Shown here: positions 1-64,000 of the stretch, piece after piece | Layout: every line of letters begins with the position of its first letter | Position numbering within the stretch: the first letter of the stretch is position 1 | From: Oopsacas minuta | Lineage: Eukaryota; Animalia; Porifera | Length of the DNA: 64,000 bases | NCBI GenBank assembly: GCA_024704765.1 | Contig: JAKMXF010000188.1 | Location: 605,715 to 669,714 of the forward strand | Reading direction: 5' to 3' | Made by a program: the position numbers and the translations under genes | Notes under the pieces: generated by a model | What the model was told of the DNA's origin: nothing | What the model saw: the letters and a program-made list of their open reading frames with translations, nothing else | Database searches by the model: none

Positions 1-560
1 TATTTCCGAATCGCTGGATTTTATCTTACCAAAGCCCTGTAATTTATATTTGTTACAGAATTTGTCCTAAAGTAAAATTAAGTTATGGTTTATACTATTT
101 ATCCTACATGTAATCTCTCTATTTTGAAAACTTATATTTTATCTCCGCGAATAAGATAGTAAAACAATCTAACGAACTGATCCTTATCAGATAGATAATT
201 AAGGTAATTGTTAATTATTTGTGCTTGTTTTGGTATTGTCACGCCAGCCAAAAGTTATATGGTCCCCTCTGACCTCATTTAGCTGGCCAAATTTGGTCGC
301 CAAAAATGTTCTCTATAGTTCAGATTAGGTCCCTCGGGCCAGTTTTAGCCAAACATAACTAGTCTGGGGACACTTTTGGTCGACTAAAGTTGGTCCAGGG
401 TCAAAATTTTTGAAATATCTCACCGACTTTCAAATTCGTTTACGGTAAAATTTAGAGTACCCCGAAAACAGAACAATATTGTGTACTTATTGATGTCCCG
501 TAATTCGCTAATAATAGACACAATTCACACAAAAGATGTTGCAGTTTAGGGACGTGCTTG
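1..560 (+). repeat. Dispersed repeat 'element A', copy 1; starts at or before the window edge
   Basis: 1–35 recurs at 9891–9925. 33–170 recurs at 12040–12175. The reverse complement of 165–560 recurs at 13130–13510. All alignments read directly from the sequence. Confidence 0.7.
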
Positions 561-1980
561 GTGTGCGCGCGTGCACACCAGTGTAATCGCGTGTATACCA
601 ACATGGTAGACCAACATGTTGGTGTACACGTGTGCACACTGGTGTATGGCCATGCAATAATAAAATGTTCTCTTCTGGTTCTTTATTAAATAATATAATT
701 AGCGATACATAGTTCTAATTATAGAGATACAAATATATTTAATTATAGTATATATATCTTAACTTTCCATAACAATTCAGTAATATGCAGAAATAGATTT
801 TCAGTAATATGCAGAAATAGATTTCTATTCAGCTCGGAACCTCAATCTATCACTGGGGAAAAGTACGTAATTATCTTTGTATTTTGACTTGTTTGTTCAG
901 TTTATAGCGATAGCAGACACAGAGTTTAAGGTTTGTTTGATTTGTGTCTATTTAGTAATAAATGTCTTTGGTTAATTGTTCCATAATTGTTCAGTTCGTA
1001 AATGGTCAACATTCTATTATAGTAATCTGGGATTTCTTCTCACAGAAATTTACCATAATTCTTCGACTGAAACACTTCGAAACCATTGTTATGCATGTAC
1101 TTGTGTCCACATTTATTACTAATCTACAAGGTTGAAACCAATTGAACCGAATATCAGTATTATGAATAGCAACCCAACCGGTTACTGATTTCGGTTTGCA
1201 ACCGAATATTGAACTATTCTCCAAACACAGTATTATTCGGTTGCAAACTTGCTAATTAATTTGTGTCTAGAATTTGTTCCCATCCATTCTAATCCAATCC
1301 ATGTTTGGATAAGACGCACACTCGGATAGTACTGAAAATATTGTTCCCCTCGGTGTACTGTTTTCCCCGAGTTCCACTTTTCGTAATTACCTTTAGCAAA
1401 TTGTTTTGAACAAACAATTAAGATTACTTACTACACTACTACATGGATGGCCTAGTAACTAGAACATCTTAATATGAACTAGATATGAACTAGACTCTAG
1501 TTCATATCTAATTACGTTACAACGGTTAACTCCGTACTGTTACCACATAATAATTCCAAATTGTCCAATACAAATTATTTATAATCTGCTTGACTACTCG
1601 TGTAGCGAAGTGTCTGTATTATCCAATTTAAAATAATTTTTGAGACTGAGCAATAAATCTTTATTTTATTCTAATTATAAACTAATGATTTGACAACTTA
1701 AAAGTCCTAAAAAATATTAAGTGATGACTTGTGTTATACGTAATGACTATTCTCTCTGCTAGTAGTATGTTATGTGAACTTGTTAAAACAAGTGTGACCC
1801 TTATGGCATTTAGTGTTGCAACTTCTACCTTATTTCTTGCAAGGGCACCTTAGTGTTTTACAGTGCTTACATCTACATGCTGAACCACTGAGCTCCAGAG
1901 AAGCACTTTGCATTGCTCCCGTTTGACTGACTATAGAAGTATGGCAAGACTCATTTGCACTGATTCTGAATGGACAAACA

Positions 1981-3433
1981 TCACTGATTCCTTGCATAGC
2001 CAGAGGAAATAGTGCCATGTGATGTAGCTACAGTATAAATAGGATCCTGTGCGTCGATGATATGACCCATAAGATTGCGTGGTCCAATCGAACTCATCTT
2101 ATCAGGTTGGGAAATGGGTATAAGCACAGTATCACCGATTTCAGCTGGTTTGAATTTTTTCCCACTTGACTTTAGCATACGATCATGTAGTGTTTCCTGA
2201 TTTCTTTTTATTCCTTTTCGTAAATGATGGGTATTTGTACTCTTTTCTTTGGGAAAACAACCTTGATACCACACTGAGCTCCCAAATCCCTCTTCCCCTT
2301 GTTGAATTCCGCAAGGTATGTGGACAAAACGACAACACTCAGGGCAAGAGTATACTCCACTTGTTTCATTCTCACATACAGCACAAAGTTAGTTGAATTG
2401 GTTGGATTTATATTTGAAACTATTGATGAACTACTAGATAGACGTCTGATGGGAAACTGTTTCTCAGTAATTAAATTATCTGATTCAAGAGCTCTAATTT
2501 GATTCTCCAGAATTACTGGAATACTTGATGTTGGGGTTTCAAAATTACTGTTATATTCTATACCATCGACAATTGTGCCAGGTGGAACTGTATCTAATAT
2601 TGAGAATTCATAATCGTCGGAAATAGGCGGGAACTTAGATAAATATGGAGACTGGTTCATTAGGATACTCTTCTGTATATGTAGGCACTTCGTTATCAGA
2701 CAAGTTAGATGATTCAGATGATTCATGAACAGATGCTGAGATTGGATCAGCAACAGATGTTTGTTAAAAGTTATTCAAATCGTCTTCGTTATTAATCACA
2801 CCTCAATGTTCTTTAGGAACATTAAGAGTGGCGAGTCCGAAGAATGGAGGTCTGCCATATACAGCTTCAAATGGCGTCATTCGAATAGTTGTATGGTAAC
2901 TTGTGTTGTAGTTAAATTTTACCCACTTTAAATACTGTACCCAGCATTGATTATTATTATTATCATGCATCATGGCAAATAATCCGTCTTTAACTTCTCT
3001 ATTCACACATTCTGCTGCCCCCTGACACTCAGGATGCCTGGGTTTGCCATGCACAATTTTCGTAGAGGGCCAAGTATCTCGCAAAGTTTCGAATAGAAGG
3101 CGATTTGAGAATTCTCCTCCATTATCAGAATGCAATATTAGAGGTGGGCCTTGATCGCAGAATATTTCAATTAAAATATCACGAACATTTTCTGCTGTTT
3201 TTCTAACTACGTAGTGGGACCAAGTTTATTTTTTTGGTAAAATGGTCAATGTAGACAAAAAGGTATTTATAGGGTGTGACTCCATCTGGTGACATGTTTT
3301 CAGCCAGATTCATATCTCTGAAATCTATGAGATCAATTTGACCTCTGCTCAGGTAATTTCTTGATACGATTGGCTTGGTAACTACAGACTTTATGGATTT
3401 CTTTCCCCTTTTTAGATGGCAAGTTGGACACAT
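1981..3433 (-). pseudogene. Ty3/gypsy-type integrase (rve core plus GPY/F module), fragmented by frameshifts
   Basis: ORF 3203..3433 carries CPTCH…GQIDLIDF…YLFVYIDHFTK (zinc-finger end plus first catalytic D). ORF 2803..3135 carries HSDNGGEF…HPECQGAAECVNREVK…YNTSYHTTIRMTPFEAVYG (second D and E). ORF 1981..2274 carries GDTVLI…GPRNLMGHII (GPY/F). The three pieces lie in different frames. Confidence 0.8.
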
Positions 3434-3705
3434 TTTGACATAAATACCACACAGTTCTTCAGTAACTCCAAGTAATATTGACTAACTCTCTTACACAATT
3501 TTGTCCTTCCTGAATGTTCGTGATTTTTGCGTGAAATTCTTCTAGGACATCGTAGATTTCATTACTTACCAATACTCTATTGGCATTGTGTCTGTTTGCT
3601 TCACGAAGGTATAGGGTTCCAACACTTTGATATGAAAGAAGTTTAAATCTATTCTGAACCCTTTGTCACTTTTGTCTTGCATTTTTTCTGTAGGTTTCTG
3701 TGATT

Positions 3706-3942
3706 TCAGGATGCAGATTTTTGCTCTATTTCTTCAGGTGAGAATATATTAATGGGTGAATCAGCCAGTTTCTTCTCGTCAAGAATTTTTATGAACTCTT
3801 CTCTTCCGGTAGGACCAGGGTTCAATTCAATATCTCCCGATAAAAGGAGAAGAATAGATAGATTTGGATATTTCCTTAATGATAACCATCGTGAGAAAGG
3901 AAATAGATGTTGTCGTTTGGTTTGAGATGAAGGGGAACGATA
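3706..3942 (-). other. Stop-to-stop ORF with no ATG, containing a canonical 2A-like ribosome-skipping motif; motif at 3811–3837
   Basis: The minus-strand translation reads …RKYPNLSILLLLSGDIELNPGPTGREEFIKILDEKK…. This matches the D(V/I)ExNPGP consensus exactly, with the hydrophobic upstream stretch typical of 2A peptides. It lies about 270 bp 5' of the integrase remnant on the same strand but in a different frame. Confidence 0.55.
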
Positions 3943-4424
3943 TTAAGAAACAATTTGGTAAGGCGCTGATGGTGATTATAAAATGCAACAAATATCTACG
4001 AGTTATCTGATTTTATCAAGTTAACCGGGATACACTTAGAGCTCGGATGGATATGTAGAGTACTTTTATAGAATTGAAGATCATCATTTGTCACCAATGG
4101 AATTAAGGATATAGTCCGTGCTTCGAGCTCGAGACCCACAATGTTTCCATGTAGAATGTACATAAAATACATTATTAGTAATATAATGACGAACTTTGGA
4201 ATGAAAATCATTGTATAATACAAGCAGTATTCAAGAAGATAAATATATCTTTCCTTGTGCTTGAGTATATATGTATTTAATATTTCCTCCAGCATACATT
4301 GTAATGTTGTCACAAATTATGTCATATTATTTTATATTAATTATTGATATTCCCTTTCATTTCTAGGTGCTAGCAACTCAAATACTTTTTCAAAGGATCG
4401 TGAAACATTACGATGTTGATAACA

Positions 4425-4487
4425 ATGATATAATAATGATATAATAATGATATAATAATGATATAATAATGATATAATAATGATAAT
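4425..4487. repeat. Minisatellite (ATGATATAATA)n, about 5.5 copies
   Basis: Direct tandem repetition seen in the sequence. Confidence 0.9.
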
Positions 4488-4818
4488 TAATGCACTGCAA
4501 CATATTTATTATGTTTAATTTCGTATTTAGTAAAGAACCAGAAGAGAACATTTTATTATGGCATGGCCATACATCAGTGTGTACACCAAGCACGTCCATA
4601 AACTGCAACACAAGCACTTAAGTTTTGTCCAATTTTTGAAATCTCAAAATTTGAAAAATTGCTTTGTCATCATCACCTCCACTATGGTGACGTCATGGTT
4701 ATGGTGGCCAATGCGTCCCTCCTAATATCTACTACACTTCATCAAATGTAAGTATTTCTCTAGCTGCATTGTTATAAAGTTCTTTGCGTTTCAAGTTAAA
4801 GTGGTTAATGACGTTTTT

Positions 4819-4914
4819 TTGACAAAATGGTCCGGGAGGACTATTTTTGTCAAATGTCAATATCCATGGTATTTGACAAAAAATGGTCCCCCCGGACCAT
4901 TTTTGTCAAAACAT
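4819..4914. repeat. Two adjacent 38-bp palindromes (TTTGACAAAATGGTCC…GGACCATTTTTGTCAAA)
   Basis: Each unit is self-complementary. The two copies sit at 4819–4856 and 4877–4914. Confidence 0.7.
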
Positions 4915-5094
4915 CTGTACAGAATGAAATTGTAATACCAATTATACTAAGATCCTTGGTAGGCGCAGCAGAAGTTGATAAATTTAGTTTTTATTCTACA
5001 AAATATAATTACTAGCAAAGAAAGATAAAATTGAATTTACGAATATTCATAGTCATTCTAAAAATGTTAAAATCGAATTCAACGTCCCTGTTTA

Positions 5095-5235
5095 CCACTA
5101 TTTAGCAATTGGAAGCTAATCTCTGGGATTATTTTGAACTGTTTACCAAAAGCTGTGAAAATATGATTAATCATATGATAAATCAGTGTATATATATTTA
5201 ATAGAATGTATTGACCAATAGAATTACAGTCTGCA
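5095..5235 (+). repeat. Dispersed repeat family R1 (core GTGAAAATATGATTAATCAT)
   Basis: The same about 140-bp unit occurs at 14105–14275, in tandem at 28000–28420, at 52640–52830 and inverted at 46430–46630 and 61890–62110. Confidence 0.6.
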
Positions 5236-5568
5236 TCATTACTAATTAAATTACAAACATTCCACCAAAATTAATTACATGCATTCATGCATAATTGTAA
5301 AAACCTACAATCTGATTGGTTTAAAATACAGCTGTCAAAAGGTATTAAATATACACATTAGAAGTTCCCAAATGTCAGGTGTACAACTAGATGTTACGAC
5401 GAGTATACGTACAAAATTGGTAACTTAATCTCTAAAGGTGTGAACAGCAGGGCGAAATTAGAGGAAGAAAGGTATTCAATTGATTGATCCCATGGTATCA
5501 AATAGTACCTTGAATAACTCAGTGAATGTATAAACACACTAATCACTATAATTGGGAAATAAACAACA

Positions 5569-5595
5569 AATAATAATAATAATAATAATAATAAA
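5569..5595. repeat. (TAA)n microsatellite
   Basis: Direct observation. Confidence 0.9.
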
Positions 5596-5610
5596 TAATG
5601 GGACAAGAGA

Positions 5611-7662
5611 TTAGAGCATCTGTAGACAGTTGTCCTCTTTCATGTCACCAACTGTAACATAGCCAGATCGTTGTATAAATATGCAAGAGGGACGGAATAT
5701 TTGACACAATCCATGTCCTGTTTCACAAACTGTTTCTATGAATTTACCAAACTGGTCAAACACTTTGATGGAATTATCCCAGAAATCGCATATGTATATT
5801 CTCAATTCATCTGTGATAGGATTATAGAACAGGTTGAAGTTGTATGCTCCTACAATCTGATCCTCTGTAAGTATAGACACTATGAATTTTCCTTCTAGAG
5901 AGAACCTTTGTAGAGGAGAGGGAGATCCTGTGAAGAGACATATAACACAATTATCAACAACCTTCATGTCCTGTAGTCATGGATACCTGTTGGGTATCTT
6001 GGTCTGCAGAATAGGATTAAGTGGGTATTCTTGTTCTATACAGAGAGGATCTACCTGTATACGGATGAGACTGGGCTTAAGAGTCCCCACATACAAATGC
6101 GTACTGTTAGAGGAGGTACAACAAGCCTGTGGTATTGAGATGTGGTGTTCACGATTCATGCTAAATATATGCATACTATCTTCCCATGTTAAGCTGAATT
6201 GTGCTAATAAACTTGTATAGCACACGAATAAGGACTGTTTGAAGTATGTCAATGAGACAGGAGTATCAGGCAAACGAGGAGAATGATGCGAAGACTTAGC
6301 TACAAGATCATCAGCTCTGAGGACTGTGATTGTATCACCGTATCTATCCGCTACTATTACGTTATTCATAACCGCAATTATACCAGCTGGTGTATCTAAT
6401 TGGTGACCTCCTTCTCCACCTCTATCAACACCAGATGCCACAGGGATGTTCCTTTCTTCTTTGGGTGGAGCTATCAACATGGGATCGTTATCAGTGTCGA
6501 TAGCAAATGAAGGAATGTTTATTCTGTTGTCGTAATAGCGACGGATTGCTCTTTGTAAAAGATCATATATATCCTTCAAATCCTTATCCTCCTTATTCTT
6601 CCTGACGAGATATTCTAGTGACCTAGCGTCTCTGTACAGGAAAGATAGTTCATTGAATGTGAAAGTCACATTCTCCTCAACAAGTGCATACATATCCTCC
6701 ATCTTTATGCAGTTCTCTTCTATCCTATCTGCATTTCTGGTTTCCAACTCATCTCTAGCTATCGCACACTCCATATTGAGTCTGTTTAGCCTCATGTCAT
6801 ACTCCTGACGTGTGATACCCCCGGGAAGCAGGTCTCTCTTGGATGGATTTACTGGTTTCATATCTCCCTCTATTTCAGGATCTACATAGAAAATGAATTC
6901 TCCATCAATCAAGTGTGTCGCTCTCTCCCTCATTAAATATGAACACCAAGGTTCTGGAATAGGATAAGTCCTCATCTTTAAGATCTCTGCCTTCAGTCTC
7001 AGTCTCAGAGATTCGTATCTCTTTACTATCACACTCTCGATCGGTTTTGGGAGTTTAAGCTCTAGCCAATTCTGAATTCTATGAATCTTTTCCTCAGCTG
7101 TCTCCTTCCACATGATGAGACCGTTTAGGGAGTATAGGGAAGGTTCTGCTAGAGTCATCTCTATGTAGTAGAGGCTGTCTTTGATTTCAATAGGAAGGTA
7201 GTCATCGATGATTAGTAAAGATATTTTATGTAAATGCTTGTCGTATCGCTCCTGGAATGAATCTTTGAGAGGGATAGGAAGTATTTTACTGGAGATTACA
7301 GATTCATAATCTTTGTAGAGAGCTGGTAACTTGATAAGAATTCTACCAATGATTACGTTATATGGTGCTATAATTCCTTCCATTTCATTGAGGATATTTG
7401 GTATCCTAACAATATTCCTGTACTCTTGTATTATTCCGGTATATCGTGCCTTCAAGGATACACGTGTTTCTTTGGACAGTATGGAGGCCTTCTTGCTATT
7501 TAGAGTTTCCATTTCCAACTGGAACCCTCTAGACAATTCGGAAATTTCGTTAACTGTAATTTCTTGTAAGTCAATGGACAGAATTTCCTGTAATCTATCC
7601 TTGTACTTCTTCAACATCTTCTCAGCTTTTGAAGGTGTTACCTGGCTCATGTTTGTTGCCAT
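5611..7662 (-). CDS. Coiled-coil plus NHL-repeat protein (no RING or B-box); the reading frame is interrupted by a single in-frame TGA at 5977–5979
   Basis: ORF 5977..7662 (561 aa) and ORF 5611..5967 (118 aa) are in the same frame, separated only by one TGA plus 9 nt. The C-terminal part carries NHL-like units (GGEGGHQLDTPAGIIAVMNNVIVADRYGDTITVL; LRIYICDFWDNSIKVFD). The ATG at 7660–7662 has a plausible context. Confidence 0.6.
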
Positions 7663-9890
7663 TTCAAATATTATTTGTCTTCAGTTAATATTTATTTATT
7701 ATAATTGTTATATCAGTTCTTTTATAAATTATCTCTTCTTTAGAATTTGTATTAGAATTAAGTATTACTTTCAATGTGAAGTAATGTGTTTCATAATGTG
7801 GCTTAATAATAGGCACAATTAGCGACACAATTACATAATTGCTTTCTATGAAACTGAAATTAAAGTTTAATTCATAGGAAATCTGTGTTTGAAAGCAAAC
7901 AAATTAATTTCAATGATTTGTTTACCAAATAGAGTTAATTAAATTATATTCAGTTTCATAAACAAAGATCAAATTGTCTTTTAAATGGATCCATTTGGTC
8001 TCTCTAGTTTAAAGAGGTAAGAGGATCCCTTGGACAGAAACAGAACCATTCAATGTAGATAGTTCTAGGAAATCAAACTAACACCTATAATCCTATATGA
8101 TGTATTAAAGGAAGTATTCCAAATACCTTTGTATTAGAAGAAGATGTGTTGACTTTCTTCTTTTTCCTTCCAAACTAAGTAAATACACAAATAATATAAA
8201 ACCAACATATAGCAATATGGAACTATGGTATACATAGTATGTAAATTGGGTGTTATAATATGAAACTATAAACATACATCATCATATTCACCATCTGATT
8301 CTCTCTTAATTTACTCTACTGCTTCTCTCTCATTAAAACCTCCTCCAATACCTAGAAATTCTCAGAGATTTTGAGAGATATCTCTTAGATATTGGAAACA
8401 CTTCGTTGATTAATCACATTCCATTCAATAACTGATATGAATTTGTATAACCTTTTATCACCTTTCCCAGATATCTACACACACACACCAAATTTAAGTT
8501 TGTAGCTCTTAACAGTTCCTCATTAAGTTTGAACAAAACAAACAAATCTTATTATTATTTACTTTAGATAATACTAGCCGCAACGCCGCCCTTTGAGCGG
8601 CTTTTTCTGCTAGTTCCTGCGGAATGCTTTTTCTGGCCTTCGGCCCTCACCATTGCTTTTTGGAGTTTGCGAACGCTACGCGCAAGCATGTATTTTCCTA
8701 TGCAATTGTACAAAATTGATGATCTTAACTTTTTTCAGTAAAGGATCATCAATTTTGTATTAATTGTATAGGAAAATATTCTTGTTTGTTTCGTAAAATG
8801 TTCCTTCTTTGGGAGAAGTTGGGTATCACTCTCTCTGCATTACGCCACGGGATCAATAAACTGTGAATTGTAACTATTGTAATTGGTAGAATCTGAATGA
8901 ACCAAATTCCCAGACTTTTTCATATTATACGAAGAAAGGAATCTGATTGGCCAACATTGACCGATCAGATTCCTCCGAAAATGCATTGATATATATAGGC
9001 GAGGTGTGAAAAATTCATATATCTTGTTCAAAAATGGTTCGATTCAAAAATGATTCTTAATTGGAAAGGTTGAGTACTACTTAGTCGACACACAAAATTT
9101 GGTTCGAATTGACCCAGGCATCTCTGAGGAAATGCGCGGACACTCACACACATACTTTGTTTTAAATATATACTAATAACAAACATTACTATGTATTGGT
9201 TTGACTTTACCATTGCCATTTTCCCTAATGTGCCTCAAATTAATAATTAATGCAGTTATGTATTGATTTATTATCTATTGTTCAAATTTACGAGAAAGTG
9301 GGTGAGGGTGTACGCTCCATTGGAAAAATTTAGACGAAAAGCTGGCGCGTGCTCTGTTTTGAGACATGAAATGTAGAACGAAAGCCCCCTCCAAGAATTG
9401 AGGAGCGTAACCTAACCAGCCATAATTCCATGCCCCTCACCCTAATATTGTGTTTACTAAATAGGTATATTTCTCAATCTAAAGTGACAATATACTACCC
9501 GAATGGCAAAAAGTGATTTCGTATAAACTATAAAATTTCGGCTGTTTACTATTTACAAAAGTTAGAGTTTGTCTGATGAATGTAACAATTAAATAATTCG
9601 TTAGTTAACTACTTATATAGTTAGTCAATCAACATAATACATTGAGCATATGTATAGCTGTAGTCGCTTTTCTTATATTGGAGGAATAAAAAATGCTTAT
9701 AGCCAAAATTTACAGTAAGCTGTAGCTACTACGTATTTTAGTACGTAACCTCATCACTAGTCAAATTTGCTCAAATCATTATACAAGGCCGTCTATGATC
9801 CTGTTATGTTATTAAACATAAGCAATGGATCATAATATGTTCATAAAGGCCGAACAGTTATATTTATTTTAGTCCCAGAATATCACCGAA

Positions 9891-9925
9891 TATTTCCGAA
9901 TCGCTGGATTTTATCTTACCAAAGC
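9891..9925 (+). repeat. Element-A 5' piece (identical to 1–35), truncated by insertion of the TIR element
   Basis: 35/35 identity to 1–35. The continuation of element A (33–170) resumes at 12040–12175. Confidence 0.8.
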
Positions 9926-12040
9926 AGTTTGCAGAAATCCATCCCCCGTTGCAAAATCGGTCCGGGGGGATCGATTTCTGCAAATAACTCAATGCAGAAA
10001 TCTATCCCCCCTTATATGTATTGTTTGTAAGTTTCAGGAGTGATTATATAATTGTTTTAGATTAATAAGCATGACTATCATTATACACTTAGCTGAAATA
10101 CTTCCTTCCATTAACAACAATATATTTATTATGTAATATATGTTACTACGTAAACAGTCAAATTACGTACTTTCGCAGGCTAATTATAGCCTCAGAGAAA
10201 GTCTAAGAGCAATACTTACAATTTTCGAAAAGTTTTATATTATTTCACATAAATGGATCTAAATGAGTATGTTGTTATTGAAGATTCCTTGAATCTGCGA
10301 AGGTATCCGCTCAATTCAACCAAAAATATCAAAAGAGGATTTTTAATTTTCTACTCTTTGGGGTAATAAAAAGTACAAATTATTCAATAAAAGTTCTACT
10401 CCCAGTGATACAACAACTATTAACTATTTCAAATGCTCCAAACCGTTCTGGAATGCAAATCCTGGATGTGGGAACTGAATCATTTTCGTCATTACAATCA
10501 CTAGAAGATATCTGCGTTGAATGAGGTGGGGAATACAGCGGAGTAAAGCTTGTCAACACTTGTCCCTTTGATAACATCATCACTATCCTAAGTATCCATC
10601 TGAAAACTATCTTGACTTCATTTGAGTTAGACTGCACTTCCGTTTCAGAAGATTTGGAAACGACTATGATTAAGGCTCGAAGTTTCAACCAATTAAGATG
10701 TTGGTTTGCACCTATACTAAATATCAAACTAGTTGATTCTCGTTACGATTTTATTGGGTACTAGAGATGTGTAACAAAACTATTGAAAGATCTACACTTG
10801 TGTTGTAATTTTTACCAAATTGAATTCCAGTGCTGGAGCTGTTCTTGTTGTTTTTCTGAAAGGAAAATTGACATATCTTCAATATACAACTTTACAAAAG
10901 GTTATCAGATGAGTATAGACACTCAAATCTCTTTAGCCTATCACTGCCTGAAATGTAGAGATGTTAGTGCAAACATTGAAGATATTTCTCATGTATTTAT
11001 AAGGATACCAACTGTCTTAATTGTTGAAGTTGGACACCTCAATGCGAAGCAACCTATCCAACCAATTCAAATCGATGATATTTTATCCCTAAAGCACAAA
11101 AACTACCGTCTATAATATAGTGTGATTGGCTACACTATCCATGCTAGACTACACTTTAACATGCGGATAACTTATGATGATATATGGTATAGTTATGATG
11201 GAATGGAACATCCTAAGATAGTTAAAACGAACAAATGTAGCGACATAACTTTAGGACTTATTTACTGTATCTTTTGTGTACTAACATCTATATACCCAAT
11301 TAGTTCTCAAATAGGTAGTTAACATCTGTATTATTGATGCTATTGTTTTTGTTCAAATATTTACCAGAACAGTTATTGACTCTTGATACGTAAGTTTTGA
11401 GGCAAATAAGCTAATATTAGTATACAATTACACAAAGATATACTAGTGATATGCAGTAGATACCGGTTATAAGGACATATTTTCATACACCGAGGGTGTT
11501 TTGTAAAGCGCTTTCCACTAGAGATTAATTTCTAATTTGATTAAAGTATACATTTATAAAAATACATAACTCTACCACAATTCTTCGTCTATTCTCCCGT
11601 TCGGATTAGCAAGGGTTATTATATATATATCTTAATAGCTTGAGAAACTTTTTGATTCAAAGTTTACTATTTTGAGTCAAAGTATCAAGTGAGAACCCAA
11701 ACATACATAAACTATAGCTGAACACAGATAAGATAACCTACGGGAAACAAAATTACTATGTATTATCCAAATACAACTATACTATCTATATACGTACAAT
11801 GTTTCTTGATTATCTATATCGTTATTATATTTATACTCATCACGTAATGCTAAGTGTATTATGATAGTCATGCTTATTAATCTAAAACAATTGTATAATC
11901 ACTCCTGAAACCTTACAAACAATACATGTAAGGAGGGATAGATTTCTGCATTGAGATATTTGCCGATATAAAACATTAACCTTATATTCAAGTCTGCTTA
12001 CCCCCTGATCGATTGTGTAGGGGATGGATCTCTGCAAAAC
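9926..12040. mobile_element. Non-autonomous TIR DNA transposon (about 2.1 kb) with about 170–190 bp terminal inverted repeats and a 5-bp TSD (AAAGC), inserted into a copy of element A
   Basis: Left TIR 9926–10093 and right TIR 11849–12040 are reverse complements (termini AGTTTGCAGAAATCCATCCCC / GGGGATGGATCTCTGCAAAAC). The flanking AAAGC at 9921–9925 is duplicated at 12041–12045. The uninterrupted target …ACCAAAGCCCTGTAATT… is seen at 26–45. Confidence 0.65.
10783..11322 (+). pseudogene. USP (peptidase C19)-like C-terminal fragment inside the TIR element; two ORFs with a frameshift
   Basis: YHCLKCRDVSANIEDISHVFIRIPTVLIVEVGHLNAKQ resembles the USP zinc-ribbon and 'P.vL.ihLkRF' segment. KNYRL/IGYTIHARLHF…DDIWYSYDGMEHPKIV resembles the His-box (YdL.aVv.H.G…GHY…WY.fdD..V). 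There is no N-terminal Cys box. Confidence 0.45.
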
Positions 12041-12175
12041 AAAGCCCTGTAATTTGCATTTGTTATAGAATTTGTCCTAAAGTAAAATTAAGTTATGGAA
12101 TTTATCCTACATGTAATCTCTCTATTTTGAAAACTTACATTTTATCTCCGCGAATAAGATACTCATCCTCATCAA
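12040..12175 (+). repeat. Element-A piece (matches 33–170)
   Basis: Direct alignment with a few substitutions. Confidence 0.8.
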
Positions 12176-12739
12176 GCGATCTGTACAATGTTTTACGAAA
12201 GCGATAGTGCACTTAACAATCACAAAGATTAAGATTCCGAAATTTCACTACTAGGGGTAAGCAGACTTGAATATAAGGTTGTATACTCCTGATTTGCATC
12301 AGATTGTACTAGTAATCAAAACAATTTATATAGAATATTGAAATAAAGTAATCTTTCCAACCTTTACTATGCTGACTATAGTATATGTATTCTATTGATC
12401 TCAATGGAATGTTTGCTTTTAGTTCCGTATGCCCTCTATAGATAAACGTTTACTTGATTAAGAGCTAAAAATTGGTCAAAGGGTTCGTTGTGAACTCTAA
12501 ATTTGCACCTTGGTATACTACTTTTGATCTGACACAATATGCCACTTTGTGCCACTTTAATATTTTCACATTGAAATTATACTAGTTTATGTACTATTAA
12601 GTACAAGGAGCAAAATTGCAGTATGAGGTTGTCTACACTATAGGATGGTACTAAAATAAATTTAGCTTAGTATACATTGAGTTTATTATGAAACAATAAT
12701 TATAATTATCAACACATTAGACATAATTTGCGCGTCATT

Positions 12740-13510
12740 AATCACTTTAACTTGAAACGCAAAGAACTTTATAACGATAGCAGCTAGAGAAATACTTACA
12801 TTTGATGAAGTGTAGTAGATATTAGGAGGGACGCATTGGCCACCATAACCATGACGTCACCATAGTGGAGGTGATGATGACAAAGCAATTTTTCAAATTT
12901 TGAGATTTCAAAAATTGGACAAAACTTAAGTGTTTGCACATATTCACAAAAATATTATGCTAAGTAGTCATGACGTCACGGAATACTAAAATGTTAATAA
13001 CTCCTTTTGTAACAGATAGAATAATACTTATAATTAATGGAATGTAGTAGAGGTTGGGCAGCATACATTGGAGAATATAATAATGACGTCATAGTGCCCT
13101 GAGATCTAGCGGAGCCCCTACTTATACCCCTATACGACAATAATACATCTTTTGTGTGAATTGTGTCTATCATTAGCGGATTACGGGAGATCAATAAGTA
13201 CACAATATTGTTCTGTTTTCGGGGTACTCTAAATTTTCCCTTAAACGAATTTGAAAGTCGGTGAGATATTTCAAAAATTTGACCCTGGACCAACTTTAGC
13301 CGACCAAAAGTGGCCCCAGACTAGTTATAGCTGGCAAAAACTGGCCCAAGGGACCTATCTCAACTATAGGGAACATTTTTGGCGACCAAATTTGGTCAGC
13401 TAAATGAGGTCAGGGGGGACCATATAATTTTTGGTTGGCGTGACAATACCAAAACAAGCACAAATAATTAACAATTATCTTAATTATCTATCTGATAAGG
13501 ATCAGTTCGT
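12740..13510 (-). repeat. Inverted duplicate of the flanks of the 547–4620 element: reverse complement of 4621–4790, then a 190-bp unique filler, then reverse complement of 165–560
   Basis: Reverse-complement alignment read from the sequence. It lacks the integrase element, so it represents the empty-site state. Confidence 0.75.
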
Positions 13511-13744
13511 TGGATTGTTTTTCATTTTGCCCCCACCCATCCCATGATTCTCCCCAATGCCTCTAATGGCTGTCATTAAATTAATAAGCATACTAAATTA
13601 TAATTAATATAAGTAAGGGCCGTGTATTTCATGTCAATAGACCTCCTATTAAGAGTACTAGATGCTCTGGGCATAGACTACTTGAATAAAGGACTGTAGG
13701 CTGCCAGACTCATCTTTAATTCCTTATCAAACTAAAATATTTAT

Positions 13745-13870
13745 AAAAATGTCCAGCCGACAGACTGGTAATGCAGCTCAGGGTTATTTGTTTTGTTCTT
13801 TTCAGGGAGGGCACGCCCCCTGACCTCCCATGTATATGCCGCAATGCACCAGAATCCGACTAATTTTAGG
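13745..13870 (-). repeat. Terminal module of repeat family R1 (…CCAGTCTGTCGGCTGGACATTTTT motif)
   Basis: Recurs at 27767–27890 in the same orientation, and inverted at 51061–51100, 52862–52905 and 62188–62226. Confidence 0.6.
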
Positions 13871-14104
13871 TAGACTCATATAAGTGTACCAATGTTCATG
13901 TGAATCGGACTGCTAGATTTCGTATTTTACATATTAACTGCCTATAAAAATAAAAATCCCAAATCACAGTCTATGCGGACTTAAATTTATCAAATTTTTT
14001 AGTGGAGTATTGAAACTATACATTATTTATCAAATATCTATTTTAGCAAAGAGAAAGATAAAATTGAATTTTACTAATCTTATTAGACATTTAATATTGT
14101 CTCG

Positions 14105-14275
14105 AATTCCACGTCACTGTTTACCCCTATTTAACAGGTGAAGCTGATCTTTAGGATAATTTTGAAATGTTCACCAAAATCGTGAAAATATGATTAATCA
14201 TATGATAAATCAAAGGATATATATTTAATAGAGTGTATTGACCAATAGAATTACAGTCTACATGAATACAAATAC
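14105..14275 (+). repeat. R1 family copy
   Basis: About 85% identical to 5095–5235. Confidence 0.6.
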
Positions 14276-14734
14276 ATTACAGTGTTAAAATTCGCATACG
14301 CCTAGATGAAATCCTGGACCAAGGTTTGATCCAAGTTGGCCAACTGCAAAAACGTTAATGCACACCAATGGTAAGCCACTGTATTTATGAAAGGGGGTAA
14401 GAATCGGACGCAACAGGTCAGCTTTATAGAACTTGACTGGGACGTTGAATGTTCCCATTTAGGTTAGACCGTTTGAGTGAACAGGATAAATATATTCCAT
14501 TAGCTTTGTATTATCTGAACCAATAGAATTAACTCTGAATTCAATAGAAATCCTTTAATCCTTGGCTCAGGAAATAATTGGGTATATAGGCATTATATCA
14601 CTTAGGTAACAGTTAGATATATATTTAAAGGAATATTAGAATTACATAATAATCACCTTAGCACGAACACATATTATGAGAATATTGTTAAAGTTTGACG
14701 CCATTTACACCAAGTCATTGATGCAATATGTTTA

Positions 14735-14760
14735 GTTGTGTTGTGTTGTGTTGTATTTTG
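14735..14760. repeat. (TGTTG)n microsatellite
   Basis: Direct observation. Confidence 0.8.
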
Positions 14761-14914
14761 TTTCGTAATGGTTCATGTTGAATTTCTGCTTGCTAGGTGC
14801 TGTTGTTCTACCGCCTAATATAATGATAATACTCTATTTTTAGTTTCCGTAACCTAATTTAGCTCAGTAGATTGTACACATAACTACATAATAAGGAAAG
14901 GCGCAATAAAATCA

Positions 14915-15034
14915 ATGGTCCTACAGCAGATTCTAATTCTGCTTCTGGTATTCAGTCCCACTCTAACCGTCAGCACAGATATTGCTACTCCATTCTGTGT
15001 AGGTTCGCAGTATGAATACTCATATTCTTCTGAG
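14915..15034 (+). CDS. Putative large lipid transfer protein (vitellogenin/apolipophorin/MTP-like), exon 1: ATG plus signal peptide
   Basis: MVLQQILILLLVFSPTLTVSTDIATPFCVGSQYEYSYSSE, then a GTAAGC donor at 15035. The signal peptide followed by a Y-x-Y-x-Y-E-type start is typical of the LLTP N-sheet. Confidence 0.45.
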
Positions 15035-15279
15035 GTAAGCATAAACAGACTATAGATTTCATTGCTATGTAATTATCACACTTTTTACCAAACGTCTCGT
15101 ACGAAAATAAATTGAAATCCAAGATAACAAATGTGTTAAATAGTCTGAATACATATTCAATTACATCCTCATACCTGGAAATTCTTTATTTTAAACCGGC
15201 TAGGTTGGATAAAGTGTGAACAACAGTTGATAATGTACTGTTAATAACATAGTATTAATTGACAGATTGTCATTTACAG

Positions 15280-15545
15280 ATAACGTTGAATCAAGTGGAT
15301 AAATTCAACTTCAATGCAAAAGCTTTCCTCTTCGCATATGGAATGAGTCAGTGTGAAGAGACAGAAGGAGTTCTGATGAGAGTAGATCTATTTGGAGTTC
15401 TTAACTGCACAGCTGTACAAGTTATACTAACTGATGCTAAATTAGTTAGTGTAGAGGCTAAACAACATGGTCATGATATAATTGAACATCAAATGAACTT
15501 AACTCAATGGTTTTCTTTTTATCAGAGACAAGATGGACTTATCAG
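15280..15545 (+). CDS. Putative LLTP exon 2
   Basis: Acceptor CATTTACAG at 15278–15279. Phase-0 continuation ITLNQVDKFNFNAKAFLFAYGMSQCEETEGVLMRVDLFGVLNCTAVQVIL…. Donor AG|GTTTGT at 15546. Confidence 0.45.
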
Positions 15546-15614
15546 GTTTGTAATATTAACTGACATTATAATTACATAAATTAGAATAGTTAGTTCTAAA
15601 TTGAGTTTCTATAG

Positions 15615-15788
15615 CAAGGTACGCTATCCAGAAGAAGAAGAGAGAGCAGTATTGCAGCTTAAGAAAGCAGTGACAAGCTCTTTCTCTCTCAGATTGCATG
15701 AATATGTTAGGAAAAAGGGAACTGACAAATATGGAGGATGGGCATACCGTGTACCTGACTTGGATCACTCAGGGACTCACTCTGCTAG
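15615..15788 (+). CDS. Putative LLTP exon 3
   Basis: Acceptor TTCTATAG at 15613–15614 matches the phase of exon 2 (69-bp intron). The exon encodes …YPEEEERAVLQLKKAVTSSFSLRLHEY…VPDLDHSGTHSAR, then a GTAAGT donor at 15789. Confidence 0.4.
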
Positions 15789-16229
15789 GTAAGTAACCCT
15801 ACAATACTCGTATACGTGTACGACTGTACGTATATTCGAAATGAAAAGCAAGAGCATAGAGAGACAGAGGTAGTGAACCCTCAAGATCACTGAATCATGT
15901 CCATTATGCATATAGTGACTTCTCAAAGCAATCGAATAAATAGTAACTCACTATATTAGCTATATTTTATTGGGTAAATTCTACTGAAACTGTTCATAAC
16001 TATAATCTATCATCTTTCAACTAAATTATCATTAAATGTCCTAATTTCAACTCTCTACACCAAATTAGAGCTGGATCAAAGTGATATTAGTCCCAGTACG
16101 CTTAATAAATCATTATTCACTTATTCATCAATTGCTTTTATACTAGTGAGGCGGATATGTCGACTAAATTACTTTTAACATACGTATTAGTACGTTTTTT
16201 AGTATTTATTATGATGAATGATGAATATA

Positions 16230-16540
16230 ATACAATGGAACTCGTTATTAGCAACTCGTATTTTGCATGAATTTCTGTTGCTAATAGGGTAACATAATCA
16301 ATACAAAATCTATACTTGGAACCTGAAAGTAGGTTGCTAATATGCGAATATAGTCGAAATCCGAGTTTTCTTACTATGTTTTTATGCTCAGAGGTCAAGA
16401 ATGTGGTATTTACATACATTTTCTATCGGTTTATTCTTACTACTGTTTTTTTTACCTAATTTTCCTGCAAAATAGTAAGAAAAACGGTTTCGACTGTATT
16501 GCAATTAACCGAGTTGCTAATAAGCAAACTCTATTGTAGA
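16230..16540. repeat. Repeat family R3 (GTTGCTAATATGCG…; CGGTTTCGACTGTAT…)
   Basis: Related copies at 34700–35170, 47560–47700 (inverted) and 51220–51420. Confidence 0.5.
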
Positions 16541-19500
16541 TGGATTTCATTCGGTTGTCTAGTCGAGATGAAATACTTCCTTAAATCTCTTCTTTAAGTG
16601 ATAAACTATGACAATAAATTTCACTGCCGCCAATGAAGATTTTGCCTGTAGTATGAAAATTCAATAAAGAATATTCTAAATGTACAAAATTGAACTGATC
16701 CGGAAATATTAGATACATTGTACAGGACTCCAAGCCTAGAATAATTTTATGCACATAAAGCCCTAGATCTTATCTTGCGATATAAATATTTATATACAAT
16801 TCGTTTCCATTGGAATACTGTGCAGTTGTTAGTTCTTATAGATATATTCTTGCTGTTCACTTTTTACTAAAATGGGGGCGTCTAAAGTAGATATAGCTTA
16901 GGGCCAGGGCCACAGTATGAGTCTAACCTAGACAAATACAATTATCCCTAGAGAATAGGTATAATTTCTAAGTTACATGAAAGAATTGAGAAAATATAAG
17001 ATTTAGAAATAGGTCTATCATAATTGAAGAGCATAATTGTTAGAGATAATTAGCTGGTACAGTATTGCATTTATTAATTAAAACATTATCGGTCTTAATT
17101 ATATAGTGTTAGATTATTACGCTAATACAATGCTACAGTAATGTCTAATTCTTATCATAACTATTAGAGAAGTACCATATTTTTCACCTTTTCACTGCAT
17201 CTTTATACTGAGTACTAAGTCGATATTAACATGTAATCACTATATTGAATATCAAGATTAACAATATCAAGCAGACAATAATTGAGTAACAACATACCTA
17301 TTCCTTTTGTAGTCATTTCATATGGATCCAACAGACTTACCCACATGACCACTGAATTAATTAAATTTTAAACAGAATGAGAAACCATTGAACTCAAATT
17401 GTTCCTTGTAAGTGAATAATATAAAGATATAATAAATATTGATTAAGTTATGTAAAGTAATATTCAGTGTAACTTCGATTAATCTGACTGGTTGGGACCT
17501 GTCAAAGCGTCCGGATAATCAAGGTCGTTTATACACAGTAAAATAGGACTTGGGGGTCAGGGGGCATGTCCGGATAATCAAGGTTGCACTGTAATTGTTT
17601 CTCATCTCCGCCAATCCCAAATTTTATTCCACGTCAGAAAAAACAAATATTTTATAAGCTGTATATAGCTATCGCAACTAGTGGCGTAGCCAGCCTTGGT
17701 ATAGTGCTGACGCAGAGGTAGCGCAAATACAGTACTTGCCACTGAGATCAACTATATTATAGTAAAGTTTTCTTAATTAGCTTTTCTATCTTGGAGGGAA
17801 GGTCTTATTGGATTAATTAAAACTCACTTAAATTTCTAATGAGGGTAGTGCAGTAACTACCCCCCGCGAGACTGCTATCGGGGGATGGGCAAGGTGTTTT
17901 CACCGGTTTAACAGGAGCATGCTCAGTGGTGGATCTATAAATTTTAGTTGGGTATAACGATCCAACTTGGAAATGGCGTCGTGTGGCTTTGATACCTGGG
18001 GAGAAAATATCCAGGGAAACAGATACAAAGGTTTGGTAAGTATGAGTATGTCATGTTTTAAACGTTTGCCTCTTTTATGAGAAACATTTTTAGTGTGTTA
18101 AATCTAAACTATGAAATCTCCAGAGAACCCCTGAAAGGTTAAAATTATGGAAAAATAAGAACTAGGGCATAGAATAGATTCAATAATGCTTAATTGTTGT
18201 TTTATGATCCTGAAACACAATAGCCCTGCTCCAAATAAATCCCTGAACTCATAGCAGGTATGGTATCTATTTATAATAGAGTAATTGACCATTGACTGAG
18301 GGTAGAATATCGCCCTCCTACATTTCTGGGCATATGCGATTATCCTACGCCTGTGTTCTAGAGTAATCTAAATTTAGTAAAAATTATACTTGTAGATATG
18401 ACGTAAAAGAAGACAGTAAGATGGTTACCTACAGCAAGATACATAATGATTTTGAGAATGATCACACTCGCAGAAAAGACATACATATCATGAAAGAAAC
18501 TGGTATATACATAATCGTATTTCTTGCATAGTTGTCAACTTTGTAAAAATCTATCTGAGATTCGTTTAAGATGAATTGGATTTAACTAGCTATTGTAACG
18601 AAATAAATAGTTAGTAGGATATCTTCCCACCATAATGGCATAATATTGTTCATTTAGTTATGAATCATTGTAAAAATTTCATTACATAATTATCCCTAGA
18701 ATAATTTTAGTGAGAAGGTTAATTTGAAAGTGAGATTATGTTTAAATACTTGAGTCTCACTTTGGATCTGTGAGACAACTATGTTTTGACAAATTTCTCG
18801 TTGTATATTTATGTAGATATCTTCTTGGTCAAAATATATATTAGATAACTGAATTTGGAATAGGTCCCAGCGCCCCTCAATAAACCAAGGGTCCCGATGA
18901 CATGATTTTGACCAAATACAAACTGATTATATTATTATTATTATTAGTCCCGCAGAACTTGAGCTAGGGTATGCATTGTAGTCCATAGTTTATTTTACGA
19001 TAGTCCGACCCGTATTGAACCCATTTCCACTTGATAGCCCTTTGTAAGAAATGGGCATTTCACAATAATGTGTCACATTTGGATGCATTTCAAGTTATTA
19101 AATGCATATAACTCCCTCAGTTTAAACCGAAATGAATTCTTATGTCTATATTCGTAATCAGCCAAAGATTTCACGATTGAGTGGTCTCGAATATGTTTGG
19201 GAATAATTTCCCAAACAACGCAGGAATCTATCAAAATTGCATTTTCAAAATTTGTCCAAACTCTATCGAGTGACCCCTTGTTTGACTCATGTAGGCTAAT
19301 TGAGTCTACTCATATACATATCGACCCTCCAAATGAGCTTTAAACATCATTTTATTAGACCAACCTCCGCGATCACTCAATTCTACTTTGGTCGAACCAT
19401 ATTGGAGCAATAATTACAGTAGAACGTCAGTTATCTAAACATGATGTGACTGAAGGGGGTTCGGATAATTGATATTCTATTACATTATATGCAAGATGTG

Positions 19501-20087
19501 ACTAGATGACTTACAATGTAAATATTACTAGTTCACTTCGCTTGGTCGCGCTGCGCATGGGGCTCGGCACTTCGTGTCTCGCATTGAACAAAGTATAAAA
19601 GTAGCAACATAATCACAATACGTGGGTGATAAATTCATATTTGTAATCAGCATTACCCTATTATAACGGTTGTAAGCAAGTTTCTAGGATTAATTAAAAA
19701 ATTGTTTACTTTATACACCTAAAAAACAACAAACATTCACAATACGTAGTTGAAAATATCATATTCAGATTCAGTGTACTTGATAACCCCTATGTATCTG
19801 TTGAGAGCAAGTCTCTAAGTATATTTCGAGATTCAACTTTTTGTTTACTCTACGTATAATCATAAAAACAACAATAAATATTAACTTGAAAATGCGAAAT
19901 TCGGAATCAACATGTTCGATTATCCTAATGTATTGTTTACTTTTCCTATATCGTTAACAGAAGGATATGTTATTCCCTATAAAATATATACGCAGATCTT
20001 CTTCCCTTATCACTATAATACAAAGTGGACAAACACACAACCCCACAATAATTGAGTTTTAATAATATCGATTGGTCTTTTCACCAG

Positions 20088-20326
20088 GTCACATCAATTC
20101 AATTCAAGTATTGGATAAAGCTGATATAACGAATTCAGCTCAGAAATATCGCTCCAAAGAAGATCCTCCTCCTATAAAAGCTTCTGGAATCGCACACATT
20201 AATCTGATAACTAAAACTAGCTTCGACCCTGCTTCTATCACTGAGCCATCTGGTCTAATTCTAGACAGTATCATAGCTCAGAGAGTGATCAAGGATCCTT
20301 TATCTTACAGCAAAGCTAGTTCAAAG
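20088..20326 (+). CDS. Putative LLTP internal exon
   Basis: Acceptor TTTTCACCAG, donor AAG|GTATAA. Open 80-codon frame. Confidence 0.3.
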
Positions 20327-20536
20327 GTATAACTTAATACAATGATGTAGTATATTATCGTCTATGTTATAAACAAATTTACTCTCCAAGTGCCATACTA
20401 AGAGTTCCTAATTCACCACAACACAATTTGCTATGAAACGCACAGTACACATTTGCACATCATTATTCGAAACCAACAAATTCGTCAATGTTTGTTAAAA
20501 TATCAACAAATTTGACATATTTCTATTTTCATTCAG

Positions 20537-21051
20537 GTTTATTCAAAGCTCTCTCTGACAGAGAACTGCTACCCTAATATCAAAGATACAGATTGTGTTA
20601 AGACAATTAGAGAGATTGTTAACATAATAGAGTTGATGAGAGATGAAGATATTGAGCGGTTAGCAACTAGGTTTCTGTCTTGTCCTCTAACGAGCAGACT
20701 GGAATATGTGTTTGCTATAATTGATGCATTCGGTATGTGTAGCAGGGCCTCCTGTCATGTCGCTCTTGTTACATTCCTTAATACCAGCTGTATCGAGAGA
20801 GAGATGGCAATCAGTATACTACCACACCTCGCTACTTTTAAATTACCATCTCTATTTGCTATTGATATTCTGGACCAGTTAGCATTCCATCCCACCCATT
20901 TTCCAATACAACTACATAACCACACACTCTCTAACATGGCTGTTCTAGCTCTAGGCTCAATGAGTGCTACTCTGAAAGAATCTGATCCTCTGCTCTCTAA
21001 TAAGATAATAAATAAGTTACACAGAATGACACTACCACATGACCATGACAG
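20537..21051 (+). CDS. Putative LLTP helical-domain exon; 3' boundary uncertain
   Basis: Acceptor TTTTCATTCAG at 20535–20536, in phase with the previous exon. It encodes …IERLATRFLSCPLTSRLEYVFAIIDAFGMCSRASCHVALVTFLNTS…, reminiscent of the LLTP alpha-helical domain. Confidence 0.35.
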
Positions 21052-22424
21052 GTTAGATGTTATCATTTGCATATATGAATATAAACATTCGTTAATAATA
21101 ACAATTGCCCCCACCCCCTTTGTAGGAATAGTATCCAAAAATTCTTTGGAATTCTGTGGTTTTTGCTTATAATGGTTTTACATTATACAGTGAAACCCTG
21201 CTAACGCCCACCCTGAAATAGCAGCCATAAATTCGGTCCCAAGGTGACCATAATTCTGAGCTTCCACTGTCGTATATTCTTATACACTATTGCTATTCTA
21301 ATGTGCTACTAAGTATACAATTGACTTCGCTTAATCGGGGAGACCGGTTAATGAATTGGGTACTCTGATTAAAAGCGACCAAAATCTTGAATACATTAGT
21401 CACTTTTATGCGGAGTCAACAATACCCTGCCTGAATAAATGTATTCAGCCACTGGTAAAATTCCCATACAAATACGTAGTACTAATCTCGTCTATCCTTG
21501 AGGGGCAATACAGTAAAACTGTAAGATATAGAGAATATCAATGTCAATCCGATTGTTCAAGTTTTCAAACAAACAACCATGGCTATGGACCACATTTGGA
21601 TTGGTAATTTGCCAACCGGACTAACTTCATTGGCTGATAATTATCTAGGTTAAAAGTCAGCTGACAAATTGAAAACTGCTTACCGTCTGTATCTAAGTTA
21701 AATTAACTAAATTGAGAGTTCACATTGGTTGTTAGCGGTTTGAATTATCTGTTACTGCAATATTTCGGTTTTAAGCTCAAATAACTGCAAAGCTAAACAA
21801 TTAATTGCTTAGAAAATTGTAGCTGTTAATAGCATTTTCACCATCCCCGTATATTAGAGCTAAATTTGTTATTGCAGACGTGATAAAATAGCACTGTTGT
21901 ATGAAATTCATAGTACCATGAGATTTCCCTACCTTAGGGAGCATTAGGAATGTATTTGTTGCAGGCCAAATACGTTTGGCCTAGCTGAAGCATTCTCTAA
22001 TTCTCATGGGTGACTATTTATATACGTATATTTGGGGCTAATTAATCAACAAATGACTTTTCCTTTTAATGTGGGCTTCTCTATCTACCGAACGAAAAGA
22101 AGGAGATTGGCTTGATGAATGTTTAACATACTGTATTACCATCTTGTAAGCCTTGAAAATTTCAAATTTTTAGAGTTCTTGAAATACATTTCAACTTTGT
22201 TATGAATGTCTACATTTCCGTATTCCAATAATATCTATTGTCATTTGCCAAATTGCAGCTTGCATCTCTGGGCTATATTAGGTGATACATTTATTTCTGC
22301 AAAAGGGAGGTAGCCATGGTAACATGACTAATATCCAATTCGGCTGACATTTGAACATAAGGGTTGACTCCCCTGACCGTCGACATTTAATGATCATTCG
22401 ATTAATAGAATTCATTAATTACAG

Positions 22425-22635
22425 ATACAGAAGAGAGAATTCTGTCGACTCTGAAAACAAGCTCTCGAGTAAGAGTACTGGCCTGAGGAGACAATCTAGC
22501 TTGATAGACTCATTGGGTAATGCAGCTAATGAAAATAGTTTCAACTTCCTAAAGAGTTATATAGAGTCAGAACACGCTCCATCTATTCTACGGAGATCTG
22601 CGATTCACTCAATGAGGCAATATGACACCGATGAG
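22425..22635 (+). CDS. Putative LLTP exon; boundaries and phase unresolved
   Basis: Open frame with …PSILRRSAIHSMRQY…, which fits the 'R.aAi.alr' type motif of LLTP helical domains. Its junction phase to the upstream exon could not be made consistent. Confidence 0.25.
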
Positions 22636-23918
22636 GTTCGAACAAATTGATGTATAAATTGTATTCATAAATGAGGTCATTTCCACCAAATGTTATATGT
22701 GGTATGGTTGAATCCTTACTACAATGCTTCCATTGAGTTGTCTTTTTTTCAATACTAATGGATATTATTCATCGATATATTAGTACTAGGGATTACAATC
22801 CTGGGATTTCGGGATTGATATTTGGGATTCAGAATATTTCCAATCCCTGGATTTTCGGGATTGTATCTAGCGAACAAATTTTGTAAATGTCAATTAGGAA
22901 AATTTGGAGAAGGAAGATACATATCTAATTTGAAACTTGGCAAACACAAACATAATATTCTGAATTTATGATGTAGTAATATGAATTTAAATAACTACTT
23001 TTTATTGTTCCTAATTAAGCAAAGGGTATTTAATGTTGTGTCGCTTAGTATCGTAACATTTGATTATTGGAGAAAACCTATTTATAGCTTAGTGATACAA
23101 GTACTTGTAATCGTCCTATATTCTTGTTGTTATTTAACACTCACTACTGTAAGTTACCATTGTAAATTGGTTATCGTTTTTCAAGCACGGACAGAGACAT
23201 CATAATAGGCCACAGGGTAAACTGACCGTGCTGCTATAAAACTATTGGTCTCTACAATTTTTTGGTAGAGCAAAATTGATCCTATTATTTTGCCAAATTA
23301 GGTACGAAAAAGATTTACCTTAAATAGAGCTAATTCATAAAATAAAATTCTCAACAACCCGAAAATGTGCAAAGAGATAGTGGTACAACATGTAGAGTGC
23401 GGCTATATTAACTCTGATCCAACTGTAATACTCGTGTGATATTATTATTTATCACAGGCAAGGACGTCGCCAGGATTTTTCAGCTAGGGGGGGCACGAAG
23501 TTTTCCAAGGGGCATGACAATGGGCAAGGTGTTTCACGAGTTTAGCAGGAGCATGCCCAGTGGCGGATCAATAAATTGCGTCGTGTGGCTTTGATATATG
23601 GGGGGCACAAATTTAATCTGGTTGTCAACAAGTTCTAGATGTTTCCTACCAGATTGAATTTGTGCACCCCAGATTTCAAAGCCTTTGGGCGCTGTAAACA
23701 ATCAGTAAGGTCCAAGAGCCAAACAATTGAAAGAGATAACGTTTGGTCTGCAATTGCCCCAGAAAGTTTTTTTTCTGGTCGAGTAATGTGCATCTCGGAG
23801 AATATTTAGGGGGCCCCAGTCACATATCACGACGCTACTGCAGCTGGGGGTCTGATGTGATGTAGGTCTTCCAGTCGTGACGGGGCGTAGCCCTTGGACA
23901 ATAAGTTATAATAGCTAC

Positions 23919-26621
23919 CAGGCTTGGACCGGGTCATGATTTCCTGACCCGGTAGAAAAGGTTGAAACCTCTGACCCGGTGACCCGGTTTCGTTATTTGA
24001 CCCGGTTTTTCAAAACATTAATTTTCTATGTTCATGCGATTTGATAACGATTAGATTTTACTAAGTTTTAATATCCAGGGATTTGGCAATTAAAATCCAG
24101 GGAAATTTGTAGAAGGGGTTGATAAGTCTGAACAAGGCATAGTGTTTTAAAACTCGCCTAGGGTCCTAATAGTTAAAGTTGGGTTATATAGCAGCTGGGG
24201 CCCTAGTGTTTTCTGTTAGCACCATATTTTTGTTCCAGAAGTCCTGAAAATATGTTCTGATTTTGATATATGAAATTTACTATATTTAAGTAACGCTAAG
24301 AACAAATTATAATTATGATTAATGGAGATAAAGATTAGAAATATAATTGGAGATATACTAAGTGAAGTCTGTCATATTATCTTCTTTTTCAATGCATCAT
24401 TAAGAAGAACTAACCCTTCCACTGTATCTGGATTCAATTTTGCCCGATCTTTCCTCGTACCGCGACCGGCAGAACTAAAGTGGCGTTCCGATTCAGCCGA
24501 ACTAGCCTGAATTACTAAAAATGACTGTGACAGGAAACTGGGAATTGGGAATCTGCAACTGTGTTCCCCCCGCCACTTTATAGGATCAAAGATATCTTCA
24601 TCATATTGGATGGAAATGATCTTTTCATAGTCTGTTAATTCTGATCTCAAATTTTCTTCATTCCAATTCGTATAATTATTAGTTGAAACTGTAGTACTAA
24701 AGTTCCTAAAGCATAAAAGTGGATCTAATCTGTTACTTTTAGGAGCTGATGGCAGAAGAGGTTCATCTACCTGATTTTCCTGAATTTGGAATTGTGGGGG
24801 AGGAATTAATTTCTCTTTAAATGCAAGTATAATACCTTCTCTTGCAGTTTTAATGAAAATGATGCGATCTTGTTTATTCTTCACGAATAGAAATGATTTT
24901 AGTGTAGGATAGAGGTAAGTTGCAATAAAATGGATAGAATTTAGAGATGTCTACACCTTTTGTACAAGTTCTTCTGTCATTATTCGTTTCAGAATACGTG
25001 TTAATGGATCATCATCTGTTTCTATTTCCCAAGCATTTTGAAGAGCATAATATGAAGGTGCCACATTCTGAATACTAGCTATAGATCCAAATTCGAGGAT
25101 ATCAAATATACGATTAAGTTTTTCAAAAAACTTCGTGACGATAGCCAAAAGATTCAAGTCTATTCCTGCAACAATGTAAACCTTATTCTTCTCTGTTAAT
25201 ATGTCTGATAACTTTCCATATGACTGCAAAATCGAGTTAAACATTGAGTAAAGACTTCTCCATGGCCTTGTCTTACCACCTCTTTTCAGTGATATAGGTA
25301 GTTCCGATTGAATTCCAGATGATTTTTTGCAAATGTAACTGCCTTATTAACGTCTTCATGAAGCTGGTCGAGTTCCTCATTTTCCATCATAGCTCGTTCC
25401 CATCCAGTTTTAATCGCGGTATTAATTCTGTGACAGGCACAATCTATCCTAATCTTTTGTGCAGTAGCAGCCACCATATTTGCTCCCTTGTCTGTTGTAA
25501 CAGGAGTATTAACAGGATCACAATATACTTCTGTTAAAATTTGATCTAGTTCCAACTCAATATTTTCAGAGGTTTTTAATTTGGAAAAAACTTTGCAAGC
25601 ATACATAGCGCGTTTGAGGGTCCATAATTCTTTACCAATATCACTCTCATCCGTACCCTGTGAAATCCAGAAAAAGGAAACATCTAGGTAACTTCGATTC
25701 ATAACATTATCTGTCCAAAGATCTGTTGTGAAAGCAACAGCATCCCTCTGTATTGGATCTTGGAGTCTAGAACAAATATCTTGTTTGATAGTAATGATCT
25801 GTTCAACTGTTGATTTTGATATAGCCTTTCGTCCAGGAAGTATATTAGAAGCACTCACATTACCATATTTAGCACCAATTCTGATCATTTCTTGAGAGAA
25901 AAGGATGAATTGTGGATTTCCAATGGTATTAAATGACAAAAATGCCCCCGCAACGAAATTCTACTAGAGATAAGAATTTTTGAGCATCCTGTTTATTTAT
26001 AATCCTTAGAACTTCTATTAAGAAGAGACGTGATTCTAACCTGTGAGGATGATGATACATCTGGACTACAATGTCGTGTGTGATCATTCAAATTCTTTGT
26101 TCCATAATCAATAATCTTACCACTGTCCATTTTCATTTTATCAATAATGCATTTGAGACAATGGTTACAGCATGATACTCCAAAAATAATGTTTCCGTTA
26201 TCGTTCAAAACTTCTGAAAAATATTTCCAACAAGTACTTATGTTCAAACGTGTGGAAGATTTTACTTTTAAGGTATAAATCTCATTTTCAACTTTCTTAC
26301 TAATACCAGCACAATCCATCTCTAAACATACAAAAGTATATTACATATCTATATACGTACATAAGAGTATATATGTATATAAGTATACAGTAGTAATGAT
26401 ACCAAACAAGTTAGTAAAATACTAATGATTCATGAAAATGAAACGTGTAACTAGTATTGACTGAATCTTTATGATTTACAAACCGTTATAATTTAATTAT
26501 CTATAAAGATATAAACCGGGTCAAGTCAAAATCAGTGACCCGGTTCAGACCCGGTAATTTATTTAAAATAGTGACCCGGTTGACCCGATGACCCGGTTTA
26601 TTCGTGACCCGGTCCAAGCCT
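23919..26621 (-). mobile_element. hAT-superfamily DNA transposon (about 2.7 kb), probably inactive
   Basis: Terminal inverted repeats CAGGCTTGGACCGGGTCA (23919–) and TGACCCGGTCCAAGCCTG (–26621). Multiple subterminal GACCCGGT repeats at both ends. No matching 8-bp TSD was found (ATAGCTAC versus AGTGACAC). Confidence 0.8.
24372..26319 (-). pseudogene. hAT transposase split over four frames: BED zinc finger, catalytic region, and hAT dimerisation domain
   Basis: ORF 25993..26319 has a BED-type C2H2 motif (CWKYF…CCNHC…H…HC). ORF 25286..25939 has …FTTDLWTDNVMNRSYLDVSFFWI…. ORF 24372..24884 has …SSAESERHFSSAGRGTRKDRAKLNPDTVEGLVLLN, the hAT C-terminal dimerisation motif. Confidence 0.75.
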
Positions 26622-27999
26622 GAGTGACACACATTATACTTCTTACATTTAGTATATTCAGAAAAATTATGATTTCGGAAGAATATGGCAAAAGGACTCA
26701 AACCCATATTACGATGGTTTGGGGCATGTACTTAAACTTTTAAAGGGCTTAACCCCTTGCCTGGAATAAATAATTAAATAAATAAATAATATTATACGGG
26801 TATTACAGTTGAAGCAGACTAAGTAGTAAGGGCTTGTAGAATAAACTGGGAACAAATGAGATACGTACATTTATCTGTAAAAATTAATTGCTAAACTTTA
26901 ATAATATAATTTCATTAGAATTTACCTAAATTTAGATAAAATTTTACAACTGCCCGAAACAGAACTTTTTGCTCTCATTCATCAACTTCGATCCAGGTAG
27001 TAAGATTGGGGGGTAGCCCCCAATTCAAATAGTATCTTCAGGGAAAATGGGGGAACTCCCCCTAAATAGAGCCCTACAATACTTACATACCAACTCCTTG
27101 TAACTGTTTGACTGGATATTTTTCTCAAATCCCTGAATTTTCAAGATATTCCCTAGATTTATAATTTAATATGCAAATAATATGGATTTCCCCCTTTTAT
27201 GAGAAAATATGCCAGATATTTCCAATATTTTCCCTAGATTTAGTAATTTCCCCCTTAATCCTGAGTCAAATAATCCTTGGATAATCCAGGGATCACTGGA
27301 TGGTTGGCAAGAATGAAATGTTATGTCGATTTTGTCAAATAAATGGATGGCATATTTTGATCAATCTTTCCCAATAACTTGACGACATTTTAGAGGAGTA
27401 GCAGCAAAAAAAGATTTTTGATGGTAGCCTCTCAAAATACATTCAGTTTTCTACTAATTCGAAATATAATAGATATTTTCAATATTATTGGAGGGGTCAG
27501 GCCCACCAGCGCTACGCCCACGGGTGTACCGGATGTTACATTTCCGTTGTTCGGAGGCAAAGACTAGTACTTAAAATAGGATCAATAACGGTCTACTATT
27601 GACTTTCAGAGTAGTTCGATACGTAGAAGCTGCATTTCTATTAGACATATGCTCAATCTAGTCCGTGTGACGAGGTATCCCATAGTTCAGGGGTTGCCCT
27701 CTATTTGGAAGGGCTTTTAGGAAGGTTTCACTGTATTCCTGTACAAATCACATTGGAAAAGTTAAAAATGTCCAGCAGACAGACTGGTAGTGGAGCTCAG
27801 GTTTGTGTATTTTTGTTCTTTTCAGGGCGGCAAGCACCCCCTGACCTCCCGTGCTGATGTCGACATGCACCAGATCCCGACTGATTTTGGGATGCTGGAT
27901 CTGATAAATATTTCAGGATATTCAATATTATTCATCCCCTACTGAACTTCATGTTCCATCCTCAAATCCTATGGATAAAATTCTAAATAATTATACTAC

Positions 28000-28560
28000 A
28001 ATTACCACCTATCTAACTTTTGAAAAGAAATCTCTAGCATCAATTTGAAATGTGCAAAAAGGTGTGAAAATATAATTAATCATATAGATATAAATTTGAA
28101 AATGTTAATTTTGTAACCTAATGCTCGATTACCCCTAACTAGCAGTTAAAACGAAATCTCAAGCATGATTTTGAATAATATGCAAAAAGGTATGAAAATG
28201 TGATTAATCATAAGACAGATCTGTGAATTTGTAACTTTCAGACTCTCAAAATCTCAAAATCGGACTACGCTCCCAATTACCCTGACTAAATGTTGAAACC
28301 TAATCTCTAGCTTGCTTTTGAATTTTCATGCAAAGGTGTCAAAATATGATTAATCACCAAAAGGTGTGAAATATTCACTTTAGAAAAATTCATATCCGAG
28401 TGCCGATCTCAGACCCGAAATGCATATATATACCAATTTTCACGTAAATCTGAGTGTTGGATTTGCACGACAGTGCAGACGAACTGACTTACGGACGTCG
28501 CACATCGTCTATGCCATTAGGCCATCTTCCTAATGGAGCTTCACAAAAAATTGATCCTGC
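28000..28560 (+). repeat. Three tandem about 130-bp R1 units plus the R1 tail module
   Basis: Units at about 28000, 28130 and 28270, each with …AAAGGTGTGAAAATATAATTAATCAT…. The tail 28340–28560 is the reverse complement of 46430–46630 and 61890–62110. Confidence 0.7.
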
Positions 28561-28846
28561 CTAGAATTCTTTTAGAATTAGAGTTAATTCATCAAAAGTA
28601 CTATGGGGACCATTTTTGGCTGGCCAAATTTTGTCTCCCGGACCAATTGTGGCGTGACAGAGCTACATAAACTTTATTTGATCTATGGGTGGGGATAGTG
28701 AGATCCGAGTATTTACAGCTAGATATATTTAACCGTATGTTCTATCTGGAATTGTTAATTGCGATCTCCGATTATGTGCAGGTTTTATGCTTGATAGCAT
28801 GTACTAGGCTAAGTGTCGCTTCCTCCCTTCCCATATTCATAAATAT

Positions 28847-31800
28847 ATGTGTTATAGTGGTGTATTTGTACAGGCAGCAGATGTCATATTATCCTCTGCA
28901 CTGATAGACAGAGAAGAGATAGTTCGCTATGAGGCAACATTACAATATATTAGACATCCCAAAGCCGATGAAATGTCAGATATCCTATCTGACTATTATA
29001 ACTACACAAAGGTCCAGCAATCTCCAGCCGGAGCAACAAATCGTAGAATCAGGAGGTTTAACATATTCAATGCTTTATCGTTCCATCTACAATCTCCAAG
29101 TTTTAATTGGAGGAAACAAATTGGGAGCGATGAATTTGGTGCTTCAATGGGTCTCATTATACGTAATGTAGTGGAGCTTGATATCAAGCCATTGTCTGGA
29201 AAATTTGAGGTTGATGTTCATAATGAAGCCTATTTCGTTGCATACATTACCTATATTAATTTAAGATTTGATATCTTTCGTGCCAGGGTTTGCTTTAAGG
29301 GGTACATCGCATATAATTTTAATATTCTGCAAGAATTTGGCATTAACTCATTTAGTGATCTAGCGAACATCTACGATAGAACAATAGGCGCTGTGGTAAC
29401 ACCAATTAAACAAGCAGTGGAGAGTTTTCGAGGAGCTTATGGCGACGTAGATGTTAGTTACATATTTGATAGACTTGTGGATGCTGTTTCTGAATTACCA
29501 TTTATCATTGATAATCTCGTGGTTTCTCCAACATTACGTAGAATCCTCCAGCAGTTACAACAACTACCGTTTATCCAGAAAGGTCTCATGTTAATAGATG
29601 ATGTCAACTCATTGTATGAGGATGTAAGGAGCGATGTTTTGATGTTTTACCAAGAGATTTCTGATTGTGTAACGGTTACATTGCCTTGGGTCGGGGAAAC
29701 AGTAAAAAAATCGATCGAAACTATTGGCAAATCGATAAAAGAGTTCTTTAGAAATCCACTCACTGCAATACGTGATGTGATTGTATCTGTATTTCAGTTA
29801 AGAACTGCAATTGATGCTGTTATTGACTGTAAAGATGTTTTGATAAAATCGGCTAAATTTGAGGGAGCTCACATACGAGGTTGGATGGAGTTATTGAACC
29901 ACTTGGGTGAAATATACACTTCAACAATTGAGGCTAAAGAGCTAATTATGATGCAGGCACAAATATTTTCTGAAGCTAGAGATGCTTCTACTTTCGAACA
30001 AGCCACGGGACTCAATCTGACCATTTTACGAATCAAAGTCTATGAAGATCTGAGGGTTGCCCTTGATGAATTCATTCAGCCACTTTCATCCCTCCGAAAT
30101 ATAATAGATCCCTTTATTGTCGCTTTTGCAAACGCTATTCAATTAATCAAAAACACAATAAGTGCTTATGAGACCCTGAAAAACGCATTTGAGTTGGCTA
30201 GGAATCTTATTGAACAACTTTTCGGGCTTAAATTCGATCGAAGATTTCCAAGAAAGCTAAGAGGAGATGATGGATGTGAAGTGTCAAATTGCCAGTGCGG
30301 ATTTTACCCAACAACCTCTGGAAATCCAGATACATATAAGATACATACATATAAGCCAGGCATACAGCTTGAAGTTGTAGTTTTAAAAAGTTTGGTCGCA
30401 CCAACCAATGGGTTATATTTGCGAATCCCAGATGATCGAGTACTGATTTTTCCGTCTGGCTCACTTAAAAGATACGTTATAATGATACATCATGTAGCCT
30501 TGATGGATAATATCACATATGAAGGAATCAATGTGCAGAGTGGAGAAAAGATAGGTACTGTTACGGATACAGGATGTTACCCTAACTTTATCCATGTCAC
30601 TGTAATGACGAGATCTGGAAAACCCCTCGACCCATCTAGGTTTTTAAAACCACGTTCGTTAGTATTTCCGGAATGGATAGAAGAATGTAATGACTATAAG
30701 TTAGTTGTCCTAGGCGATGTGATTCGGGAAGGAGAGGTGATTGGAAAACCTGAAAAAGAGAAGAAGAAAGAACGTGGTAGTTGCACAGATGGAGAGGAGT
30801 GTACCGACGCGAATATAGCAAAAGGAGTCCGTCCTCCAAGAAAGAGAACCTCATATACACCAAAGCATCAACAATCCATTTCTAAGAATTCTAAAGCCAA
30901 AAGCAAGTTACTAGCAAATGCTACATCGAATGGACCGAATGGGCCCATGAACCACGAGATAGATACCGATCTGAAAGAATTCCTTACAAGGGAAGATATT
31001 GAAGAGTATTCCAACTCTGGAGATTTTAGTTTGGTCGTTGGTGGTGGAAGAGGGAAAGATTATAATTTTTCTGTAAACTCAATTATACTGGGAACACTCA
31101 TCGATGCTCTATCGGATTTAGACGATCCAGAGATAAATGAGGTAATAACAACTTTGGAAAATACCATTGACTGCATACGGGAGGCAGTTGAGTGTTCAAA
31201 TGACCAGTTAATTGATCCTTCCCTACTCGATCTCACTTCTATTAAGAGCTCCCTTAAAGTTAGAGGGTTATCCGCTGAGGGAGACAAGGAACAACTTTTG
31301 GCACGACTAATAGAGTTACCTACAGATCTCTGTCCTGATATTCAAGCTGCAATCCCAAGGAATCGTTGGTGCTCAATAAGCGACGATTGCTTGACATTGA
31401 AGTGTGCTGCAGCTCTCAAATTAGACTTCCTGTCCTATTCTGTAACATTCCAAATTACATTAGATCCATGTACTTCCTCCATCATGCTGAAATTTCAAGA
31501 CTTTGAGAGAGTTATTGATCTTCCTGCAATTTCTGGTGGTTTAGAGCTGAACATACCAATTGAGTCAGTTGATTTATTAGACATTGCTACTCTTAATTTG
31601 GGTGTGAAAATAGTACGAGATGACTTAAATATCTTTCTAAACTTCAAAGCTTATCTCTGTGCTCCAGATACGACTTCTGAAGATTATTCACATTGCTTCT
31701 TTGATATTGAACTTCTAGCTAGAGCTGTATTCAAGATTCCTAGCCCGTTCAATTGTAACTCGAATGAGAGGAAAAGAGAGACTAGAGAGATTGAAACAAG

Positions 31801-33710
31801 TGATGTGACTTCATGTGGCATACATATCCCAGATTTTAGTAATATGACCCTTGCTGAGTTTGTTACCTACATCAAAGATCTTGGGGATATAGGATCAGCT
31901 GGTGCCTCAACTACTAACATCAACCAACTTATGCAAGACCTGAGGAATGTGTTTCTGACTGATTTGTTGGATTCAATAATTAGTGGTGAGAGTACAATTT
32001 CAGGTGAAGAGACTGATTTCCCGACTACCTTTGATATTTGTGTTATGGGATCTTTTGGAGTCCAAAAAGTCAGAAACTTTTTCACCAAAGGTCGGATTGT
32101 AATTATCGGATTTGTTCCAGTGAGTTTCCTAATTAGTCTGGATGGATTTTATGGTGTTGACTTAAACCTGAAATTGTGTTTTATAACCATGGCTGCTTCT
32201 GCGGAGGTAATACCAAGAACTGGTCTAATTTTAACGGGAAGTGTTGGACTTTCGATTGCCATAGCTGAGGTTGGAGTAAAGTTAGTTGGAAGGATCCTTG
32301 ATACAAGTCTACCAATTCAGCCCACCATTGGGTTTAAAAAGTTTCCTCTAGCACTAAGAATTCGTATTGACTTGAAAATAATACCTCTGAGCATTTCTAT
32401 ACGTTTCTTTCTAAAAATCGAATTCACTTTATTATTTATTACGGTCTCGGAGACTCTTTTCGATCACGAAGTTTTTCACTGGAGCGCACCTGCCATCCTA
32501 ATCAATCTCTTAGATGTTACTAATGCTGAACAAGATGATTCTCCTCCCCTATTTTCACCAATTGCCGACTCGACGAGATCACGGCGCTCCCTAGCGACAC
32601 CTTGTGATGTGAGTCAGATTGTAGGAAGAGACTACACAGACCCAGCATTTTTTCTTCAGATAAACGTAGCAGATGACAAGAGTCAAGTAGAACTCACTTA
32701 CTCTGTGGGTACATATCCAGGAGGAAATGACGTAGTTAGAGATGATAGAATGAATGGCAATACTGTATTAATTGCTAGGCAATTACTATCCAGTATTCCT
32801 CTCTATTGGACAGCAAAGGCCTCCAACTCTCAGGGAGTGTCTGCCGCCAGTGAATGTAGTCTCCCAACTTATGATACTACTCTTCCAATTGGTCGAGTAG
32901 ATTTCATGGAGTACATATATTCCAGTCACCCGTCAATACTCATTGGAGAGACTACTATTATCGACGATACAAACTTAAAGAGACACTTACAAGCTATTGG
33001 TTATGGACTTGGTCCTTTTGGTGACCAGACAGTTGGATTCATTTCATTTGACTTCGAACCTAATACTCCCATCAGTGTGAGTGGCACGATTGAGAATTTT
33101 ATCGCAGTGTTAAACAAACGGTTAGGTGTAATACCATTCAAAGTTTCCAGTGGTAAAGAGCTCGAGGAATGTGCAACAGACTGTCTGCAATTCCCTACTA
33201 AATGCTTCTCCTTCAACTATGCACCAGTTTCTCATATATGCGAGCTACTCAATGATATTGGCGGAGATTCTAGTCTGGAATTCGCATACGATCTTCAATA
33301 CAGTTACTATGAGAAGAGGGGAGTAGGGTATCGTGCAAGTTTGAAGCATGATAACCTCCCATTAGTACACAACACACTGTACTTTCTAAATATATATCTC
33401 ATGAATGAGCTCTTGTATGAGAGGTACCTCCACTCACCAGGAATTCTCATCGACTTTACTCCACCTGAACCTGGAATGATTGTGAATGCTAGCATGAACG
33501 AGACAAGACATGATGGTTGTTCAGCTGCATTTAATCAGAGATGTGAACCTCCTCAGTATGTAACTCCACTGAAGTATCATCATGTTTTACAAGATGGCGC
33601 TGGATCTGAATGTGTGTATAATGGTCCTGTAATAGGTACTGATAAGATGTATACCAGACAGAATTCTTTCTTGAGCATAGTATTCCATGGATTTCATGAT
33701 TTAGAAAGTG
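28847..33710 (+). CDS. Giant single-pass membrane protein gene, exon 1 (4.86 kb). It holds a helical N-terminal region, a LECT2/M23-like domain, a SAP-like motif, a furin-type RSRR site, a PAN-like Cys module and the first HYR/FN3-like repeats. Its true 5' end may lie upstream
   Basis: Uninterrupted 1640-codon ORF from ATG 28847. A strong GGTGAGT donor at 33711 lies inside the repeat motif (…FHGFHDLESG|). Splicing to the acceptor at 36086 restores the canonical ESGI motif in phase. An alternative phase-0 acceptor (TTTGTACAG) at 28872–28873 exists, and there is no signal peptide after the ATG. Confidence 0.65.
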
Positions 33711-35609
33711 GTGAGTTTGCTTGTTATTATATTACTAATAGTATACCAAAAACAGTGGAACTTGCATAATCCGATACTCGTCGGGACATGAAAATAACGT
33801 CGGATTAGTAAATTGTCGGGTTACAGTGGATACCGCTTATAAGAAATTTCTATATAGCAGTATTAACAGGCTTGCCGTGGAGATGAAATATCCCAGCCAT
33901 ACTCCATATCCATATGCATTTCTGAGCCATTTTAAGTGGATATCCATAGATATTGTTAAAACCCGAGGACTGTTAGCGTTGGGTATCCGTAGATGCCCTG
34001 TTGCTTAGACTCCTTCTTGGTACAGGTTTCCTGGTGGACTTCCACTACGGTTATGCCATTCGTTTTTATCCATTTTCTGTAGGTCAAATCGTACCACACG
34101 AATGTTTTGGAACAATATCCACATTAGAGATACATCCCGTACATGTAGAATTATAGATGTAGACTTGTCCCAGAATCTTTCGATGATCACATCGCGACTG
34201 ATCTTTGGAATTCCATATATAATTTTGTAAAGTTAATCGTCAGAACTTACGATAGGAAACTACATGACTTTGTCATGATTACTCAATTAGTATAAGTTTT
34301 CAACGATTAGGTGAAAAGAAATAGTATTACAGGCGACAACCCTTAAGGAAAACATTTGTTCGAATTAGTGAAAGTTCGAACTATTACGGGTATTCGTATT
34401 CACTGCTGTTGACTGTATAATGCATATTGCCAATTATTTGCCAATTATCGTAAATATTTGGAAGTATGGACATCTACAATATCCATGGATATGACCAAAG
34501 CTCGTTTGGCTAAAATATTTTCGGATTTTAAAGGTATCCCGGATTATTTGTGACAAAAACAAATACTTCAATGTTTGTACAGGTAAACCTCTTTTTACGC
34601 GGTAGATGCGTTCAATGATGAAAAGTCCGCTTAAAAAAATATGACAATTCTCATAGAAACACATATGAATCTTTTATAGATGCTTTTCCAAATAGATATC
34701 AAAATCATTTGTTCGAGGAACTTTAAATTGGATATACAGTCGAAATCGGGGTATTTCGCCTCCCTGGGTATTATTGCAATTGCTTGTTTCTCCTTAATAC
34801 TATTTAATTACAAAACGAATTTAGTATATTTGCTACCGGTTTTTTGCGTATCGGGGTTTTTTTGCTGCCTTGATCATGTAAAAAATTGCCTCTCTGTTTC
34901 TTGCCCTCTTACAAGTGTCAAGTGATCCAAAACTCCCGATTTCGATTGCAGTTTCATTGGTCAACATTATTGAACATTGATAATTGAGTTACTATACTTA
35001 AATTATTATTTTTGTTGTCTCTGTACTACATACATTAATTCGACGGACGTAAAGACTAAGAAATTTCACCTTCTAAGCAACTATTGCTTTAGTGGTTGAA
35101 AAGGCGGTTTTTTGCCTCATTTTCCGTGCATTTTGGGGAAAAAACCGATTTCGACTGTATTTGAGAATAATGTTTGAATTCAGAATCTGGAAATAGGAAT
35201 CGTATAATTATATACGTATAATCATTTCTAGATGTTCTCATATTGTATTTATTATATCAGATAGCTTAATATTCGAATTCGTCCTTATCTTAGAGCTCAA
35301 CGAACACGTTACTTTCGAATACGAACAGTTCGTACTTCGTAACCAAGGAAAAGTTTGTCATTGATTTTTGTGTCATCAACAATATTTATGTGAATTGTTC
35401 CCTTCCAGATGCATTATTTCGTTTTTTCGATTTGAGTGTTGAAAATATTCCAAATGCTAAATCGGTTGATGCATAGTAGAAATGTTTAGCTTTGTAGCAT
35501 TTTGTGAATTAATTAATTAATGAAATTTGCAAGGCCGCGGAAAATGGAATTGTACTATAACCCAGCTGCTAAGACCTTAATATTAGGCGAATTGTTCATT
35601 TTTTGAAGA

Positions 35610-36006
35610 AAGTGACATTTTTGGTCCAGATATAGCTTATGGCATCTTAATTTGATAGGAAAGGGGACCCACTCTGGATCTTCCCTATTTCGGGAAAAAT
35701 TTCCCCAAATGTTGACATAATGGCCGCAGGGCGACAAATTTGCACTTGAATTATTCCAAAACGATTTGATGGATCGAATAGGTCAAAAAAGCAAAATTCT
35801 ATTACATTGTGCTATCTTACCAGAAAAACAGCTTTCGTGATGACTAGAAATCATTTGAGAAAGTTATACAGATATTTGAATATTCCCCCAGTGTCTGGAC
35901 ATACGGACCTTGTGGGACAATTTTTCACGAAATAGGGAAGATCCGGAGAGGGCCCCCTTTCTATGGAGTTAGGATAAAATACGCTATACCTGGACCAAAA
36001 ATGGCA
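35610..36006. repeat. MITE-like inverted-repeat structure within intron 1 of the giant gene
   Basis: Arms about 35610–35700 and 35917–36006 (TGACATTTTTGGTCCAGATATAGC… / …GCTATACCTGGACCAAAAATGGCA), about 85% complementary, with an about 215-bp spacer. Confidence 0.6.
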
Positions 36007-36086
36007 CTTTCATCAAATAAATGAATAATTTTAAGCTTAAGCAGCTGGACTACAAGTATAATAATGTGAATTGAGAATTTAAATAG

Positions 36087-36402
36087 GTATCTACGCCTAC
36101 ACATGGTACATGGATTATGAGATTTGTGAGGATAATGTGATTACGCCTAGAGATCCCAATGAACACTCCACGACACCTCTCTCTGATATAAATCAGGGTA
36201 GAATATTTCAACATTTTGATGACGGGACATATTACGTGACAGTTCAGGCACTGAACAAGGTGATACTTGGTGGATCTGGTGTTCTCACTGTCTGTCATTC
36301 TACACCTTATACTATTGATACATCTCCGCCAGTCATTAGCAGAGTCATTCTCATTTCATACAATTCTAACACAAATCTATCTATCTTCGTGTATCAAGCT
36401 TG
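36087..36402 (+). CDS. Giant gene exon 2
   Basis: Acceptor AAATAG at 36085–36086. Phase (1+2) gives …DLESG-IYAYTWYMDYE…GTYYVTVQALNKV…DTSPPV…. GTAAGT donor at 36403. Confidence 0.55.
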
Positions 36403-36810
36403 GTAAGTATAATAGTGTAATATAATTGAAGCTTAACTGTCTGGCTTTACCAACGGGCCAAGCAAAAACTATTGTGTCGACAATTGATCCTGCAATAGCC
36501 GGACGGACCGAACTGAATCCTCCAGCCTTGGACTTGCAGATTGCTGAGTATCATTGTTTGTCCTTTTGAGGTATTGGAATACCAAGAATATTATTTCGGA
36601 TTACTTGTCCAATATTTTGTATGGCAATGAAAATTAGATTCATAGTAAAGTGTCAAATTTGTATCTATTTTTTACAAAATTTCATGTATACCCTCAAGAG
36701 TTGTGACATACAACTAGAGGTGAAATGTCCTTAAATTTGTTCAAATTATTTCGTCGTTTCTATTTACACTACGTATATGTTCATGATTTTATACCTTACT
36801 TCTCCTTGAG

Positions 36811-37019
36811 GGATGTTGAGTCAGGTTTGAAGGCTATTGAGTTGGGAGCAGGTCTTACACCTAATGACATTTCTATACTCCTTTGGACTCCAATATTCGT
36901 CAATCAGACAGCTACAATCACTTATCGTATTGATGTAGCAGATGGACAGAGGGCCTTCATTCGTATTAAAGCAACTAATAATGGTAATAATGGTATAGTA
37001 CTAATTAAATCAACATCCG
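36811..37019 (+). CDS. Giant gene exon 3
   Basis: Acceptor TCTCCTTGAG at 36809–36810, phase (2+1), giving W-DVESGLKAIELGAGLTPND… (repeat motif). Donor G|GTTACT at 37020, chosen by phase; this is a weak site. Confidence 0.45.
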
Positions 37020-37170
37020 GTTACTCGAATGCTCGTTAACTCGAACGAATATTCACTCCCCATTGTTGTATATTTAATACTTATCGCACCGTTAACTCGA
37101 ATGGATTTTGACTTCCCCTGAGGTTCGAGTTACCGAATGTTGACTGCATACAGTAATTATATTCTACATT

Positions 37171-37826
37171 TAGTTGATCTCGAAAGTGCCTCCTACGCTC
37201 CAGAACCGATCATTGTTGATCGTAGCCCTCCCATTCCAGGAGTCGTGCTTGACGGAGATGGGTTCGGATTATCAGACTTCAAATACCAATCTTCTGCCTC
37301 AAAGATTTGTGCAAAATGGAAAAACTTCTTTGATCCTCAATCAGGAGTCTCTGCTTATCGTTGGGGAGTAGGCACTGCTCCTGGGATGTCAAACATTGTA
37401 GCTTTTACAGAAGATCTTCCCTCTGACCAGAATGATATCTGTAGAGATGGTTTGACACTCCAACATAACACCACGTACTACTCAACTATAATAGCATTCA
37501 ATGCTGATACTCATCAGCCTAAAAACTCATCTGCTTCTTCCAATGGTGTCCTTGTAGATCTAACAAATCCAATTGGTGGCTATGTTCTTGATGGTCTAGA
37601 AATTACCAACACTATACACTACACTTCCAATCCTACCTTAGTGCAAGCAGTGTGGGGAAACTTCTCAGATCCGGAGTCTGGTATTTCTCAGTATAACGTT
37701 ACTATTTACGTTGCCAATGTATTGCAGTTTTTGCCAGCTACCAATCTTGAACCAGATCAAGAATGTCAGATTACATCTACCAACACAATAGTCCCTACAA
37801 GACAGCATTTTATACCCCCCAGTGAT
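37171..37826 (+). CDS. Giant gene exon 4
   Basis: Acceptor CTACATTTAG at 37169–37170. The exon encodes VDLESASYAPEPIIVDRSPPIPGVVLDGDG…WKNFFDPQSGVSAYRWGVGTAPG…WGNFSDPESGISQYNVTI…. GTAAGT donor at 37827, phase 0. Confidence 0.55.
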
Positions 37827-38454
37827 GTAAGTAATATCTATTATGCTGTAAACAGGGCCGTCGTGGGGTGGTTGGGGGTGTGTGTCAGGGTATATACTTG
37901 GATGCCGCTTCGTAATGGTGCAAACATGTTGTAGGCGCCTCTGTTCGAGCTATCGATGCGCATTGATGACACTTTCATTCATACGACGGTCTTGATGTTA
38001 GGTTATAATCTTAGTGGGTTAACTCATGGGCGTAAACGAGCAAATCGGGCCGCGATTTGACACCAAAAGACATTATTTTGAGTCTAAGAGTTGGAATCTG
38101 TTCAATGTTGAATGTTAGATATAATACAGCAAAAATTTCAAATTTAATTCCGAGTAGGCCTCTGGGCCGCCCGAACATTTTCGGGTGCCCGGGTCGTTTA
38201 CGACTAAGGGTTAACTATCAGTATACTGAAATGAATCGTAGAATACTTGTGTTTTCGTGTTTTTATCTTCAGAAGGATATAAATTGGATTAAATACCACC
38301 AATCTCGTCCGTAAAGAAATTTCTGCTCGATTTTATCTAATGTCTCCACACATAGGCTTGATAGAGCCATTTTGGGTGGGCGGCTGCCCACTCTGACTCG
38401 GGAGCTTAGTTGCGCTAATGTTTCCACAGACTTAAACATTTCAATACATATTTA

Positions 38455-38605
38455 GGTTGAGTTTAGGATAGCACAAGAATCATTGTCTGTTGGCTTAGAA
38501 CATCAAATCCACTACAAACACTTTCATTTCTCTCACGGTGAATACATAAGGACAAGAGTTACAGGACAGGATGGTGCCACAAGATTAACTGAAGTCACTA
38601 GTCAA
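38455..38605 (+). CDS. Giant gene exon 5 (not in the ORF track; found by phase)
   Basis: Acceptor ATATTTAG at 38453–38454. 50 open codons VEFRIAQESLSVGLEHQIHYKHFHFSHGEYIRTRVTGQDGATRLTEVTSQ+G. Donor G|GTATAT at 38606. This exon restores the phase between exons 4 and 6. Confidence 0.5.
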
Positions 38606-38853
38606 GGTATATTATATTACCATATTTCCTTGAATAGTAGCCTGGTCGATTAGTAATTTCAACCCTCTTATGAGGGAAGTTATGATCTTTCTATACACGT
38701 AATGTCTTTATCATCATCCCTATGTAATACGAACCAACCGCTTGTAACTGTTTCCCTGGATTTTTAAAAAATTTTGGATTTCTAATATTTTTCAGAGGAT
38801 GCAGTGTTTATATGATTCGTACTAGTATTTAACTAATGAATTATGGCTTTTAG

Positions 38854-39308
38854 GTGTTTTAGTCGACTTAACACCACCTAAGATAGTCCAGCTCTACGAT
38901 GGTGCTAATTTCGGGATAGACGAGTCATACCAAACATCCATTACAGTACTACATGCATCTTGGATAATGGTGGACAAGGAATCTGGAATTTCAGAATATC
39001 AACTATCAATATATGCCAGGAGTCAAGGCTCAACCTCTAAATTCTATCCAGAGGATGCTCCCTACATTACTTTGCAGCCACAAGAAATTGGAGAATCAGG
39101 TATTCTTAACTGCTGGACTGGTAGAGACATTCCGTTGAGCATTGGTACACTCTATACTGTGAGAATTGTCCCAGTGAACCGAGCCAAACTCTCTACTATC
39201 TACACGTCAAACGGGATAATTCCAGACAATACACCACCTGTAATTGATTTTGTACACATTGGTACATATGGTGATGAGTCTGAAGAAATAACTCCTCAAG
39301 AAAATGCG
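38854..39308 (+). CDS. Giant gene exon 6
   Basis: Acceptor GGCTTTTAG at 38852–38853. The exon encodes GVLVDLTPPKIVQLYDG…WIMVDKESGISEYQLSIYARSQG…. GTAAGT donor at 39309, phase 0. Confidence 0.55.
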
Positions 39309-39422
39309 GTAAGTAAGAAAAGTACTACATATTACGAGATTTGTCTCTGGCAGCAAACTGACCGTCCGAACTGTAGTAAAGATCGGGTTAACTGGCATAA
39401 CTTTAATATTACGTACTTCTAG

Positions 39423-40032
39423 GTTGAGATTGGTAACTCTGGTAAAATTCCAGTACAGTGGTCAGCAAGCGATTCTCAAAGCGGGATTATTGGATTTGTA
39501 GCAGCAATAGGAACCAGTCCTGAAGGAATTGACACATCAGACTACACAGAATACTCTGCTTCAATCAATGTTGGTATACCTGTACAGCTACAATTGTTCG
39601 AAGTTACTGGAAACTACTACTATGTGACAGTGCGAGCTAAGAACGGAGCAGGGCTTCTCTCCGAACCAACAGTATCCAGTAAAATTAAGGTTCTACGAGC
39701 AAATGTAGCTGGGGTAGTGACTGTAGGACACTCTGGTATCGGAATAGATGGAGGATTCCAAGCAGAAAGTGACACAATAACTCTGAAATTTGATGGTTTT
39801 TCTAGTGAATTGTGTGGCATACAATATTTTGAGTGGTCTATAGGGACAAGTTTCGCGGGCGATCAAATTCAGGAATTTACCACTGCTGGACTTGTAATGG
39901 GAGAAGATGGGTCAGGAGTGTCACAGGCACTTGTACCATTGCATTTAGGGAGATTAACGTATACTGAAGTGAGAGCAATAACAGCATGTTCCTCTGGAGA
40001 TGGACAAGCAACTATCAATAGTTTTGGACAAG
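39423..40032 (+). CDS. Giant gene exon 7
   Basis: Acceptor TACTTCTAG at 39421–39422. The exon encodes VEIGNSGKIPVQWSASDSQSGIIGFVAAIGTSPEG…YYYVTVRAKNGAGLLSEPTVSS…. Donor AAG|GTTAGA at 40033, phase 1. Confidence 0.5.
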
Positions 40033-40945
40033 GTTAGATCTATTACAGTTACAAATAATACTCTCTTGAATCTTGATATTTTGCGAGCATACACGATTCA
40101 ACATTATTGAATGGTATTAGACAAATTCCACGGTAAAAGTATACAGGATTGAAATAAATTCAATAATACATATTGCACAGCTTTATTGCATCATATATGT
40201 TTGGTATTAGAGTTAGAATGTGCTAATTTGTAATTGCATTAGACTCGAGCTACAAATATACATAATTTATGAAACGCTCTATTCGCACTATTTTACGATT
40301 TAGTATAGCAATGAAAATATATTAAGAGATCTATTTTTTGTTACAATAATATCTTAATTAAATGTACATTGCTGTTAGCGAGTAGATACAAGTACAGTAA
40401 AATTTGGATATTACAGGACATAGAATACTATATCATACAGATAGGAAAGTAGACAAGTAACGAATAAATAGAATGGTCATGTGAATAAATCTCATAAAAG
40501 TTAAATTAAGCCTTCAAAGTTTGTGAACTGAACTTTTCAAGGTAGAAAGATGTAAGGAATCAGTTAAGACTACTAAAAAGACATTAATTAATCGATATAC
40601 AAGAATTTCAAAAGTAAAAAATTCAATTTTTGATGAGCATTTATGTGAATGTTGATGATGTCATGATTTGAATGCGCCTAAACGAGGATGAAGGATGGCC
40701 GTTAGAACCTTTTGAGAAGTCTTAACTGATTCTTTACATTTTCAAGTCACAAACTTTGGAGGCTTGATTGAACTTTTATGAGATTTATAAAAGTAGCCTC
40801 TCTTTTATATTCGTTGCTCGGTTACTTTCCTATCTGTGTTATGTAGTAGTCTATTTATGGGATAATCCAAGGAGTTGTGGTCTCCGATTGAATGGACAAT
40901 TATTGACAGGTTGCATTATATTATATTACTTGTAATTGTTTCTAG

Positions 40946-43900
40946 CAATACTGGTGGACTGGACTAAACCTAATCTGATACTAACAGAGTTAGGACAGCA
41001 AATTGATGGAGTAACTTATAAGTATCCTCAATCTGATGACAAGATATATCAATACGACCCATCTACACTTGTAGCTAGATGGAGTGCTACAGATCCTCAA
41101 AGTGGTATTAACAACATACAATATCACGTGGGCACTTATCCCTATACTGCTAATATACAGCTGCCAAAACTTACTCGTGGAACTAGTCTAGCCTCAAATG
41201 ATGTGGAACCAGAAAACACAGGAGAGCCGAACATACTCCATCTCATAGCATTCAACAAGGCAGGTGTATCCACATTCCTTATCGCCCCTGGTATCACTAT
41301 AGATACACTTATCCCCAATACTGACCAATTACGATTCACATGTACCCAGTACGCTGTCACCACCACTAGTTCATTGGTATGTAATTGGTATGGAGCATTT
41401 GATGAATACAGTGAGGTCAATGGCTATGAAATAATGTTGGGAGAGGAGGAAATAGATACAACCTTCTATTACGAATACTTGGATAGAAATGCCATTACGG
41501 TGACCATCAGGAATTTCACCAAACCACTAGAAGTAGGTGATCAGGTGTACACACTGAATGTTATTAACAGTGTACGACTGAGTAATCATGCGTTTGCTCC
41601 TTTAACAATTGATGATTCTCCTCCCATTCCTCAGTCTGTATTCGTATTGACTGATCAAACACAAGTTGCCTTCTTTCCTACTGGTGAAGTTAACTCTACG
41701 TTCAATTACGAGAATGCAACGTCATCTGGAGTTCAGTGTAAGATTATCGTCACAGATATTCATATTAGATGGGAGGATTTCGTTGACCACGAGACTCCTA
41801 TGGATTTTTATGAGATTGGGATTGGAGAAAAGCGAGGACAAATGAACATTGTGAGCTTCTTCAACGTGGGTTTAGTGAACGAGTACTTTATTGAAGGGTT
41901 AGACCTGACGCGTTATAAAGTCATATATGCAATTATTCGAGGAACCAATCGAGTCGGCCTGATCCAAGCGGCGAATTCCAATCCTATCTATTTGTCGTTA
42001 CGATACCCCGATCCTGGATACGTGTATGACGGCTCTGAATTCCAAGACTTAGAGGCTCAGGCTGGTATCACCTTTCTAGAAGGTTATTGGAATTTCAATG
42101 ACCCTTGCCCTGCAGTGCACTATGACTGGGCAATATTCTATATGAACCAAACAACCATTCAGAACTTTACACGTGTTGAAACTAGCCACTCCTCGAACGA
42201 TAACCTTGCAATGCAACAAGATACCAAGGTTTATATCAGCGTAACAGTTTACAGTTCTATTGGTTATGTGAGATCTTCTCGGTCTAATGGTATCACTATT
42301 CAAGTTGATCCTCTTATCCCAGGAGTAGTGTATGATGGTCCTGTCCCTGGATATGATTTTGACAGTCAAGCATCCTTGACTTCCATAATTGCCAATTGGA
42401 ATTCATTTGGAGGTACTGATCCAGAGAGACTCTCAGAAATGGTTATTCAATATGAAATAGCAGTAGGGACGGGGTGGAGAGGTGAGGACAGATTCAACGT
42501 TGTGGAGTATGAGAATATGTATCTGAACACTTCTGCAACGCTAAGAGGACTTGAACTGCAAAGAAATACCTCTTATTACGTCACAATTAGAGGTACAAGT
42601 GGCACCTTCCAACAGGCAGAGGCAACTTCTAATGGAATACAACCGATAGAATTCAATAATATTGCTGAACCAGGTTCTGTAGAGATCCCTTCATTCCAAT
42701 CTGCCACAACACTGCTTGACATCACTTGGAAAGATTTCACCTCATTACTTCCTATTGCATTCTATGAATACGCAATCAGTACTGATGGAAATCTCGCCGA
42801 GTTTTCTTGTGAGACTGTGGAGAACGCTGCTGACCCTCTCGACGAGTACTTCACTGTTAGACAGTACACTAGAGCTGTATTACAAGCTTCAGTGGTTGCG
42901 GATAATTTGCATCTAGTAGGAGCTACCAAATACTACGCTTATGTGCGTGCAATTGATAATTCATTTCAGTGTACAGCTGCTGTCTCCCATCCAATAGTTA
43001 TAGACACTACACCGCCTATTCAGGGCAAATTCAATATAGGATTCAATGTTACTAGTGTACGACCTGAATTAACTGAAACTCAGATCTATTATATAACCGG
43101 AAATGATACTCTAGCTGTTCATTGGGAAGGTTTCTTCGATCCAGAGAGTTATATATCCAACTACCAGATCGCAATCATTGAACAAGATAACTGCAATATT
43201 CACAATTGTGATGAGATAAGTGATTTGACAGAATTTACTACGATTAACAATGTGAACAATTATACATTCTATGTCATCCAACTTGTGACAAGTAAATTCT
43301 ACTTTGTGGCTTTACGTTCTATCAACCAAGCAGCACTCACATCATGTAGCGTGTCACAGCCTATCAAACTGGTAAAATACTCTCTCAATCCAGCAGTAGT
43401 TAAGTACGGAACAATCTGGAAATTTTCTCCTCCTTACCAAGGGAGTACCTCTAGGGTTGAAGGTGTTCTAGCTCTTGTGAGGACAAAGCATGATGCTGTG
43501 TGTATGGAACGTATGTATAATCAAAGTTCCACGACAGAAGATTGGGACACAATCACTCAGTCAATCACTTCTACAATCCCAGTAGGACCTAGCAATCCAA
43601 CAGGCAGAACTCTAATGTATCACCCTCAACAGATAGAATTCACTACTGACAGTGCATTTTTAAAGGTCAGCATGACGCGAGACATCCAACGTGAGAGGAT
43701 GCTCTCTGGTGCTGCTGTCACACAGATGTCAGTAGTAGACCTGAATGAAATGAGTGTTAGCATCAAGGCTGCCCCTGAATTCCAGGCCGTCACTTCTGTG
43801 TTATTCTGGGACGGACCTGCTTCAATGGTTCAGGAATATGAGATGCTTTATGAACTGGAAAACGTCACACAAACTAACTTCGGCCAAAATCTACCAACAC

Positions 43901-46170
43901 AAACACCCAGTACATGTCAATACATGCCTCCTCCCAACCCCAACCCAGTACCCTACAAAGCGTTTGGTCTCCAACTACACCCCTCTTACAATTCCAGCCC
44001 TGCGAGAGCTTTATTCTGGTACAGAGGTCAGACTCCTGAAGACACTGGGTACACATGGATAGATCTAGACTATGATCCTAGTGCTGCCTTCTACACGTAT
44101 GACTTTAAACTCTACAGAACCAGTTCAACTACTCCTAGTACAGCTACACTTGGCACCTGGACTGTGGATTTAGTGGTAGACGGCCAGTTCTTAGGCAATC
44201 TTGTTGATCTGCCTCAACTGAGATCTAGTATCTACCTTGTATTACATGTCCGGAACTTTAACGGAGGAGTAGAGTCGTTCTCAAATCCCTTCTTTCCTCC
44301 TACTACCTCGGCCTATTTCACTGATGTCAATCTTCCAGCTGATAGCAGTCGGGTTTGCAAATTTGGAGCACCATTCTATAGCCCAAAGGCACCATTTGTG
44401 AAGTTTGAGGTTGGAGTAGGACGAGAGTATGGTTCTACTGAGGTATCTCTTGCAGCGGGTCGAGAATATCAGTCTATACCCTCACCATGTATTCCTTGTG
44501 TTGAAGGCTGCAACAACTCACTACCCAATCTGTGTAACTCTACATGCAATTCCAACGTCTACTATATACAGTTTGTAGCCAGTGGGCTCAGTTTGCAATC
44601 AGGTTGTACTCATCCGTTTAACCTTACTAACGTGACATGTACTCCCTACAACTATACTGACACAGGTATTCCAGAGGATCAACTATACCAATACAATATC
44701 ACATTTGTACCATATGTGTACTATATGAAGGTGAGAGGATACACGGCTACAGGAGAGATAGCTTACGGCTACTCAGATGGTATTCAGCTAGATACAACAC
44801 CTCCTAACTGTACACTTATACAACATGTACAAAGAGATCTGAGAAGTGATCAGTTAATACAAACGAGTGCTCAGGATAGTGACAATTCACTGGCTGTGGA
44901 ATATCAGTGTGAAGACACCAAAAGTGACATATATGACTATGAAATAGCTTACTCGGATAATGTAACTGATATTGATTCTCTCCAATTCACTTCAGTGGGC
45001 ACAATCAAAACCGCGAATATAACCAATCTCGAGCTGATACCACAACTCAAGTACTATGTGATTGTTAGAGCCATCAATGGTGCTGGTTTGAGTACAATAC
45101 TGGTAAGTCAGGGAGTGAGGATTATGAACCAGGAGCCGGACATTTCTAAATCTGTCATAGAACCTTTGTATTCAACAAAGATCGATACAATAATTCCAAA
45201 TACTTTCCTATCTACACAACTTACTTCTCTCGGTTTGCATTGGACTGGTTTCTATCCTACTCATTATGAAGATAATTACCTTGTAAAGAATCAAACTATT
45301 TTCTGGAAAGTAGGCACAGAACCTTACAAGGATGACATCATGCCCATTTTCGAGATAACATTCGGCAATGCTTCCTCCATTCGTATTGAAGGATCTCAAT
45401 TAATTGGTAATGGTAACTCAAACGATCAAGTTATTGCAAATACTCCTGATATAATAATGTTGGCGAATAAATCAGCAGGTATTTATACCGGGAGTGAAAA
45501 TATCTTACAAGCAGAACCTGGAATGATTTTGTATCAAACTCTCGTACTCTGTGCTATTCAACCTAAATGCAAAGATGCTGGCACACCATCAGTTACTTAT
45601 TATAGAGATACTACTGATACATATGCTGTGTACCAACGTAATAGTGAATATTACCTTTCTATTGAGGAAGGCTTTGCTGAATATTCTTCTGGATTTTCTG
45701 GCCAATTCATCCCTCAACTAATCTATCCAACCAACTGTAAAGTTTACTTCTCTGAAGACCTGCAAGATTTATCTGGATTTGTCATTGGACCCCTCTCACT
45801 CAGTGATATGAAGGTTAATTATGACATCCTCTCTGTCCCTTTCAGCTCTCCGTATACGCGTTACATTGTGGATCCTGGCTCCACCCTCACCCAAGTGGAC
45901 AGATTTCTCTTCACCCGTATACAAGAGTTCCACGGTCCCTCTTTCTACATAAGTCCTATAGGCGGAGTTAACTTCCCTTCTTGGTTGAAGATTGAAATAA
46001 AATTTAATGCATCTCGAATTGTTGAAACAAATCAACCATTTCTTGTTGGTTGGAACCCTGAGCAACAGCAATGGGTATCTTCTCGTAGCAGTTGTAACTT
46101 CGATAAAGAGGATACTATAACTGGTGATACACTGACAACGTATTTCTGTCCTTGTCTGCTATCTAATGAG
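40946..46170 (+). CDS. Giant gene exon 8 (5.2 kb; about 15 tandem HYR/FN3-like repeats)
   Basis: Acceptor TGTTTCTAG at 40944–40945, phase (1+2). Continuous 1741-codon frame. Each repeat unit has D.(T/S)PP..G.V.DG, then about 30 aa, then W.(G/N)F.D.ESGI..Y...(I/V)GT.PG, then about 50 aa, then YY.TVRA.N.AGL.S…S.G. Donor GAG|GTTTGT at 46171, followed by a SINE-like R2 repeat in the intron. Confidence 0.6.
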
Positions 46171-46189
46171 GTTTGTTTTTCTAATAAAT

Positions 46190-46440
46190 ATAATTGTTGG
46201 TTGTCTGTTTGTCAGTTGTCAAGGACAGGGTTTATGGTATGTTAGTCAAGATCAGATTTTTGCATTTTCAAATAAATTGTGCCATACGTAAATATATTGT
46301 TACTGTATTAATTAATGATATGAATATGGTGCAAACAATATCGCAATTCCTCAAACTTTACTAAGAGACTTTAAATTATGGGTTACATTGGGGTAACAAG
46401 GTACGCTGGATCAAATTTTTAGTGCAGCTCCTATAGGGAG
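46190..46440 (+). repeat. SINE-like dispersed repeat family R2 (…CAAGGTACGCTGGATCAAATTTT…)
   Basis: Related copies at 48720–49080, 50480–50560 and 55950–56300. All but the last lie in introns of the giant gene. Confidence 0.6.
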
Positions 46441-46630
46441 ATGCCCTAATGGCATGGACGATGTACGGAGGCAGTGCGAAATCTAGCGGTCCCATTAAAT
46501 GAAAATTAGTGTACATATAGATACATTTGGATCGGATATTTTGCCCTTTTGGGGATGAACTTTTCTAAAGTGATTTTTTCCCATCTTTTTGGTGATTAAT
46601 CATATTTTCACACCTTTTTACACATATAGT
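46430..46630 (-). repeat. R1 tail module, inverted copy
   Basis: Reverse complement of 28340–28560. Confidence 0.6.
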
Positions 46631-47803
46631 AGTCTCATTAATACGAACACGGTTAAGACATAAATCCAGTTAAGGAGTACGAATTTAGCAGTCCCCTGGT
46701 GAAAGTATTAACAAGACTCTACTGTATTTCAAAATGATGCTAGAACTTTCGTTTCAACTTCCAGTTAGGGGTACAATACATCCTCACTAATCCAGACAGC
46801 ACTGTTCCTATTACTAGATTAGCGAAATGCTCGGAAACGATACTATAGGATATAGGGGACATTTTTTCGAAAGTTATACAAACGATGAAGGCTGCAAACA
46901 TGTGTAATATAACAATATGTATTTGTCCACACTACAATTGGATACAATTAGTTATTTTTGAACATTTTAAGACATTTTCCAGGAGATAAATAATTATCCC
47001 TTCGGATCTATTCGGATTAATGATGATTCGGCTTAACGAGAGTCTACTGTAAGAGAGCATGTTTTTTCTATTATGATATTTTCATGTTCATACTTTTAGC
47101 ATATTACTAAAAATAATGCTAGAAATTCGTTTGAACGGGTAGTTAGGTGTTCAAACGAATTTATAGCATCATTTTTGAGTAATATGCTATATTGAAATCC
47201 AATTTTGATTTTTTCAAATCTCAATCTACACGATTTATCATACAATTAGTCTTATTTCTACCAATTTACAACAAATATTTTGTATTGGGTAGGGATGTGA
47301 CAAGGGCGGCGGAAGGTGTTAGGTGGCGGTCAGGCTTGATCTATATTAAAGTGGTCAGGCCCGTGCCATAGAATTGAGTAGGACAAGGCAAAAGTAGTCA
47401 ATACAATATCTATTATTCATTTATTGTTGTTTTTATGGACTCTTACTCAGAAGTATTACAATATTAGCATGATTCCGGTTGCGTCACCTATACCGAGATT
47501 CGGTCTAATCAATTTTGTCGTTCGCTAATGTTAGTCAATTCAAATTTCATAAAAGTATTTATACTTTGCATATACGTATTATGCTATACGCATTAATACT
47601 TGTACAGCGGAAACCCCTATTAGAAATTCGTCTAATAGCAAAATCCGCCTATTAACAAATTTTTCATGGACAAAGAGTCCAGTTTTGTATCGTAATTAGT
47701 ATGTATAATAGCTAAATTCGGGTATTAGTTGGAAAATTCTTGCAAAATTCGATTGCTATTAGGTGATTGCAATTGTATGTAATATGTATCCAATATTCTA
47801 TAG

Positions 47804-48131
47804 CGTTGTAACAAGCCCTGGCAGTTTATATTAGTAGTGGGGAGTGCTACATTTGATGATACTCCTCCCATACCAGATCAAGTCCCGTGTATCAGCATTG
47901 GAGAAGGTTCGGTAACCATTCAGCATCTCATCACCTACACAGACATAGAACATGACACTGTGAATATCAGTCTGACATCTGTCACATTCACACGAGCTTC
48001 TTCTGAGTACTCTCTTGCTGAAGATGGGACAAGTTTATTGAATGCTGAAATAAATGGAAACATATTTTACTTCACTCCTTGTAGTGGTTGTTATGGCAAC
48101 CTATCCGTGCAGTACTCACTAACAGAGACAG
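47804..48131 (+). CDS. Giant gene exon 9
   Basis: Acceptor TCCAATATTCTATAG at 47802–47803, phase 0. The exon encodes …SATFDDTPPIPDQVPCISIGEG…. Donor AG|GTAATC at 48132, phase 1. Confidence 0.5.
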
Positions 48132-48719
48132 GTAATCCAATGTATATGTTGCTTGTACAGGAATATATACCTCGAACGATCTGTATCACTTTTGTCTATT
48201 AGCTAAATTAAATATATTTCAGAGTTGGAAAAAATCAAACAAAATCAGATTATTTCGAGTGGGTTTACACACCCTTATTTTGCCAATTATTTAAACCAAT
48301 CTACAGTAAACTCTCGTTGTACTGAAGTGCTGGGAGCCTCGGTTTCATTTCATTATGATCGGAGTTTGTTGTAACCTGAGTACGTTAATGCACAATTGTT
48401 TGTAAAATAATGTCAATAATAGCGGAAGTCTTTTATCTAAGTTCGTTAAATCCGGAGTTTATGTAATAAAATATCAATTTGAGCGGTATTAGTTCAACTG
48501 GGGTTGTTATCAGCGGATTTCGTTATAACGAGATGAAATTCAATAGCTTTTGACATAAAGGGGATAACAAATAACTTGGTTATAAGCAGAATTTCGTTGT
48601 ATCCTTCCATGTATTTGTTATAAACGAAGTTTTATAATGTAATTAGATGGAAGGATTTAGGACCATTAGACCACTTCGTGATAACGGGAGTTTACTGTAT
48701 ATTATCAAATTGCCATTTT

Positions 48720-49080
48720 TGCCTGTTTGTTTGTTTGTCTATTTGTCCGTTGTCAAAGAAAGGATTTATGGAATGTTGTATCGAATTCGAATTTCTCAAT
48801 ATGAGATGTTGCATAACTATGTATTTATCGTTTATACCAAAAGTAAACAGAATTCAATATAACTTAACTAAATAAATCGAATGTGCTGAATCTGATTTCC
48901 ACACTTTTGAATTAGTCATATGTAAATTTATTGTTATTTTATGAATAGAAAGAAAATAATTTCTTGAGATGCCACAATAATAGTAGAGACTTGCTCTTAA
49001 CTGCTACAATGGCTTAACAAAGTACGCTGAATCCGAATTTCGCATTTTCAAGTTTTCATATTTGTGATCTAGGAAATTCT
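48720..49080 (+). repeat. R2 SINE-like repeat copy
   Basis: About 80% identical to 55950–56300 over about 350 bp. Confidence 0.65.
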
Positions 49081-49109
49081 TTGATTCTATATACATATAT
49101 TCCCATCAG

Positions 49110-49320
49110 GTACTCCTTCATTACTTGGCACTCCATTGTATGCAGATAATGAATTCCTCATCGAGATACTATCAGTTAATGAAAATCCTAAACTAATGAT
49201 AGACCAGGAAAATGTCAATTCCCTCATTACTCTATACAGGACAGATAATACCTCAGTAGTTACCCTACAACTCACAGGATATAGTTATGATGTGGATGAT
49301 GGAGATTATGTGTATTTCAG
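49110..49320 (+). CDS. Giant gene exon 10
   Basis: Acceptor TTCCCATCAG at 49108–49109, phase (1+2). GTAAGA donor at 49321. Confidence 0.55.
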
Positions 49321-49402
49321 GTAAGATAATTCAGCATTTGAAATATGAAATCAAATTAATATTGCATACCAGAATGAGTATTGTCATTTAATACTTCCTC
49401 AG

Positions 49403-49649
49403 GTATCTAAACTGTTCATACTGTAAACTAGTAGTGAGCGAGATTTCTCCCTCTTCCAACCCAAACATATCTGCTCAATACACAACTTCAAGTAGAAATT
49501 TCTCTCTTAACTACACAGCTCTAGCGTACTACTATGGGACAGACCAATTTGGAATTGTATCATTGGACAGATTTGGTGCATTCTCTCTAGCTTACATTAT
49601 AGTAATCTCTATAAGATTTAAACCCTGTCTTAATGACGCAACTTGTAAG
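49403..49649 (+). CDS. Giant gene exon 11 (ends at the start of EGF module 1)
   Basis: Acceptor ACTTCCTCAG at 49401–49402, phase (2+1); 82-bp intron. The exon encodes …FKPCLNDATCK. GTATGT donor at 49650. Confidence 0.55.
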
Positions 49650-49764
49650 GTATGTGAGGGAGGCATCGAATTGTAGTATTTGAATATTTGCTGAGTGTAA
49701 AGAACTGTGAAATTAGAATTTAGAAAATCATGTTGTATCTTCATAAAATTTTCTTTTCATTTAG

Positions 49765-50111
49765 GGCCCAAATAATGATCCTGATTGTAGCAAAATTATT
49801 GAAATCGAAGACTTCTCCAGTGAGTATTCATGTGAGTGTACGGAAGAATGGGCACTGAGGAGATGTGATAAACCCAATCTCTGTCTCTCTCAGCCCTGTC
49901 ACTATAACGCCACCTGTCAGATTAAAGAGAATGGAGATTATGAGTGTTTATGTGAACCTGGATGGCGTTGTTCTCAGATCTTAACTCCAGGAGAAATATC
50001 TGCTGTCGTATTATCAATTGTGATTATTCTGCTAATTATAGCAGTTGTGAGTCTTATAGTGTGCGTCTATCTTATGCAGAAAAGGAAGGGAGTGTACAAT
50101 ATCGGGATTGC
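49765..50111 (+). CDS. Giant gene exon 12: rest of EGF-1, EGF-2, transmembrane helix and stop-transfer
   Basis: Acceptor TTTTCATTTAG at 49763–49764. The exon encodes GPNNDPDCSKIIEIEDFSSEYSCECTEEWALRRCDKPNLCLSQPCHYNATCQIKENGDYECLCEPGWRCSQ…ISAVVLSIVIILLIIAVVSLIVCVYLMQKRKG…. GTAAGT donor at 50112. Confidence 0.65.
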
Positions 50112-50735
50112 GTAAGTACTTAAACAGTAATTACATTATCTTCATAGACAGTATATATGTCTATGAAAATAATGTAATTACATAATTTATCACATGATTA
50201 TTTATATTTACTGTGCCGACTATACTTTAGTATAGTCAGCACAGTATTGAAATGGTTCCCTTTTTGTATTGCTTTTAGTATAGCATTTTTGCTGAAAATA
50301 AATGAAAATATTCATTATATAGCATTATGTCATCGGTAATAATTCAATTGTTCTTAGATGTTAAATCTAAATTTAACGGTAGCTTTAATTATTTATATTA
50401 TATTTATGAATAAAATATTTTTAAAATTAACCATGGATAATTTATAAACATGTATTTCTCCGATTATATAACCTTGGAATAATCGTAGGAGATTGTTCTA
50501 AACAGCAAAAGGGGGTAATTCAATACGCTGATTCCGAATCTGACACTCTTGAATTTGTACCGATCAAATCTTCTCCAGTATTCCCTTCTATTAATATTAT
50601 TTAGTCAACTGATAATTATTGCAAACAAATTGAACATTATATGAATTGGATATTCATAGTAAATTGTAAATATATTGTATGGTGGATTTCCCCCCGCGAA
50701 AAGAACAAAAAAATTACAACCTGTGCAGACAGCTT

Positions 50736-50871
50736 AGTCTATTAAATTCAATTTGTTTAAAAAGTGGCACTATTAATTGAAGGCACCAAGTGTAATGAGA
50801 TTAAACCTAACCTTTCATAGTGCCTCCAATTAATAGTGCCACTTTTTAAACAGATTGAATTTAATAGACTA
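50736..50871. repeat. Near-perfect hairpin or foldback MITE (52-bp arms, 32-bp loop)
   Basis: 50736–50787 is the reverse complement of 50820–50871 with 2 mismatches. It contains an AAAAAGTGGCAC motif shared with the 53.4–54.3 kb foldback element. Confidence 0.8.
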
Positions 50872-51924
50872 AGTGGCACTTGGCGTCCGATTTGATTAGT
50901 AAAGGGGAGAAGCACTCCCGACGAATATCTTCAATATTTCTCACATCATATATCACCTTAATTCTATCCAGTTTTCGCTGCAGGGCTTTCACGGAGAAAA
51001 AAAATATAGGCACCCATTTCAATACTGAGCCACTATACTAAAGTATAGTTGGCACAATATCAATAACCCTGAGCTGCACTGCTAGTCTGTCGACTGGACA
51101 TTTTTATTTTAATTCTGTCTATTAACCAATAACTTTCGACTACTAGCCATTACTCTAAAGTCTAAAAACAGAGACTAATTATGTCATGTACGTATTTAGT
51201 TTGTTAAATGAAAATATATACAGTGGAAACCGGCTAATAGCAAATCGTATTTTTGTAAGAATTTTCCTTTACTAATATAACGCGAATTTTGCTATTATGC
51301 ACACTAATAACTATACAAATCTGCACTCTATGTCCATGAAAAAAGTTGCTAATATGCGGATTTTGCTATCAGACGAATTGTTGATAGGCGGTTTCGAATG
51401 TAATTGTCTCACTAGCAACACAATTCACATCTGAGAGAGAATTACCATTTCTATCATACAAAAAATACATTTTTGTACTAACTTAAATAAATGTGTTATA
51501 TGCGTGTCATGGCCAGCAGTAGTAATCATATATTATGTATCCACTATTTGAGCGTATATACGAATACAGTCGACCCTCTGACATCCGGTCACCTACTTAA
51601 ATCGGGTAGGATTTATTGAATCGTTTCAAACTGTTTGATCATTTTCTGGTAAATTTCCTCATAATATAGTTGATTTTAGCTGTGCGTATTATTACTATTT
51701 TCAAGTCAAGTACGTTTTCAGCCTTCACAAACTCTGAAAATATCATATCTATATCTATTCCATTCCGTAATGAAACCCATCTCAAATTTGGGATAATAAA
51801 CTATTTCTGAGATTCAGTCAAATTCTAAACTCCGGACACCTCTGGAAGACACTGCCCGAATTTCGGAGGTTCGGCTATTTTACCAAGACTACGTATACAT
51901 GTTTTGATCTAATGTCTCTTTTAG

Positions 51925-52051
51925 GCAAAGAAATAATATAATAATTGCAAACCCTGCAATTGTACAATTAGAAGAGGTTCGAGCTCGAGTGGATGTAACT
52001 GAAGATGCCTTAGTTATCGAGTCCCCATTCATAGAAGAAACGATTCTCTGA
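51925..52051 (+). CDS. Giant gene terminal exon (cytoplasmic tail, TGA stop 52049–52051)
   Basis: Acceptor TGTCTCTTTTAG at 51923–51924, in phase with exon 12 (2+1). 42 open codons AQRNNIIIANPAIVQLEEVRARVDVTEDALVIESPFIEETIL*. The summed CDS is 13,746 nt, which is divisible by 3. Confidence 0.45.
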
Positions 52052-52639
52052 ATTGTCAGCAGTACTTTTATGCTAAGATGGGCCTACGTAATTGTATCTT
52101 TTAGCAGCGGATTTTTGATGTTTCAATTTTATTGTATCTTTCTGTTGAATATTGTTGAATTTTGTATATTTTCTTGCAGTTAGATTTGAGGTATAGATAA
52201 ATTACTTTTACTGTGCCGAGTATACAATCGCATAGTCATAGCAGTCCCGCTCCGCGCACCTGGCCTTAAAAAGGAGCGGCGCTCGGCATTCCCACCTCCG
52301 CTCATTACACGGACAATGAGTGCACTCCAACTCGTGCTCCTGCATAAAGGAGCGCGTTCCAATTGGCTCTTTTCATTCTTCCAGAGTTACATTAAATTTT
52401 TTATTATAGATACGTAATAAGTAAAGAATTTGACCAATACATATCCAGGAAATTGCTAATGTGCAACGTCAAAACAGTACCAACAAATACATACATATGT
52501 AATGTAAAATCGTCCCAGCAACGATGTTGAAATTTATGCAGAACAACGATTAAAGTTTATTTGCAATCATATAGTAGTGCCGCATGCTAGGTTTTAACTG
52601 TCGTGAGTATGATTTTGAGATTTTCAAAGCCTGAAAGTA

Positions 52640-52905
52640 ACAATTTCACAGATTTATGATATGATTAATCATATTTACATACCTTTGGTATATATATTAA
52701 TACGATCTAGAATTTCGTTTTACTGTTTGACAGGAGTAATCGAGCATGGAGATTCCGATGTTTATTTAATATTTCAAATCTCTATCTACATGATTTATCA
52801 TATGATTAATCATATTGTCACCACTTCACGAAAATTAATTTGTATTGGTCAGAAATATGATTCAGATGACTGAACTGCACTCCCAGCCTGTCGTCTGGAC
52901 ATTTT
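52640..52905 (+). repeat. Two R1 units plus the R1 terminal module
   Basis: GATTAATCAT cores at 52660–52680 and 52800–52820. The terminal CTGAACTGCACTCCCAGCCTGTCGTCTGGACATTTTTAC sits at 52862–52905. Confidence 0.6.
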
Positions 52906-53396
52906 TACTACGATTCGGCAGCATGTATTAGTCCCGGAGGGAGACATTTGTGTTCACTGTACACATATATCTGTATAAACTTTGCACCAGCTTTTTACCT
53001 TGGATTAGTGTCAATATTTTCCTGGTTGTCAAATTGGGTATTTTAAATGGATATCTACTTGGTGAATAGGTTTTGATTGAATTAGTTAAGAATATTGGTT
53101 AATGGAACTTATAATTGGTGATTATGTGTATTTTAGCTCACTATTCCACTAATTGCATACTTGTACAAAGCTAGTGCATATTTGCCAACATAGCTTCTCA
53201 AGAATCCGTTAGAAACCGTCTGAAAAGTCTTGAGTCCGTGAGAAATCGTGAGATTACCCTTGAGAAACGTGAGACCGTATTGATTTGGAATTACATTTAT
53301 ATGGAGCCCAAAAAATTTCATGCGAATACTGTGTTCGCAAGCCGCGCAGCGCGTGCAAGCGAAGCTGCTTACAGAATGAATTATTCTACTTATTAT

Positions 53397-54307
53397 ATAC
53401 AGTCAAGGGACAAAAGTATTCAACCACACAATTATATTGTCATAAAATGTATACTCTTTCCCGCTCCTATATATTGTGTAGTCTATATTCGTAGCTGCAA
53501 TCTAGTAAATTGCATAGAGTAACATATGTTTTCCAAGAATTTCAAAAAATATTTTCGATTTACACTTTTTGAAGGTGTTAATTATTAATAATTATTAGAT
53601 TATTATTGATAATCAAAATATGTGGTAATTCAAAACCTATTAAGAATCTATAATTTCTGACTTGATATTTGAATTCTACGTAGGCGAGTTACCCTAGATT
53701 TAAATTTCCAATGAGATTGAACAATTTTTACCAAAGTTAAAGAAGAATTTCAATTTGTGTCATTTGTGCCACCTTTTGCCCAAGGTGGCACAAGTGGCCG
53801 CTACCAAGAGATTATTTTATAATTCAAGGGTTAGCATAGTCATATCATTCGAAAATACAACTTTGACTTATACCTCCTAACCATAGTTGATTTCCTTGTA
53901 GTGGCGCTTATTCCTGCCACCTGTGCCACTTTTTCAAAAAGTGGCACAAATTGAAATTCTTTTATAACTTTGGTAAAATTGTTCAATCCGATTGGAAATT
54001 TCATTCTGGGGTAACTCGCCTATGTAGAATTCAAATATCAAGTCAGAAATTATAGATTCTTAATAGGTTTTGAATTACCACATATTTTGATTATCAATAA
54101 TTATCTAATAATTATTAATAATTAACACCTTCAAAAAGTGTAAATCGAAAATATTTTTTTGAAATTCTTGAAAAACATGTGTTACTCTATGCAATTTACT
54201 AGATTGCAGATACGAATATAGACTACACAATTTATAGGGGCGGGAAGGAGTATACAATTTATGACAATATATTTATGTGGTCGAATACTTTTGTCCCTTA
54301 ACTGTAT
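53397..54307. mobile_element. Foldback element (about 390-bp arms, about 125-bp spacer)
   Basis: 53397–53790 is the reverse complement of 53915–54307 (ATACAGTCAAGGGACAAAAGTATT… / …AATACTTTTGTCCCTTAACTGTAT). The spacer and inner arms carry GTGGCAC motifs. Confidence 0.7.
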
Positions 54308-54782
54308 GTCTAATCAGTATAGAGCACTATGATGAATTAATAATTAATATTTTCAAATTCCTTCAAAAGTACTCAATGATTTAGCCTATTTTAGACAGAA
54401 TCAAGTTGTCAGAGTTTGATTAATAGATATACTATTATATATTTGCAAATTAAAATTCAAACATTTGCTATAAATTATGATATTATAATTACTCATTTTA
54501 AGTAAAATATTTAATTCAAAGAATATGATCTACACATTCTAATAATTTGACTGATTAGTATAGTGAAACGATTTACAAGTCAATTTATTCGTGGATAAAC
54601 GGAGTTGTAGTTGTGTAAATTTTACAATGCTTACATTTAAGGCGGTATAAATAGGAATGTAAGCATATACAAAACAGATACAAATAACATATATTATGAA
54701 CAGTACAAACATATAGAAAGGGATTGTAACTTCAAATGAGATAATAAATATATTTTGTCTCCCAATAGTATACATTAACATA

Positions 54783-55862
54783 TTGTGTCTACTTATTCTC
54801 TCAATTTCTTGGGTAATATACCTGTCTGTGCGTTTGATCAAAGATCATAGAAATTATAAATTGACACTGAAAACACAAAGCAGCCGAGCAAGGCACTCTT
54901 TCGGGAACGATTTGAAAAACTTTGACTCGAATAAAACAAAAAATATTCCTCTGATTGTCACATGTGTGTGTGAATGTGTGTTGGTCATATCTTATCTTCT
55001 TTATCACGGAAGAATTGAAACCTTGAATGATGAAAATACTTCACATGAGAGGCAATTCTATTATTTTCATTTCTTCCTTGCTAATGCTAGATACTTTCAT
55101 TCACTAACACATATGGTAGTTCGCATTTCTAATACACTTACTGCAATGGCTACTTACGCGTTATTAATGTTTGTTCGCACTCTTACACAATTTTTGATTC
55201 ACAAATACGAATATTTTCGATCTGCCCCGAAGTTAAAATCTAAGCTTGTCGTATCAATGTCAATGCTTATAATTCTGTCGCTCTTGGGACTACTAAGGAT
55301 CTTTATACTGTTTCACTACATCCTGATTCTGCTTGTTGTAAGTTATGAATTCTTTCTTATAATAAACGAAACCAAATCTCTGTTACGGTTACTCAAACCA
55401 CGTCTCGAAGATTCAATAAATCATGAAAATCAGAACAGACATGTCATTCGCTATTACAGAATAGCTTATAAAGACTATTTAATAGGTTCTAATGTTCTAT
55501 TGGTTGCTTTCCTCTTCCAAACTATTGGTATCTCTATCAGCCTTATTCATCCCATTATCTTATCAATAATAGTATTACATAAGGACTTGAGGTGGGATTA
55601 TCTTATCTCCTTACCTATGGATATCACGCACCAATTCTCATCTTATGCGCTAGCATATAATTTGATAGTCTCCTCTTTGGAAGAAATAATAATGTCGGTT
55701 GGATTTAGTTTGCTGAATATTCCGTACTTATTAGTGTCGTTGAGATGTGTTATTCGACACATCAAGAAGAGAATTACATCGCATGCCATAAACCAAATTC
55801 ACAATCCAATGTTTACAAAGCTACTAGAAAACAATCATAGAGCCTATGCATTCAAATACTGA
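54783..55862 (+). CDS. Multi-pass membrane protein (at least 6 hydrophobic helices), possibly 7TM chemoreceptor-like; the 5' end is unresolved because the listed start is TTG
   Basis: Open 359-codon frame with regularly spaced hydrophobic segments (e.g. NIPLIVTCVCECVLVISYLLY, LVVSMSMLIILSLLGLLRIFILF, VLLVAFLFQTIGISISLIHPIILSIIVL). No family-specific motif was recognised. Confidence 0.35.
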   Translation: MCLLILSISWVIYLSVRLIKDHRNYKLTLKTQSSRARHSFGNDLKNFDSNKTKNIPLIVTCVCECVLVISYLLYHGRIETLNDENTSHERQFYYFHFFLANARYFHSLTHMVVRISNTLTAMATYALLMFVRTLTQFLIHKYEYFRSAPKLKSKLVVSMSMLIILSLLGLLRIFILFHYILILLVVSYEFFLIINETKSLLRLLKPRLEDSINHENQNRHVIRYYRIAYKDYLIGSNVLLVAFLFQTIGISISLIHPIILSIIVLHKDLRWDYLISLPMDITHQFSSYALAYNLIVSSLEEIIMSVGFSLLNIPYLLVSLRCVIRHIKKRITSHAINQIHNPMFTKLLENNHRAYAFKY

Positions 55863-55949
55863 TGTTTAAACTATTGAGGATAACATATTCAATATGTCAA
55901 TTAATTTGTGATTTTGTAATTTGAATATTGAGTAATAAGAATTATTGGA

Positions 55950-56300
55950 AATATGTCGGCAATATGTATGTGTGTATGTTCGTCTGTTGTTAAGGAAATG
56001 ATTTATGGAATGTTGTGTTTGAATTCAAATTTCTCAATTCTGAGATATCGCATAACTATGTATTTATCGTGTTTACCAATTAAGTAAACAGAACTTGACT
56101 AAATATATCGAATATGCTGAATCCGATATTCACACTTTTGAAACTTACATATATTTGTTGTTTTTATGAATAAAAAGTAAACAAATTCTCAAAATACTAA
56201 TATAGAGACTTGCATAATGGAATAGCAAAGTACACTGAATCCAAATTTGTCAATTTCAAGTTTCTCTTATGTATATTTACTGTTGTATTTATGAATCTAT
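55950..56300 (+). repeat. R2 SINE-like repeat copy
   Basis: See 48720–49080. Confidence 0.6.
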
Positions 56301-57209
56301 GTAAACAAATAATTGAAATCTCAAATTATGCGTAGAAACTCGCTCTAAACGATATTCATTGGTAGATAATCCTCTGATCCCCAGATTGTTTGGATTCCTG
56401 AATTTTCTCTGCCATCTTGACAATTACGAGAAAAAGCAGAGATGCAGCAGTCCAGACTGGACCGGGAAACACATACGTATTTATGATAAAGTAGTGAATA
56501 TTGAGATAAGAATGAAGATAGATTGGACAGTCATGCTATGTTATTATCGAATCCATATTATAGCATTTCTAGAAATAAGTCAATAAATGCATGGACAGTG
56601 GGGGTTATACCCCTGGACACCCATTCTCAATCAGACCGGACTGGAACGGGACGGACGATGGTCCAAAAGGTTTGAAAAAAATAACCCGGTCCTGTCAGAT
56701 CCGTAATTTTGCTGGAGCGGTGCATCTCTGGTACATAGACAAAGGAATTAGTTTGAATCAATTTTCGAGCCTCCTCTTACTTGAAATACTTGTATAAACA
56801 ACGAAACTAACAACTAAAATTATCCCATTTGTTTCTTAGTACATTATAATGGATCTTTAACACGGTTTTCCAGCTCACTTTTCAGGATTTGAAAGCAGAA
56901 TACTAGTAAAATAGGTGTTTTCACCTAGTACTAGATTTTGACCCCTATAATACTAGGTTTTGATACCACTCATACATTTGACTATTCACCATTGTGCATG
57001 TACAATTGGGATTCTGCACACCTATAATGCTACTAAAGTCAATAACAAATCCACTTCGCTCTGCGGTGGATCAGACGTCCTCGACAAATAATTTGAATGT
57101 CCTGATAAATAAGACACTTGAATACATTAGTTAAATCTGGATAAATAAATTCAGGAAGATCTTACCACATATTTTGGCATTATATGTCAATAACTAATAA
57201 ATACAAATA

Positions 57210-57872
57210 TCAGAAAGGGTATAGGAAAGGGAATAAACGTTTAACAACGATATTTACACAAGTTAATACGAATACAACCATAGCCAGGGTTACTTTAACT
57301 TTTGCCTTAAATCTTTGGTCTCTAAGCATATTAACTAAATACCGCCCTGCATCAACTGAACCACCTATCTCCTCCAACTCTGTATTTACTCCCTCTAGTG
57401 TGCTTGAAGACTCTACTAATGCTTCAAAGGTATCTTCTGAATGCCTCAATTGTGTAGCTAGCATTCTTCTAGTCTCTTCTAAACTGTGAATAAGTTCACT
57501 CTCTGAGTTCAAATTGTTCTTTTTCCTTCTTCTCACGAAAGAGACTTCTGTTTGCTCTTCGCTTCTCTTCATAGTCAGTCTTCTTAATGTAGCACGTATA
57601 TGTTGTATCTGTTGCTCGTGCCATTCGACTTTACTAAGAGTAACTTCTTGCTTAATTTTAGGTTGTGATATTGCCAGCAGAGAAAGTTGAGAAGAGAGAT
57701 TAGTTAGTTTGTCTAAATTAGAATTTATCTCATTTGAAAGAGGTTCATATACACTATCTGGTATTGATTTATCCGTACTAGTCTCTATATGTGACGTAAT
57801 CTTGTCCAGACATTTTACTTCCATAGCTACCATTTCTCTATGGTAGCTTTCTGTGTCTTTTGAACTTAGCAT
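57210..57872 (-). CDS. BNIP1: Vesicle transport protein SEC20 / BNIP1 homologue (tail-anchored SNARE), single exon
   Basis: The C-terminus …VKVTLAMVVFVLTCVNIVVKRLFPFL matches the BNIP1 TM anchor and the IVKKRLFPFL end. The length (220 aa) and preceding SNARE-like helix are consistent. TGA stop. Confidence 0.75.
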   Translation of the reverse strand: MLSSKDTESYHREMVAMEVKCLDKITSHIETSTDKSIPDSVYEPLSNEINSNLDKLTNLSSQLSLLAISQPKIKQEVTLSKVEWHEQQIQHIRATLRRLTMKRSEEQTEVSFVRRRKKNNLNSESELIHSLEETRRMLATQLRHSEDTFEALVESSSTLEGVNTELEEIGGSVDAGRYLVNMLRDQRFKAKVKVTLAMVVFVLTCVNIVVKRLFPFLYPF

Positions 57873-58341
57873 TTATACCTAATTACTGCTGTTGAAAATG
57901 TAAAGTTATTATTCAAATTATGAAATTACGACTATTTTGATATTTCTTTGTTTGTCTGGAAGATTCAGGCCTCGAAATCTCCCTCAATCTTACAGTACAT
58001 ACAGTGTCAAGTTATGTCGATACGCGGTACAGTTACAAATGATACAATATAGAATAATTCATACATACATAGTATGATATTTGAAAGTTTGTATTGGAAA
58101 CAACAAACCTGAAATCTGAAAATGTTCAATTATTCCCTAACAAGCAACAACCATGTGTAATGTCAAAAATAGACAAATCCTTTACGCCCCCAAACAAGAA
58201 TTATTAAATATATTTAGATTTCAGTGCCTTGTTTGGTATGTTATTGTCTATGCTTCAATGATACAACTAGCCAATCTTTCGAATAATCGCTAATAACATA
58301 TCATATTCCTCCCGAATAATTCCATAATTGCAATATACTGA

Positions 58342-61221
58342 CTACTGTTGCGTAATTTTATTTGATAATCCCAAAGCTCCCACCAGATGTCCAACACTCT
58401 CTATATTCCTAATCACAACAATATTGATTAGTTCATAGAATTGCTGCATACACACAGCTCCATACTCTCGTACTATAATGTTGTTATCTCTTAATTTGTA
58501 TTCCTCCTTATCTGGAGGGTTTTTCTTAAGAAAATCTTGTACTTCCTCCATCAGCTGTCTGATTTCATTTGCCGGTAGAATTTCAAACATTTCCATCAAA
58601 CACAACATTTGTGAGTTAAGCCATTGTGCCCGACATAGAACACGAATCAGGTAGAGAGACAAGTTTAACTCAATTGGACAATCAGTCCCTTTCACAGCTT
58701 TAGACAAACTCCAGAAATTCACCAGCACATACACCATTGCTCTTATAATCGGATAGCAAGTTATGAGAGCTACGCCATCATTAGCAAGGAAGAGTAGGAG
58801 CTCTAAATTGAGATGAGTTTCTTCTAGAGATGCACGAATTTTCAAATGTCTCTCTATATTGTACTTCAATGTTTCTTCATCGAACCAATCCCTGTTACCT
58901 GGTACTTCGCTGGCAGCTACTGTATCTAAAACAATCTGCCCTAACTGTTGCATACTCAGTGGATTATAACTATCCGATCTGTGTGGTATACGAGAGTGTG
59001 TTTCAATCAAACAGCACCGAGCTAGTAACAATATTATCTGCTCGTTAGCTTGGTTAATAGCACGTTGTGTTTTCTGGCTTGATTTAGTTGCATTTGTTAC
59101 TGATTTCTGTTTGTGTACAAATTCTCTGCCTTCAATATGATTGTTGATTTTCAAAGTATTACAACTGTTATCATTTTGGACGGAAAATTCATTCATCCTT
59201 CTCACTAGTAAGCTAGTTTCATTTGAAATTACTTCCACTTTTGCTTCTATTGTCTGAATATCACCAGTTATAAGATGGTGATATGGTGAATCGCTTACTG
59301 CACACATATACACTATCTTTCTAAGTGAGAATACAAGACATTGTCTGTCATTAGAACAATAATCACCCAATATATCCCTCGTCCTAACTAAACACAGCTC
59401 ACAATGCACATCTAACTCACCCTCAAAACAAGCTGAAACAGATCTCTCTAACAAACCGAAGAACAGAGTTAACAGATGCATACAGACATTGATTTTCTTT
59501 ACCAAGCGAGCTTTCATTGGGAGTAATTGGAACTTCTCAATAAAATCGAGGATATTAAAAGTATGTGTGTACTGACTGGGGCTCAGCTGTTCACAAATCG
59601 TTAGTACTGAATTAAGTAGCTCATCGTGAATTTGTGAAGTTACACTCTTCCAAACTGCACCAGCCTCCATCTTTAATAAAATAGAAATGTTCTTGAATAG
59701 GTTTGTAGCTTTCCTTTCATCTTCCCCCATCTGTTGTTGCAATGTTAGGCATCTTTTGAAACTCTCCACCATTACCAAAGGGTGCATCAAACTTAGCTTT
59801 TCTTGCAACTGAGGTATCTGCAGTAATATATTATCACTAGGAGCATGGAGAATACAATGAACTAGAATACGAATAGCTATCGAATCAGAACAGAATAATC
59901 CTATGACAACCAACAACCTCGACAGTGCCTTCAGTAGTTTGTTCTCATTGCGTTGCTTACAATATTTGAGTAAGAGCCTATCCGTGTGTTGAGATAAGTC
60001 AACTACAAACAGATAAGTATTATGCTTCTCACTACTACCAGATAGTTTCGCCATCTTATCACGATTTAATACATGTCGTCTAGCATTATTCTCCATTTCA
60101 ATCAGCATATACTCTAACAATCTCTCTGCCATGCGCCACACCTCAGGAGATTCTTCTCTCAATTCCCCCTCCTCCATCCCATCCTCACCCACTTCTTGAC
60201 TCTCTCTCTGTCCCTCGCTACGCTCTGGGTAACTGGTATGCAGTAAACATTCAATCAATGCATACACTGATTCGCCGCGTAGGAACAGTACTACCTCGTG
60301 TAGGAACCTGTTCAACTGGTCTGTGTCATCAAGTGTACACACCTGTGCATCTCTCTCTTGACTCAATATTGCACGTAGTCTATTCACAGTCAATAACTTG
60401 ATTATACCTAATGCAACCAAGTTGAGTAGAATTGTACTTTGCGAGGCTAGCTCGTGGTAGAACTTAAACATTTCTCTCTGTGGTTCCCCGGTCATTTCAA
60501 GCACAGCAGAGAAAGAAGTGAGTATAGTGTTCCTGACAGAGTCAGGTGCTTGTATGCTCACATACTCCAGGCTCTGTATCAGTGGATTAGTGTACTCGTT
60601 ACTCTTGTTATTCTCTATCAGCTTGAATACTATTGGTATTGACGTGTCTATGTAGGACATGGACAGATGACAACATATCCAATTACAAGTCTTATTAGAA
60701 TCTTTAGTTTGCTCGAGTAGCTGTCTGATACACTTTTCAGGATTTTCTGTATAGAAATGGTCTATACAGTTGAAGGTTAAATTCAGGACAGGTCTAACCA
60801 CCTGGTTGCTAATCCAATACTTTATTTGTTCCTGTGTTGAGCTTCTACGAGTGTCTTGAATACTCATTTTAACCAGAAGACTCAGTCCCCAGTGAAATAT
60901 CACAGGAGACCATGCAGTCTTGTTATGCTCTAGTAGAGACTGTATTACATCGGAAGTTGTGAATAGGAATCTTTTCAGATTGTCAAGTTCTTTGGATGTA
61001 TCTCTGAGAGCAGCTAAGTAGCAACTAGCGATTGTTTCGAGTGCAGCACTCCTGGATACAGGAATGGTAGACAGGAGTTGTGTGGCTATCTCTCCTTTGT
61101 GAATGAGACCATCTAAGCTATCGGGTGGACTCTGCGATAGAGAAGCTTGCAGGATCTCCCTTATCTGTTTTACAGGTTCTGCTGGTTCTTCTTTTTCACT
61201 CTCTTTCTTATGAATATCCAT
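58342..61221 (-). CDS. INTS5: Integrator complex subunit 5 homologue, intronless (959 aa)
   Basis: N-terminal …NKTAWSPVIFHWGLSLLVKMS versus human …[21 protein letters not shown]. The C-terminal MFEILPANEIRQLMEEVQDFLKK also corresponds to the human C-terminus. The length is comparable to human (1019 aa), which is likewise intronless. Confidence 0.85.
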   Translation of the reverse strand: MDIHKKESEKEEPAEPVKQIREILQASLSQSPPDSLDGLIHKGEIATQLLSTIPVSRSAALETIASCYLAALRDTSKELDNLKRFLFTTSDVIQSLLEHNKTAWSPVIFHWGLSLLVKMSIQDTRRSSTQEQIKYWISNQVVRPVLNLTFNCIDHFYTENPEKCIRQLLEQTKDSNKTCNWICCHLSMSYIDTSIPIVFKLIENNKSNEYTNPLIQSLEYVSIQAPDSVRNTILTSFSAVLEMTGEPQREMFKFYHELASQSTILLNLVALGIIKLLTVNRLRAILSQERDAQVCTLDDTDQLNRFLHEVVLFLRGESVYALIECLLHTSYPERSEGQRESQEVGEDGMEEGELREESPEVWRMAERLLEYMLIEMENNARRHVLNRDKMAKLSGSSEKHNTYLFVVDLSQHTDRLLLKYCKQRNENKLLKALSRLLVVIGLFCSDSIAIRILVHCILHAPSDNILLQIPQLQEKLSLMHPLVMVESFKRCLTLQQQMGEDERKATNLFKNISILLKMEAGAVWKSVTSQIHDELLNSVLTICEQLSPSQYTHTFNILDFIEKFQLLPMKARLVKKINVCMHLLTLFFGLLERSVSACFEGELDVHCELCLVRTRDILGDYCSNDRQCLVFSLRKIVYMCAVSDSPYHHLITGDIQTIEAKVEVISNETSLLVRRMNEFSVQNDNSCNTLKINNHIEGREFVHKQKSVTNATKSSQKTQRAINQANEQIILLLARCCLIETHSRIPHRSDSYNPLSMQQLGQIVLDTVAASEVPGNRDWFDEETLKYNIERHLKIRASLEETHLNLELLLFLANDGVALITCYPIIRAMVYVLVNFWSLSKAVKGTDCPIELNLSLYLIRVLCRAQWLNSQMLCLMEMFEILPANEIRQLMEEVQDFLKKNPPDKEEYKLRDNNIIVREYGAVCMQQFYELINIVVIRNIESVGHLVGALGLSNKITQQ

Positions 61222-61889
61222 TTATTAAATTTAAAATATCTACAAGAGAAAATTACAGTGTTGTTATGATTAATATATGACAAGGTTCGATCCAAATTTA
61301 TGTGGCTTGTATACCGCCATGAATTTTGGCTTTAAATATTTAAGAGGGCGAGAATTCGGTCAAAACGTGAAGGCTTGCAACAAATGAGGCTGCCATTTTT
61401 CGGAGAACCCAACCCATTACACACCTAATCAAACGCTGTTCATCACACCGGTTTTAAGGTATATTGCAAAATACAGACAATTAATGATAATAATGTTAAG
61501 AGCTAAGGCCACTGTTAGTTGGAAACTTGTTTCAGCTCTACCGCCCTTGAATATTGTCATTATTTACCATTTCACAGTGAAATTCAACAACACTATCATA
61601 ACGTCATAAATAATGAGATAATGATAATACTTGTATATGCACATACTTGCCAACCTGTGTGACGGTAAAAGCGGGTCGGAAGGTACAGATTTAGCGGGAC
61701 ATGGCGGGATGTAGCATATTAGTTTTAGACTGGACTACAAAAAGCAGGACAATTAAGGTTTTCGGCAAGTCTTGGCGGGACAGTAGCCTCATTGGAACGC
61801 AACGCATGTCCGAAAACTTGGGAAATCCCGCCAAAACGGGACAGATGGCAAGTATGTATACAGTCTCTTTTAAGGAATAACGAACAATT

Positions 61890-62230
61890 TGGAGGGCAGC
61901 TCCTATAGGGAGGTGCCCTATTGGGATGGACGATGTGCCACGTCCGTCCACACGGCCTTGCGAAATCTAGTAGTCTAAATAACATGAAAATTGGCATTCA
62001 TATACATTTTGGGTCGGAGATTTGCACCTCGGATATGAATTTTTTCTAAAGTGAATATTTCACATCTTTTTGGTGATTAATCATATTATCACAACTTTCT
62101 ATGTAAAATTAAAAATTAAGCTAGAGGTTAGGTTTCAACATGTCAGAGGTAATTGGGTGCGTAGAGTCCGATTTTGAGAATTTACATAACCCTGAGCTAC
62201 ACTACCAGTCTATCGGCTGGACATTTTTGT
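61890..62230 (-). repeat. R1 tail plus terminal module, inverted copy
   Basis: Matches 28340–28560 and 46430–46630. Terminal CCTGAGCTACACTACCAGTCTATCGGCTGGACATTTTTG. Confidence 0.6.
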
Positions 62231-63508
62231 ATTACTCAATATAGAGTGTTATTCAGCTTATTTTATGCACAATTTGAGTTGTTTCAGTGATAATTCTTTC
62301 CATTAGTGTTTCAATACATTCACATGTAAACTGTTCACAATTATGTAATCTCCTCTGCCATTCGTGTCGGCCAAAGAATAATTATACGCAGGGGCGGATC
62401 CAGGGCATCATGTCAGGGGGGGAAAAATATATCTAGGAGCATAGTATACCAAATAAATACATAGATAAGTGATTACTAATAATTAGAAAACTCTACGTAT
62501 CTACAACAACTTCCTTCTTATCTTCATCCTAGCAATTGTGTCTATTACATTAGAAAAGCTGACAATTCAGTAAAATCATTTTACTGACATCGAATGTGAA
62601 TCGTGATTCAATAGAATAACCTAGCATAGGCTGTATAGCTATAATTCGAAACTCGTGACATTAAATAGCATTCATGATACATACATGATATTGTAGTTTT
62701 CATCTAATACATTAGGGAATTTCTAACCAGCAACCTAGGTTGCTACATAGAAGAATTCTCAATTTGGGGTTGAAGTTGATCGTCTGATGTATATGGTGCG
62801 TACTTTCAAAAAATTCGTTATTATAGGGGATCGTGCATTGTTGAAGGGGAGGGGATTACACATACGGTCATATATTATGTGTTATATATTATATCCATGA
62901 GTTTACTACAACAATAGACAGTGTACTAACAAAAGAATAAGATATTAATTAGCTATAAGCTATCAGCAATCCAAGCAAATCCAGAGATTTTCAGTGGAAT
63001 CTACTTCGAAATCAGATAGATTTCAAAGGACTTCTATACTATGTGTTAGAGTGAAACCAATTATCTAATATTGCATATACTTACTTAGGGCATATATAGC
63101 TACAAATAAAATACTGATAATTCTAATTGATCGATTCTGCGATTTTTGCGTATTCCCCTTACATTATCCTTAATTGGATCGTATCGTGAAAAGATTGTCA
63201 GAAGGCAAGTTGCCCCCCTGCCCCCCTATAGATCCGTCACTGATTATACGTATATATGTATGTCCTTAGGGGCAATTATTTAGCACATGGTACGTAGTTA
63301 GGGGGGCCTAGATACAATTTACACATATACATCGTAAAGCTGTAAATTATGCAAATAGCCCTCGAAATTCGCTACAATCTGACAAGTGGCATAATTTCAT
63401 AGATATAATCCTTAACCTCTAGCTTCTACATGTATAAAATATGAACACTAAGGAAATAATGTATATAATCCATTTCTTCTTTCACAAGTCCTATCAATCA
63501 ATAAATTA

Positions 63509-64000
63509 TTAGAATACGATTAGATGATTGTTCCCTGCAACAATAATTCTACCTTTAGCGTCAAGCGCCACTCCTCTAGGACCAGTAATAACACTAGTAA
63601 TCTTATGAAGAATATTAGCTTGTATATCAATAATGAGTATAGATTTTATTCCATGATCAGAAATGATAAAATTACCAGAGCTATCTATGAGGAATCCAAA
63701 AGGACAATCCAGATGTTTATGAACAGAATTAGAAATTGTATTACTAACTTGAGAGAGATTATAATTGAAACAAAATAGAAATGGATGTTGATGAGACAAT
63801 ACGTATATTTCGTCATTAGTCAGTTTGATATCGCTTGGATAACGGTATAAAGCAATCTTAGATTTGTATGAATATTTTTCTGAGAATATTTGAATTCTTT
63901 TATTACCATAATCAGAAACAAAAATATCACCATTTGTATCATTGACAGCGATACCCCTAGGAAAGCTGAACTGTCCCTTTTCAATGCCTTTATTCCCAAT
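63509..64000 (-). CDS. NHL-repeat protein, C-terminal part; the 5' end lies beyond the window edge
   Basis: The open frame continues from 64000 down to the stop at 63509–63511. It holds textbook NHL units: GNKGIEKGQFSFPRGIAVNDTNGDIFVSDYGNKRIQIF and ITGPRGVALDAKGRIIVAGNNHLIVF. Confidence 0.75.
   Translation of the reverse strand: MGNKGIEKGQFSFPRGIAVNDTNGDIFVSDYGNKRIQIFSEKYSYKSKIALYRYPSDIKLTNDEIYVLSHQHPFLFCFNYNLSQVSNTISNSVHKHLDCPFGFLIDSSGNFIISDHGIKSILIIDIQANILHKITSVITGPRGVALDAKGRIIVAGNNHLIVF

Follow-up and report, generated by a model that had tools for sequence, protein, structure and literature searches.

The element at positions 537-4610 of the window (that is, the whole 64-kb stretch of Oopsacas minuta DNA that was analysed) is best explained as a whole by a decayed cut-and-paste DNA transposon of the Ginger2 type, a reading to which we give a probability of about 0.85. 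What is new here is a candidate 2A motif that stands directly ahead of the transposase of a DNA transposon and is kept across lineages. The copy in the window is dead, with frameshifts and stops in its gene and a 65-nt deletion in one of its repeats. Three ORFs of the window match O. minuta proteins exactly, as expected for this host. The parts of the copy, its flanks and the segment found between the paralogous flanks are listed in Table 1.

Table 1. Position and state of the features of the window copy and of its insertion site
Feature	Position	Strand	Remarks
Left flank (b)	161..539	.	inverted paralog at 13145-13521, 94% over 379 nt
Left end (3' end in gene orientation)	537..692	.	TGTTG terminus, TIR 537-564, palindromes 565-629, subterminal arm 630-692
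3' non-coding interior	693..1769	-	about 1.1 kb, no recognisable domain
Degenerate Ginger2-type transposase gene	1770..3810	-	several frameshifts and in-frame stops
Transposase stop codon	1772-1770	-	
Cys-rich CXC tail	1877-1788	-	within transposase gene
SH3-like segment		-	within transposase gene; GDTVLIP...IGPRNLMGHII
Znf_SCAND3 zinc finger	~2361-2254	-	within transposase gene
Variable acidic linker		-	within transposase gene, listed between DDE core and Znf_SCAND3
DDE core	D 3334-3332, D 3126-3124, E 3012-3010	-	residues legible
H2C2 zinc finger	~3535-3419	-	within transposase gene
Leader ending in 2A-like peptide	3811..3889	-	start codon ATG 3889-3887, placed through an inferred 1-nt frameshift; ...LSILLLLSG-DIELNPGP
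5' non-coding interior	3890..4523	-	holds repeat array and internal terminus-like sequence
Right end (5' end in gene orientation)	4524..4610	.	terminal 28 nt and subterminal arm as at left end
Right flank (c)	4611..4813	.	inverted paralog at 12733-12936, 98% over 204 nt
Segment (c') between paralogous flanks	12937..13144	.	208 nt, diverged tandem copy of flank c

Structure, coding content and relatives

The ends of the element measure 156 nt (left) and 87 nt (right), and each holds one inverted arm of 28 nt (537-564 and 4583-4610, 96% identical) and another of 63 nt (630-692 and 4524-4586, 94%). These arms bear out the terminal inverted repeats (TIRs) described in an earlier note on this DNA, whose coordinates (547-4620) are nevertheless about 10 nt off. 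The repeats start with TGTTGCAG, and the terminal 28-mer has two exact occurrences in the window against 0.00 expected. GGTGT...ACACC palindromes make up 65 extra nt at the left end (565-629) that have been lost from the right one, where about 65 nt of palindromic motifs were deleted between two TGGTGT repeats; both the terminal sequence and the palindromes recur at the ends of two relatives (L007 and L008). The likeness formerly seen to the terminus of a neighbouring TIR element (9926-12024, without any match in a Pfam scan) is real, but it extends over a few bases only (TTTGCAGA against TGTTGCAG). Between the ends, the 3' non-coding interior is about 0.6 kb longer than in L008, and the 5' one contains a (ATAATAATGAT)n array at 4417-4495 together with a second terminus-like sequence, ATGCACTGCAACA, at 4490-4502, which is followed by TATT and lies 108 nt inside the right end. 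This sequence may have been left by a family member nested here, and its presence shows the history of the 5' part of this copy to be more complex than one simple insertion.

As for the coding content, the frame-stitched translation of the window copy matches Pfam rve with an E value of 7e-10, over the curated cut-off, and Integrase_H2C2 with one of 0.0015 (1e-4 to 1e-3 in the relatives), which is under the curated cut-off in every member; both His positions of this finger and two of its Cys positions are invariant in the protein alignment (A1). In a six-frame Pfam scan, rve and Znf_SCAND3 are the only domains of the window copy, and the intact relatives are alike in this. An integrase had already been recognised here, and with rve, H2C2 and a legible DDE core that part stands; its assignment to the Ty3/gypsy type does not, the protein being most probably of the KRBA2/SCAND3-like Ginger2 type, nor does the GPY/F module then attributed to it, since no match to PF24626, the SH3/GPY-F domain of the gypsy C-terminus, turned up in the element or its intact relatives, in contrast with distant gypsy matches, where it is present. 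Among homologs, the best is a “SCAN domain-containing” protein of O. minuta (88% identity), and further protein relatives, with 40-63% identity, carry rve and Znf_SCAND3; among the named ones there are “KRAB-A domain-containing protein 2” entries from Oopsacas, Trichinella, an aphid and a shrimp. KRBA2 and SCAND3 fall inside Ginger2 (Llorens et al. 2012, PMC3575427). In an NJ phylogeny of the integrase, an analysis which the earlier note had proposed, the family falls with KRBA2-like proteins, which serve as Ginger2 proxies, and apart from six gypsy integrases; the BLASTP identities agree with this. The probable Ginger2 placement is founded on these proxies, on the SCAND3 zinc finger and on structural traits.

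The structural traits come mainly from relatives taken from ENA assemblies (eukaryotic contigs), which are more distant than the closest O. minuta paralog (P0001). Nine of them are complete, with TGTTGCAG...CTGCAACA ends, a length of 2.6-4.7 kb and a perfect 4-bp target-site duplication (TSD) in every case (TAAA, TTTA, TATA twice, TACA three times, CATG and TTCA), the targets being mostly AT-rich and never CCGG; the TIRs of the relatives span 50-300 nt. Seven of the nine end pairs directly bracket one transposase gene, without RT, and the remaining two (L003 7032-11755 and L004 7168-11316) are outer pairs around a nested copy. The termini are TGTTG/CAACA in the window copy and in the relatives, except for a single substitution at the last terminal base of L001 and a terminal one in L008 (CAATA). 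L008 encloses a member of the same transposase lineage (75% nucleotide identity over 2 kb) in a TIR nearly identical to that of the window copy, with the TSD TTCA. A 6-bp TSD with GTTGCAG termini was also considered and rejected, because all copies, as well as the published Ginger2 definition, lead to a 4-bp TSD and TGTTG termini. Where the earlier note had asked about further copies with TSDs, and about full-length copies with LTRs and an upstream RT, these nine relatives display 4-bp TSDs, TIRs and a single transposase with no RT, which supports its preference for a Ginger-type integrase with TIRs over an LTR element.

Live members have one intronless gene, and their DDE transposase comprises the H2C2 finger, the rve core, the SCAND3-type zinc finger, the SH3-like segment and the Cys-rich tail. 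This protein would recognise both the TGTTGCAG termini and, within TIRs of 50-300 nt, the GGTGT...ACACC palindromes; it would then excise the element and re-insert it, for the most part into AT-rich targets, through a staggered cut of 4 bp. The window copy, whose ORF is broken, whose leader is frameshifted and whose upstream TIR is devoid of palindromic motifs, is now immobile.

The insertion site and the alternatives to a Ginger2 transposon

The window copy has no target duplication (AAGA against CAAG). Its flanks do have the inverted duplicates reported earlier, but what these enclose is neither an empty site nor 190 bp of unrelated filler: it is a 208-nt segment (c') related to the adjacent flank c (local alignment score of 80 against 32 +/- 5.6, with a maximum of 50, for shuffles), for which, flank c aside, neither the element nor the rest of the window gives a significant match. 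The likeness between c' and flank c is of about 65% only, against 94-98% between the paralogous flanks, so that the tandem c'/c duplication must be older than the duplication that gave both sites (A/B). This segment is ancestral and absent at the locus of the element, which has lost it; its presence at the paralogous site indicates that the insertion came with a flanking deletion, and the missing TSD is accounted for by the removal of about 210 nt of flank (one TSD copy plus c') flush with one terminus. The locus is thus a small example of transposon-associated rearrangement, with insertion and flush flanking deletion within an inverted segmental duplication. The same arrangement could be read in the opposite direction, with an element formerly held by the paralogous site and lost by excision, and the 208 nt as filler copied during break repair. 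This would fit the location of the segment, exactly between both flanks, and its opening TGT, identical to the first three bases of the element; however, a recent templated repair would give a near-identical copy instead of an old one with about 65% likeness, and the missing TSD at the locus of the element would be left unexplained, for which reasons excision followed by filler DNA was rejected as very unlikely.

Regarding the body of the element, the outer TIRs might belong to a short non-autonomous element in which an unrelated autonomous one was inserted, as ATGCACTGCAACA inside the right end and the nesting of relatives inside one another's TIRs (L003/L004) could suggest. Nonetheless, such a composite is unlikely: L007 and L008 show the same outer TIR type beside the same transposase lineage (which led to the rejection of an unrelated MITE as the source of the TIRs), there is no matching inner left end, and the inner terminus, which resembles an L003-type subfamily, is more simply seen as left by a later, mostly deleted nested insertion. 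It is highly improbable that a domesticated host gene (a KRBA2/SCAND3-like “cellular integrase”) has left a pseudogene here and that the inverted repeats belong elsewhere, in spite of O. minuta paralogs annotated as “SCAN domain-containing protein” or “KRAB-A domain-containing protein 2”, given that these names are automatic transfers, that SCAN and KRAB domains were not found in the element or its relatives (Pfam scans), that many diverged copies exist per assembly, including nested self-insertions (L003/L004), and that the same TIR brackets the same gene lineage, with a TSD, in an independent assembly (L008). Finally, an rve core and an H2C2 finger are common to gypsy integrases, and distant gypsy polyproteins are matched at E values of 1e-17 and weaker, as would be expected from a rearranged Ty3/gypsy LTR fragment reduced to its pol integrase, with inverted repeats of chance or secondary origin. 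Yet, just as the earlier note had stated for RT, RNase H and protease, a six-frame Pfam scan found none of these, nor gag or a chromodomain, in any frame of the element, there are no direct LTR-like repeats beside the gene, and the transposase is 38-43% identical to KRBA2-like proteins against 25-29% to gypsy INT (BLASTP). Together with the absent GPY/F and the integrase-only architecture of the nine complete relatives, with their TIRs and 4-bp TSDs, this leaves the gypsy reading, which was rejected, with a nearly negligible chance.

A candidate 2A motif ahead of the transposase

In the window copy, the motif D-I-E-L-N-P-G-P is encoded at 3834-3811 of the minus strand (the canonical 2A motif being LLLLSGDIELNPGP), and the transposase (TGREEF...) begins with the next codon. 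The motif occupies the same position in P0011, P0013, P0014, P0173, P0195 and L007, and it is retained in no fewer than seven lineages of the family (the window copy, L003/L004, L005, L006, L007, P0173 and P0195). Most family members are without it, and in the alignment it falls exactly at the position of their start Met. The third positions of the P-G-P codons differ between lineages while the peptide is kept, that is, the changes are synonymous, and outside Ginger2 genes the motif has a single occurrence in all the loci scanned. In the clade that has it, a hydrophobic leader of about 26-48 aa ends in GD(V/I)E(L/S)NPG|P, and the tracts immediately upstream of the motif could be read directly as LSILLLLSG, FTFILLLSG, VELLLKLSG, LIILIAG and LFILLGG.

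Judging from these sequences, we tentatively propose, at somewhat less than even odds, that in sponge-type genomes a Ginger2 clade relies on an N-terminal 2A/StopGo leader for the separation of its transposase from an upstream translation product, perhaps a hydrophobic, signal-like leader or, on a read-through transcript, a peptide encoded by the host. In that clade, to which the window copy belongs, translation would start on the hydrophobic leader ending in the 2A motif, and ribosome skipping at G|P would release the leader, the transposase beginning at the proline. If this were true, these would be the first class II transposons to have recruited 2A recoding, a parallel to the 2A found at the N-terminus of non-LTR ORF2 proteins, and it would suggest that retroelements and DNA transposons came to similar expression modules by convergence or exchanged them horizontally. 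With a DNA transposon clade that conserves 2A exactly where its transposase begins, more kinds of elements would be known to use this recoding, and compact natural 2A variants would become available. Such a clade would also bear on the reason for N-terminal 2A in mobile elements, whether this makes translation independent of what lies upstream, allows dual targeting or controls dosage.

Comparison with known systems

Ginger2 elements have been defined by TIRs of 50-180 bp, a 4-bp TSD, TGTNR termini, an AT-rich target, and H2C2 and DDE motifs without GPY/F (Bao, Kapitonov & Jurka 2010, PMC2836005). The family presented here resembles them and TDD elements (e.g., Ginger2-1_NV and Ginger2-1_TS) in its single DDE integrase-like transposase with an H2C2 finger, its TIRs of tens to a few hundred bp (up to about 300 in TDD), its termini (here TGTTG), the 4-bp TSDs and mostly AT-rich targets of the relatives, a length of 2.6-4 kb, and the lack of GPY/F, YPYY (none visible in alignment A1) and RT. 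It differs in that one clade has the 2A-like leader fused ahead of the transposase, in the TIRs of up to about 300 nt with repeated GGTGT...ACACC palindromes of some relatives, in the missing TSD of the window copy, and in its host, Porifera (Hexactinellida) being unlisted in the Ginger2 accounts (PMC2836005, PMC3575427). The publication on the O. minuta genome, supplements included, makes no mention of Ginger. Apart from this addition to the hosts of Ginger2, and from the implication that transposon genes encode the O. minuta proteins annotated as “SCAN domain-containing” or “KRBA2”, the copy is a routine transposon fossil. With mammalian KRBA2 and SCAND3/ZBED9 (PMC3575427) the family shares an rve core followed by a SCAND3-type zinc finger (Pfam PF23663); unlike these host genes, which are domesticated, present in a single copy, joined to KRAB or SCAN and without TIRs, the gene here is multi-copy, lies between TIRs with TSDs and has neither KRAB nor SCAN.

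Ginger1 and GIN1 are alike in having an integrase-like transposase between TIRs with TGTNR termini, but the CCGG/CCGT-specific TSDs, YPYY, GPY/F and C-terminal OTU or Ulp1 protease of Ginger1 were not found here (the last two according to Pfam scans of the element and relatives). Neither were the direct LTRs of Ty3/gypsy elements, nor their pol, in which the integrase is preceded by protease, RT and RNase H. Polinton/Maverick elements, of 15-20 kb, with genes for protein-primed DNA polymerase B, capsid, ATPase and protease and a 6-bp TSD, are far from the present ones, which have 2.6-4.7 kb, one gene and a 4-bp TSD.

Concerning the leader, the literature searched attributes 2A/StopGo sequences to RNA viruses, to reverse-transcribing elements (non-LTR ones and some others) and to a few host genes; that search returned nothing relevant on 2A-like sequences in DNA transposons, which are unmentioned in the accounts PMC3708506 and PMC4981915 and in a 2026 survey (bioRxiv 10.64898/2026.09.24.754024). 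N-terminal 2A-like sequences are known from APE-type non-LTR retrotransposons (Odon et al. 2013, PMC3708506) and from sea-urchin NLR proteins (Roulston et al. 2016, PMC4981915), and the likeness to both lies in a short hydrophobic N-terminal leader (28 aa in L007, against 26 aa in the sea-urchin proteins) with D(V/I)ExNPGP directly upstream of a functional protein. Unlike in them, the downstream protein is here the transposase of a class II (DNA) transposon.

The window copy and its coding capacity

Two pairs of inverted-repeat arms (Table) and the terminal 28-mer TGTTGCAGTTTAKGGACGTGCTTGGTGT, which has exactly two matches in 64 kb, on opposite strands, where shuffled sequences predict none, set the limits of the element at 537-4610. 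The earlier note had recognised an element bounded by inverted repeats, and its coordinates (547-4620) are displaced by about ten bases. The left end carries 65 additional bases (565-629) formed by GGTGT...ACACC palindromes, which are absent from the right end and look there as if they had been deleted between two TGGTGT repeats. At 4490-4502, 108 nt inward from the right end, lies a terminus-like ATGCACTGCAACA followed by TATT and similar to the terminus of the L003 type; since no partner end was found for it, it is tentatively read as the leftover of a later nested insertion. The non-coding part of the element also contains an array of about seven units, (ATAATAATGAT)n, at 4417-4495, and a perfect 24-nt tandem duplication (TTCAGTAATATGCAGAAATAGATT x2) at 776-823.

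Three minus-strand frames combine into one broken gene, whose frame-stitched translation matches the Pfam families rve (E 7e-10, over the curated cut-off) and Integrase_H2C2 (E 0.0015). In a six-frame scan with stops masked, rve and the SCAND3-type zinc finger PF23663 were the only domains found, and RT, RNase H, protease, gag, chromodomain and the gypsy C-terminal SH3/GPY-F domain were absent from the element; an integrase devoid of RT, RNase H and protease had been proposed previously and is borne out, and the GPY/F module attributed to it has to be withdrawn. The gene can be read only with six or more changes of frame and through several in-frame stops, the upstream TIR lacks its palindromic motifs, and the flanks (...AAGA before TGTTG, CAACA before CAAG...) hold no target site duplication (TSD). 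The window copy is an immobile fossil.

Coordinates and sequences of the element, its relatives and its surroundings
Feature	Locus or protein	Position	Sequence or remark
Inverted-repeat arms	window	537-564 / 4583-4610	28 nt, 96% (repeat finder)
Inverted-repeat arms	window	630-692 / 4524-4586	63 nt, 94% (repeat finder)
Catalytic residues	window, minus	D 3334-3332, D 3126-3124, E 3012-3010	readable in translation
C-terminal half	window, minus	stop 1772-1770	CxxC...CPxC finger; SH3-like stretch GDTVLIPISQPDKMSSIGPRNLMGHII; Cys-rich tail
2A motif	window, minus	3834-3811	D-I-E-L-N-P-G-P
2A motif	L003/L004, P0011		LLLKLSGDVESNPGP, then TRYDEF
2A motif	L005, P0014		ILIAGDIELNPGP, then QPKEES
2A motif	L006, P0013		ILLGGDIESNPGP, then QSREES
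2A motif	L007		MARGLLSFMYYFTFILLLSGDIELNPGP, then TRREEF
2A motif	P0173, P0195		two more cluster representatives
Decayed 2A motif	P0064		GDIESKTGP
Complete copy	L001	9472-13064	TSD TAAA
Complete copy	L002	9679-12424	TSD TTTA
Complete copy, inner	L003	7168-10624	TSD TATA
Complete copy, outer	L003	7032-11755	TSD TACA
Complete copy	L004	2369-6304	TSD TACA
Complete copy	L004	7168-11316	TSD TACA
Complete copy	L005	7329-10682	TSD CATG
Complete copy	L006	7217-10805	TSD TATA
Complete copy	L008	7881-10511	TSD TTCA
Flank b	window	161-539	inverted at 13145-13521, 94% identity
Flank c	window	4611-4813	inverted at 12733-12936, 98% identity

Complete relatives and placement in Ginger2

The loci of eight relatives on other eukaryotic contigs (L001-L008) were retrieved and their ends were mapped. 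Each complete copy has the ends TGTTGCAG...CTGCAACA and is bordered on both sides by 4 bp of flank in perfect direct repeat; the copies span 2.6-4.7 kb, and seven hold one transposase gene directly, the L003 outer copy and the L004 copy at 7168-11316 being outer pairs that each surround a nested one. In both, nesting occurred at a TATA site inside the TIR of another copy, which left TGTTGCAG ends in tandem and shows a tendency of the family towards self-insertion. In L007 and L008, from two further assemblies, a terminal sequence nearly that of the window copy (TGTTGCAGTT[T/A]ATGGACGTGCT..GGTGTGC.CGCGTGCACACCAGTGTA) adjoins the same transposase lineage (73-75% nucleotide identity over 2 kb), which indicates that TIRs and gene belong together; the termini are more conserved than the coding sequence.

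By the refutation test of the earlier note, an origin from a rearranged gypsy fragment would be betrayed by full-length relatives with LTRs and an RT upstream of the integrase; such relatives were looked for, and the complete copies were TIR-ended, with neither RT nor LTRs found in them. The closest match of the stitched protein is an O. minuta 'SCAN domain-containing protein' (88% identity), and about twenty proteins match at 40-61% and carry rve and Znf_SCAND3; they are encoded on large eukaryotic contigs of ENA assemblies. Among named proteins from outside, an aphid 'KRBA2-like' protein comes first (E 2e-47), gypsy polyproteins matching only at E 1e-17 and weaker, and a profile search returned further entries named 'KRAB-A domain-containing protein 2', found in Oopsacas, Trichinella, shrimp and sturgeon. 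Over H2C2 and DDE, identity of the window copy is 50-63% with the sponge-type family, 38-43% with KRBA2-like proteins and 25-29% with gypsy integrases. An approximate NJ tree of the integrase region, in which KRBA2-like proteins stand proxy for Ginger2, places the family and these proteins apart from gypsy; KRBA2 and SCAND3 fall inside Ginger2 according to Llorens et al. (PMC3575427). The family traits agree with the published definition of Ginger2, which comprises TIRs of 50-180 bp, 4-bp TSDs, TGTNR termini, AT-rich targets, and H2C2 and DDE with neither GPY/F nor YPYY (PMC2836005), whereas those of Ginger1 (CCGG TSDs, OTU/Ulp1, GPY/F) are missing. The preference of the earlier note for a Ginger-type over an LTR element is supported by the TIRs and 4-bp TSDs of the relatives, and can be narrowed to Ginger2.

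The paralogous site within a rearranged duplication

The window is AT-rich and eukaryotic, and three of the long ORFs in it correspond exactly, over their full length, to annotated O. minuta proteins (Integrator subunit 5, a SEC20-like protein and LOD99_2109), which share a contig of 733,714 bp. Interspersed repeats make up 34% of this genome and DNA transposons 15% (PMC10280926). At 24372-25939 (minus strand), two ORFs of 170 and 217 aa (...SSAESERHFSSAGR...) resemble, by eye, pieces of a hAT-type transposase.

Both flanks of the element recur in inverted orientation, and the paralogous site had been taken as empty, with 190 bp of unrelated filler. That filler is in fact 208 nt long (12937-13144) and can be aligned with flank c along some 130 nt, with TGACGTCAT, CCAATG and CTACTACA as common blocks and a local score of 80 against 32 +/- 5.6 (maximum 50) for shuffles. 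Judged by this alignment, it is an old, diverged tandem copy of flank c (c'), and the ancestral order was b-c'-c. At the element locus c' is missing, and b and c directly abut the two ends of the element. The most economical explanation, which we infer, is that the element inserted at one edge of c' and that a deletion of some 210 nt, starting at one terminus, accompanied or followed the insertion; it would have taken c' and one TSD copy. Excision from the paralog followed by filler-DNA repair is rejected, since recent templated repair would give a near-identical copy of c, and the filler is only ~65% identical to it.

The outer segments are direct (1-158 repeats 9891-9925/12040-12161; 5013-5255 repeats 14044-14281) and the b-c segment is inverted between copies (161-4813 / 12733-13521), which places the locus within a rearranged segmental duplication. 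This spans about 5 kb, the second copy having 570 and 520 nt additional at the inversion junctions. Just past flank c, 4817-4911 holds a near-perfect hairpin (arms 4824-4848 / 4879-4903, AAAATGGTCCGGGAGGACTATTTTT), possibly a small repeat of the foldback or MITE-like kind; a related motif lies at 9952-9980, inside a 2.1-kb TIR element (9926-12024; left end AGTTTGCAGAAATCCATCCCC, right end ...GGGGATGGATCTCTGCAAAAC(A)). The latter splits the second copy of the direct duplication, the first being intact at ~25-40 (ccaaagccctg), with AAGC, AAAGC or CAAAGC as TSD depending on the choice of ends. No Pfam domain was found on the two plus-strand frames scanned, and a C-terminal stretch (YRL.YSVIGYTIHARLHF...WYSYDG) is protein-like in appearance.

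A conserved 2A-like leader

Directly ahead of its transposase, the window copy encodes, on the minus strand, ...LSILLLLSGDIELNPGP followed by TGREEF, that is, a canonical 2A/StopGo motif, D(V/I)ExNPGP, preceded by the usual hydrophobic tract. The match is not a chance one, because the motif occupies the same position in L003/L004, L005, L006, L007, P0173 and P0195. In the protein alignment, its final proline lies 1-2 residues ahead of the initiator Met of relatives lacking 2A (P0002, P0003, P0004, P0008 and P0009). The P-G-P codons differ between lineages (CCT GGT CCT; CCC GGA CCA; CCA GGC CCC), their third positions varying under a constant peptide, which points to selection on the peptide as far as codon comparison can tell; the Asn codon is AAC in all lineages compared. 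The 2A-bearing lineages form neighbouring branches beside the P0002/P0008 group in the NJ tree, and the full motif is present in 5 predicted proteins among the 288 family proteins retrieved, the broader family, at E <= 1e-30, comprising 345 cluster representatives. A further canonical 2A-like motif (SILLIIGGVEINPGPG) is found at ~20480 (plus strand) of L001, away from any Ginger2 gene; it is probably part of a different element, and 2A-like leaders may therefore be common in these genomes.

What is directly observed in the family is its anatomy: the ends, the length of the TSDs, the one gene with its set of domains, and the conserved position of the 2A motif. As DDE transposases and Ginger2 elements are known to behave, the enzyme would bind the TGTTGCAG ends and the subterminal palindromes, cut the element out and integrate it with a 4-bp stagger. 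The recoding activity of the leader is predicted from its motif: the ribosome would skip the G-P bond, as in known 2A peptides, so that a short, hydrophobic leader is split off and the transposase starts with Pro. Skipping could free transposase output from upstream translation or, equally, could share the product between two cellular destinations.

This leader is the one feature of wider interest in the family. The 2A literature consulted, whose coverage was partial, does not mention DNA transposons and searches gave no relevant result, which does not amount to proof of novelty. That literature describes 2A-like sequences in RNA viruses, the N-terminal region of non-LTR ORF2, other reverse-transcribing elements and NLRs (PMC3708506, PMC4981915). 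In sea-urchin NLRs, 2A-like leaders route the product to two cellular destinations, and these N-terminal signal sequences, of 26 aa, are similar in length to the leaders of L007 (28 aa) and of the window copy (~27 aa, if the ATG at 3889 and a 1-nt frameshift are assumed) (PMC4981915).

What the first reader, a model, noticed from the sequence alone, without database searches (positions are those of the whole stretch)
3706..3942. Canonical 2A-like ribosome-skipping peptide (LLLLSGDIELNPGP) upstream of a gypsy-type integrase inside a TIR-bounded element
The minus-strand frame reads …KYPNLSILLLLSGDIELNPGP|TGREEF…. D-I-E-L-N-P-G-P matches D(V/I)ExNPGP at all constrained positions, and the hydrophobic upstream run is typical. 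The same SGDIELNPGP string occurs in functional viral 2As (my recollection is rotavirus C). A chance match in a 64-kb six-frame space is of order 1e-4. 2A-like sequences are known in some non-LTR retrotransposons and a few cellular genes. One sitting in front of an integrase carried between terminal inverted repeats would be a new context. There it would separate an upstream product from the integrase.
Basis: partly seen in the sequence, partly recalled or inferred. Interest (0 to 1): 0.75.

Follow-up and report, generated by a model that had tools for sequence, protein, structure and literature searches.

The report
2A skipping peptide on sponge transposase
The motif is real: it is the decayed remnant of a virus-like "ribosome-skipping" 2A peptide that a family of cut-and-paste DNA transposons in glass sponges carries, in frame, directly in front of its integrase-like transposase. 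I found no report of a 2A in this setting.

Summary
Observation confirmed. The minus strand at 3811-3837 reads GDIELNPGP after a Leu-rich run. It is the only D[VI]ExNPGP in the window, where about 4e-5 are expected by chance.

The window is Oopsacas minuta, a glass sponge. The motif lies inside a roughly 4.1-kb Ginger2-type DNA transposon (537-4610). The element has TGTTG...CAACA inverted termini and a KRBA2/SCAND3-like integrase gene. This copy is dead: its reading frame holds 15 stops.

Intact relatives settle the interpretation. Three subfamilies carry GD(V/I)E(S/L)NPGP in frame with the transposase, inside TIRs with 4-bp duplications. One host assembly is shown to be a glass sponge.
- All 11 near-identical copies that cover the N-terminus keep the motif.
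- The motif's codons vary synonymously.
- The four core variants equal viral 2As listed as 82-99% active.
- Relatives without a 2A start with Met 1-4 residues from the skip site.
- 2A-bearing transposases have no Met near their N-terminus.

The piece upstream is not a conserved protein. It is a 37-138 aa fast-evolving hydrophobic leader (dN/dS 0.70 against 0.16 for the transposase).

2As at the start of non-LTR retrotransposon ORFs are known. I found no report for a DNA transposon. Skipping activity is inferred, not tested.

The parts
4505..4610 (-). Terminal inverted repeat at the 5' end of the element relative to the gene. It ends ...CTGCAACA on the + strand, i.e. it begins TGTTGCAG on the gene strand.
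   Evidence: Inverted-repeat pairs I1 and I2. Alignment of both arms and the L001 terminus. The terminal 28-mer is found only at the two ends. The same TGTTGCAGT terminus occurs in L002-L005.
4408..4495 (.). 11-nt tandem repeat (ATAATAATGAT, about 7 copies) in the subterminal region just inside the TIR.
   Evidence: Direct-repeat family D1. Relatives also carry subterminal short repeats. Its role is not tested.
3838..4313 (-). Decayed leader region upstream of the 2A core. It includes the 105-codon ORF 3996-4313 and the Leu-rich run ILLLL (3855-3841).
   Evidence: The translation is homologous to the leader of the L001 copy, P0002 (...FYNHHQ...). Leaders of intact relatives stay open for 110-138 codons.
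3811..3837 (-). 2A / StopGo core G-D-I-E-L-N-P-G-P. The predicted skip lies between Gly (3816-3814) and Pro (3813-3811).
   Evidence: The same core is conserved in frame in relatives. It is identical to the human rotavirus C core.
2767..3810 (-). Transposase N-terminal region, H2C2 zinc-finger region and DDE integrase core. It is a pseudogene: local frameshifts and 15 stops in the net frame.
   Evidence: Pfam rve, 2.2e-10. tblastn to P0004 and P0007 covers 3918-2767. Three-frame translations.
1773..2766 (-). Transposase C-terminal half: linker, SCAND3-type zinc finger and Cys-rich tail. Also disrupted.
   Evidence: Pfam Znf_SCAND3 matches at 1.9e-05, but its 24.9 bits fall below the curated cut-off of 27. 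86-91% identity over two stretches (112 and 141 aa) to O. minuta LOD99_3874, P0021.
537..695 (+). Terminal inverted repeat at the 3' end of the element relative to the gene. It begins TGTTGCAG.
   Evidence: The flanking 4-mers (AAGA and CAAG) do not match, so no target-site duplication is recognisable for this old copy.

Best explanation
The motif is the relic of a genuine 2A/StopGo module at the N-terminus of the transposase gene of a Ginger2-type cut-and-paste DNA transposon family of glass sponges.

In intact copies, translation is inferred to work as follows.
1. It starts at an AUG in a long, rapidly evolving leader of up to about 135 codons. The leader has a hydrophobic N-terminus and a hydrophobic helix directly before the motif.
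2. At ...GD(V/I)E(S/L)NPG|P the ribosome fails to form the Gly-Pro bond and releases the leader.
3. The ribosome carries on, so the transposase is made as a separate protein beginning with Pro.

That product corresponds residue for residue to the complete transposase of related elements that lack the 2A and start with Met at that point. The 2A therefore strips an N-terminal leader; it does not separate two functional proteins.

What is shown:
- the motif and its frame;
- its conservation under selection;
- the transposon anatomy;
- the leader's lack of conservation;
- the transposase's loss of its own start codon.

What is inferred:
- that skipping actually happens in sponge cells;
- why the leader exists. 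The likely roles are those proposed for N-terminal 2As elsewhere: lowering or tuning transposase output, or partitioning product between membrane-targeted unskipped protein and free skipped protein.

The copy in this window is a dead pseudogene in Oopsacas minuta and does nothing now.
For: Motif and chance.

Host: the neighbouring 561-aa ORF is exactly O. minuta KAI6655611.1.

In-frame 2A plus integrase in intact predicted proteins, at 50-54% identity to the window copy:
- P0004, ...LLKLSGDVESNPGPTRYDEF...;
- P0006, ...ILLGGDIESNPGPQSREES...;
- P0007, ...ILIAGDIELNPGPQPKEES....
P0004 is encoded at two loci that are 99.55% identical over 3.57 kb.

Full-length coding capacity: L012 has a 784-codon spliced ORF open from the leader ATG through the whole transposase. 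L004 covers residues 4-629 of a 630-aa 2A-less transposase.

Selection on the motif:
- All 11 members of the 90%-identity clusters that reach the N-terminus keep GD[VI]E[SL]NPGP.
- The G, N, P, G and P codons differ synonymously between copies; all four Gly codons are used at the skip-site Gly.
- Across leaders of the three subfamilies, the only invariant columns are Met1 and G, D, E, N, P, G, P.

The leader is an add-on:
- 2A-less relatives (P0005, P0012 from Vazella transcripts, P0013, P0022) begin with Met 1-4 residues from the NPGP| position.
- There is no NPGP anywhere in the P0005 contig.
- After the 2A, the first Met in P0004 and P0007 lies about 50 and 200 residues downstream.

The leader is not a protein domain:
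- no Pfam hit;
- dN/dS 0.70 against 0.16 for the transposase;
- AF2 pLDDT below 50 for residues 20-103, but a helix at 104-127 directly before the motif;
- hydrophobic peaks at residue 1 and just before the 2A, which are absent from 2A-less relatives.

Activity precedent: the four cores seen (GDIELNPGP, GDVESNPGP, GDIESNPGP, GDVELNPGP) are all listed with 82-99% cleavage in viruses (PMC8623073). StopGo works in all eukaryotic systems tested (PMC12846837).

Transposon anatomy:
- TIRs, with TGTTGCAGT termini in every copy;
- 4-bp duplications: TATA (L002, L005) and CATG (L004).
These match the published Ginger2 description (PMC2836005).
Against: No experiment shows skipping for these sequences, and context upstream of the core can abolish activity.

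The window copy and the other two O. minuta-type copies seen (P0001, L001) are degraded. No intact member of the window's own subfamily was recovered.

In L002 and L003 the leader frame has no in-frame ATG; the gene caller used GTG. The true start, or a 5' exon, is therefore unknown for that subfamily.

Gene models come from automatic callers, without transcript support for the 2A-bearing forms.

A 2026 preprint reports that many eukaryotic 2A-like peptides lower protein abundance or cause fall-off rather than clean skipping (PMC13405545).
Confidence: 0.8

Rival explanations
1. The motif is conserved and translated, but its main effect is not clean separation. Either it acts with the hydrophobic leader as a signal or anchor sequence that sends unskipped protein to the secretory pathway (dual targeting), or it acts as a translational brake or fall-off site that keeps transposase levels low.
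For: The leader has a hydrophobic N-terminus (Kyte-Doolittle 2.3-2.65) in subfamilies B and C and a hydrophobic helix before the 2A. Relatives without a 2A have neither.

N-terminal 2A-like sequences of sea-urchin NLRs work both as signal sequences and as recoding elements (PMC4981915).

Down-regulation of the downstream product was proposed for non-LTR 2As (PMC3708506). Reduction and fall-off classes are common among eukaryotic 2A-likes (PMC13405545).
Against: This overlaps with the best explanation rather than excluding it.

The cores are identical to viral cores listed as 82-99% active.

The transposase needs a free nuclear form. It has no start codon of its own, so some productive skipping or fusion product must exist.

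No signal-peptide predictor could be run.
Confidence: 0.15
2. The motif comes from a different element, for example the 5' end of a non-LTR retrotransposon (where N-terminal 2As are known) or a viral insertion. On this view it merely sits next to the integrase in this window.
For: 2A-like sequences are documented at the N-termini of non-LTR ORFs (PMC3708506). The window copy is broken, so adjacency alone would not prove a common ORF.
Against: In intact relatives the motif and the integrase share one uninterrupted ORF inside the TIRs. The same arrangement recurs in three subfamilies whose transposases are 55-57% identical to one another. No reverse transcriptase or endonuclease lies nearby. In the window the motif is in the same net frame as the integrase core.
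Confidence: 0.02
3. The motif is a chance match in non-coding or decayed sequence, with no biological meaning.
For: The surrounding frame in the window is full of stops.
Against: About 4e-5 matches are expected per window. The motif recurs at the homologous position in every related copy examined, with synonymous codon changes.
Confidence: 0.01

Closest known systems
N-terminal 2A-like sequences of APE-type non-LTR retrotransposons (L1Tc, Ingi, CR1, L2, Rex1; Heras 2006, Odon 2013, PMC3708506)
   Same: - A canonical GD(V/I)ExNPGP lies within the first 40-140 residues of a transposable element's main ORF.
- It is preceded by a short region that is not conserved.
- It is present in some lineages and absent in close relatives, and it decays in dead copies.
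- The proposed roles are the same: release of the enzyme from upstream sequence, or self-restraint of its level.
   Different: - Here the element is a class II cut-and-paste DNA transposon (Ginger2), with TIRs and a DDE integrase-like transposase. There is no reverse transcriptase, no RNA intermediate and no ORF1/ORF2 logic.
- The host is a glass sponge, a phylum not among those listed in that work.
Ginger2/TDD DNA transposons and their domesticated derivatives KRBA2 and SCAND3/ZBED9 (Bao 2010 PMC2836005; Llorens 2012 PMC3575427)
   Same: - Termini of the TGTNR type.
- 4-bp target-site duplications at TATA-like sites.
- TIRs of about 90-335 bp.
- An H2C2 plus DDE integrase-like transposase without GPY/F or YPYY motifs.
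- A SCAND3-type zinc finger.
- Best named hits are 'KRAB-A domain-containing protein 2-like'.
- An intron in the transposase gene.
   Different: - Neither Ginger paper consulted was found to mention a 2A or any N-terminal recoding module. A term search of Bao 2010 could not include '2A', and only the outline of Llorens 2012 was read.
- The 150 best cluster representatives outside the sponge clade do not have one.
- The TIRs here are somewhat longer than the 50-180 bp reported.
2A-like N-terminal signal sequences of sea-urchin NOD-like receptors (Roulston 2016, PMC4981915)
   Same: A hydrophobic N-terminal peptide ends in NPGP at the very start of a protein whose functional form lacks it.
   Different: - There the whole leader is about 20-30 aa and is itself the signal sequence of a host immune gene.
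- Here the leader is up to 138 aa with two hydrophobic segments, and it belongs to a mobile element.
- Signal activity is not tested here.
Viral 2A/StopGo peptides (FMDV, ERAV, ERBV-1, rotavirus C, cypoviruses)
   Same: The 9-residue cores are identical, and a Leu-rich helical segment lies upstream.
   Different: Viral 2As separate functional polyprotein domains. Here nothing recognisable lies upstream.

Membership tests
2A / StopGo recoding peptide | C-terminal core D(V/I)ExNPGP, usually preceded by G | tested here: met
   GDIELNPGP at 3837-3811(-). Relatives have GDVESNPGP, GDIESNPGP, GDIELNPGP and GDVELNPGP.
2A / StopGo recoding peptide | Upstream 10-20 residues that are Leu-rich or helical and would occupy the exit tunnel | tested here: met
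   ILLLLS in the window. LLLKLS, LIILIA and LFILLG in relatives. AF2 predicts a helix at 104-127 directly before the core in P0006. Hydropathy peaks of 2.1-3.1.
2A / StopGo recoding peptide | Lies inside a translated ORF, in frame with the downstream protein | tested here: inconclusive
   Window copy: the net frame is the same as the integrase core, but the alignment in that frame crosses 15 stops, so it is a pseudogene. Intact relatives: met. The ORFs of P0004, P0006, P0007 and P0226 are continuous, and L012 has a 784-codon spliced ORF. No transcript or ribosome evidence exists for the 2A-bearing forms.
2A / StopGo recoding peptide | Demonstrated failure of Gly-Pro bond formation, giving two products | not testable with these tools
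   The only support is by analogy: identical cores are listed at 82-99% activity in viruses (PMC8623073).
Ginger2 DNA transposon | Terminal inverted repeats with TGTNR termini | tested here: met
   TGTTGCAG... at window 537 and its reverse complement at 4610. The same termini occur in L002, L003, L004 and L005. TIR lengths are about 90-160 nt in the window and 230-335 nt in relatives. The published range is 50-180 bp.
Ginger2 DNA transposon | 4-bp target-site duplication, with a preference for AT-rich RTATAY-like targets | tested here: inconclusive
   Relatives: TATA (L002, L005), CATG (L004) and TACA (second element in L003). Window copy: the flanks AAGA and CAAG do not match.
Ginger2 DNA transposon | [quoted passage not shown] | tested here: met
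   Pfam rve. H..H...C..C columns are nearly invariant in alignment A4. No GP[YF] or YP[YF]Y in P0202, P0004, P0006, P0007, P0011 or P0021.
Ginger2 DNA transposon | Phylogenetic placement with Ginger2, KRBA2 and SCAND3 integrases | tested here: inconclusive
   No tree was built. Support comes from the named hits 'KRAB-A domain-containing protein 2-like' and 'SCAN domain-containing protein', and from Pfam Znf_SCAND3. Llorens 2012 places those in the Ginger2 clade.
Ginger2 DNA transposon | Multiple copies or evidence of mobility | tested here: met
   Two loci are 99.55% identical over 3.57 kb with different flanks. The 90%-identity clusters have 13 and 32 members (P0004 and P0007 clusters), and their listed members lie on many different contigs. 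One insertion is nested.
Non-LTR retrotransposon with N-terminal 2A | Reverse transcriptase and APE endonuclease downstream of the 2A | tested here: not met
   Downstream is an rve integrase plus Znf_SCAND3. No RT or APE appears in the window element or in any related locus.

The most novel reading that the evidence does not exclude
In glass-sponge genomes a 'hydrophobic leader plus 2A' cassette may be a portable N-terminal module used by unrelated class II transposons, not only by Ginger2.

The same 15-residue string, LLLLSGDIELNPGPT, is encoded with different codons as a leader exon in another context. There it is spliced in frame onto a 1624-aa ORF that is followed by Helitron Rep domains (L007).

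If this is general, N-terminal StopGo would be a recurrent solution across TE classes, acquired convergently. It would let an element translate its enzyme from long, unconstrained upstream sequence while controlling dose or localisation. A simple cut-and-paste system would then offer a tractable way to ask what N-terminal 2As are for, a question still open for non-LTR elements.
Probability: 0.3. Interest if true: 0.75.

Novelty: new variant of a known kind. Interest (0 to 1): 0.62.

Why it matters
2A/StopGo is regarded as mainly a device of RNA viruses. In cells it is rare, known chiefly from non-LTR retrotransposons and a few gene families, and what an N-terminal 2A does there is unresolved.

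This finding puts a conserved, selected 2A on a DNA transposon's transposase. There is no RNA-template cis-preference and no ORF1/ORF2 stoichiometry to explain it. Close relatives that simply start with Met at the skip site provide a natural control.

That narrows the possible functions to three:
- removal of a leader;
- control of dose;
- control of localisation.

It also gives a compact system in which to test them, using a transposition assay with and without NPGP. It adds Porifera (Hexactinellida) and class II elements to the known distribution. It also supports repeated independent acquisition of the motif.

Tried and rejected
- **P0001 context.** The look-up of the O. minuta protein P0001 (LOD99_8591) found no contig on record. 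Its genomic context was not seen.
- **Other copies in the window.** None found. tblastn with five family proteins hits only 3918-1773.
- **Intact copy of the window's own subfamily.** Not recovered. L001 has the 2A/integrase part and the TIR/C-terminal part in opposite orientations about 6 kb apart, with other transposon genes between them.
- **Target-site duplication of the window copy.** Not recognisable.
- **Is the leader a known protein?** Pfam on four leaders gave nothing at E up to 0.1. Alignment across subfamilies gave 18-25% identity. AF2 gave pLDDT below 50. I therefore rejected the idea of a conserved second protein.
- **Is the 2A general to Ginger2/KRBA2-like integrases?** No. Of the 150 best 50%-identity cluster representatives, only P0073 and P0096 have it, and both belong to the sponge subfamilies. 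P0048 shows a decayed version...SKTGP.
- **Prior reports.** I searched the full text for '2A-like' with Ginger, transposon and DNA transposon, and for NPGP with transposase. I also term-searched the main text of two large 2A surveys (Rao 2025, PMC12338488, and the 2026 preprint PMC13405545) for integrase, transposase, transposon, KRAB, sponge and Porifera. No match for this context. Their supplementary tables are not held. The O. minuta protein may therefore sit uncommented in one of those lists.
- **Structure.** No fold search was run. The AF2 model served only to compare leader and transposase confidence.

Full report
**1. The observation**

The minus strand of window 3706-3942 translates to ...RKYPNLSILLLLSGDIELNPGPTGREEFIKILDEKKLADSPINIFSPEEIEQKSAS*. 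The core G-D-I-E-L-N-P-G-P occupies 3837-3811, and the Gly|Pro junction lies at 3814|3813.

It is the only D[VI]ExNPGP in all six frames. There is just one other NPGP in the window, at 14310 and unrelated. From the window's own six-frame residue frequencies, 3.8e-5 such matches are expected. None of 300 first-order Markov simulations of the window had one.

GDIELNPGP is the core listed for human rotavirus C, with about 82% cleavage, and for Kashmir bee virus (PMC8623073).

**2. Where the window comes from and what surrounds the motif**

The window is AT-rich (30-42% G+C) eukaryotic DNA. The intronless 561-aa ORF at 5977-7662(-) is identical to Oopsacas minuta KAI6655611.1 (LOD99_2109). The window is therefore from this hexactinellid (glass) sponge.

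Downstream of the motif on the same strand lie three features:
- an rve integrase core (Pfam 2.2e-10);
- a weak match to the SCAND3-type zinc finger (24.9 bits, below the Pfam cut-off of 27);
- a Cys-rich tail.

The C-terminal part is 86-91% identical over two stretches (112 and 141 aa) to O. minuta LOD99_3874.

Inverted repeats at 537-~695 and ~4505-4610 bracket the gene. They start TGTTGCAG and are found only there.

The copy is dead. The integrase is spread over three frames. An alignment in the net frame, which is also the frame of the 2A, crosses 15 stops. No second copy exists in the window.

**3. Related copies decide the interpretation**

A search with the 124-aa region around the motif found three proteins:
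- an annotated O. minuta protein (LOD99_8591, ...LLLLSGDIELNPGPTGGEEF...);
- an ENA protein (P0002) whose contig has the 2A ORF followed by an rve ORF on the same strand;
- a third, weak hit (P0003, E = 4.1), taken up under 'Seen in passing'.

A search with the reconstructed 2A-plus-integrase found intact predicted proteins in which the motif and the integrase share one ORF:
- P0004, MKQKRTIYTSQFLSYIIAVFVELLLKLSGDVESNPGPTRYDEF...;
- P0006, ...LFILLGGDIESNPGPQSREES...;
- P0007, ...LIILIAGDIELNPGPQPKEES....

In the 90%-identity clusters of P0004, P0007 and P0096, every member that reaches the N-terminus (11 of 11) has an intact GD[VI]E[SL]NPGP.

A profile search of 1.84 billion cluster representatives found 345 relatives at E up to 1e-30. 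Among the best 150, only two further N-terminal fragments (P0073, P0096) carry the motif. One more (P0048) shows a decayed ...GDIESKTGP. The 2A is thus a trait of a narrow clade, not of Ginger2/KRBA2-like integrases in general.

The host of at least one assembly with intact copies (ERZ25072740) is another glass sponge. The CDS1 gene next to the L002 element is 73% identical to O. minuta CDS1 and at most 48% identical to that of any other named organism. A 2A-less relative (P0012) is a Vazella pourtalesii transcript.

**4. The elements are Ginger2-type DNA transposons**

L002 and L003 share 3.57 kb at 99.55% identity, with unrelated flanks. Each element starts TGTTGCAGT and ends ACTGCAACA.

| Element | Span | TIR | Target-site duplication |
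|---|---|---|---|
| L002 | 9168-12624 | 296 nt, 99% | TATA |
| L004 | 9329-12682 | about 230 + 72 nt | CATG |
| L005 | 9217-12805 | not summarised | TATA |

These features match the published definition of Ginger2: TGTNR termini, 4-bp duplications and RTATAY-like targets (PMC2836005). The transposases have the H2C2 and DDE regions but neither GPY/F nor YPYY. The named hits are KRBA2-like or SCAN-domain proteins, which derive from Ginger2 (PMC3575427).

L012 carries a 784-codon ORF from the leader ATG to the stop once one GTAAGT...TTTTAG intron is removed. L004 covers residues 4-629 of a 630-aa 2A-less transposase.

**5. Evidence that the motif is selected and that it replaces the start of the transposase**

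Codon alignment of five copies shows synonymous differences at the G, N, P, G and P codons. All four Gly codons are used at the skip-site Gly, while the amino acids stay fixed.

Aligning the leaders of the three subfamilies leaves only Met1 and G-D-x-E-x-N-P-G-P invariant. The rest is 18-25% identical.

2A-less relatives begin M-SRIEF, MDLKKQNF, MAKQEF and MFNRKEQF, exactly where the 2A-bearing ones read NPGP-TGREEF, -TRYDEF or -QSKEESF. The P0005 contig has no NPGP in any frame.

After the 2A, the first Met in P0004 is about 50 residues downstream, and in P0007 about 200 residues downstream. A full-length transposase can therefore only be made by translating through the leader.

**6. What lies upstream**

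The leader ORF stays open for 110-138 codons in four lineages of subfamilies B and C, and for 109 codons in P0002.

It looks like a translated spacer rather than a second protein:
- no Pfam match;
- between two family C copies it evolves at dN/dS 0.70, against 0.16 for the transposase, with only whole-codon indels;
- it is modelled at pLDDT below 50, apart from an N-terminal helix and a helix (104-127) that runs into the motif.

Its two hydrophobic segments, at residues 1-15 and directly before the 2A, are the only shared features. They are missing from 2A-less relatives.

In L002 and L003 the frame is open but has no ATG; the called start is GTG. The start for that subfamily is therefore unresolved.

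**7. Mechanism**

The most likely mechanism is StopGo at NPG|P. This releases the leader and continues with a Pro-initiated transposase equivalent to the native enzyme of 2A-less relatives.

The four cores present are each listed as 82-99% active in viruses. StopGo works in all eukaryotic systems tested (PMC12846837).

The biological purpose is inferred. Published proposals for N-terminal 2As are down-regulation or self-restraint of the downstream enzyme (PMC3708506; PMC13405545) and partitioning between secretory and cytosolic pools (PMC4981915). The hydrophobic leader makes the second proposal worth testing.

**8. Comparison with what is known, and novelty**

N-terminal 2As in transposable elements are established for APE-type non-LTR retrotransposons. 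One case has been reported C-terminal to a Ty3-like reverse transcriptase.

I found no mention of a 2A on a DNA transposon, an integrase-like transposase or a sponge gene. This covers full-text searches of the library held and term searches of the main text of two large 2A surveys. Their supplementary lists could not be read. Because LOD99_8591 is in public databases, it may already be listed somewhere without comment.

I therefore rate this a new variant of a known kind.

**9. Seen in passing**

P0003, the weak third hit of the 124-aa search, carries the same 15-residue string LLLLSGDIELNPGPT written in different codons. On its contig the string forms a leader exon that would splice in frame onto a 1624-aa ORF. 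That ORF has GDSL-lipase and 2OG-oxygenase domains and is followed by DUF6570 and Helitron_like_N. This hints that the cassette is used by more than one class II element.

Noticed in passing
L007 6001-6148 and 6289-11129 (also L008, L009, L010): A leader exon ending ...RFLLLLSGDIELNPGPTTSFVQTNDRTVFTDKK is followed by a GT...AG interval. The interval would join it in frame to a 1624-aa ORF with GDSL-lipase and 2OG-Fe(II) oxygenase domains. DUF6570 and Helitron_like_N ORFs follow. The 2A string is the same 15 residues as in the window but uses different codons. This is a possible second DNA-transposon context for an N-terminal 2A. The host organism is unknown.
   Followed up: partly
L003 4369-8304: A second Ginger2 element with the same TGTTGCAGT termini, a TACA duplication and a 656-aa rve plus Znf_SCAND3 gene, but no NPGP. 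It lies in the same genome as the 2A-bearing family, so 2A-bearing and 2A-less families coexist.
   Followed up: partly
L002 9032-13755 around 9168-12624: The autonomous copy (TSD TATA) lies inside another pair of identical termini flanked by TACA. It appears to be nested in a short non-autonomous derivative of the same family.
   Followed up: partly
L002/L003 about 9680-10000: The leader frame is open for about 130 codons but contains no ATG; the gene caller used GTG. Near-identical copies elsewhere (P0213, P0221) have different N-terminal starts caused by small indels. How translation starts in this subfamily is unexplained.
   Followed up: partly
window 4408-4495: An 11-nt unit (ATAATAATGAT) is repeated about seven times in tandem just inside the right TIR of the element. 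Relatives also have short subterminal repeats.
   Followed up: no
window 4813-4910 and 9928-9984: Short palindromic units (AAAATGGTCCGGGAGGACTATTTTT and its complement) that look like a small MITE or hairpin repeat. Related copies lie 5 kb apart.
   Followed up: no
window 1-35 and 9891-9925: An exact 35-nt direct repeat 9.9 kb apart. Its extent beyond the window start is unknown.
   Followed up: no
window 5611-7662 (-): The intronless 561-aa ORF equals O. minuta LOD99_2109 and has no Pfam domain. It is followed directly by a 118-aa ORF with a weak match to a 6-bladed beta-propeller (NHL-like). The two may be one gene split by a frameshift or an intron. A faint DUF5128 gene also lies next to the L012 element.
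   Followed up: no
P0048 (cluster representative, locus not fetched): A family B relative whose motif reads LKLSGDIESKTGP, with NPGP mutated to KTGP. It is an example of decay of the motif in a copy that otherwise aligns from the 2A onward.
   Followed up: no

Follow-up and report, generated by a model that had tools for sequence, protein, structure and literature searches.

A very large glass sponge gene, probably of 20 exons, encoding a vitellogenin-type head on an FN3 stalk

The gene and its exons

On its + strand, the window, i.e., the whole 64,000-nucleotide stretch of DNA that was analysed, contains a protein-coding gene of very large size with many exons, and its openness is far beyond chance. 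Stop codons occur every ∼16 codons in this DNA, and in two giant exons no stop appears for 1,612 and 1,741 codons (p ∼1e-46 and ∼1e-50, respectively, per start). The proposal of a large real gene at this place, made in a first-pass annotation, is therefore borne out: it is one gene, on one strand. In the corrected model the coding span runs from 14915 to 52051 (37,137 bp), all 19 introns are GT-AG, and the CDS of 15,312 nt keeps one open frame for 5,103 amino acids plus the stop. The locus is likely to represent one gene with 20 exons from a hexactinellid (glass) sponge.

The earlier model had 13 exons and a product of ∼4,580 residues. Its length of 13,746 nt was reproduced, but the claimed consistency of phase was not: five internal stops appear, all of them in its “exon 5” (38458-38599), which is off by one base. 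Of its 26 exon ends, 21 are exact and the others had to be corrected; GT/AG is not present at every boundary, since the bases before 37171 are TT, those before 38455 are TA, and GG comes after 38605. The model was also truncated. Another 14 kb of gene lies upstream, up to the ATG at 14915, and the seven exons added there (544 residues) code for a signal peptide and an N-terminal domain of vitellogenin/lipovitellin (LLTP) type, both missing from the earlier N-terminus. The former start, ATG 28847, falls within intron sequence, the true 5′ end of that exon being the acceptor at 28874. Without a signal peptide, the disulfide-rich ectodomain modules of the shorter product could not reach the surface. 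The three residues said to be rebuilt across splices were confirmed (ES[G]I, A[W]D, and Q[G]V).

As for the exons themselves, exon 1 (14915..15034, donor GTAAGC) was located by tblastn with Oopsacas LOD99_10427. It carries the start codon, the signal peptide (aa 1-20, MVLQQILILLLVFSPTLTVS), and the start of the LLTP N-sheet; its product and that of Oopsacas have in common the N-terminus M-x-LQQ and a hydrophobic run. Junction scoring against P0010 placed exons 2 (15280..15545) and 3 (15615..15788), both N-sheet, exon 4 (18396..18502, with a lower score for the alternative acceptor 18378), and exon 5 (20088..20326). The LLTP helical subdomain occupies exon 6 (20537..21051), kept unsplit with its frame open all through, and the HEAT-like exon 7 (22425..22635), placed by junction scoring; a 26-aa segment of exon 6 is missing from the Oopsacas model and present in other orthologues. 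Exon 8 (28874..33710, the earlier “exon 1”) follows by the best junction, 22635/28874. Its product includes the last part of the LLTP domain with furin site 1, a region of beta and helical structure, the LECT2/M23-like domain, and the SAP-like motif, and then the LLTP-like beta-sheets, furin site 2, the first of the FN3-like repeats, and PAN.

A second, related sponge contig, L001, shows a conserved exon structure. Exon 9 (36087..36402) is the same there, and its junctions, 33710/36087 and 36402/36811, are the best by homology. Exon 10 (36811..36983) previously ended at 37019; the cross-species conservation with L001 halts exactly at 36983, which also has the best homology score, and read-through past this donor in L001 (...ATNN/GT) meets a stop. 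Exon 11 (37174..37826) was moved from its start without AG at 37171 by boundary check, homology scoring, and L001, while exon 12 (38456..38606) was shifted by one base at both ends from 38455-38605, and the oyster protein P0033 bridges it to both neighbours. L001 likewise supports exons 13 (38854..39308), 14 (39423..40032), 15 (40946..46170), 16 (47804..48131), and 17 (49110..49320), and exons 18 (49403..49649) and 19 (49765..50111) form one HSP in it. Exon 15, of 5,225 nt, encodes FN3-like repeats, the GH16-like domain, two more FN3 domains, and most of a domain of no assignable fold; exon 19 encodes the second EGF module, the transmembrane (TM) helix, and the start of the tail. The least certain exon of the model is exon 20 (51925..52051), which completes the 56-aa cytoplasmic tail before the stop codon. 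A GTAAGT donor, a pyrimidine-rich acceptor, and the kept frame make the last intron, 50111/51925, plausible; the alternative 50093/51931 scores slightly better against Oopsacas, the similarity of exon 20 to the Oopsacas tail is weak, and no counterpart was detectable in L001.

Modules of the predicted protein

Pfam Vitellogenin_N (41.1 bits, cutoff 24) and HEAT_2 cover aa 317-582, and the former recurs in relatives, with 59.6 bits in Capsaspora and 48 and 24.3 bits in chytrids. A family profile of aa 30-543 aligns to residues 2-503 of lipovitellin 1LSH (E=3.9e-6). Judged by these profile matches, the N-terminal module is shown to be of the vitellogenin/lipovitellin LLTP type, with a predicted N-sheet and alpha-helical subdomain. 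Immediately after the latter comes furin-type site 1 (RRIRR, aa 601-605, 29042..29056), whose R-x-[KR]-R pattern is kept in all animal orthologues and in Capsaspora (HRERR). What had been read as one helical region of about 480 aa is really made up of the LLTP helical tail, this furin site, and a beta segment leading into a helical region.

A degenerate LECT2/peptidase-M23-like domain follows (aa ∼1010-1150, 30269..30691), and here the first reading stands. When its profile was compared with the PDB, every top match had the M23 fold (PrgK, LECT2, SpoIIQ, LytM), with LECT2 5b0h at a marginal E=0.005 (5e-3), and the zinc and catalytic residues are lost: the Asp of HxxxD is Gln in glass sponges, and HxH is down to one His. 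The SAP-like helix-extended-helix motif (aa 1335-1358, 31244..31315) is weakly supported, because its Pfam SAP score of 15.6 bits is under the cutoff; the PDB SAP domains 2kvu and 2rno are among three listed matches, at E∼1, and a homologous amphioxus paralogue, named “SAP domain-containing protein” in UniProt, reaches 19.4 bits. Further on lie two beta-sheet regions (aa 1376-1498 and 1598-1760, 31367..32521) with helices between them, the second built of ∼25-residue antiparallel strands. AF2 modelled aa 1255-1795 with no more than moderate confidence (pLDDT 68, pTM 0.41), and the top Foldseek matches of this model are MTP 6i7s (E=2.5e-4, prob 0.96), bee vitellogenin 9ens, and lipovitellin 1lsh, so that these are probably LLTP A/C-type lipid-cavity sheets. 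Just ahead of the FN3-like array, comparison of orthologues revealed furin-type site 2 (RSRR, aa 1779-1782, 32576..32587), kept in sponges, molluscs, and amphioxus; among the orthologues compared, it is absent in Saccoglossus, Capsaspora, and the chytrid. The annotated furin site is thus present and conserved, and the number of sites is two rather than one.

The stalk consists of an array of ∼16 FN3-type repeats (aa 1784-3753, exons 8-15, 32591..43377) with the signature W..F.D..SGI..Y. The repeat profile matches only FN3 domains in the PDB (titin 1.5e-14, MID2 FN3 6e-7). Searching with the self-profile gave 17 repeats, and one or two further divergent copies bring the total to ∼18-20; the beta-sandwich repeats described before are therefore of FN3 type, and the count of “at least 25” is not sustained. 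PAN_1 scores 27.2 bits (cutoff 21.4) at aa 1968-2025 (33143..33316), which supports the PAN/apple domain suspected earlier, and it is also significant in the scallop orthologue. This domain is apparently nested inside an FN3-like repeat, the C-terminal half of which comes after it.

Beyond the array, a jelly-roll domain with a Pro-rich insertion (aa ∼3754-4140, 43378..44538) is tentatively read as a probable non-catalytic GH16/ConA-like domain: an eight-orthologue profile has only GH16 lichenases as top matches (3wvj, a marginal E=0.0015), in two collinear stretches carrying family motifs, and the ExDxE catalytic motif of GH16 is not conserved in it. Two FN3 domains come next (aa ∼4141-4340, 44539..45138; Pfam fn3 41.3 bits and self-profile), then a conserved domain of ∼350 aa (aa 4341-4690, 45139..47821) from the end of exon 15 to the start of exon 16, ending ...TLTTYFCPC. 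It is kept in the sponge, amphioxus, abalone, and scallop orthologues, had no PDB or Pfam match and no assignable fold, and its AF2 model has too low a confidence to be of use. An Ig/cadherin-like (Big_9/Cadherin_5-type) region fills aa ∼4700-4940 (exons 16-18, 47849..49631); Cadherin_4 is sub-threshold there, and in the Saccoglossus and scallop orthologues Big_9 reaches significance at the corresponding place. The two EGF modules seen earlier are borne out by Pfam EGF (21.7 bits for the second, in exon 19, against a cutoff of 21.5). A hydropathy scan finds a single TM helix at aa 5027-5047 (50005-50067), so that the single-pass protein of the first reading is a type I one, with a tail of 56 aa instead of 45. 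At the threshold used, no TM helix was detected in the Branchiostoma, Haliotis, Capsaspora, and chytrid models, and membrane anchoring may consequently not be universal in the family.

Relatives and the limits of the gene

The architecture had been called unprecedented and without a known family. It is unusual, yet not unprecedented, since public databases contain collinear relatives ranging from chytrids (fungi) to amphioxus. A single collinear BLASTP HSP joins aa 111-4980 to Branchiostoma XP_078620548 (1,788 bits), another joins aa 1-4768 to Haliotis XP_067664253, and collinear chains extend to Saccoglossus, Capsaspora, and Spizellomyces. Predicted proteins of 4,640-5,363 aa are collinear end to end in Branchiostoma, Haliotis, Ylistrum, Saccoglossus, Capsaspora, and chytrids, all annotated “uncharacterized”, and the parts stand in matching order in orthologues from other phyla. 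At E<1e-3 the family counts 672 representative proteins, and at E<1e-10 it counts 197; a literature search found no paper on this family. The gene is probably the orthologue, in sponges, of an opisthokont protein of ∼5,000 aa that is ancient, conserved, and unstudied.

Could the locus be divided differently? The NCBI Oopsacas orthologue is annotated as two models, LOD99_10427 (vitellogenin/PAN part) and LOD99_10426 (FN3/EGF/TM part), which align to 15277-38584 and 38967-50103 of the window, and two neighbouring genes with a boundary near 38606/38854 would follow from it. We find this very improbable: the split interrupts an FN3-like repeat, the conserved Gly of which is reconstituted at the junction, the downstream model begins at an internal Met within a repeat and has no signal peptide, the oyster protein P0033 is continuous across the point, and single proteins of the size given above are collinear across it in six other lineages. 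An internal promoter in intron 7, producing from near 28847 an N-terminally truncated isoform of 4,580 aa, is equally hard to credit. ATG 28847 shares its frame with exon 8, and no stop interrupts that frame from 28808 on; however, the similarity to Oopsacas begins at the 28874 acceptor and runs on into exon 7, the nine extra codons are not conserved, and the upstream LLTP domain is present in all orthologues. Moreover, such a product would have no signal peptide despite its EGF, PAN, and FN3 modules and the 52 N-glycosylation sequons counted on it. That the gene is a pseudogene in decay, or that the assembly joined unrelated fragments into a chimera, is the least credible of all; no evidence for either was found, and against both stand the intact frame of 5,103 codons in such stop-rich DNA, canonical splice sites, and an order of parts shared with orthologues of other phyla and with the second sponge contig.

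A possible role and its known parallels

How might such a protein work? We infer that the giant gene is spliced and that its product is cleaved and located at the surface. The protein would enter the secretory pathway, be cut by proprotein convertases at one or both RxxR sites, and be displayed as a type I membrane protein. The head of ∼1,750 aa would be an elaborated LLTP module for binding lipid, to which domains with a binding function only (dead M23, PAN, GH16-like) are added, and the stalk of FN3 domains would keep it tens of nanometres off the membrane. After cleavage the head may either stay attached non-covalently or be shed. The role suggested is that of a non-enzymatic binder of putative extracellular lipidic or glycan ligands, be they particles, microbes, or matrix.

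The same gene product can be read otherwise. An FN3 array, EGF modules, a cadherin-like region, PAN, and a single TM helix are typical of adhesion molecules, and every enzyme-like module is apparently catalytically dead; a protein whose main task is structural, in adhesion or in anchoring to the matrix, as with other giant FN3/EGF surface proteins, is thus a possibility of some weight, though a doubtful one, and with it goes the view that the LLTP, M23, and GH16-like modules bind neither lipid nor glycan and serve as scaffolds for protein-protein interactions. The whole LLTP-like head, cavity-type sheets included, is nevertheless kept from chytrids to amphioxus, which argues for a conserved ligand-binding role, and chytrids and Capsaspora are not known to have an animal-type matrix. 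It is rather unlikely that the membrane form is only a precursor from which furin frees a soluble vitellogenin-like/LECT2-like lipoprotein or signalling factor, the FN3 stalk being a leftover or serving a separate role. In its favour, the head lies between two conserved RxxR sites, the known LLTPs (vitellogenin, apoLp-II/I) are secreted and cut by convertases, and LECT2 is itself a secreted factor. In vitellogenins, cleavage events yield separate chains (PMC12214520). Release at site 2, however, cannot be the ancestral mechanism, given the three lineages that lack the site, and the stalk of ∼3,300 aa is conserved as strongly as the head.

We regard the membrane-displayed binder, with its gene model, architecture, and mechanism taken together, as the probable explanation, its function being what we infer from these features. 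For the proposed RxxR cleavage of the giant protein, the model is provided by insect vitellogenin and apolipophorin II/I, which are cut by convertases.

The gene model and its locus

The gene at this locus is real, because its giant open frames are unmistakable against chance: the window has 36% G+C and one stop per ~16 codons, and the probability that frames of 1,612 and 1,741 codons stay open by chance is near 1e-46 and 1e-50, respectively. The first-pass annotation had drawn here a gene of 13 exons (28847-52051, ~4,580 aa). The gene itself stood, and most of the domain assignments made from the bare sequence proved right, but its written coordinates were slightly wrong. On exact reassembly, the 13 exons do sum to the 13,746 nt proposed; read as one clean frame, they contain five internal stops, every one in the fifth exon, and the boundaries at 37171, 38455, and 38605 lack AG or GT. 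For these reasons, i.e., five in-frame stops and three non-canonical boundaries, the coordinates taken literally were dropped.

Junctions were chosen by scoring every GT/GC-AG combination around each HSP pair against homologues. By this scoring, the ATG at 28847, proposed as the start, is intronic, and the exon it was placed in begins at the acceptor 28874; the junction 37019/37171 is replaced by 36983|37174; and the exon 38455-38605, one base off at either end, becomes 38456-38606 (exon 12). The remaining nine introns had been placed exactly, and the split-codon residues ES[G]I, A[W]D, and Q[G]V, used as internal validation, were correct. What the 13-exon gene missed is the 5' third of the head (the N-terminal part, aa ~21-1780), encoded by seven further exons upstream. 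Residues 1-520 of LOD99_10427, a protein of the existing Oopsacas annotation, align to these seven exons, back to ~14987, and the upstream frame opens at 14915 with MVLQQILILLLVFSPTLTVS, a typical signal peptide like that at the Oopsacas N-terminus.

The final model (14915-52051, + strand) has 20 exons, all GT-AG, and a CDS of 15,312 nt, which encodes 5,103 aa and ends at a single terminal stop. The same exon blocks are present in a contig of another glass sponge, ENA ERZ25069837 (~70% protein identity). Conservation with this contig stops in exon 10 exactly at ...ATNN|GT, and read-through meets a stop in that species; these two facts settle 36983 as the exon 10 donor. The Oopsacas model suggested an intron within exon 6 (20806/20879); this was discarded because the frame is open and the segment is present in other orthologues. 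The least certain exon of the model is the last one (exon 20). It preserves the reading frame, and its splice signals are good; it resembles the Oopsacas tail only weakly, an alternative junction (50093|51931) scored marginally higher against Oopsacas than the one chosen, and this tail exon was not detectable in ERZ25069837.

Is the locus one gene or two? The Oopsacas minuta annotation contains two adjacent models, LOD99_10427 and LOD99_10426, and their boundary maps to intron 12 of the present gene. The split is regarded as an annotation artefact on four grounds: the boundary falls inside an FN3 repeat; the downstream model, LOD99_10426, starts at an internal Met without a signal peptide; an oyster protein (P0033) crosses the boundary; and full-length proteins of 4,640-5,363 aa exist, recovered when a profile built on the helical and M23 region was searched exhaustively with HMMER. 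In addition, a stretch of 26 aa in exon 6, present in other orthologues, is missing from LOD99_10427, and both the split and the missing segment look like annotation errors. Seen from the corrected model, the Oopsacas annotation divides one gene in two, and many database entries for the family are fragments. We make these statements on the gene, and those below on its orthology, with high confidence.

As for the surroundings of the gene, two ORFs lie on the minus strand within the 6.2-kb intron 7 (24372-25939), and in one of them (24372-24884) a hAT-family C-terminal dimerisation domain was recognised (46 bits). A hAT transposon probably left this remnant, which would explain why the intron is so large. 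On its 3' side, the locus is bounded by two downstream neighbours, both on the minus strand: a Sec20-domain ORF (57210-57872, 50.5 bits) and the Integrator subunit 5 gene, a single ORF of 959 aa with INTS5_N and INTS5_C (58342-61221). These neighbours confirm the animal origin of the sequence. Two other ORFs without a Pfam match, one of 561 aa (5977-7662, -) and one of 359 aa (54783-55862, +), may each be a gene, a transposon, or a product of chance.

The N-terminal head

[quoted passage not shown] On the corrected N-terminus, Pfam Vitellogenin_N reaches 41.1 bits (cutoff 24), and a HEAT_2-like stretch is also there. The same model is above threshold in the orthologues of Capsaspora (59.6 bits) and of two chytrids (48 and 24.3 bits), as well as in a holozoan-like protein (73.4 bits). 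In addition, a nine-species profile of the first ~610 residues aligns, over its positions 30-543, with residues 2-503 of lipovitellin (1LSH_A; E=3.9e-6). Taken with the Pfam match, this alignment indicates that the product possesses both LLTP elements, the N-sheet as well as the helical subdomain.

Two dibasic sites of predicted furin type are conserved in the family, where a single one had been proposed. Site 1, RRIRR (aa 601-605), lies directly after the helical subdomain, and R-x-[KR]-R is found there in every animal orthologue and in Capsaspora. Site 2, RSRR (aa 1779-1782), lies just before the repeat array and is kept in sponges, molluscs, and amphioxus; the site comparison showed it to be absent from the Saccoglossus, Capsaspora, and chytrid orthologues.

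The remainder of the LLTP module would be found much further along the chain. The AF2 model of aa 1255-1795 (mean pLDDT 68, about 80 in the sheets) has, in order, helices, a Cys-rich sheet (aa 1376-1498), helices, and eight strands of ~25 residues (aa 1598-1760). When it was compared by Foldseek with 350,542 PDB chains, MTP came first (6i7s, E=2.5e-4, prob 0.96), followed by MTP again and then by bee vitellogenin (9ens), with lipovitellin 1lsh in twelfth place (prob 0.75). From this model, which is of moderate quality, we infer that the two sheets may be the A/C-type sheets of an LLTP lipid module, parted from the helical subdomain by a large insertion; the Foldseek matches and the N-terminal sequence independently indicate the same superfamily. 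In LLTPs, the A- and C-sheets form the lipid-binding cavity, and the helical subdomain is wrapped around it (PMC12214520). Pfam gave no match in the product to a vWD domain or to the DUF1943/DUF1944 sheet models.

Between the two parts of the putative lipid module sits a domain that resembles M23 peptidases (aa ~1010-1150). Pfam Peptidase_M23 scores just 13-14 bits here against a cutoff of 28.7. With an 11-sequence profile compared with the PDB, 16 of the 21 matches listed have the M23 fold (best E 0.0017-0.005), and the leading ones are PrgK, LECT2 (5b0h, 9non), SpoIIQ, LytM, lysostaphin, and DipM. The match takes in an N-terminal Cys-containing segment, aligned with LECT2 (5b0h, 9non), together with the G-x-D and I-H-x motifs. 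The zinc ligands of M23, H-x(3)-D and the HxH His, and the catalytic His were not found in the sponge sequence (K-P-G-I-Q; F-I-H-V): the first motif has neither His nor Asp, with Gln instead of the latter, and HxH is down to a single His. The zinc motif H-x-G-V-D is intact only in amphioxus. Its Asp is kept by most animals of the family, whereas glass sponges have lost it. The term "degenerate" LECT2/M23-like domain, used in the first-pass annotation, is apt.

This domain is separated from a SAP-like motif by a Lys/Ser/Pro-rich low-complexity linker, KPEKEKKKERGSC...KRTSYTPKHQQSISKNSKAKSK (window 30734-30991, aa 1165-1250), which holds further basic clusters that could be extra protease sites. 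The SAP-like motif had also been proposed before, and here the resemblance stands, but the Pfam gathering score is not reached: SAP scores 15.6 bits against a cutoff of 23.9, and SAP domains of the PDB matched at just E~1. An amphioxus paralogue, at 19.4 bits and thus also below the cutoff, is nevertheless named "SAP domain-containing protein" in UniProt.

The FN3 stalk and the C-terminal region

The repeats that follow furin site 2, previously described as at least 25 beta-sandwich units, are of the FN3 type, and about 18-20 of them were counted. An iterated self-profile recovers 17 copies, and visual inspection adds one or two more divergent copies, located behind furin site 2 and near aa 4370-4420. 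The clearest copies reach 41.3 bits with Pfam fn3; a 15-copy profile compared with the PDB finds FN3 domains only (titin 1.5e-14, MID2 6e-7, contactin, Dscam, neogenin, fibronectin); and the W..F.D..SGI..Y signature is the usual FN3 B-C motif. The units are divergent, most of them being under the Pfam cutoff and having long insertions. A multi-Ig/FN3 surface protein of 2,749 aa from an Acidimicrobiia bacterium (P0031) matches window 40948-46170 (E=1e-120, 26% identity over 44% of the exon), which indicates that the same divergent FN3 subtype also occurs in long bacterial arrays.

The module earlier called PAN-like scores above the gathering score of PAN_1 (27.2 versus 21.4 bits; 22.2 in the scallop orthologue) and is located at window 33143-33316 (aa 1968-2025). 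The N-terminal half of a repeat precedes it and the C-terminal half is matched directly after it. The PAN domain thus appears to be inserted within an FN3-like repeat, and its position there is the reason why one copy in the self-profile is without its N-terminal half.

Further along, aa ~3754-4140 have no Pfam match. An eight-orthologue profile of this region, compared with the PDB, gave GH16 lichenases as the best five matches, from E 0.0015 (3wvj) to 0.0097, and below these rank more GH16 entries, as far as E 0.52. Two collinear stretches are matched, with the motifs ...Y.V.(i/m)KAA....(i/v)(t/s)S...GP and L.FD.s...H.Y......W...vDG. The catalytic E-x-D-x-E of GH16 was not found at the corresponding place: the sponge has GP.....EYEML and the orthologues DYEIL, GFDMP, or DFDTW, with no conserved acid/base Glu. 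Catalytic residues are accordingly lost from both enzyme-derived modules of the protein, this one and the M23-like domain. The AF2 model of aa 3745-4684, with a mean pLDDT of 46.5, was too poor for use, and the profile match points to a probable non-catalytic ConA-like/GH16-like domain.

The next stretch, aa 4341-4690, is conserved across phyla and has no detectable relative in Pfam; its profile met nothing in the PDB. On account of its ending, ...TLTTYFCPC, an autoproteolytic module of the GAIN/GPS-like or SEA-like kind was considered and set aside for want of evidence. In aa ~4700-4940, Big_9/Cadherin_5 is sub-threshold here and significant at the equivalent place in the Saccoglossus and scallop orthologues. 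Then come the two EGF modules that had been proposed, the second at the Pfam threshold (EGF, 21.7 versus 21.5 bits) and the first recognised by its cysteine pattern alone. Apart from the signal peptide, hydropathy marks only aa 5027-5047 as strongly hydrophobic; the TM helix is therefore retained, but the tail after it measures 56 residues and not 45. The ectodomain carries 52 N-glycosylation sequons, and the whole protein has 95 cysteines. Aggregation factors are a known family of sponge surface proteins; no Calx-beta or related domain was seen in Pfam scans of the product.

An opisthokont family and its relation to known systems

The architecture had been considered unprecedented. It is not: collinear relatives of 4,640-5,363 aa are already in the databases, though uncharacterized, and the window gene is one more member of a widespread, unstudied family. 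The 4.9-kb exon (exon 8) has close relatives, at 50-67% identity, in a dozen unannotated contigs and in Oopsacas minuta, whose LOD99_10427 (2,527 aa) carries Pfam Vitellogenin_N and PAN; distant relatives in Mytilus, Patiria, and Branchiostoma are named "vitellogenin domain-containing". The members, with database names that are all "uncharacterized" or "hypothetical", include proteins of Branchiostoma (LOC144887293, XP_078620548, 5,363 aa), Haliotis asinina (XP_067664253, 5,123 aa; H. rubra has a member too), Ylistrum balloti (XP_060074374, 4,640 aa), Saccoglossus kowalevskii (XP_006820036, 4,932 aa), Capsaspora owczarzaki (KJE92161/CAOG_009637, 4,741 aa), and the chytrids Spizellomyces punctatus (SPPG_08216, 5,053 aa) and Geranomyces variabilis (KAJ3164071, 5,052 aa). 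Further named members come from crinoids, Pecten, Argopecten, Batillaria, and Potamilus, and there are several amphioxus paralogues. Conservation of the family reaches from chytrids and Capsaspora through sponges, molluscs, echinoderms, and hemichordates to amphioxus. Full-text searches that included locus tags, and that do not prove absence from the literature, found no description of the family.

The Branchiostoma protein aligns in one HSP over aa 111-4980 (27.7% identity, 1,788 bits), the Haliotis (abalone) protein over aa 1-4768, and the other full-length relatives in collinear chains over 2,800-4,770 residues. Over thousands of residues, the product is 21-28% identical to the non-sponge members; with those of other glass sponges the value is 59-70%. 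The orthologues are of similar size, and their modules are the same in identity and order from end to end: LLTP N-domain, helical region, M23-like domain, beta-sheets, FN3 array, and C-terminal region. While this arrangement is conserved across opisthokonts, some members are without furin site 2 or the PAN domain, hydropathy revealed a C-terminal TM helix in just the sponge, scallop, and acorn-worm proteins, and the Capsaspora protein has extra EGF_3/EGF_CA modules and a somatomedin-B-like end.

Amphioxus has many paralogous or fragmentary models (LOC118405867, LOC118410558, LOC109464305, Bbelb_053470, and others), a number that suggests a lineage-specific expansion. A separate set of ENA contigs (P0042-P0056) contains ORFs of ~2,000 aa in which the long-strand beta region (aa ~1620-1770) has a homologue at the start, followed by FN3 repeats, with no LLTP or M23 part visible within the ORF. 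They may represent paralogues; alternatively, each may be one large exon of a similar gene in another animal.

What would such a protein do? The product would enter the secretory pathway, be cut by furin-type convertases, as also happens to insect vitellogenin and apolipophorin II/I, and end up as a type I protein of the plasma membrane. The head of ~1,750 aa would act as an LLTP-type binding module flanked by binding-only domains (the dead M23, the PAN, and the GH16-like domain), and the FN3 array would be a spacer of roughly 60-70 nm, at the usual 3.5-4 nm per FN3 domain. The favoured role is the non-enzymatic binding or capture of extracellular lipidic or glycan ligands, although any specific binding mechanism is put forward with considerable doubt. 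Several of the module types serve microbial-pattern recognition elsewhere, e.g., in vitellogenin and beta-glucan recognition proteins, and by analogy a recognition or uptake receptor is attractive. The role may also be purely adhesive, or a soluble head may be released, which is predicted to be possible only via furin cleavage.

If the head does form a lipid cavity, then the family bears on the origin of lipoprotein-type lipid binding and on its role before yolk and blood. A broader proposal, to which we come close to assenting while leaning slightly towards doubt, is that of a ~5,000-aa protein with a complete LLTP lipid-binding module, LECT2-/SAP-like domains inserted in it, and an FN3 stalk, membrane-anchored in at least sponges, scallops, and acorn worms, which the common ancestor of fungi and animals already had and which disappeared later in vertebrates, ecdysozoans, and most fungi. 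Among 30 named clusters, a small part of the 672 matches, of which 197 were strong, none was from these groups; on the same basis, the family seems absent from cnidarians and Dikarya. If the proposal is true, LLTP-type lipid binding first served unicellular opisthokonts at the cell surface, and circulatory lipid transport and yolk came later. It is this family-wide picture, and not the single gene, that holds the interest. The question is open to experiment, because Spizellomyces is transformable and Capsaspora can be genome-edited (PMC9170242).

Several portions of the protein can be compared with known systems. The M23-like domain is a module in a giant protein, in contrast to LECT2, a free chemokine-like protein of ~130 aa, and to the bacterial M23 endopeptidases. 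The probable GH16-like domain shares with GH16 beta-glucanases two collinear stretches with the hallmark motifs, at a marginal E of 1.5e-3; it differs in having a long Pro-rich insertion and in that the catalytic E-x-D-x-E strand is not conserved. In this respect it can be compared with the beta-1,3-glucan recognition proteins of invertebrates, which we take to be non-catalytic derivatives of GH16. Usherin and receptors of the sidekick/Dscam type are giant FN3-rich type I surface proteins of animals, and they have in common with the present product a long tandem FN3 array, membrane-proximal EGF/Ig-like modules, a single TM helix, and a short tail. Unlike them, it has no laminin/Ig modules at its N-terminus, and its predicted head is an LLTP module.

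Among described families, that head is to be compared with the LLTPs, i.e., vitellogenin/lipovitellin, apolipophorin II/I, apoB, and MTP. The N-sheet and alpha-helical module are homologous, an RxxR convertase site lies behind the helical subdomain, and the long beta-sheets downstream, as modelled, resemble the lipid-cavity sheets of MTP and vitellogenin. However, the known LLTPs are soluble carriers, secreted or ER-lumenal, whereas this product is predicted to be TM-anchored via a ~3,300-aa FN3/EGF stalk, and ~770 aa (the helical region and the LECT2-like and SAP-like parts) lie between its helical subdomain and its sheets. In a structural study of bee vitellogenin from 2025, LLTPs are presented as the circulatory lipid carriers of animals, with an emergence tied to multicellularity (PMC12214520); the present family also occurs in chytrid fungi and a filasterean. 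With its predicted membrane anchor, its FN3/EGF stalk, its LECT2-/SAP-like insertions, and its occurrence outside animals, it departs from every described LLTP class, and it looks like an undescribed, pre-animal, surface-tethered variant of the LLTPs.

Follow-up and report, generated by a model that had tools for sequence, protein, structure and literature searches.

On its plus strand, the window (the whole stretch of 64,000 nucleotides analysed) carries a gene encoding a tandem protein repeat, interrupted by unrelated modules and followed by an EGF domain and a predicted transmembrane helix. The gene model is based on splice-site logic combined with homology. The features are as follows, R denoting copies of the repeat.

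15259-22650, +, exons upstream of and outside the repeat, vitellogenin-N type (lipoprotein N-terminal), from tblastn and homologues
32531-32866, +, R0, degenerate FN3-like copy (per-domain E 3.8e-4, profile positions 36-101)
32867-33445, +, R0b, probably a degenerate copy, enclosing a PAN/apple domain (C-terminal part, profile positions 66-105, E 0.069)
33143-33316, +, PAN/apple domain nested in R0b (PAN_1 27-30 bits, cut-off 21.4)
33446-36310, +, R1, 163 aa, split by intron 33711-36086 (E 4e-11)
36311-37211, +, R2, split by introns 36403-36810 and ~36984-37173 (E 4e-12)
37212-37550, +, R3, the best-conserved copy and the one modelled (E 9e-31)
37551-38858, +, R4, split by intron ~37719-38455 (E 2e-18)
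38859-39218, +, R5 (E 2e-20)
39219-39695, +, R6, split by intron 39309-39422 (E 2e-17)
39696-40950, +, R7, then intron 40033-40945 (E 6e-11)
40951-43365, +, R8 to R14, seven contiguous copies in the giant exon (E 1e-7 to 4e-25)
43366-44322, +, 319-aa insert interrupting the array, probable ConA-like lectin/glucanase jelly roll
44323-44784, +, R14c, degenerate, with a cysteine-rich insertion (F-G part only, E 0.63)
44785-45117, +, R15 (E 5e-25), Pfam fn3 match at 44872-45093 (41.2 bits, cut-off 25)
45118-45420, +, R16, degenerate (E 0.009, profile positions 25-79)
45421-46170, +, end of the giant exon, 250 aa, not the repeat, donor at 46171
47804-48131, +, exon opening with DDTPP, not the repeat (profile positions 1-17 only, E 0.35)
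49882-50073, +, EGF domain (49882-49965), then transmembrane helix (49996-50073) and basic residues

Layout of the array and its host gene

The preliminary description placed at least 25 consecutive copies, carried by seven exons, at 33400-48131. This count is not borne out, as the array consists of 15 significant and four degenerate copies in eight exons. The 15 copies reach a per-domain E below 1e-6 in the spliced protein; R1 to R14 are consecutive from 33446 to 43365 (R8 to R14 starting at 40951, 41296, 41605, 41992, 42295, 42640, and 42997), and R15 stands apart. Two degenerate copies, R14c and R16, fall within the proposed range, and R0 and R0b lie upstream of its start. The N-terminal part of R0b and the B-C part of R14c (FYSPKAPFVKFEVGVG) were assigned by eye and are tentative. 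The end of the range at 48131 is a real donor site, but three stretches inside it are other sequence: 43366-44322 (319 aa), 45421-46170 (250 aa), and the exon 47804-48131.

The first of these stretches has no matches in a Pfam scan and a weak match to a beta-glucanase among PDB profiles (E 0.31). Its AlphaFold2 (AF2) model has an overall pLDDT of 50.7, with values of 56-79 in core beta-strand parts, and the matches listed by Foldseek comprise GH16 enzymes together with L-type lectins and an alginate lyase, the best at E 4e-6. This low-confidence model tentatively suggests that the insert is probably a concanavalin-A-like jelly roll. The stretch 45421-46170 has no significant match and is unassigned. 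The exon 47804-48131 (acceptor at 47803, donor at 48132) displays weak hints of a cadherin-like or PKD-like domain (Cadherin_4, E 0.07; HAI-1 internal domain, E 0.04).

Of the seven introns inside the array, two separate units, and the others fall in the ESGI motif, at W|D, at the end of strand C, and in the F-G loop and the A-B connection. The exon junction within ESG|I noted earlier is real, with the exon ending at 33710, a GTGAGT donor at 33711, and the acceptor AG at 36085-36086; the intron is phase 1 and lies in the Gly codon, inside R1. Of the two introns in R2, the upstream one (36403-36810) is phase 2 at W|D.ESG and the downstream one sits in the F-G loop. The junction of the intron at ~37719-38455 in R4 is less certain, and another intron, 38607-38853, marks the boundary between R4 and the next unit. 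The short intron in R6 (39309-39422) is phase 0 in the A-B connection, its junction matching that of the Oopsacas orthologue, and the intron after R7 is phase 1 at a unit boundary. A single intron-free exon of 5.2 kb holds eight to nine units. The proposal that an old intron position was kept through exon duplication is unsupported because only one of the seven introns falls in the ESGI motif and the other six cut the unit at different positions.

Beyond the array, the EGF domain scores 29.4 bits against a cut-off of 21.5, and the hydrophobic run ISAVVLSIVIILLIIAVVSLIVCVYL, followed by MQKRK, is a predicted transmembrane helix with basic residues. At its upstream end the host gene starts with vitellogenin-N-like exons; collinear tblastn matches are found at 15481-15786, 20585-21043, and 22486-22635, and then from 28871, and homologues of the exons at 15259-22650 carry Vitellogenin_N. 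As predicted from sequence, the host is a glass-sponge type I membrane protein exceeding 4,300 residues, with the array as its extracellular stalk. The combination of a vitellogenin-N-type domain with a membrane-anchored FN3 stalk was not found described in the literature.

Assignment of the repeat unit

The signature in the preliminary description, running from D-x-T-P-P through a W-x-GF-x-D-x-ESGI centre to a YYVTVRA-x-N-x-AGL end, holds for this gene as a tandem protein repeat encoded on the plus strand. An alignment of 76 units gives the consensus xxDxTPPxxGxVxDG..D..Y..(10)..WxGFxDxxSGIxxY....G..(13)..VG..(9)..LxLxxGxxYYxxVxAxNxAGLxxxxxSxG, in which no cysteine column is conserved. A hidden Markov model built solely from the units of distant homologues, with window sequence left out, recovers the copies in the window with E from 2e-24 to 1e-3; in the rest of the window, on both strands, every match has E of at least 2.5. 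The copies are diverged (mean pairwise identity 26%), and repetition at the DNA level was not found in the array. The reported unit of 110–120 aa agrees with a median of 115 aa in the window (range 101-129, with one copy of 163).

The unit is very probably a diverged FN3 domain that a giant hexactinellid type I membrane protein carries extracellularly in ~17-19 tandem copies, of which 15 are well preserved. The profile of the 76 units has 216 matches in the PDB, and all 60 of those listed are FN3-containing chains. These include titin (E 7.7e-26), contactins (~1e-11), and fibronectin 1fnf (2e-8), as well as single-domain monobodies (6.7e-6), FN10 (1e-4), and one contactin-1 domain (per-domain E 2e-4). 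Profile positions ~24-98 span strands B to G in the PDB matches. The FN3 core is defined by a Trp in strand B, a Tyr in strand C, an E-F Leu, and a Tyr in strand F, and lacks the Ig-type disulfide. The consensus has W34 in strand B, Y45 in strand C, L77/L79 before strand F, and Y84-Y85 in strand F, the Trp being conserved in more than 90% of the 76 units.

Structure prediction, proposed earlier as a check, was carried out on R3 with AF2 (pLDDT 94, pTM 0.86), and the structural matches are to FN3 only. The predicted fold is the seven-strand beta-sandwich of FN3, with an A-B-E sheet packed against a C'-C-F-G sheet; TM-scores are only 0.5-0.6 because of the N-terminal extension. The UniRef name of the Oopsacas minuta orthologue is 'Fibronectin type-III domain-containing protein'.

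The top Pfam family is likewise fn3, although it is matched at E<0.01 by just 14 of the 76 units. The consensus scores 25.0 bits, exactly the gathering cut-off (25), and the giant exon 41.2 bits, mainly through R15; homologues pass the cut-off as well, P0019 with 101 bits. Most individual window copies fall below the threshold of 25 bits, and neither the other repeat-bearing exon segments, scanned singly, nor R3 alone has a Pfam fn3 match.

Such poor detection is one of the points in favor of an extracellular beta-sandwich repeat of a new, undescribed type. Furthermore, a dedicated Pfam or NCBIfam model for the whole unit was not found, the proteins are labelled 'hypothetical' or 'uncharacterized' in their sources, and the unit exceeds a classical FN3 domain in length. 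This reading is nevertheless extremely unlikely, given that every listed PDB match is an FN3 chain, that the consensus attains the fn3 gathering score, and that the surplus residues extend the linker and loops and add no core strands. The surplus of 30–40 aa over either fold stated earlier is too high: the extra length is ~10-20 aa, shared between the DxTPP linker, the A-B connection, and the loops from C to E. With 106 positions, the consensus compares with 84 in the Pfam fn3 model, which omits the linker and part of strand G. Relative to this model, ~14 surplus residues precede strand B: they form strand A (GxVxDG), the DxTPP linker before it, and a long A-B connection after it that includes DxxYQ; ~9 more are scattered across the C-to-E region, and individual copies harbor further loop insertions. 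Assignment to an existing family, with the surplus placed in linker and loops, is the outcome named at the outset as refuting an undescribed beta-sandwich; that reading is refuted at the fold level, and the fold of the repeat is ordinary, not new.

Two readings had been offered at the outset, an undescribed beta-sandwich type and a highly derived hyalin repeat (HYR)/FN3. In the second, the derived FN3 part is upheld by profile, Pfam, and predicted structure; the HYR part is not. HYR domains belong to the same broad Ig-like/FN3-like fold class, and a superficial likeness lies in the D-x-T-P-P start, the acidic-x-SG centre, and the A-x-[ND]-x-AG-[LN] end. However, HYR (PF02494) is ~80 aa long with conserved cysteines, whereas the unit is ~30 aa longer (106-115 aa) and lacks them. 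PF02494 matches none of the 76 units at E<=0.01, the consensus has no match to it at E<=10, and the structural neighbours of the unit are FN3. A derived HYR domain is therefore exceedingly improbable.

Membership in other Ig-like families (PKD/REJ or bacterial Big_3/OmpL47-type), as opposed to FN3 proper, is very unlikely. The consensus weakly matches REJ (18.2 bits), PKD (14.6), Big_5 (14.6), Ig_Rha78A_N, and Ig_J_second, and a homologue from Acanthaster has a Big_3_2 match. Among the bacterial relatives P0046 and P0023 and the consensus, all scanned against the OmpL47-type NCBIfam model NF047446 (cut-off 40 bits), P0046 alone passes, with 182 bits over seven stretches; P0023 reaches 28 bits, and the consensus has no match at E<=0.01. 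All matches of the consensus and the window copies to these families are under the curated cut-offs, and the best Pfam match is fn3. For PKD (PF00801), named earlier as a comparison, the consensus E is 0.032 with a cut-off of 23.5 bits, and none of the 76 units matches at E<=0.01. Weak cross-matches are expected because these families share the broad Ig-like fold class.

Relatives in bacteria and invertebrates

The FN3 family (PF00041), present in titin, contactins, DCC/neogenin, PTP-delta, and fibronectin, shares its core residues with the unit, and membrane and matrix proteins likewise have FN3 domains arranged head to tail in their extracellular parts. Classical FN3 domains have ~90-100 aa. 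The unit spans ~106-115 aa and differs further in its fixed D-x-T-P-P linker, in the D-x-x-Y-Q motif of its long A-B connection, and in a strongly conserved B-C loop, GF-x-D-x-[ES]-SG-[IV]. Giant bacterial surface proteins and marine invertebrates commonly carry the FN3 subfamily to which the unit belongs, with 2,430 proteins of a representative library at E<=1e-30 and 12,007 at E<=1e-10.

The bacterial carriers are hypothetical proteins encoded in metagenome-assembled genomes (Acidimicrobiia, Ca. Schekmanbacteria, and Marinimicrobia), together with T9SS-sorted proteins such as P0023 and P0025. They contain 15-35 units each, full-length to the 106-position profile and more regular than the copies in the window. 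The F-G loop reads D-x-AG-N in bacteria and N-x-AG-L in animals. The bacterial proteins terminate in domains for secretion or sorting, whereas the window protein ends in an EGF domain and a transmembrane helix. P0025 harbors ConA-like (Laminin_G_3) domains among its units, a parallel to the probable ConA-like insert of the window. Uncharacterised giants with 15-20 units of the subfamily are present in Oscarella lobularis, Acanthaster planci (LOC110985345), Branchiostoma, and Littorina saxatilis, at 22-25% identity to the giant exon. Their flanks differ, with cysteine-rich/TSP1-like or EGF-like N-termini and a DUF642 domain in one Branchiostoma protein.

Proposed architecture and its implications

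Conservation is highest in three parts of the unit: the DxTPP linker, the B-C loop W-x-GF-x-D-x-[ES]-SG-[IV], and the F-G loop N-x-AG-L. Standard FN3 topology, on which the placement is based, would put all three at the N-terminal pole, facing the C-terminal end of the preceding unit, and they would therefore most likely form a fixed inter-domain joint. With fixed joints, the array would behave as a semi-rigid rod, roughly 60-70 nm long, keeping the N-terminal modules off the membrane and carrying embedded binding modules, namely the PAN/apple and the probable ConA-like domain. By analogy with cadherin linkers, the acidic residues of the motifs might, as a speculation, bind calcium.

Two further readings, a discrete unnamed FN3 subfamily and/or an undescribed membrane protein with a vitellogenin-N module and an FN3 stalk, are jointly a possibility that falls well short of probable. 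Candidate marks of the subfamily are its DxTPP linker and acidic DxESG B-C loop, along with the long A-B connection; it may be common to giant bacterial surface proteins and giant marine-invertebrate proteins, and its conserved acidic pole may be a rigid, possibly calcium-dependent, inter-domain joint. The host gene may encode a membrane-anchored protein with a vitellogenin-type lipid-binding N-terminal module and an FN3 stalk, and may have been kept in lineages ranging from sponges to amphioxus, echinoderms and molluscs included, with current annotations showing it split or truncated.

FN3 is among the commonest extracellular modules and, because the unit is FN3, the main value of the assignment is correct annotation. 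The subfamily is large, with thousands of library proteins, many of them giant, which Pfam fn3 detects poorly and which are labelled 'hypothetical'; a subfamily-specific profile would allow better annotation of giant surface proteins of bacteria and invertebrates. In the array gene, a lipid-binding domain of vitellogenin-N type appears to be joined to a membrane-anchored FN3 stalk, a combination that could be relevant to the early evolutionary history of large lipid transfer proteins in animals.

Assignment of the repeat unit

The tandem repeat on the + strand is a diverged fibronectin type III (FN3) domain, an assignment on which three independent lines of evidence agree, the sequence profile and Pfam among them. 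An alignment of 76 repeat units, 7 from the window and 69 from homologues (A1), gives a consensus of 106 positions, xxDxTPPxxGxVxDGxxxxDxxYxxxxxxxxxxWxGFxDxxSGIxxYxxxxGx...VGx...LxLxxGxxYYxxVxAxNxAGLxxxxxSxGx. The A1 profile has 216 matches among all PDB chains, and every one of the 60 listed contains FN3. Among the matches listed are titin (E 7.7e-26), contactins (~1e-11), and fibronectin 7-10 (2e-8), as well as single-domain monobodies (6.7e-6) and FN10 itself (1e-4); A1 positions ~24-98 align with strands B to G of these chains. The FN3 core is defined by a tryptophan in strand B, a tyrosine in C, a leucine before F, and a tyrosine in F, all of which are present in the consensus, while no cysteine is conserved in it.

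In Pfam, fn3 is the family that matches the most units (14 of 76), and neither HYR nor PKD matches any of the 76. The consensus scores 25.0 bits against fn3 (unit positions 24-97 over positions 10-74 of the 84 in the model), compared with 18.2 bits against REJ and 14.6 bits against PKD, both under their cut-offs; HYR gives no match to the consensus even at E<=10. The giant repeat exon (40946-46170) scores 41.2 bits against fn3 with a cut-off of 25, chiefly through the well-preserved copy R15. Membership of HYR or PKD is ruled out by the Pfam scans of both the units and the consensus, and a new fold is ruled out by the profile and structure evidence. The preliminary description had raised the possibility of a new repeat type and had itself named assignment to an existing family as the outcome that would refute it, which is the outcome obtained; with the unit assigned to an existing family, FN3, the finding as first posed becomes an ordinary result within a known fold family.

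Copies, length, and introns of the array

An HMM built solely from units cut from distant homologues recognises the copies in the window with E-values of 2e-24 to 1e-3, and the rest of the window, on both strands, at E >=2.5. The repeat is thus real rather than a chance pattern; the signature given in the preliminary description is the one that the A1 consensus recovers. In the spliced protein, a profile search detects 15 copies with a per-domain E<1e-6 (R1-R15), flanked or interrupted by degenerate copies and non-repeat segments.

Repeat copies and other segments of the array
32531-32866, + strand: R0, degenerate copy, upstream of the start in the preliminary description
32867-33445, + strand: R0b, degenerate copy, likewise upstream; a PAN/apple domain appears nested inside
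33143-33316, + strand: PAN/apple domain within R0b (27-30 bits, cut-off 21.4)
33446-43365, + strand: R1-R14, unbroken run in the profile search
43366-44322, + strand: conserved insert of 319 aa between R14 and R14c, interrupting the array
44323-44784, + strand: R14c, degenerate copy with a cysteine-rich insertion
44785-45117, + strand: R15, detected by the profile
45118-45420, + strand: R16, degenerate copy
45421-46170, + strand: giant-exon tail (last 250 aa), conserved, not this repeat
47804-48131, + strand: exon after the array, conserved, not this repeat

A Pfam scan of R14c and R16 gave no match. The array is real but diverged FN3, and its copy number and extra length had been overstated: instead of at least 25 consecutive copies in 7 exons, there are 15 good copies, or 17 in 33400-48131 when degenerate ones are counted, spread over 8 exons. 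Recent tandem duplication is ruled out, as no DNA-level tandem repeat was found in the window and the copies are on average 26% identical. Each copy has glass-sponge counterparts at 58-70% identity; compared with the 26% between copies, this indicates that the array is old and that each position in it is conserved individually.

The median unit length is 115 aa. Because FN3 arrays repeat every 90-100 aa, the true excess is ~10-20 aa, and not the 30-40 aa that had been proposed. Approximately 14 residues lie beyond the Pfam fn3 model before strand B, comprising the D-x-T-P-P linker, strand A (G-x-V-x-DG), and the A-B connection, which takes up 16 residues in the predicted model of R3, the best-conserved copy. 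Between strands B and G the unit is ~9 residues longer than the model, and single window copies have loops enlarged by as many as 22 residues, mainly within the A-B connection and between strands C and E.

The exon boundary noticed within the ESGI motif is confirmed. The exon ends in ...GAT TTA GAA AGT G/gtgagt at 33710/33711 and the next begins at ...aaatag/GT ATC TAC at 36086/36087, so that the glycine codon of D-L-E-S-G-I is split in phase 1. The other introns of the array cut the units at differing positions, and a single intron-free exon houses 8-9 units; no intron position therefore recurs from unit to unit, and the suggestion of an old intron kept by exon duplication is unsupported.

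Other introns within the array
36403/36810, + strand: between W and D-x-ESG, phase 2
~36984/37173, + strand: in the F-G loop
~37719/38455, + strand: at the end of strand C
39309/39422, + strand: in the A-B connection
38607/38853 and 40033/40945, + strand: between units

Relatives of the unit and segments between the repeats

The unit is a distinct, poorly annotated FN3 subfamily common to bacteria and marine invertebrates. Nearest to the giant repeat exon are proteins from ENA assemblies (58-70% identity), and a relative in the glass sponge Oopsacas minuta is already titled 'Fibronectin type-III domain-containing protein' in UniRef. Distant relatives with 22-25% identity occur in Oscarella, Acanthaster, Branchiostoma, Littorina, and marine bacteria. 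These relationships place the window in a hexactinellid sponge or a very near relation. A survey of 1.84 billion representative proteins with the A1 profile revealed 33,978 proteins at E<=1e-3, 12,007 at E<=1e-10, and 2,430 at E<=1e-30; the highest-scoring ones are 2,000-8,000 aa long with 15-35 full-length units each. The top named matches are hypothetical proteins of metagenome-assembled bacteria (Acidimicrobiia, Ca. Schekmanbacteria, Marinimicrobia, and T9SS-sorted proteins). NCBIfam holds no model covering the whole unit, and its short OmpL47-type model passes on just one bacterial relative; when the unit alignment was used to look for homologues in a word index, just three short, almost identical fragments came back. 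The presence of the subfamily in both bacteria and marine invertebrates prompts the question whether genes were transferred.

The 319-aa insert has no Pfam match, and its profile finds only a weak beta-glucanase match in the PDB (E 0.31). Its AlphaFold model has an overall pLDDT of 50.7 with a beta-rich core (block means of 56-79 in strand-bearing parts), and the Foldseek matches listed for it are GH16 glucanases and related glycanases, L-type lectins, and alginate lyase (best E 4e-6). In the bacterial homologue P0025, ConA-like Laminin_G_3 domains are set among the same repeats, which the probable ConA-like insert in the window parallels. A ConA-like lectin/glucanase jelly roll is plausible rather than established for the insert, and the assignment is tentative because the model is of low confidence. 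The giant-exon tail has no match in Pfam and no significant match among PDB sequences, and the same holds for significant matches of the exon 47804-48131 in both; one of the two ends in TTYFCPC, and the other gives weak cadherin-like or PKD-like hints.

The host gene and a proposed rod

The array belongs to a large multi-exon gene on the + strand of the window (G+C ~35%), with stop-free stretches in the same direction and smaller exons between and after the giant ones.

Giant exons of the host gene
28808-33710, + strand: giant exon 1, stop-free stretch
40946-46170, + strand: giant exon 2 (repeat exon), stop-free stretch

Splice junctions were chosen among frame-keeping GT-AG pairs by how well the resulting spliced peptides scored with the repeat HMM or the Oopsacas orthologue; J3, J4, and the junctions beyond 49321 are placed without firm confidence. 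The final exons code for an EGF domain (29.4 bits in Pfam, with a cut-off of 21.5) and a hydrophobic helix, ISAVVLSIVIILLIIAVVSLIVCVYL, followed by the basic residues MQKRK, and hence the product is a predicted type I membrane protein.

The part of giant exon 1 preceding the repeats (28847-32530) has homologues in Patiria, Mytilus, and Branchiostoma (E 1e-78 to 1e-83), proteins that have an N-terminal Pfam Vitellogenin_N domain and are annotated as 'vitellogenin domain-containing' and nothing more. Their first 700 residues are collinear with 15481-15786, 20585-21043, and 22486-22635 on the + strand, and then continue from 28871; the upstream exons give a weak Vitellogenin_N match, and the Mytilus coruscus protein reaches from Vitellogenin_N as far as the first of the FN3-like units. 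The repeat gene thus appears to begin, within 15259-32530 on the + strand, with exons of the vitellogenin-N (large lipid transfer protein) type, and, given these collinear exons, seems to cover no less than 15.3-50.1 kb. Its order appears to run from an N-terminal module of the lipid-transfer type, through a barrel with weak likeness to M23 peptidases and a SAP-like segment, both also within 15259-32530, to the FN3 array, the EGF domain, and a transmembrane helix. Literature searches for vitellogenin/LLTP proteins with FN3, including membrane-anchored vitellogenin-N/FN3 proteins, and for Oopsacas FN3 proteins returned nothing relevant.

One pole of the domain carries the N-terminus together with the B-C and F-G loops in the standard FN3 topology. 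The most conserved parts of the subfamily, D-x-TPP, GF-x-D-x-ESG-I, and N-x-AG-L, correspond to these three elements, and the preceding unit, which finishes in S-x-G-[IV]-x-[VI]-D, leads directly into them. Judged from this topology, the pole motifs would form a defined joint between adjacent domains, and the 17-19 units would then make a fairly stiff rod of roughly 60-70 nm, taking each FN3 domain as about 3.5 nm long. Such a rod would keep the N-terminal part of the protein off the membrane and bear the embedded binding modules. By analogy with cadherin linkers, one guess is that the acidic residues at the pole may bind calcium.

Within the long intron 22650-28808, ORFs lie on the opposite strand at 24372-26319 (-). 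One carries the C-terminal dimerisation domain of a hAT-family transposase (46 bits), and the stretch is therefore probably a transposon remnant.
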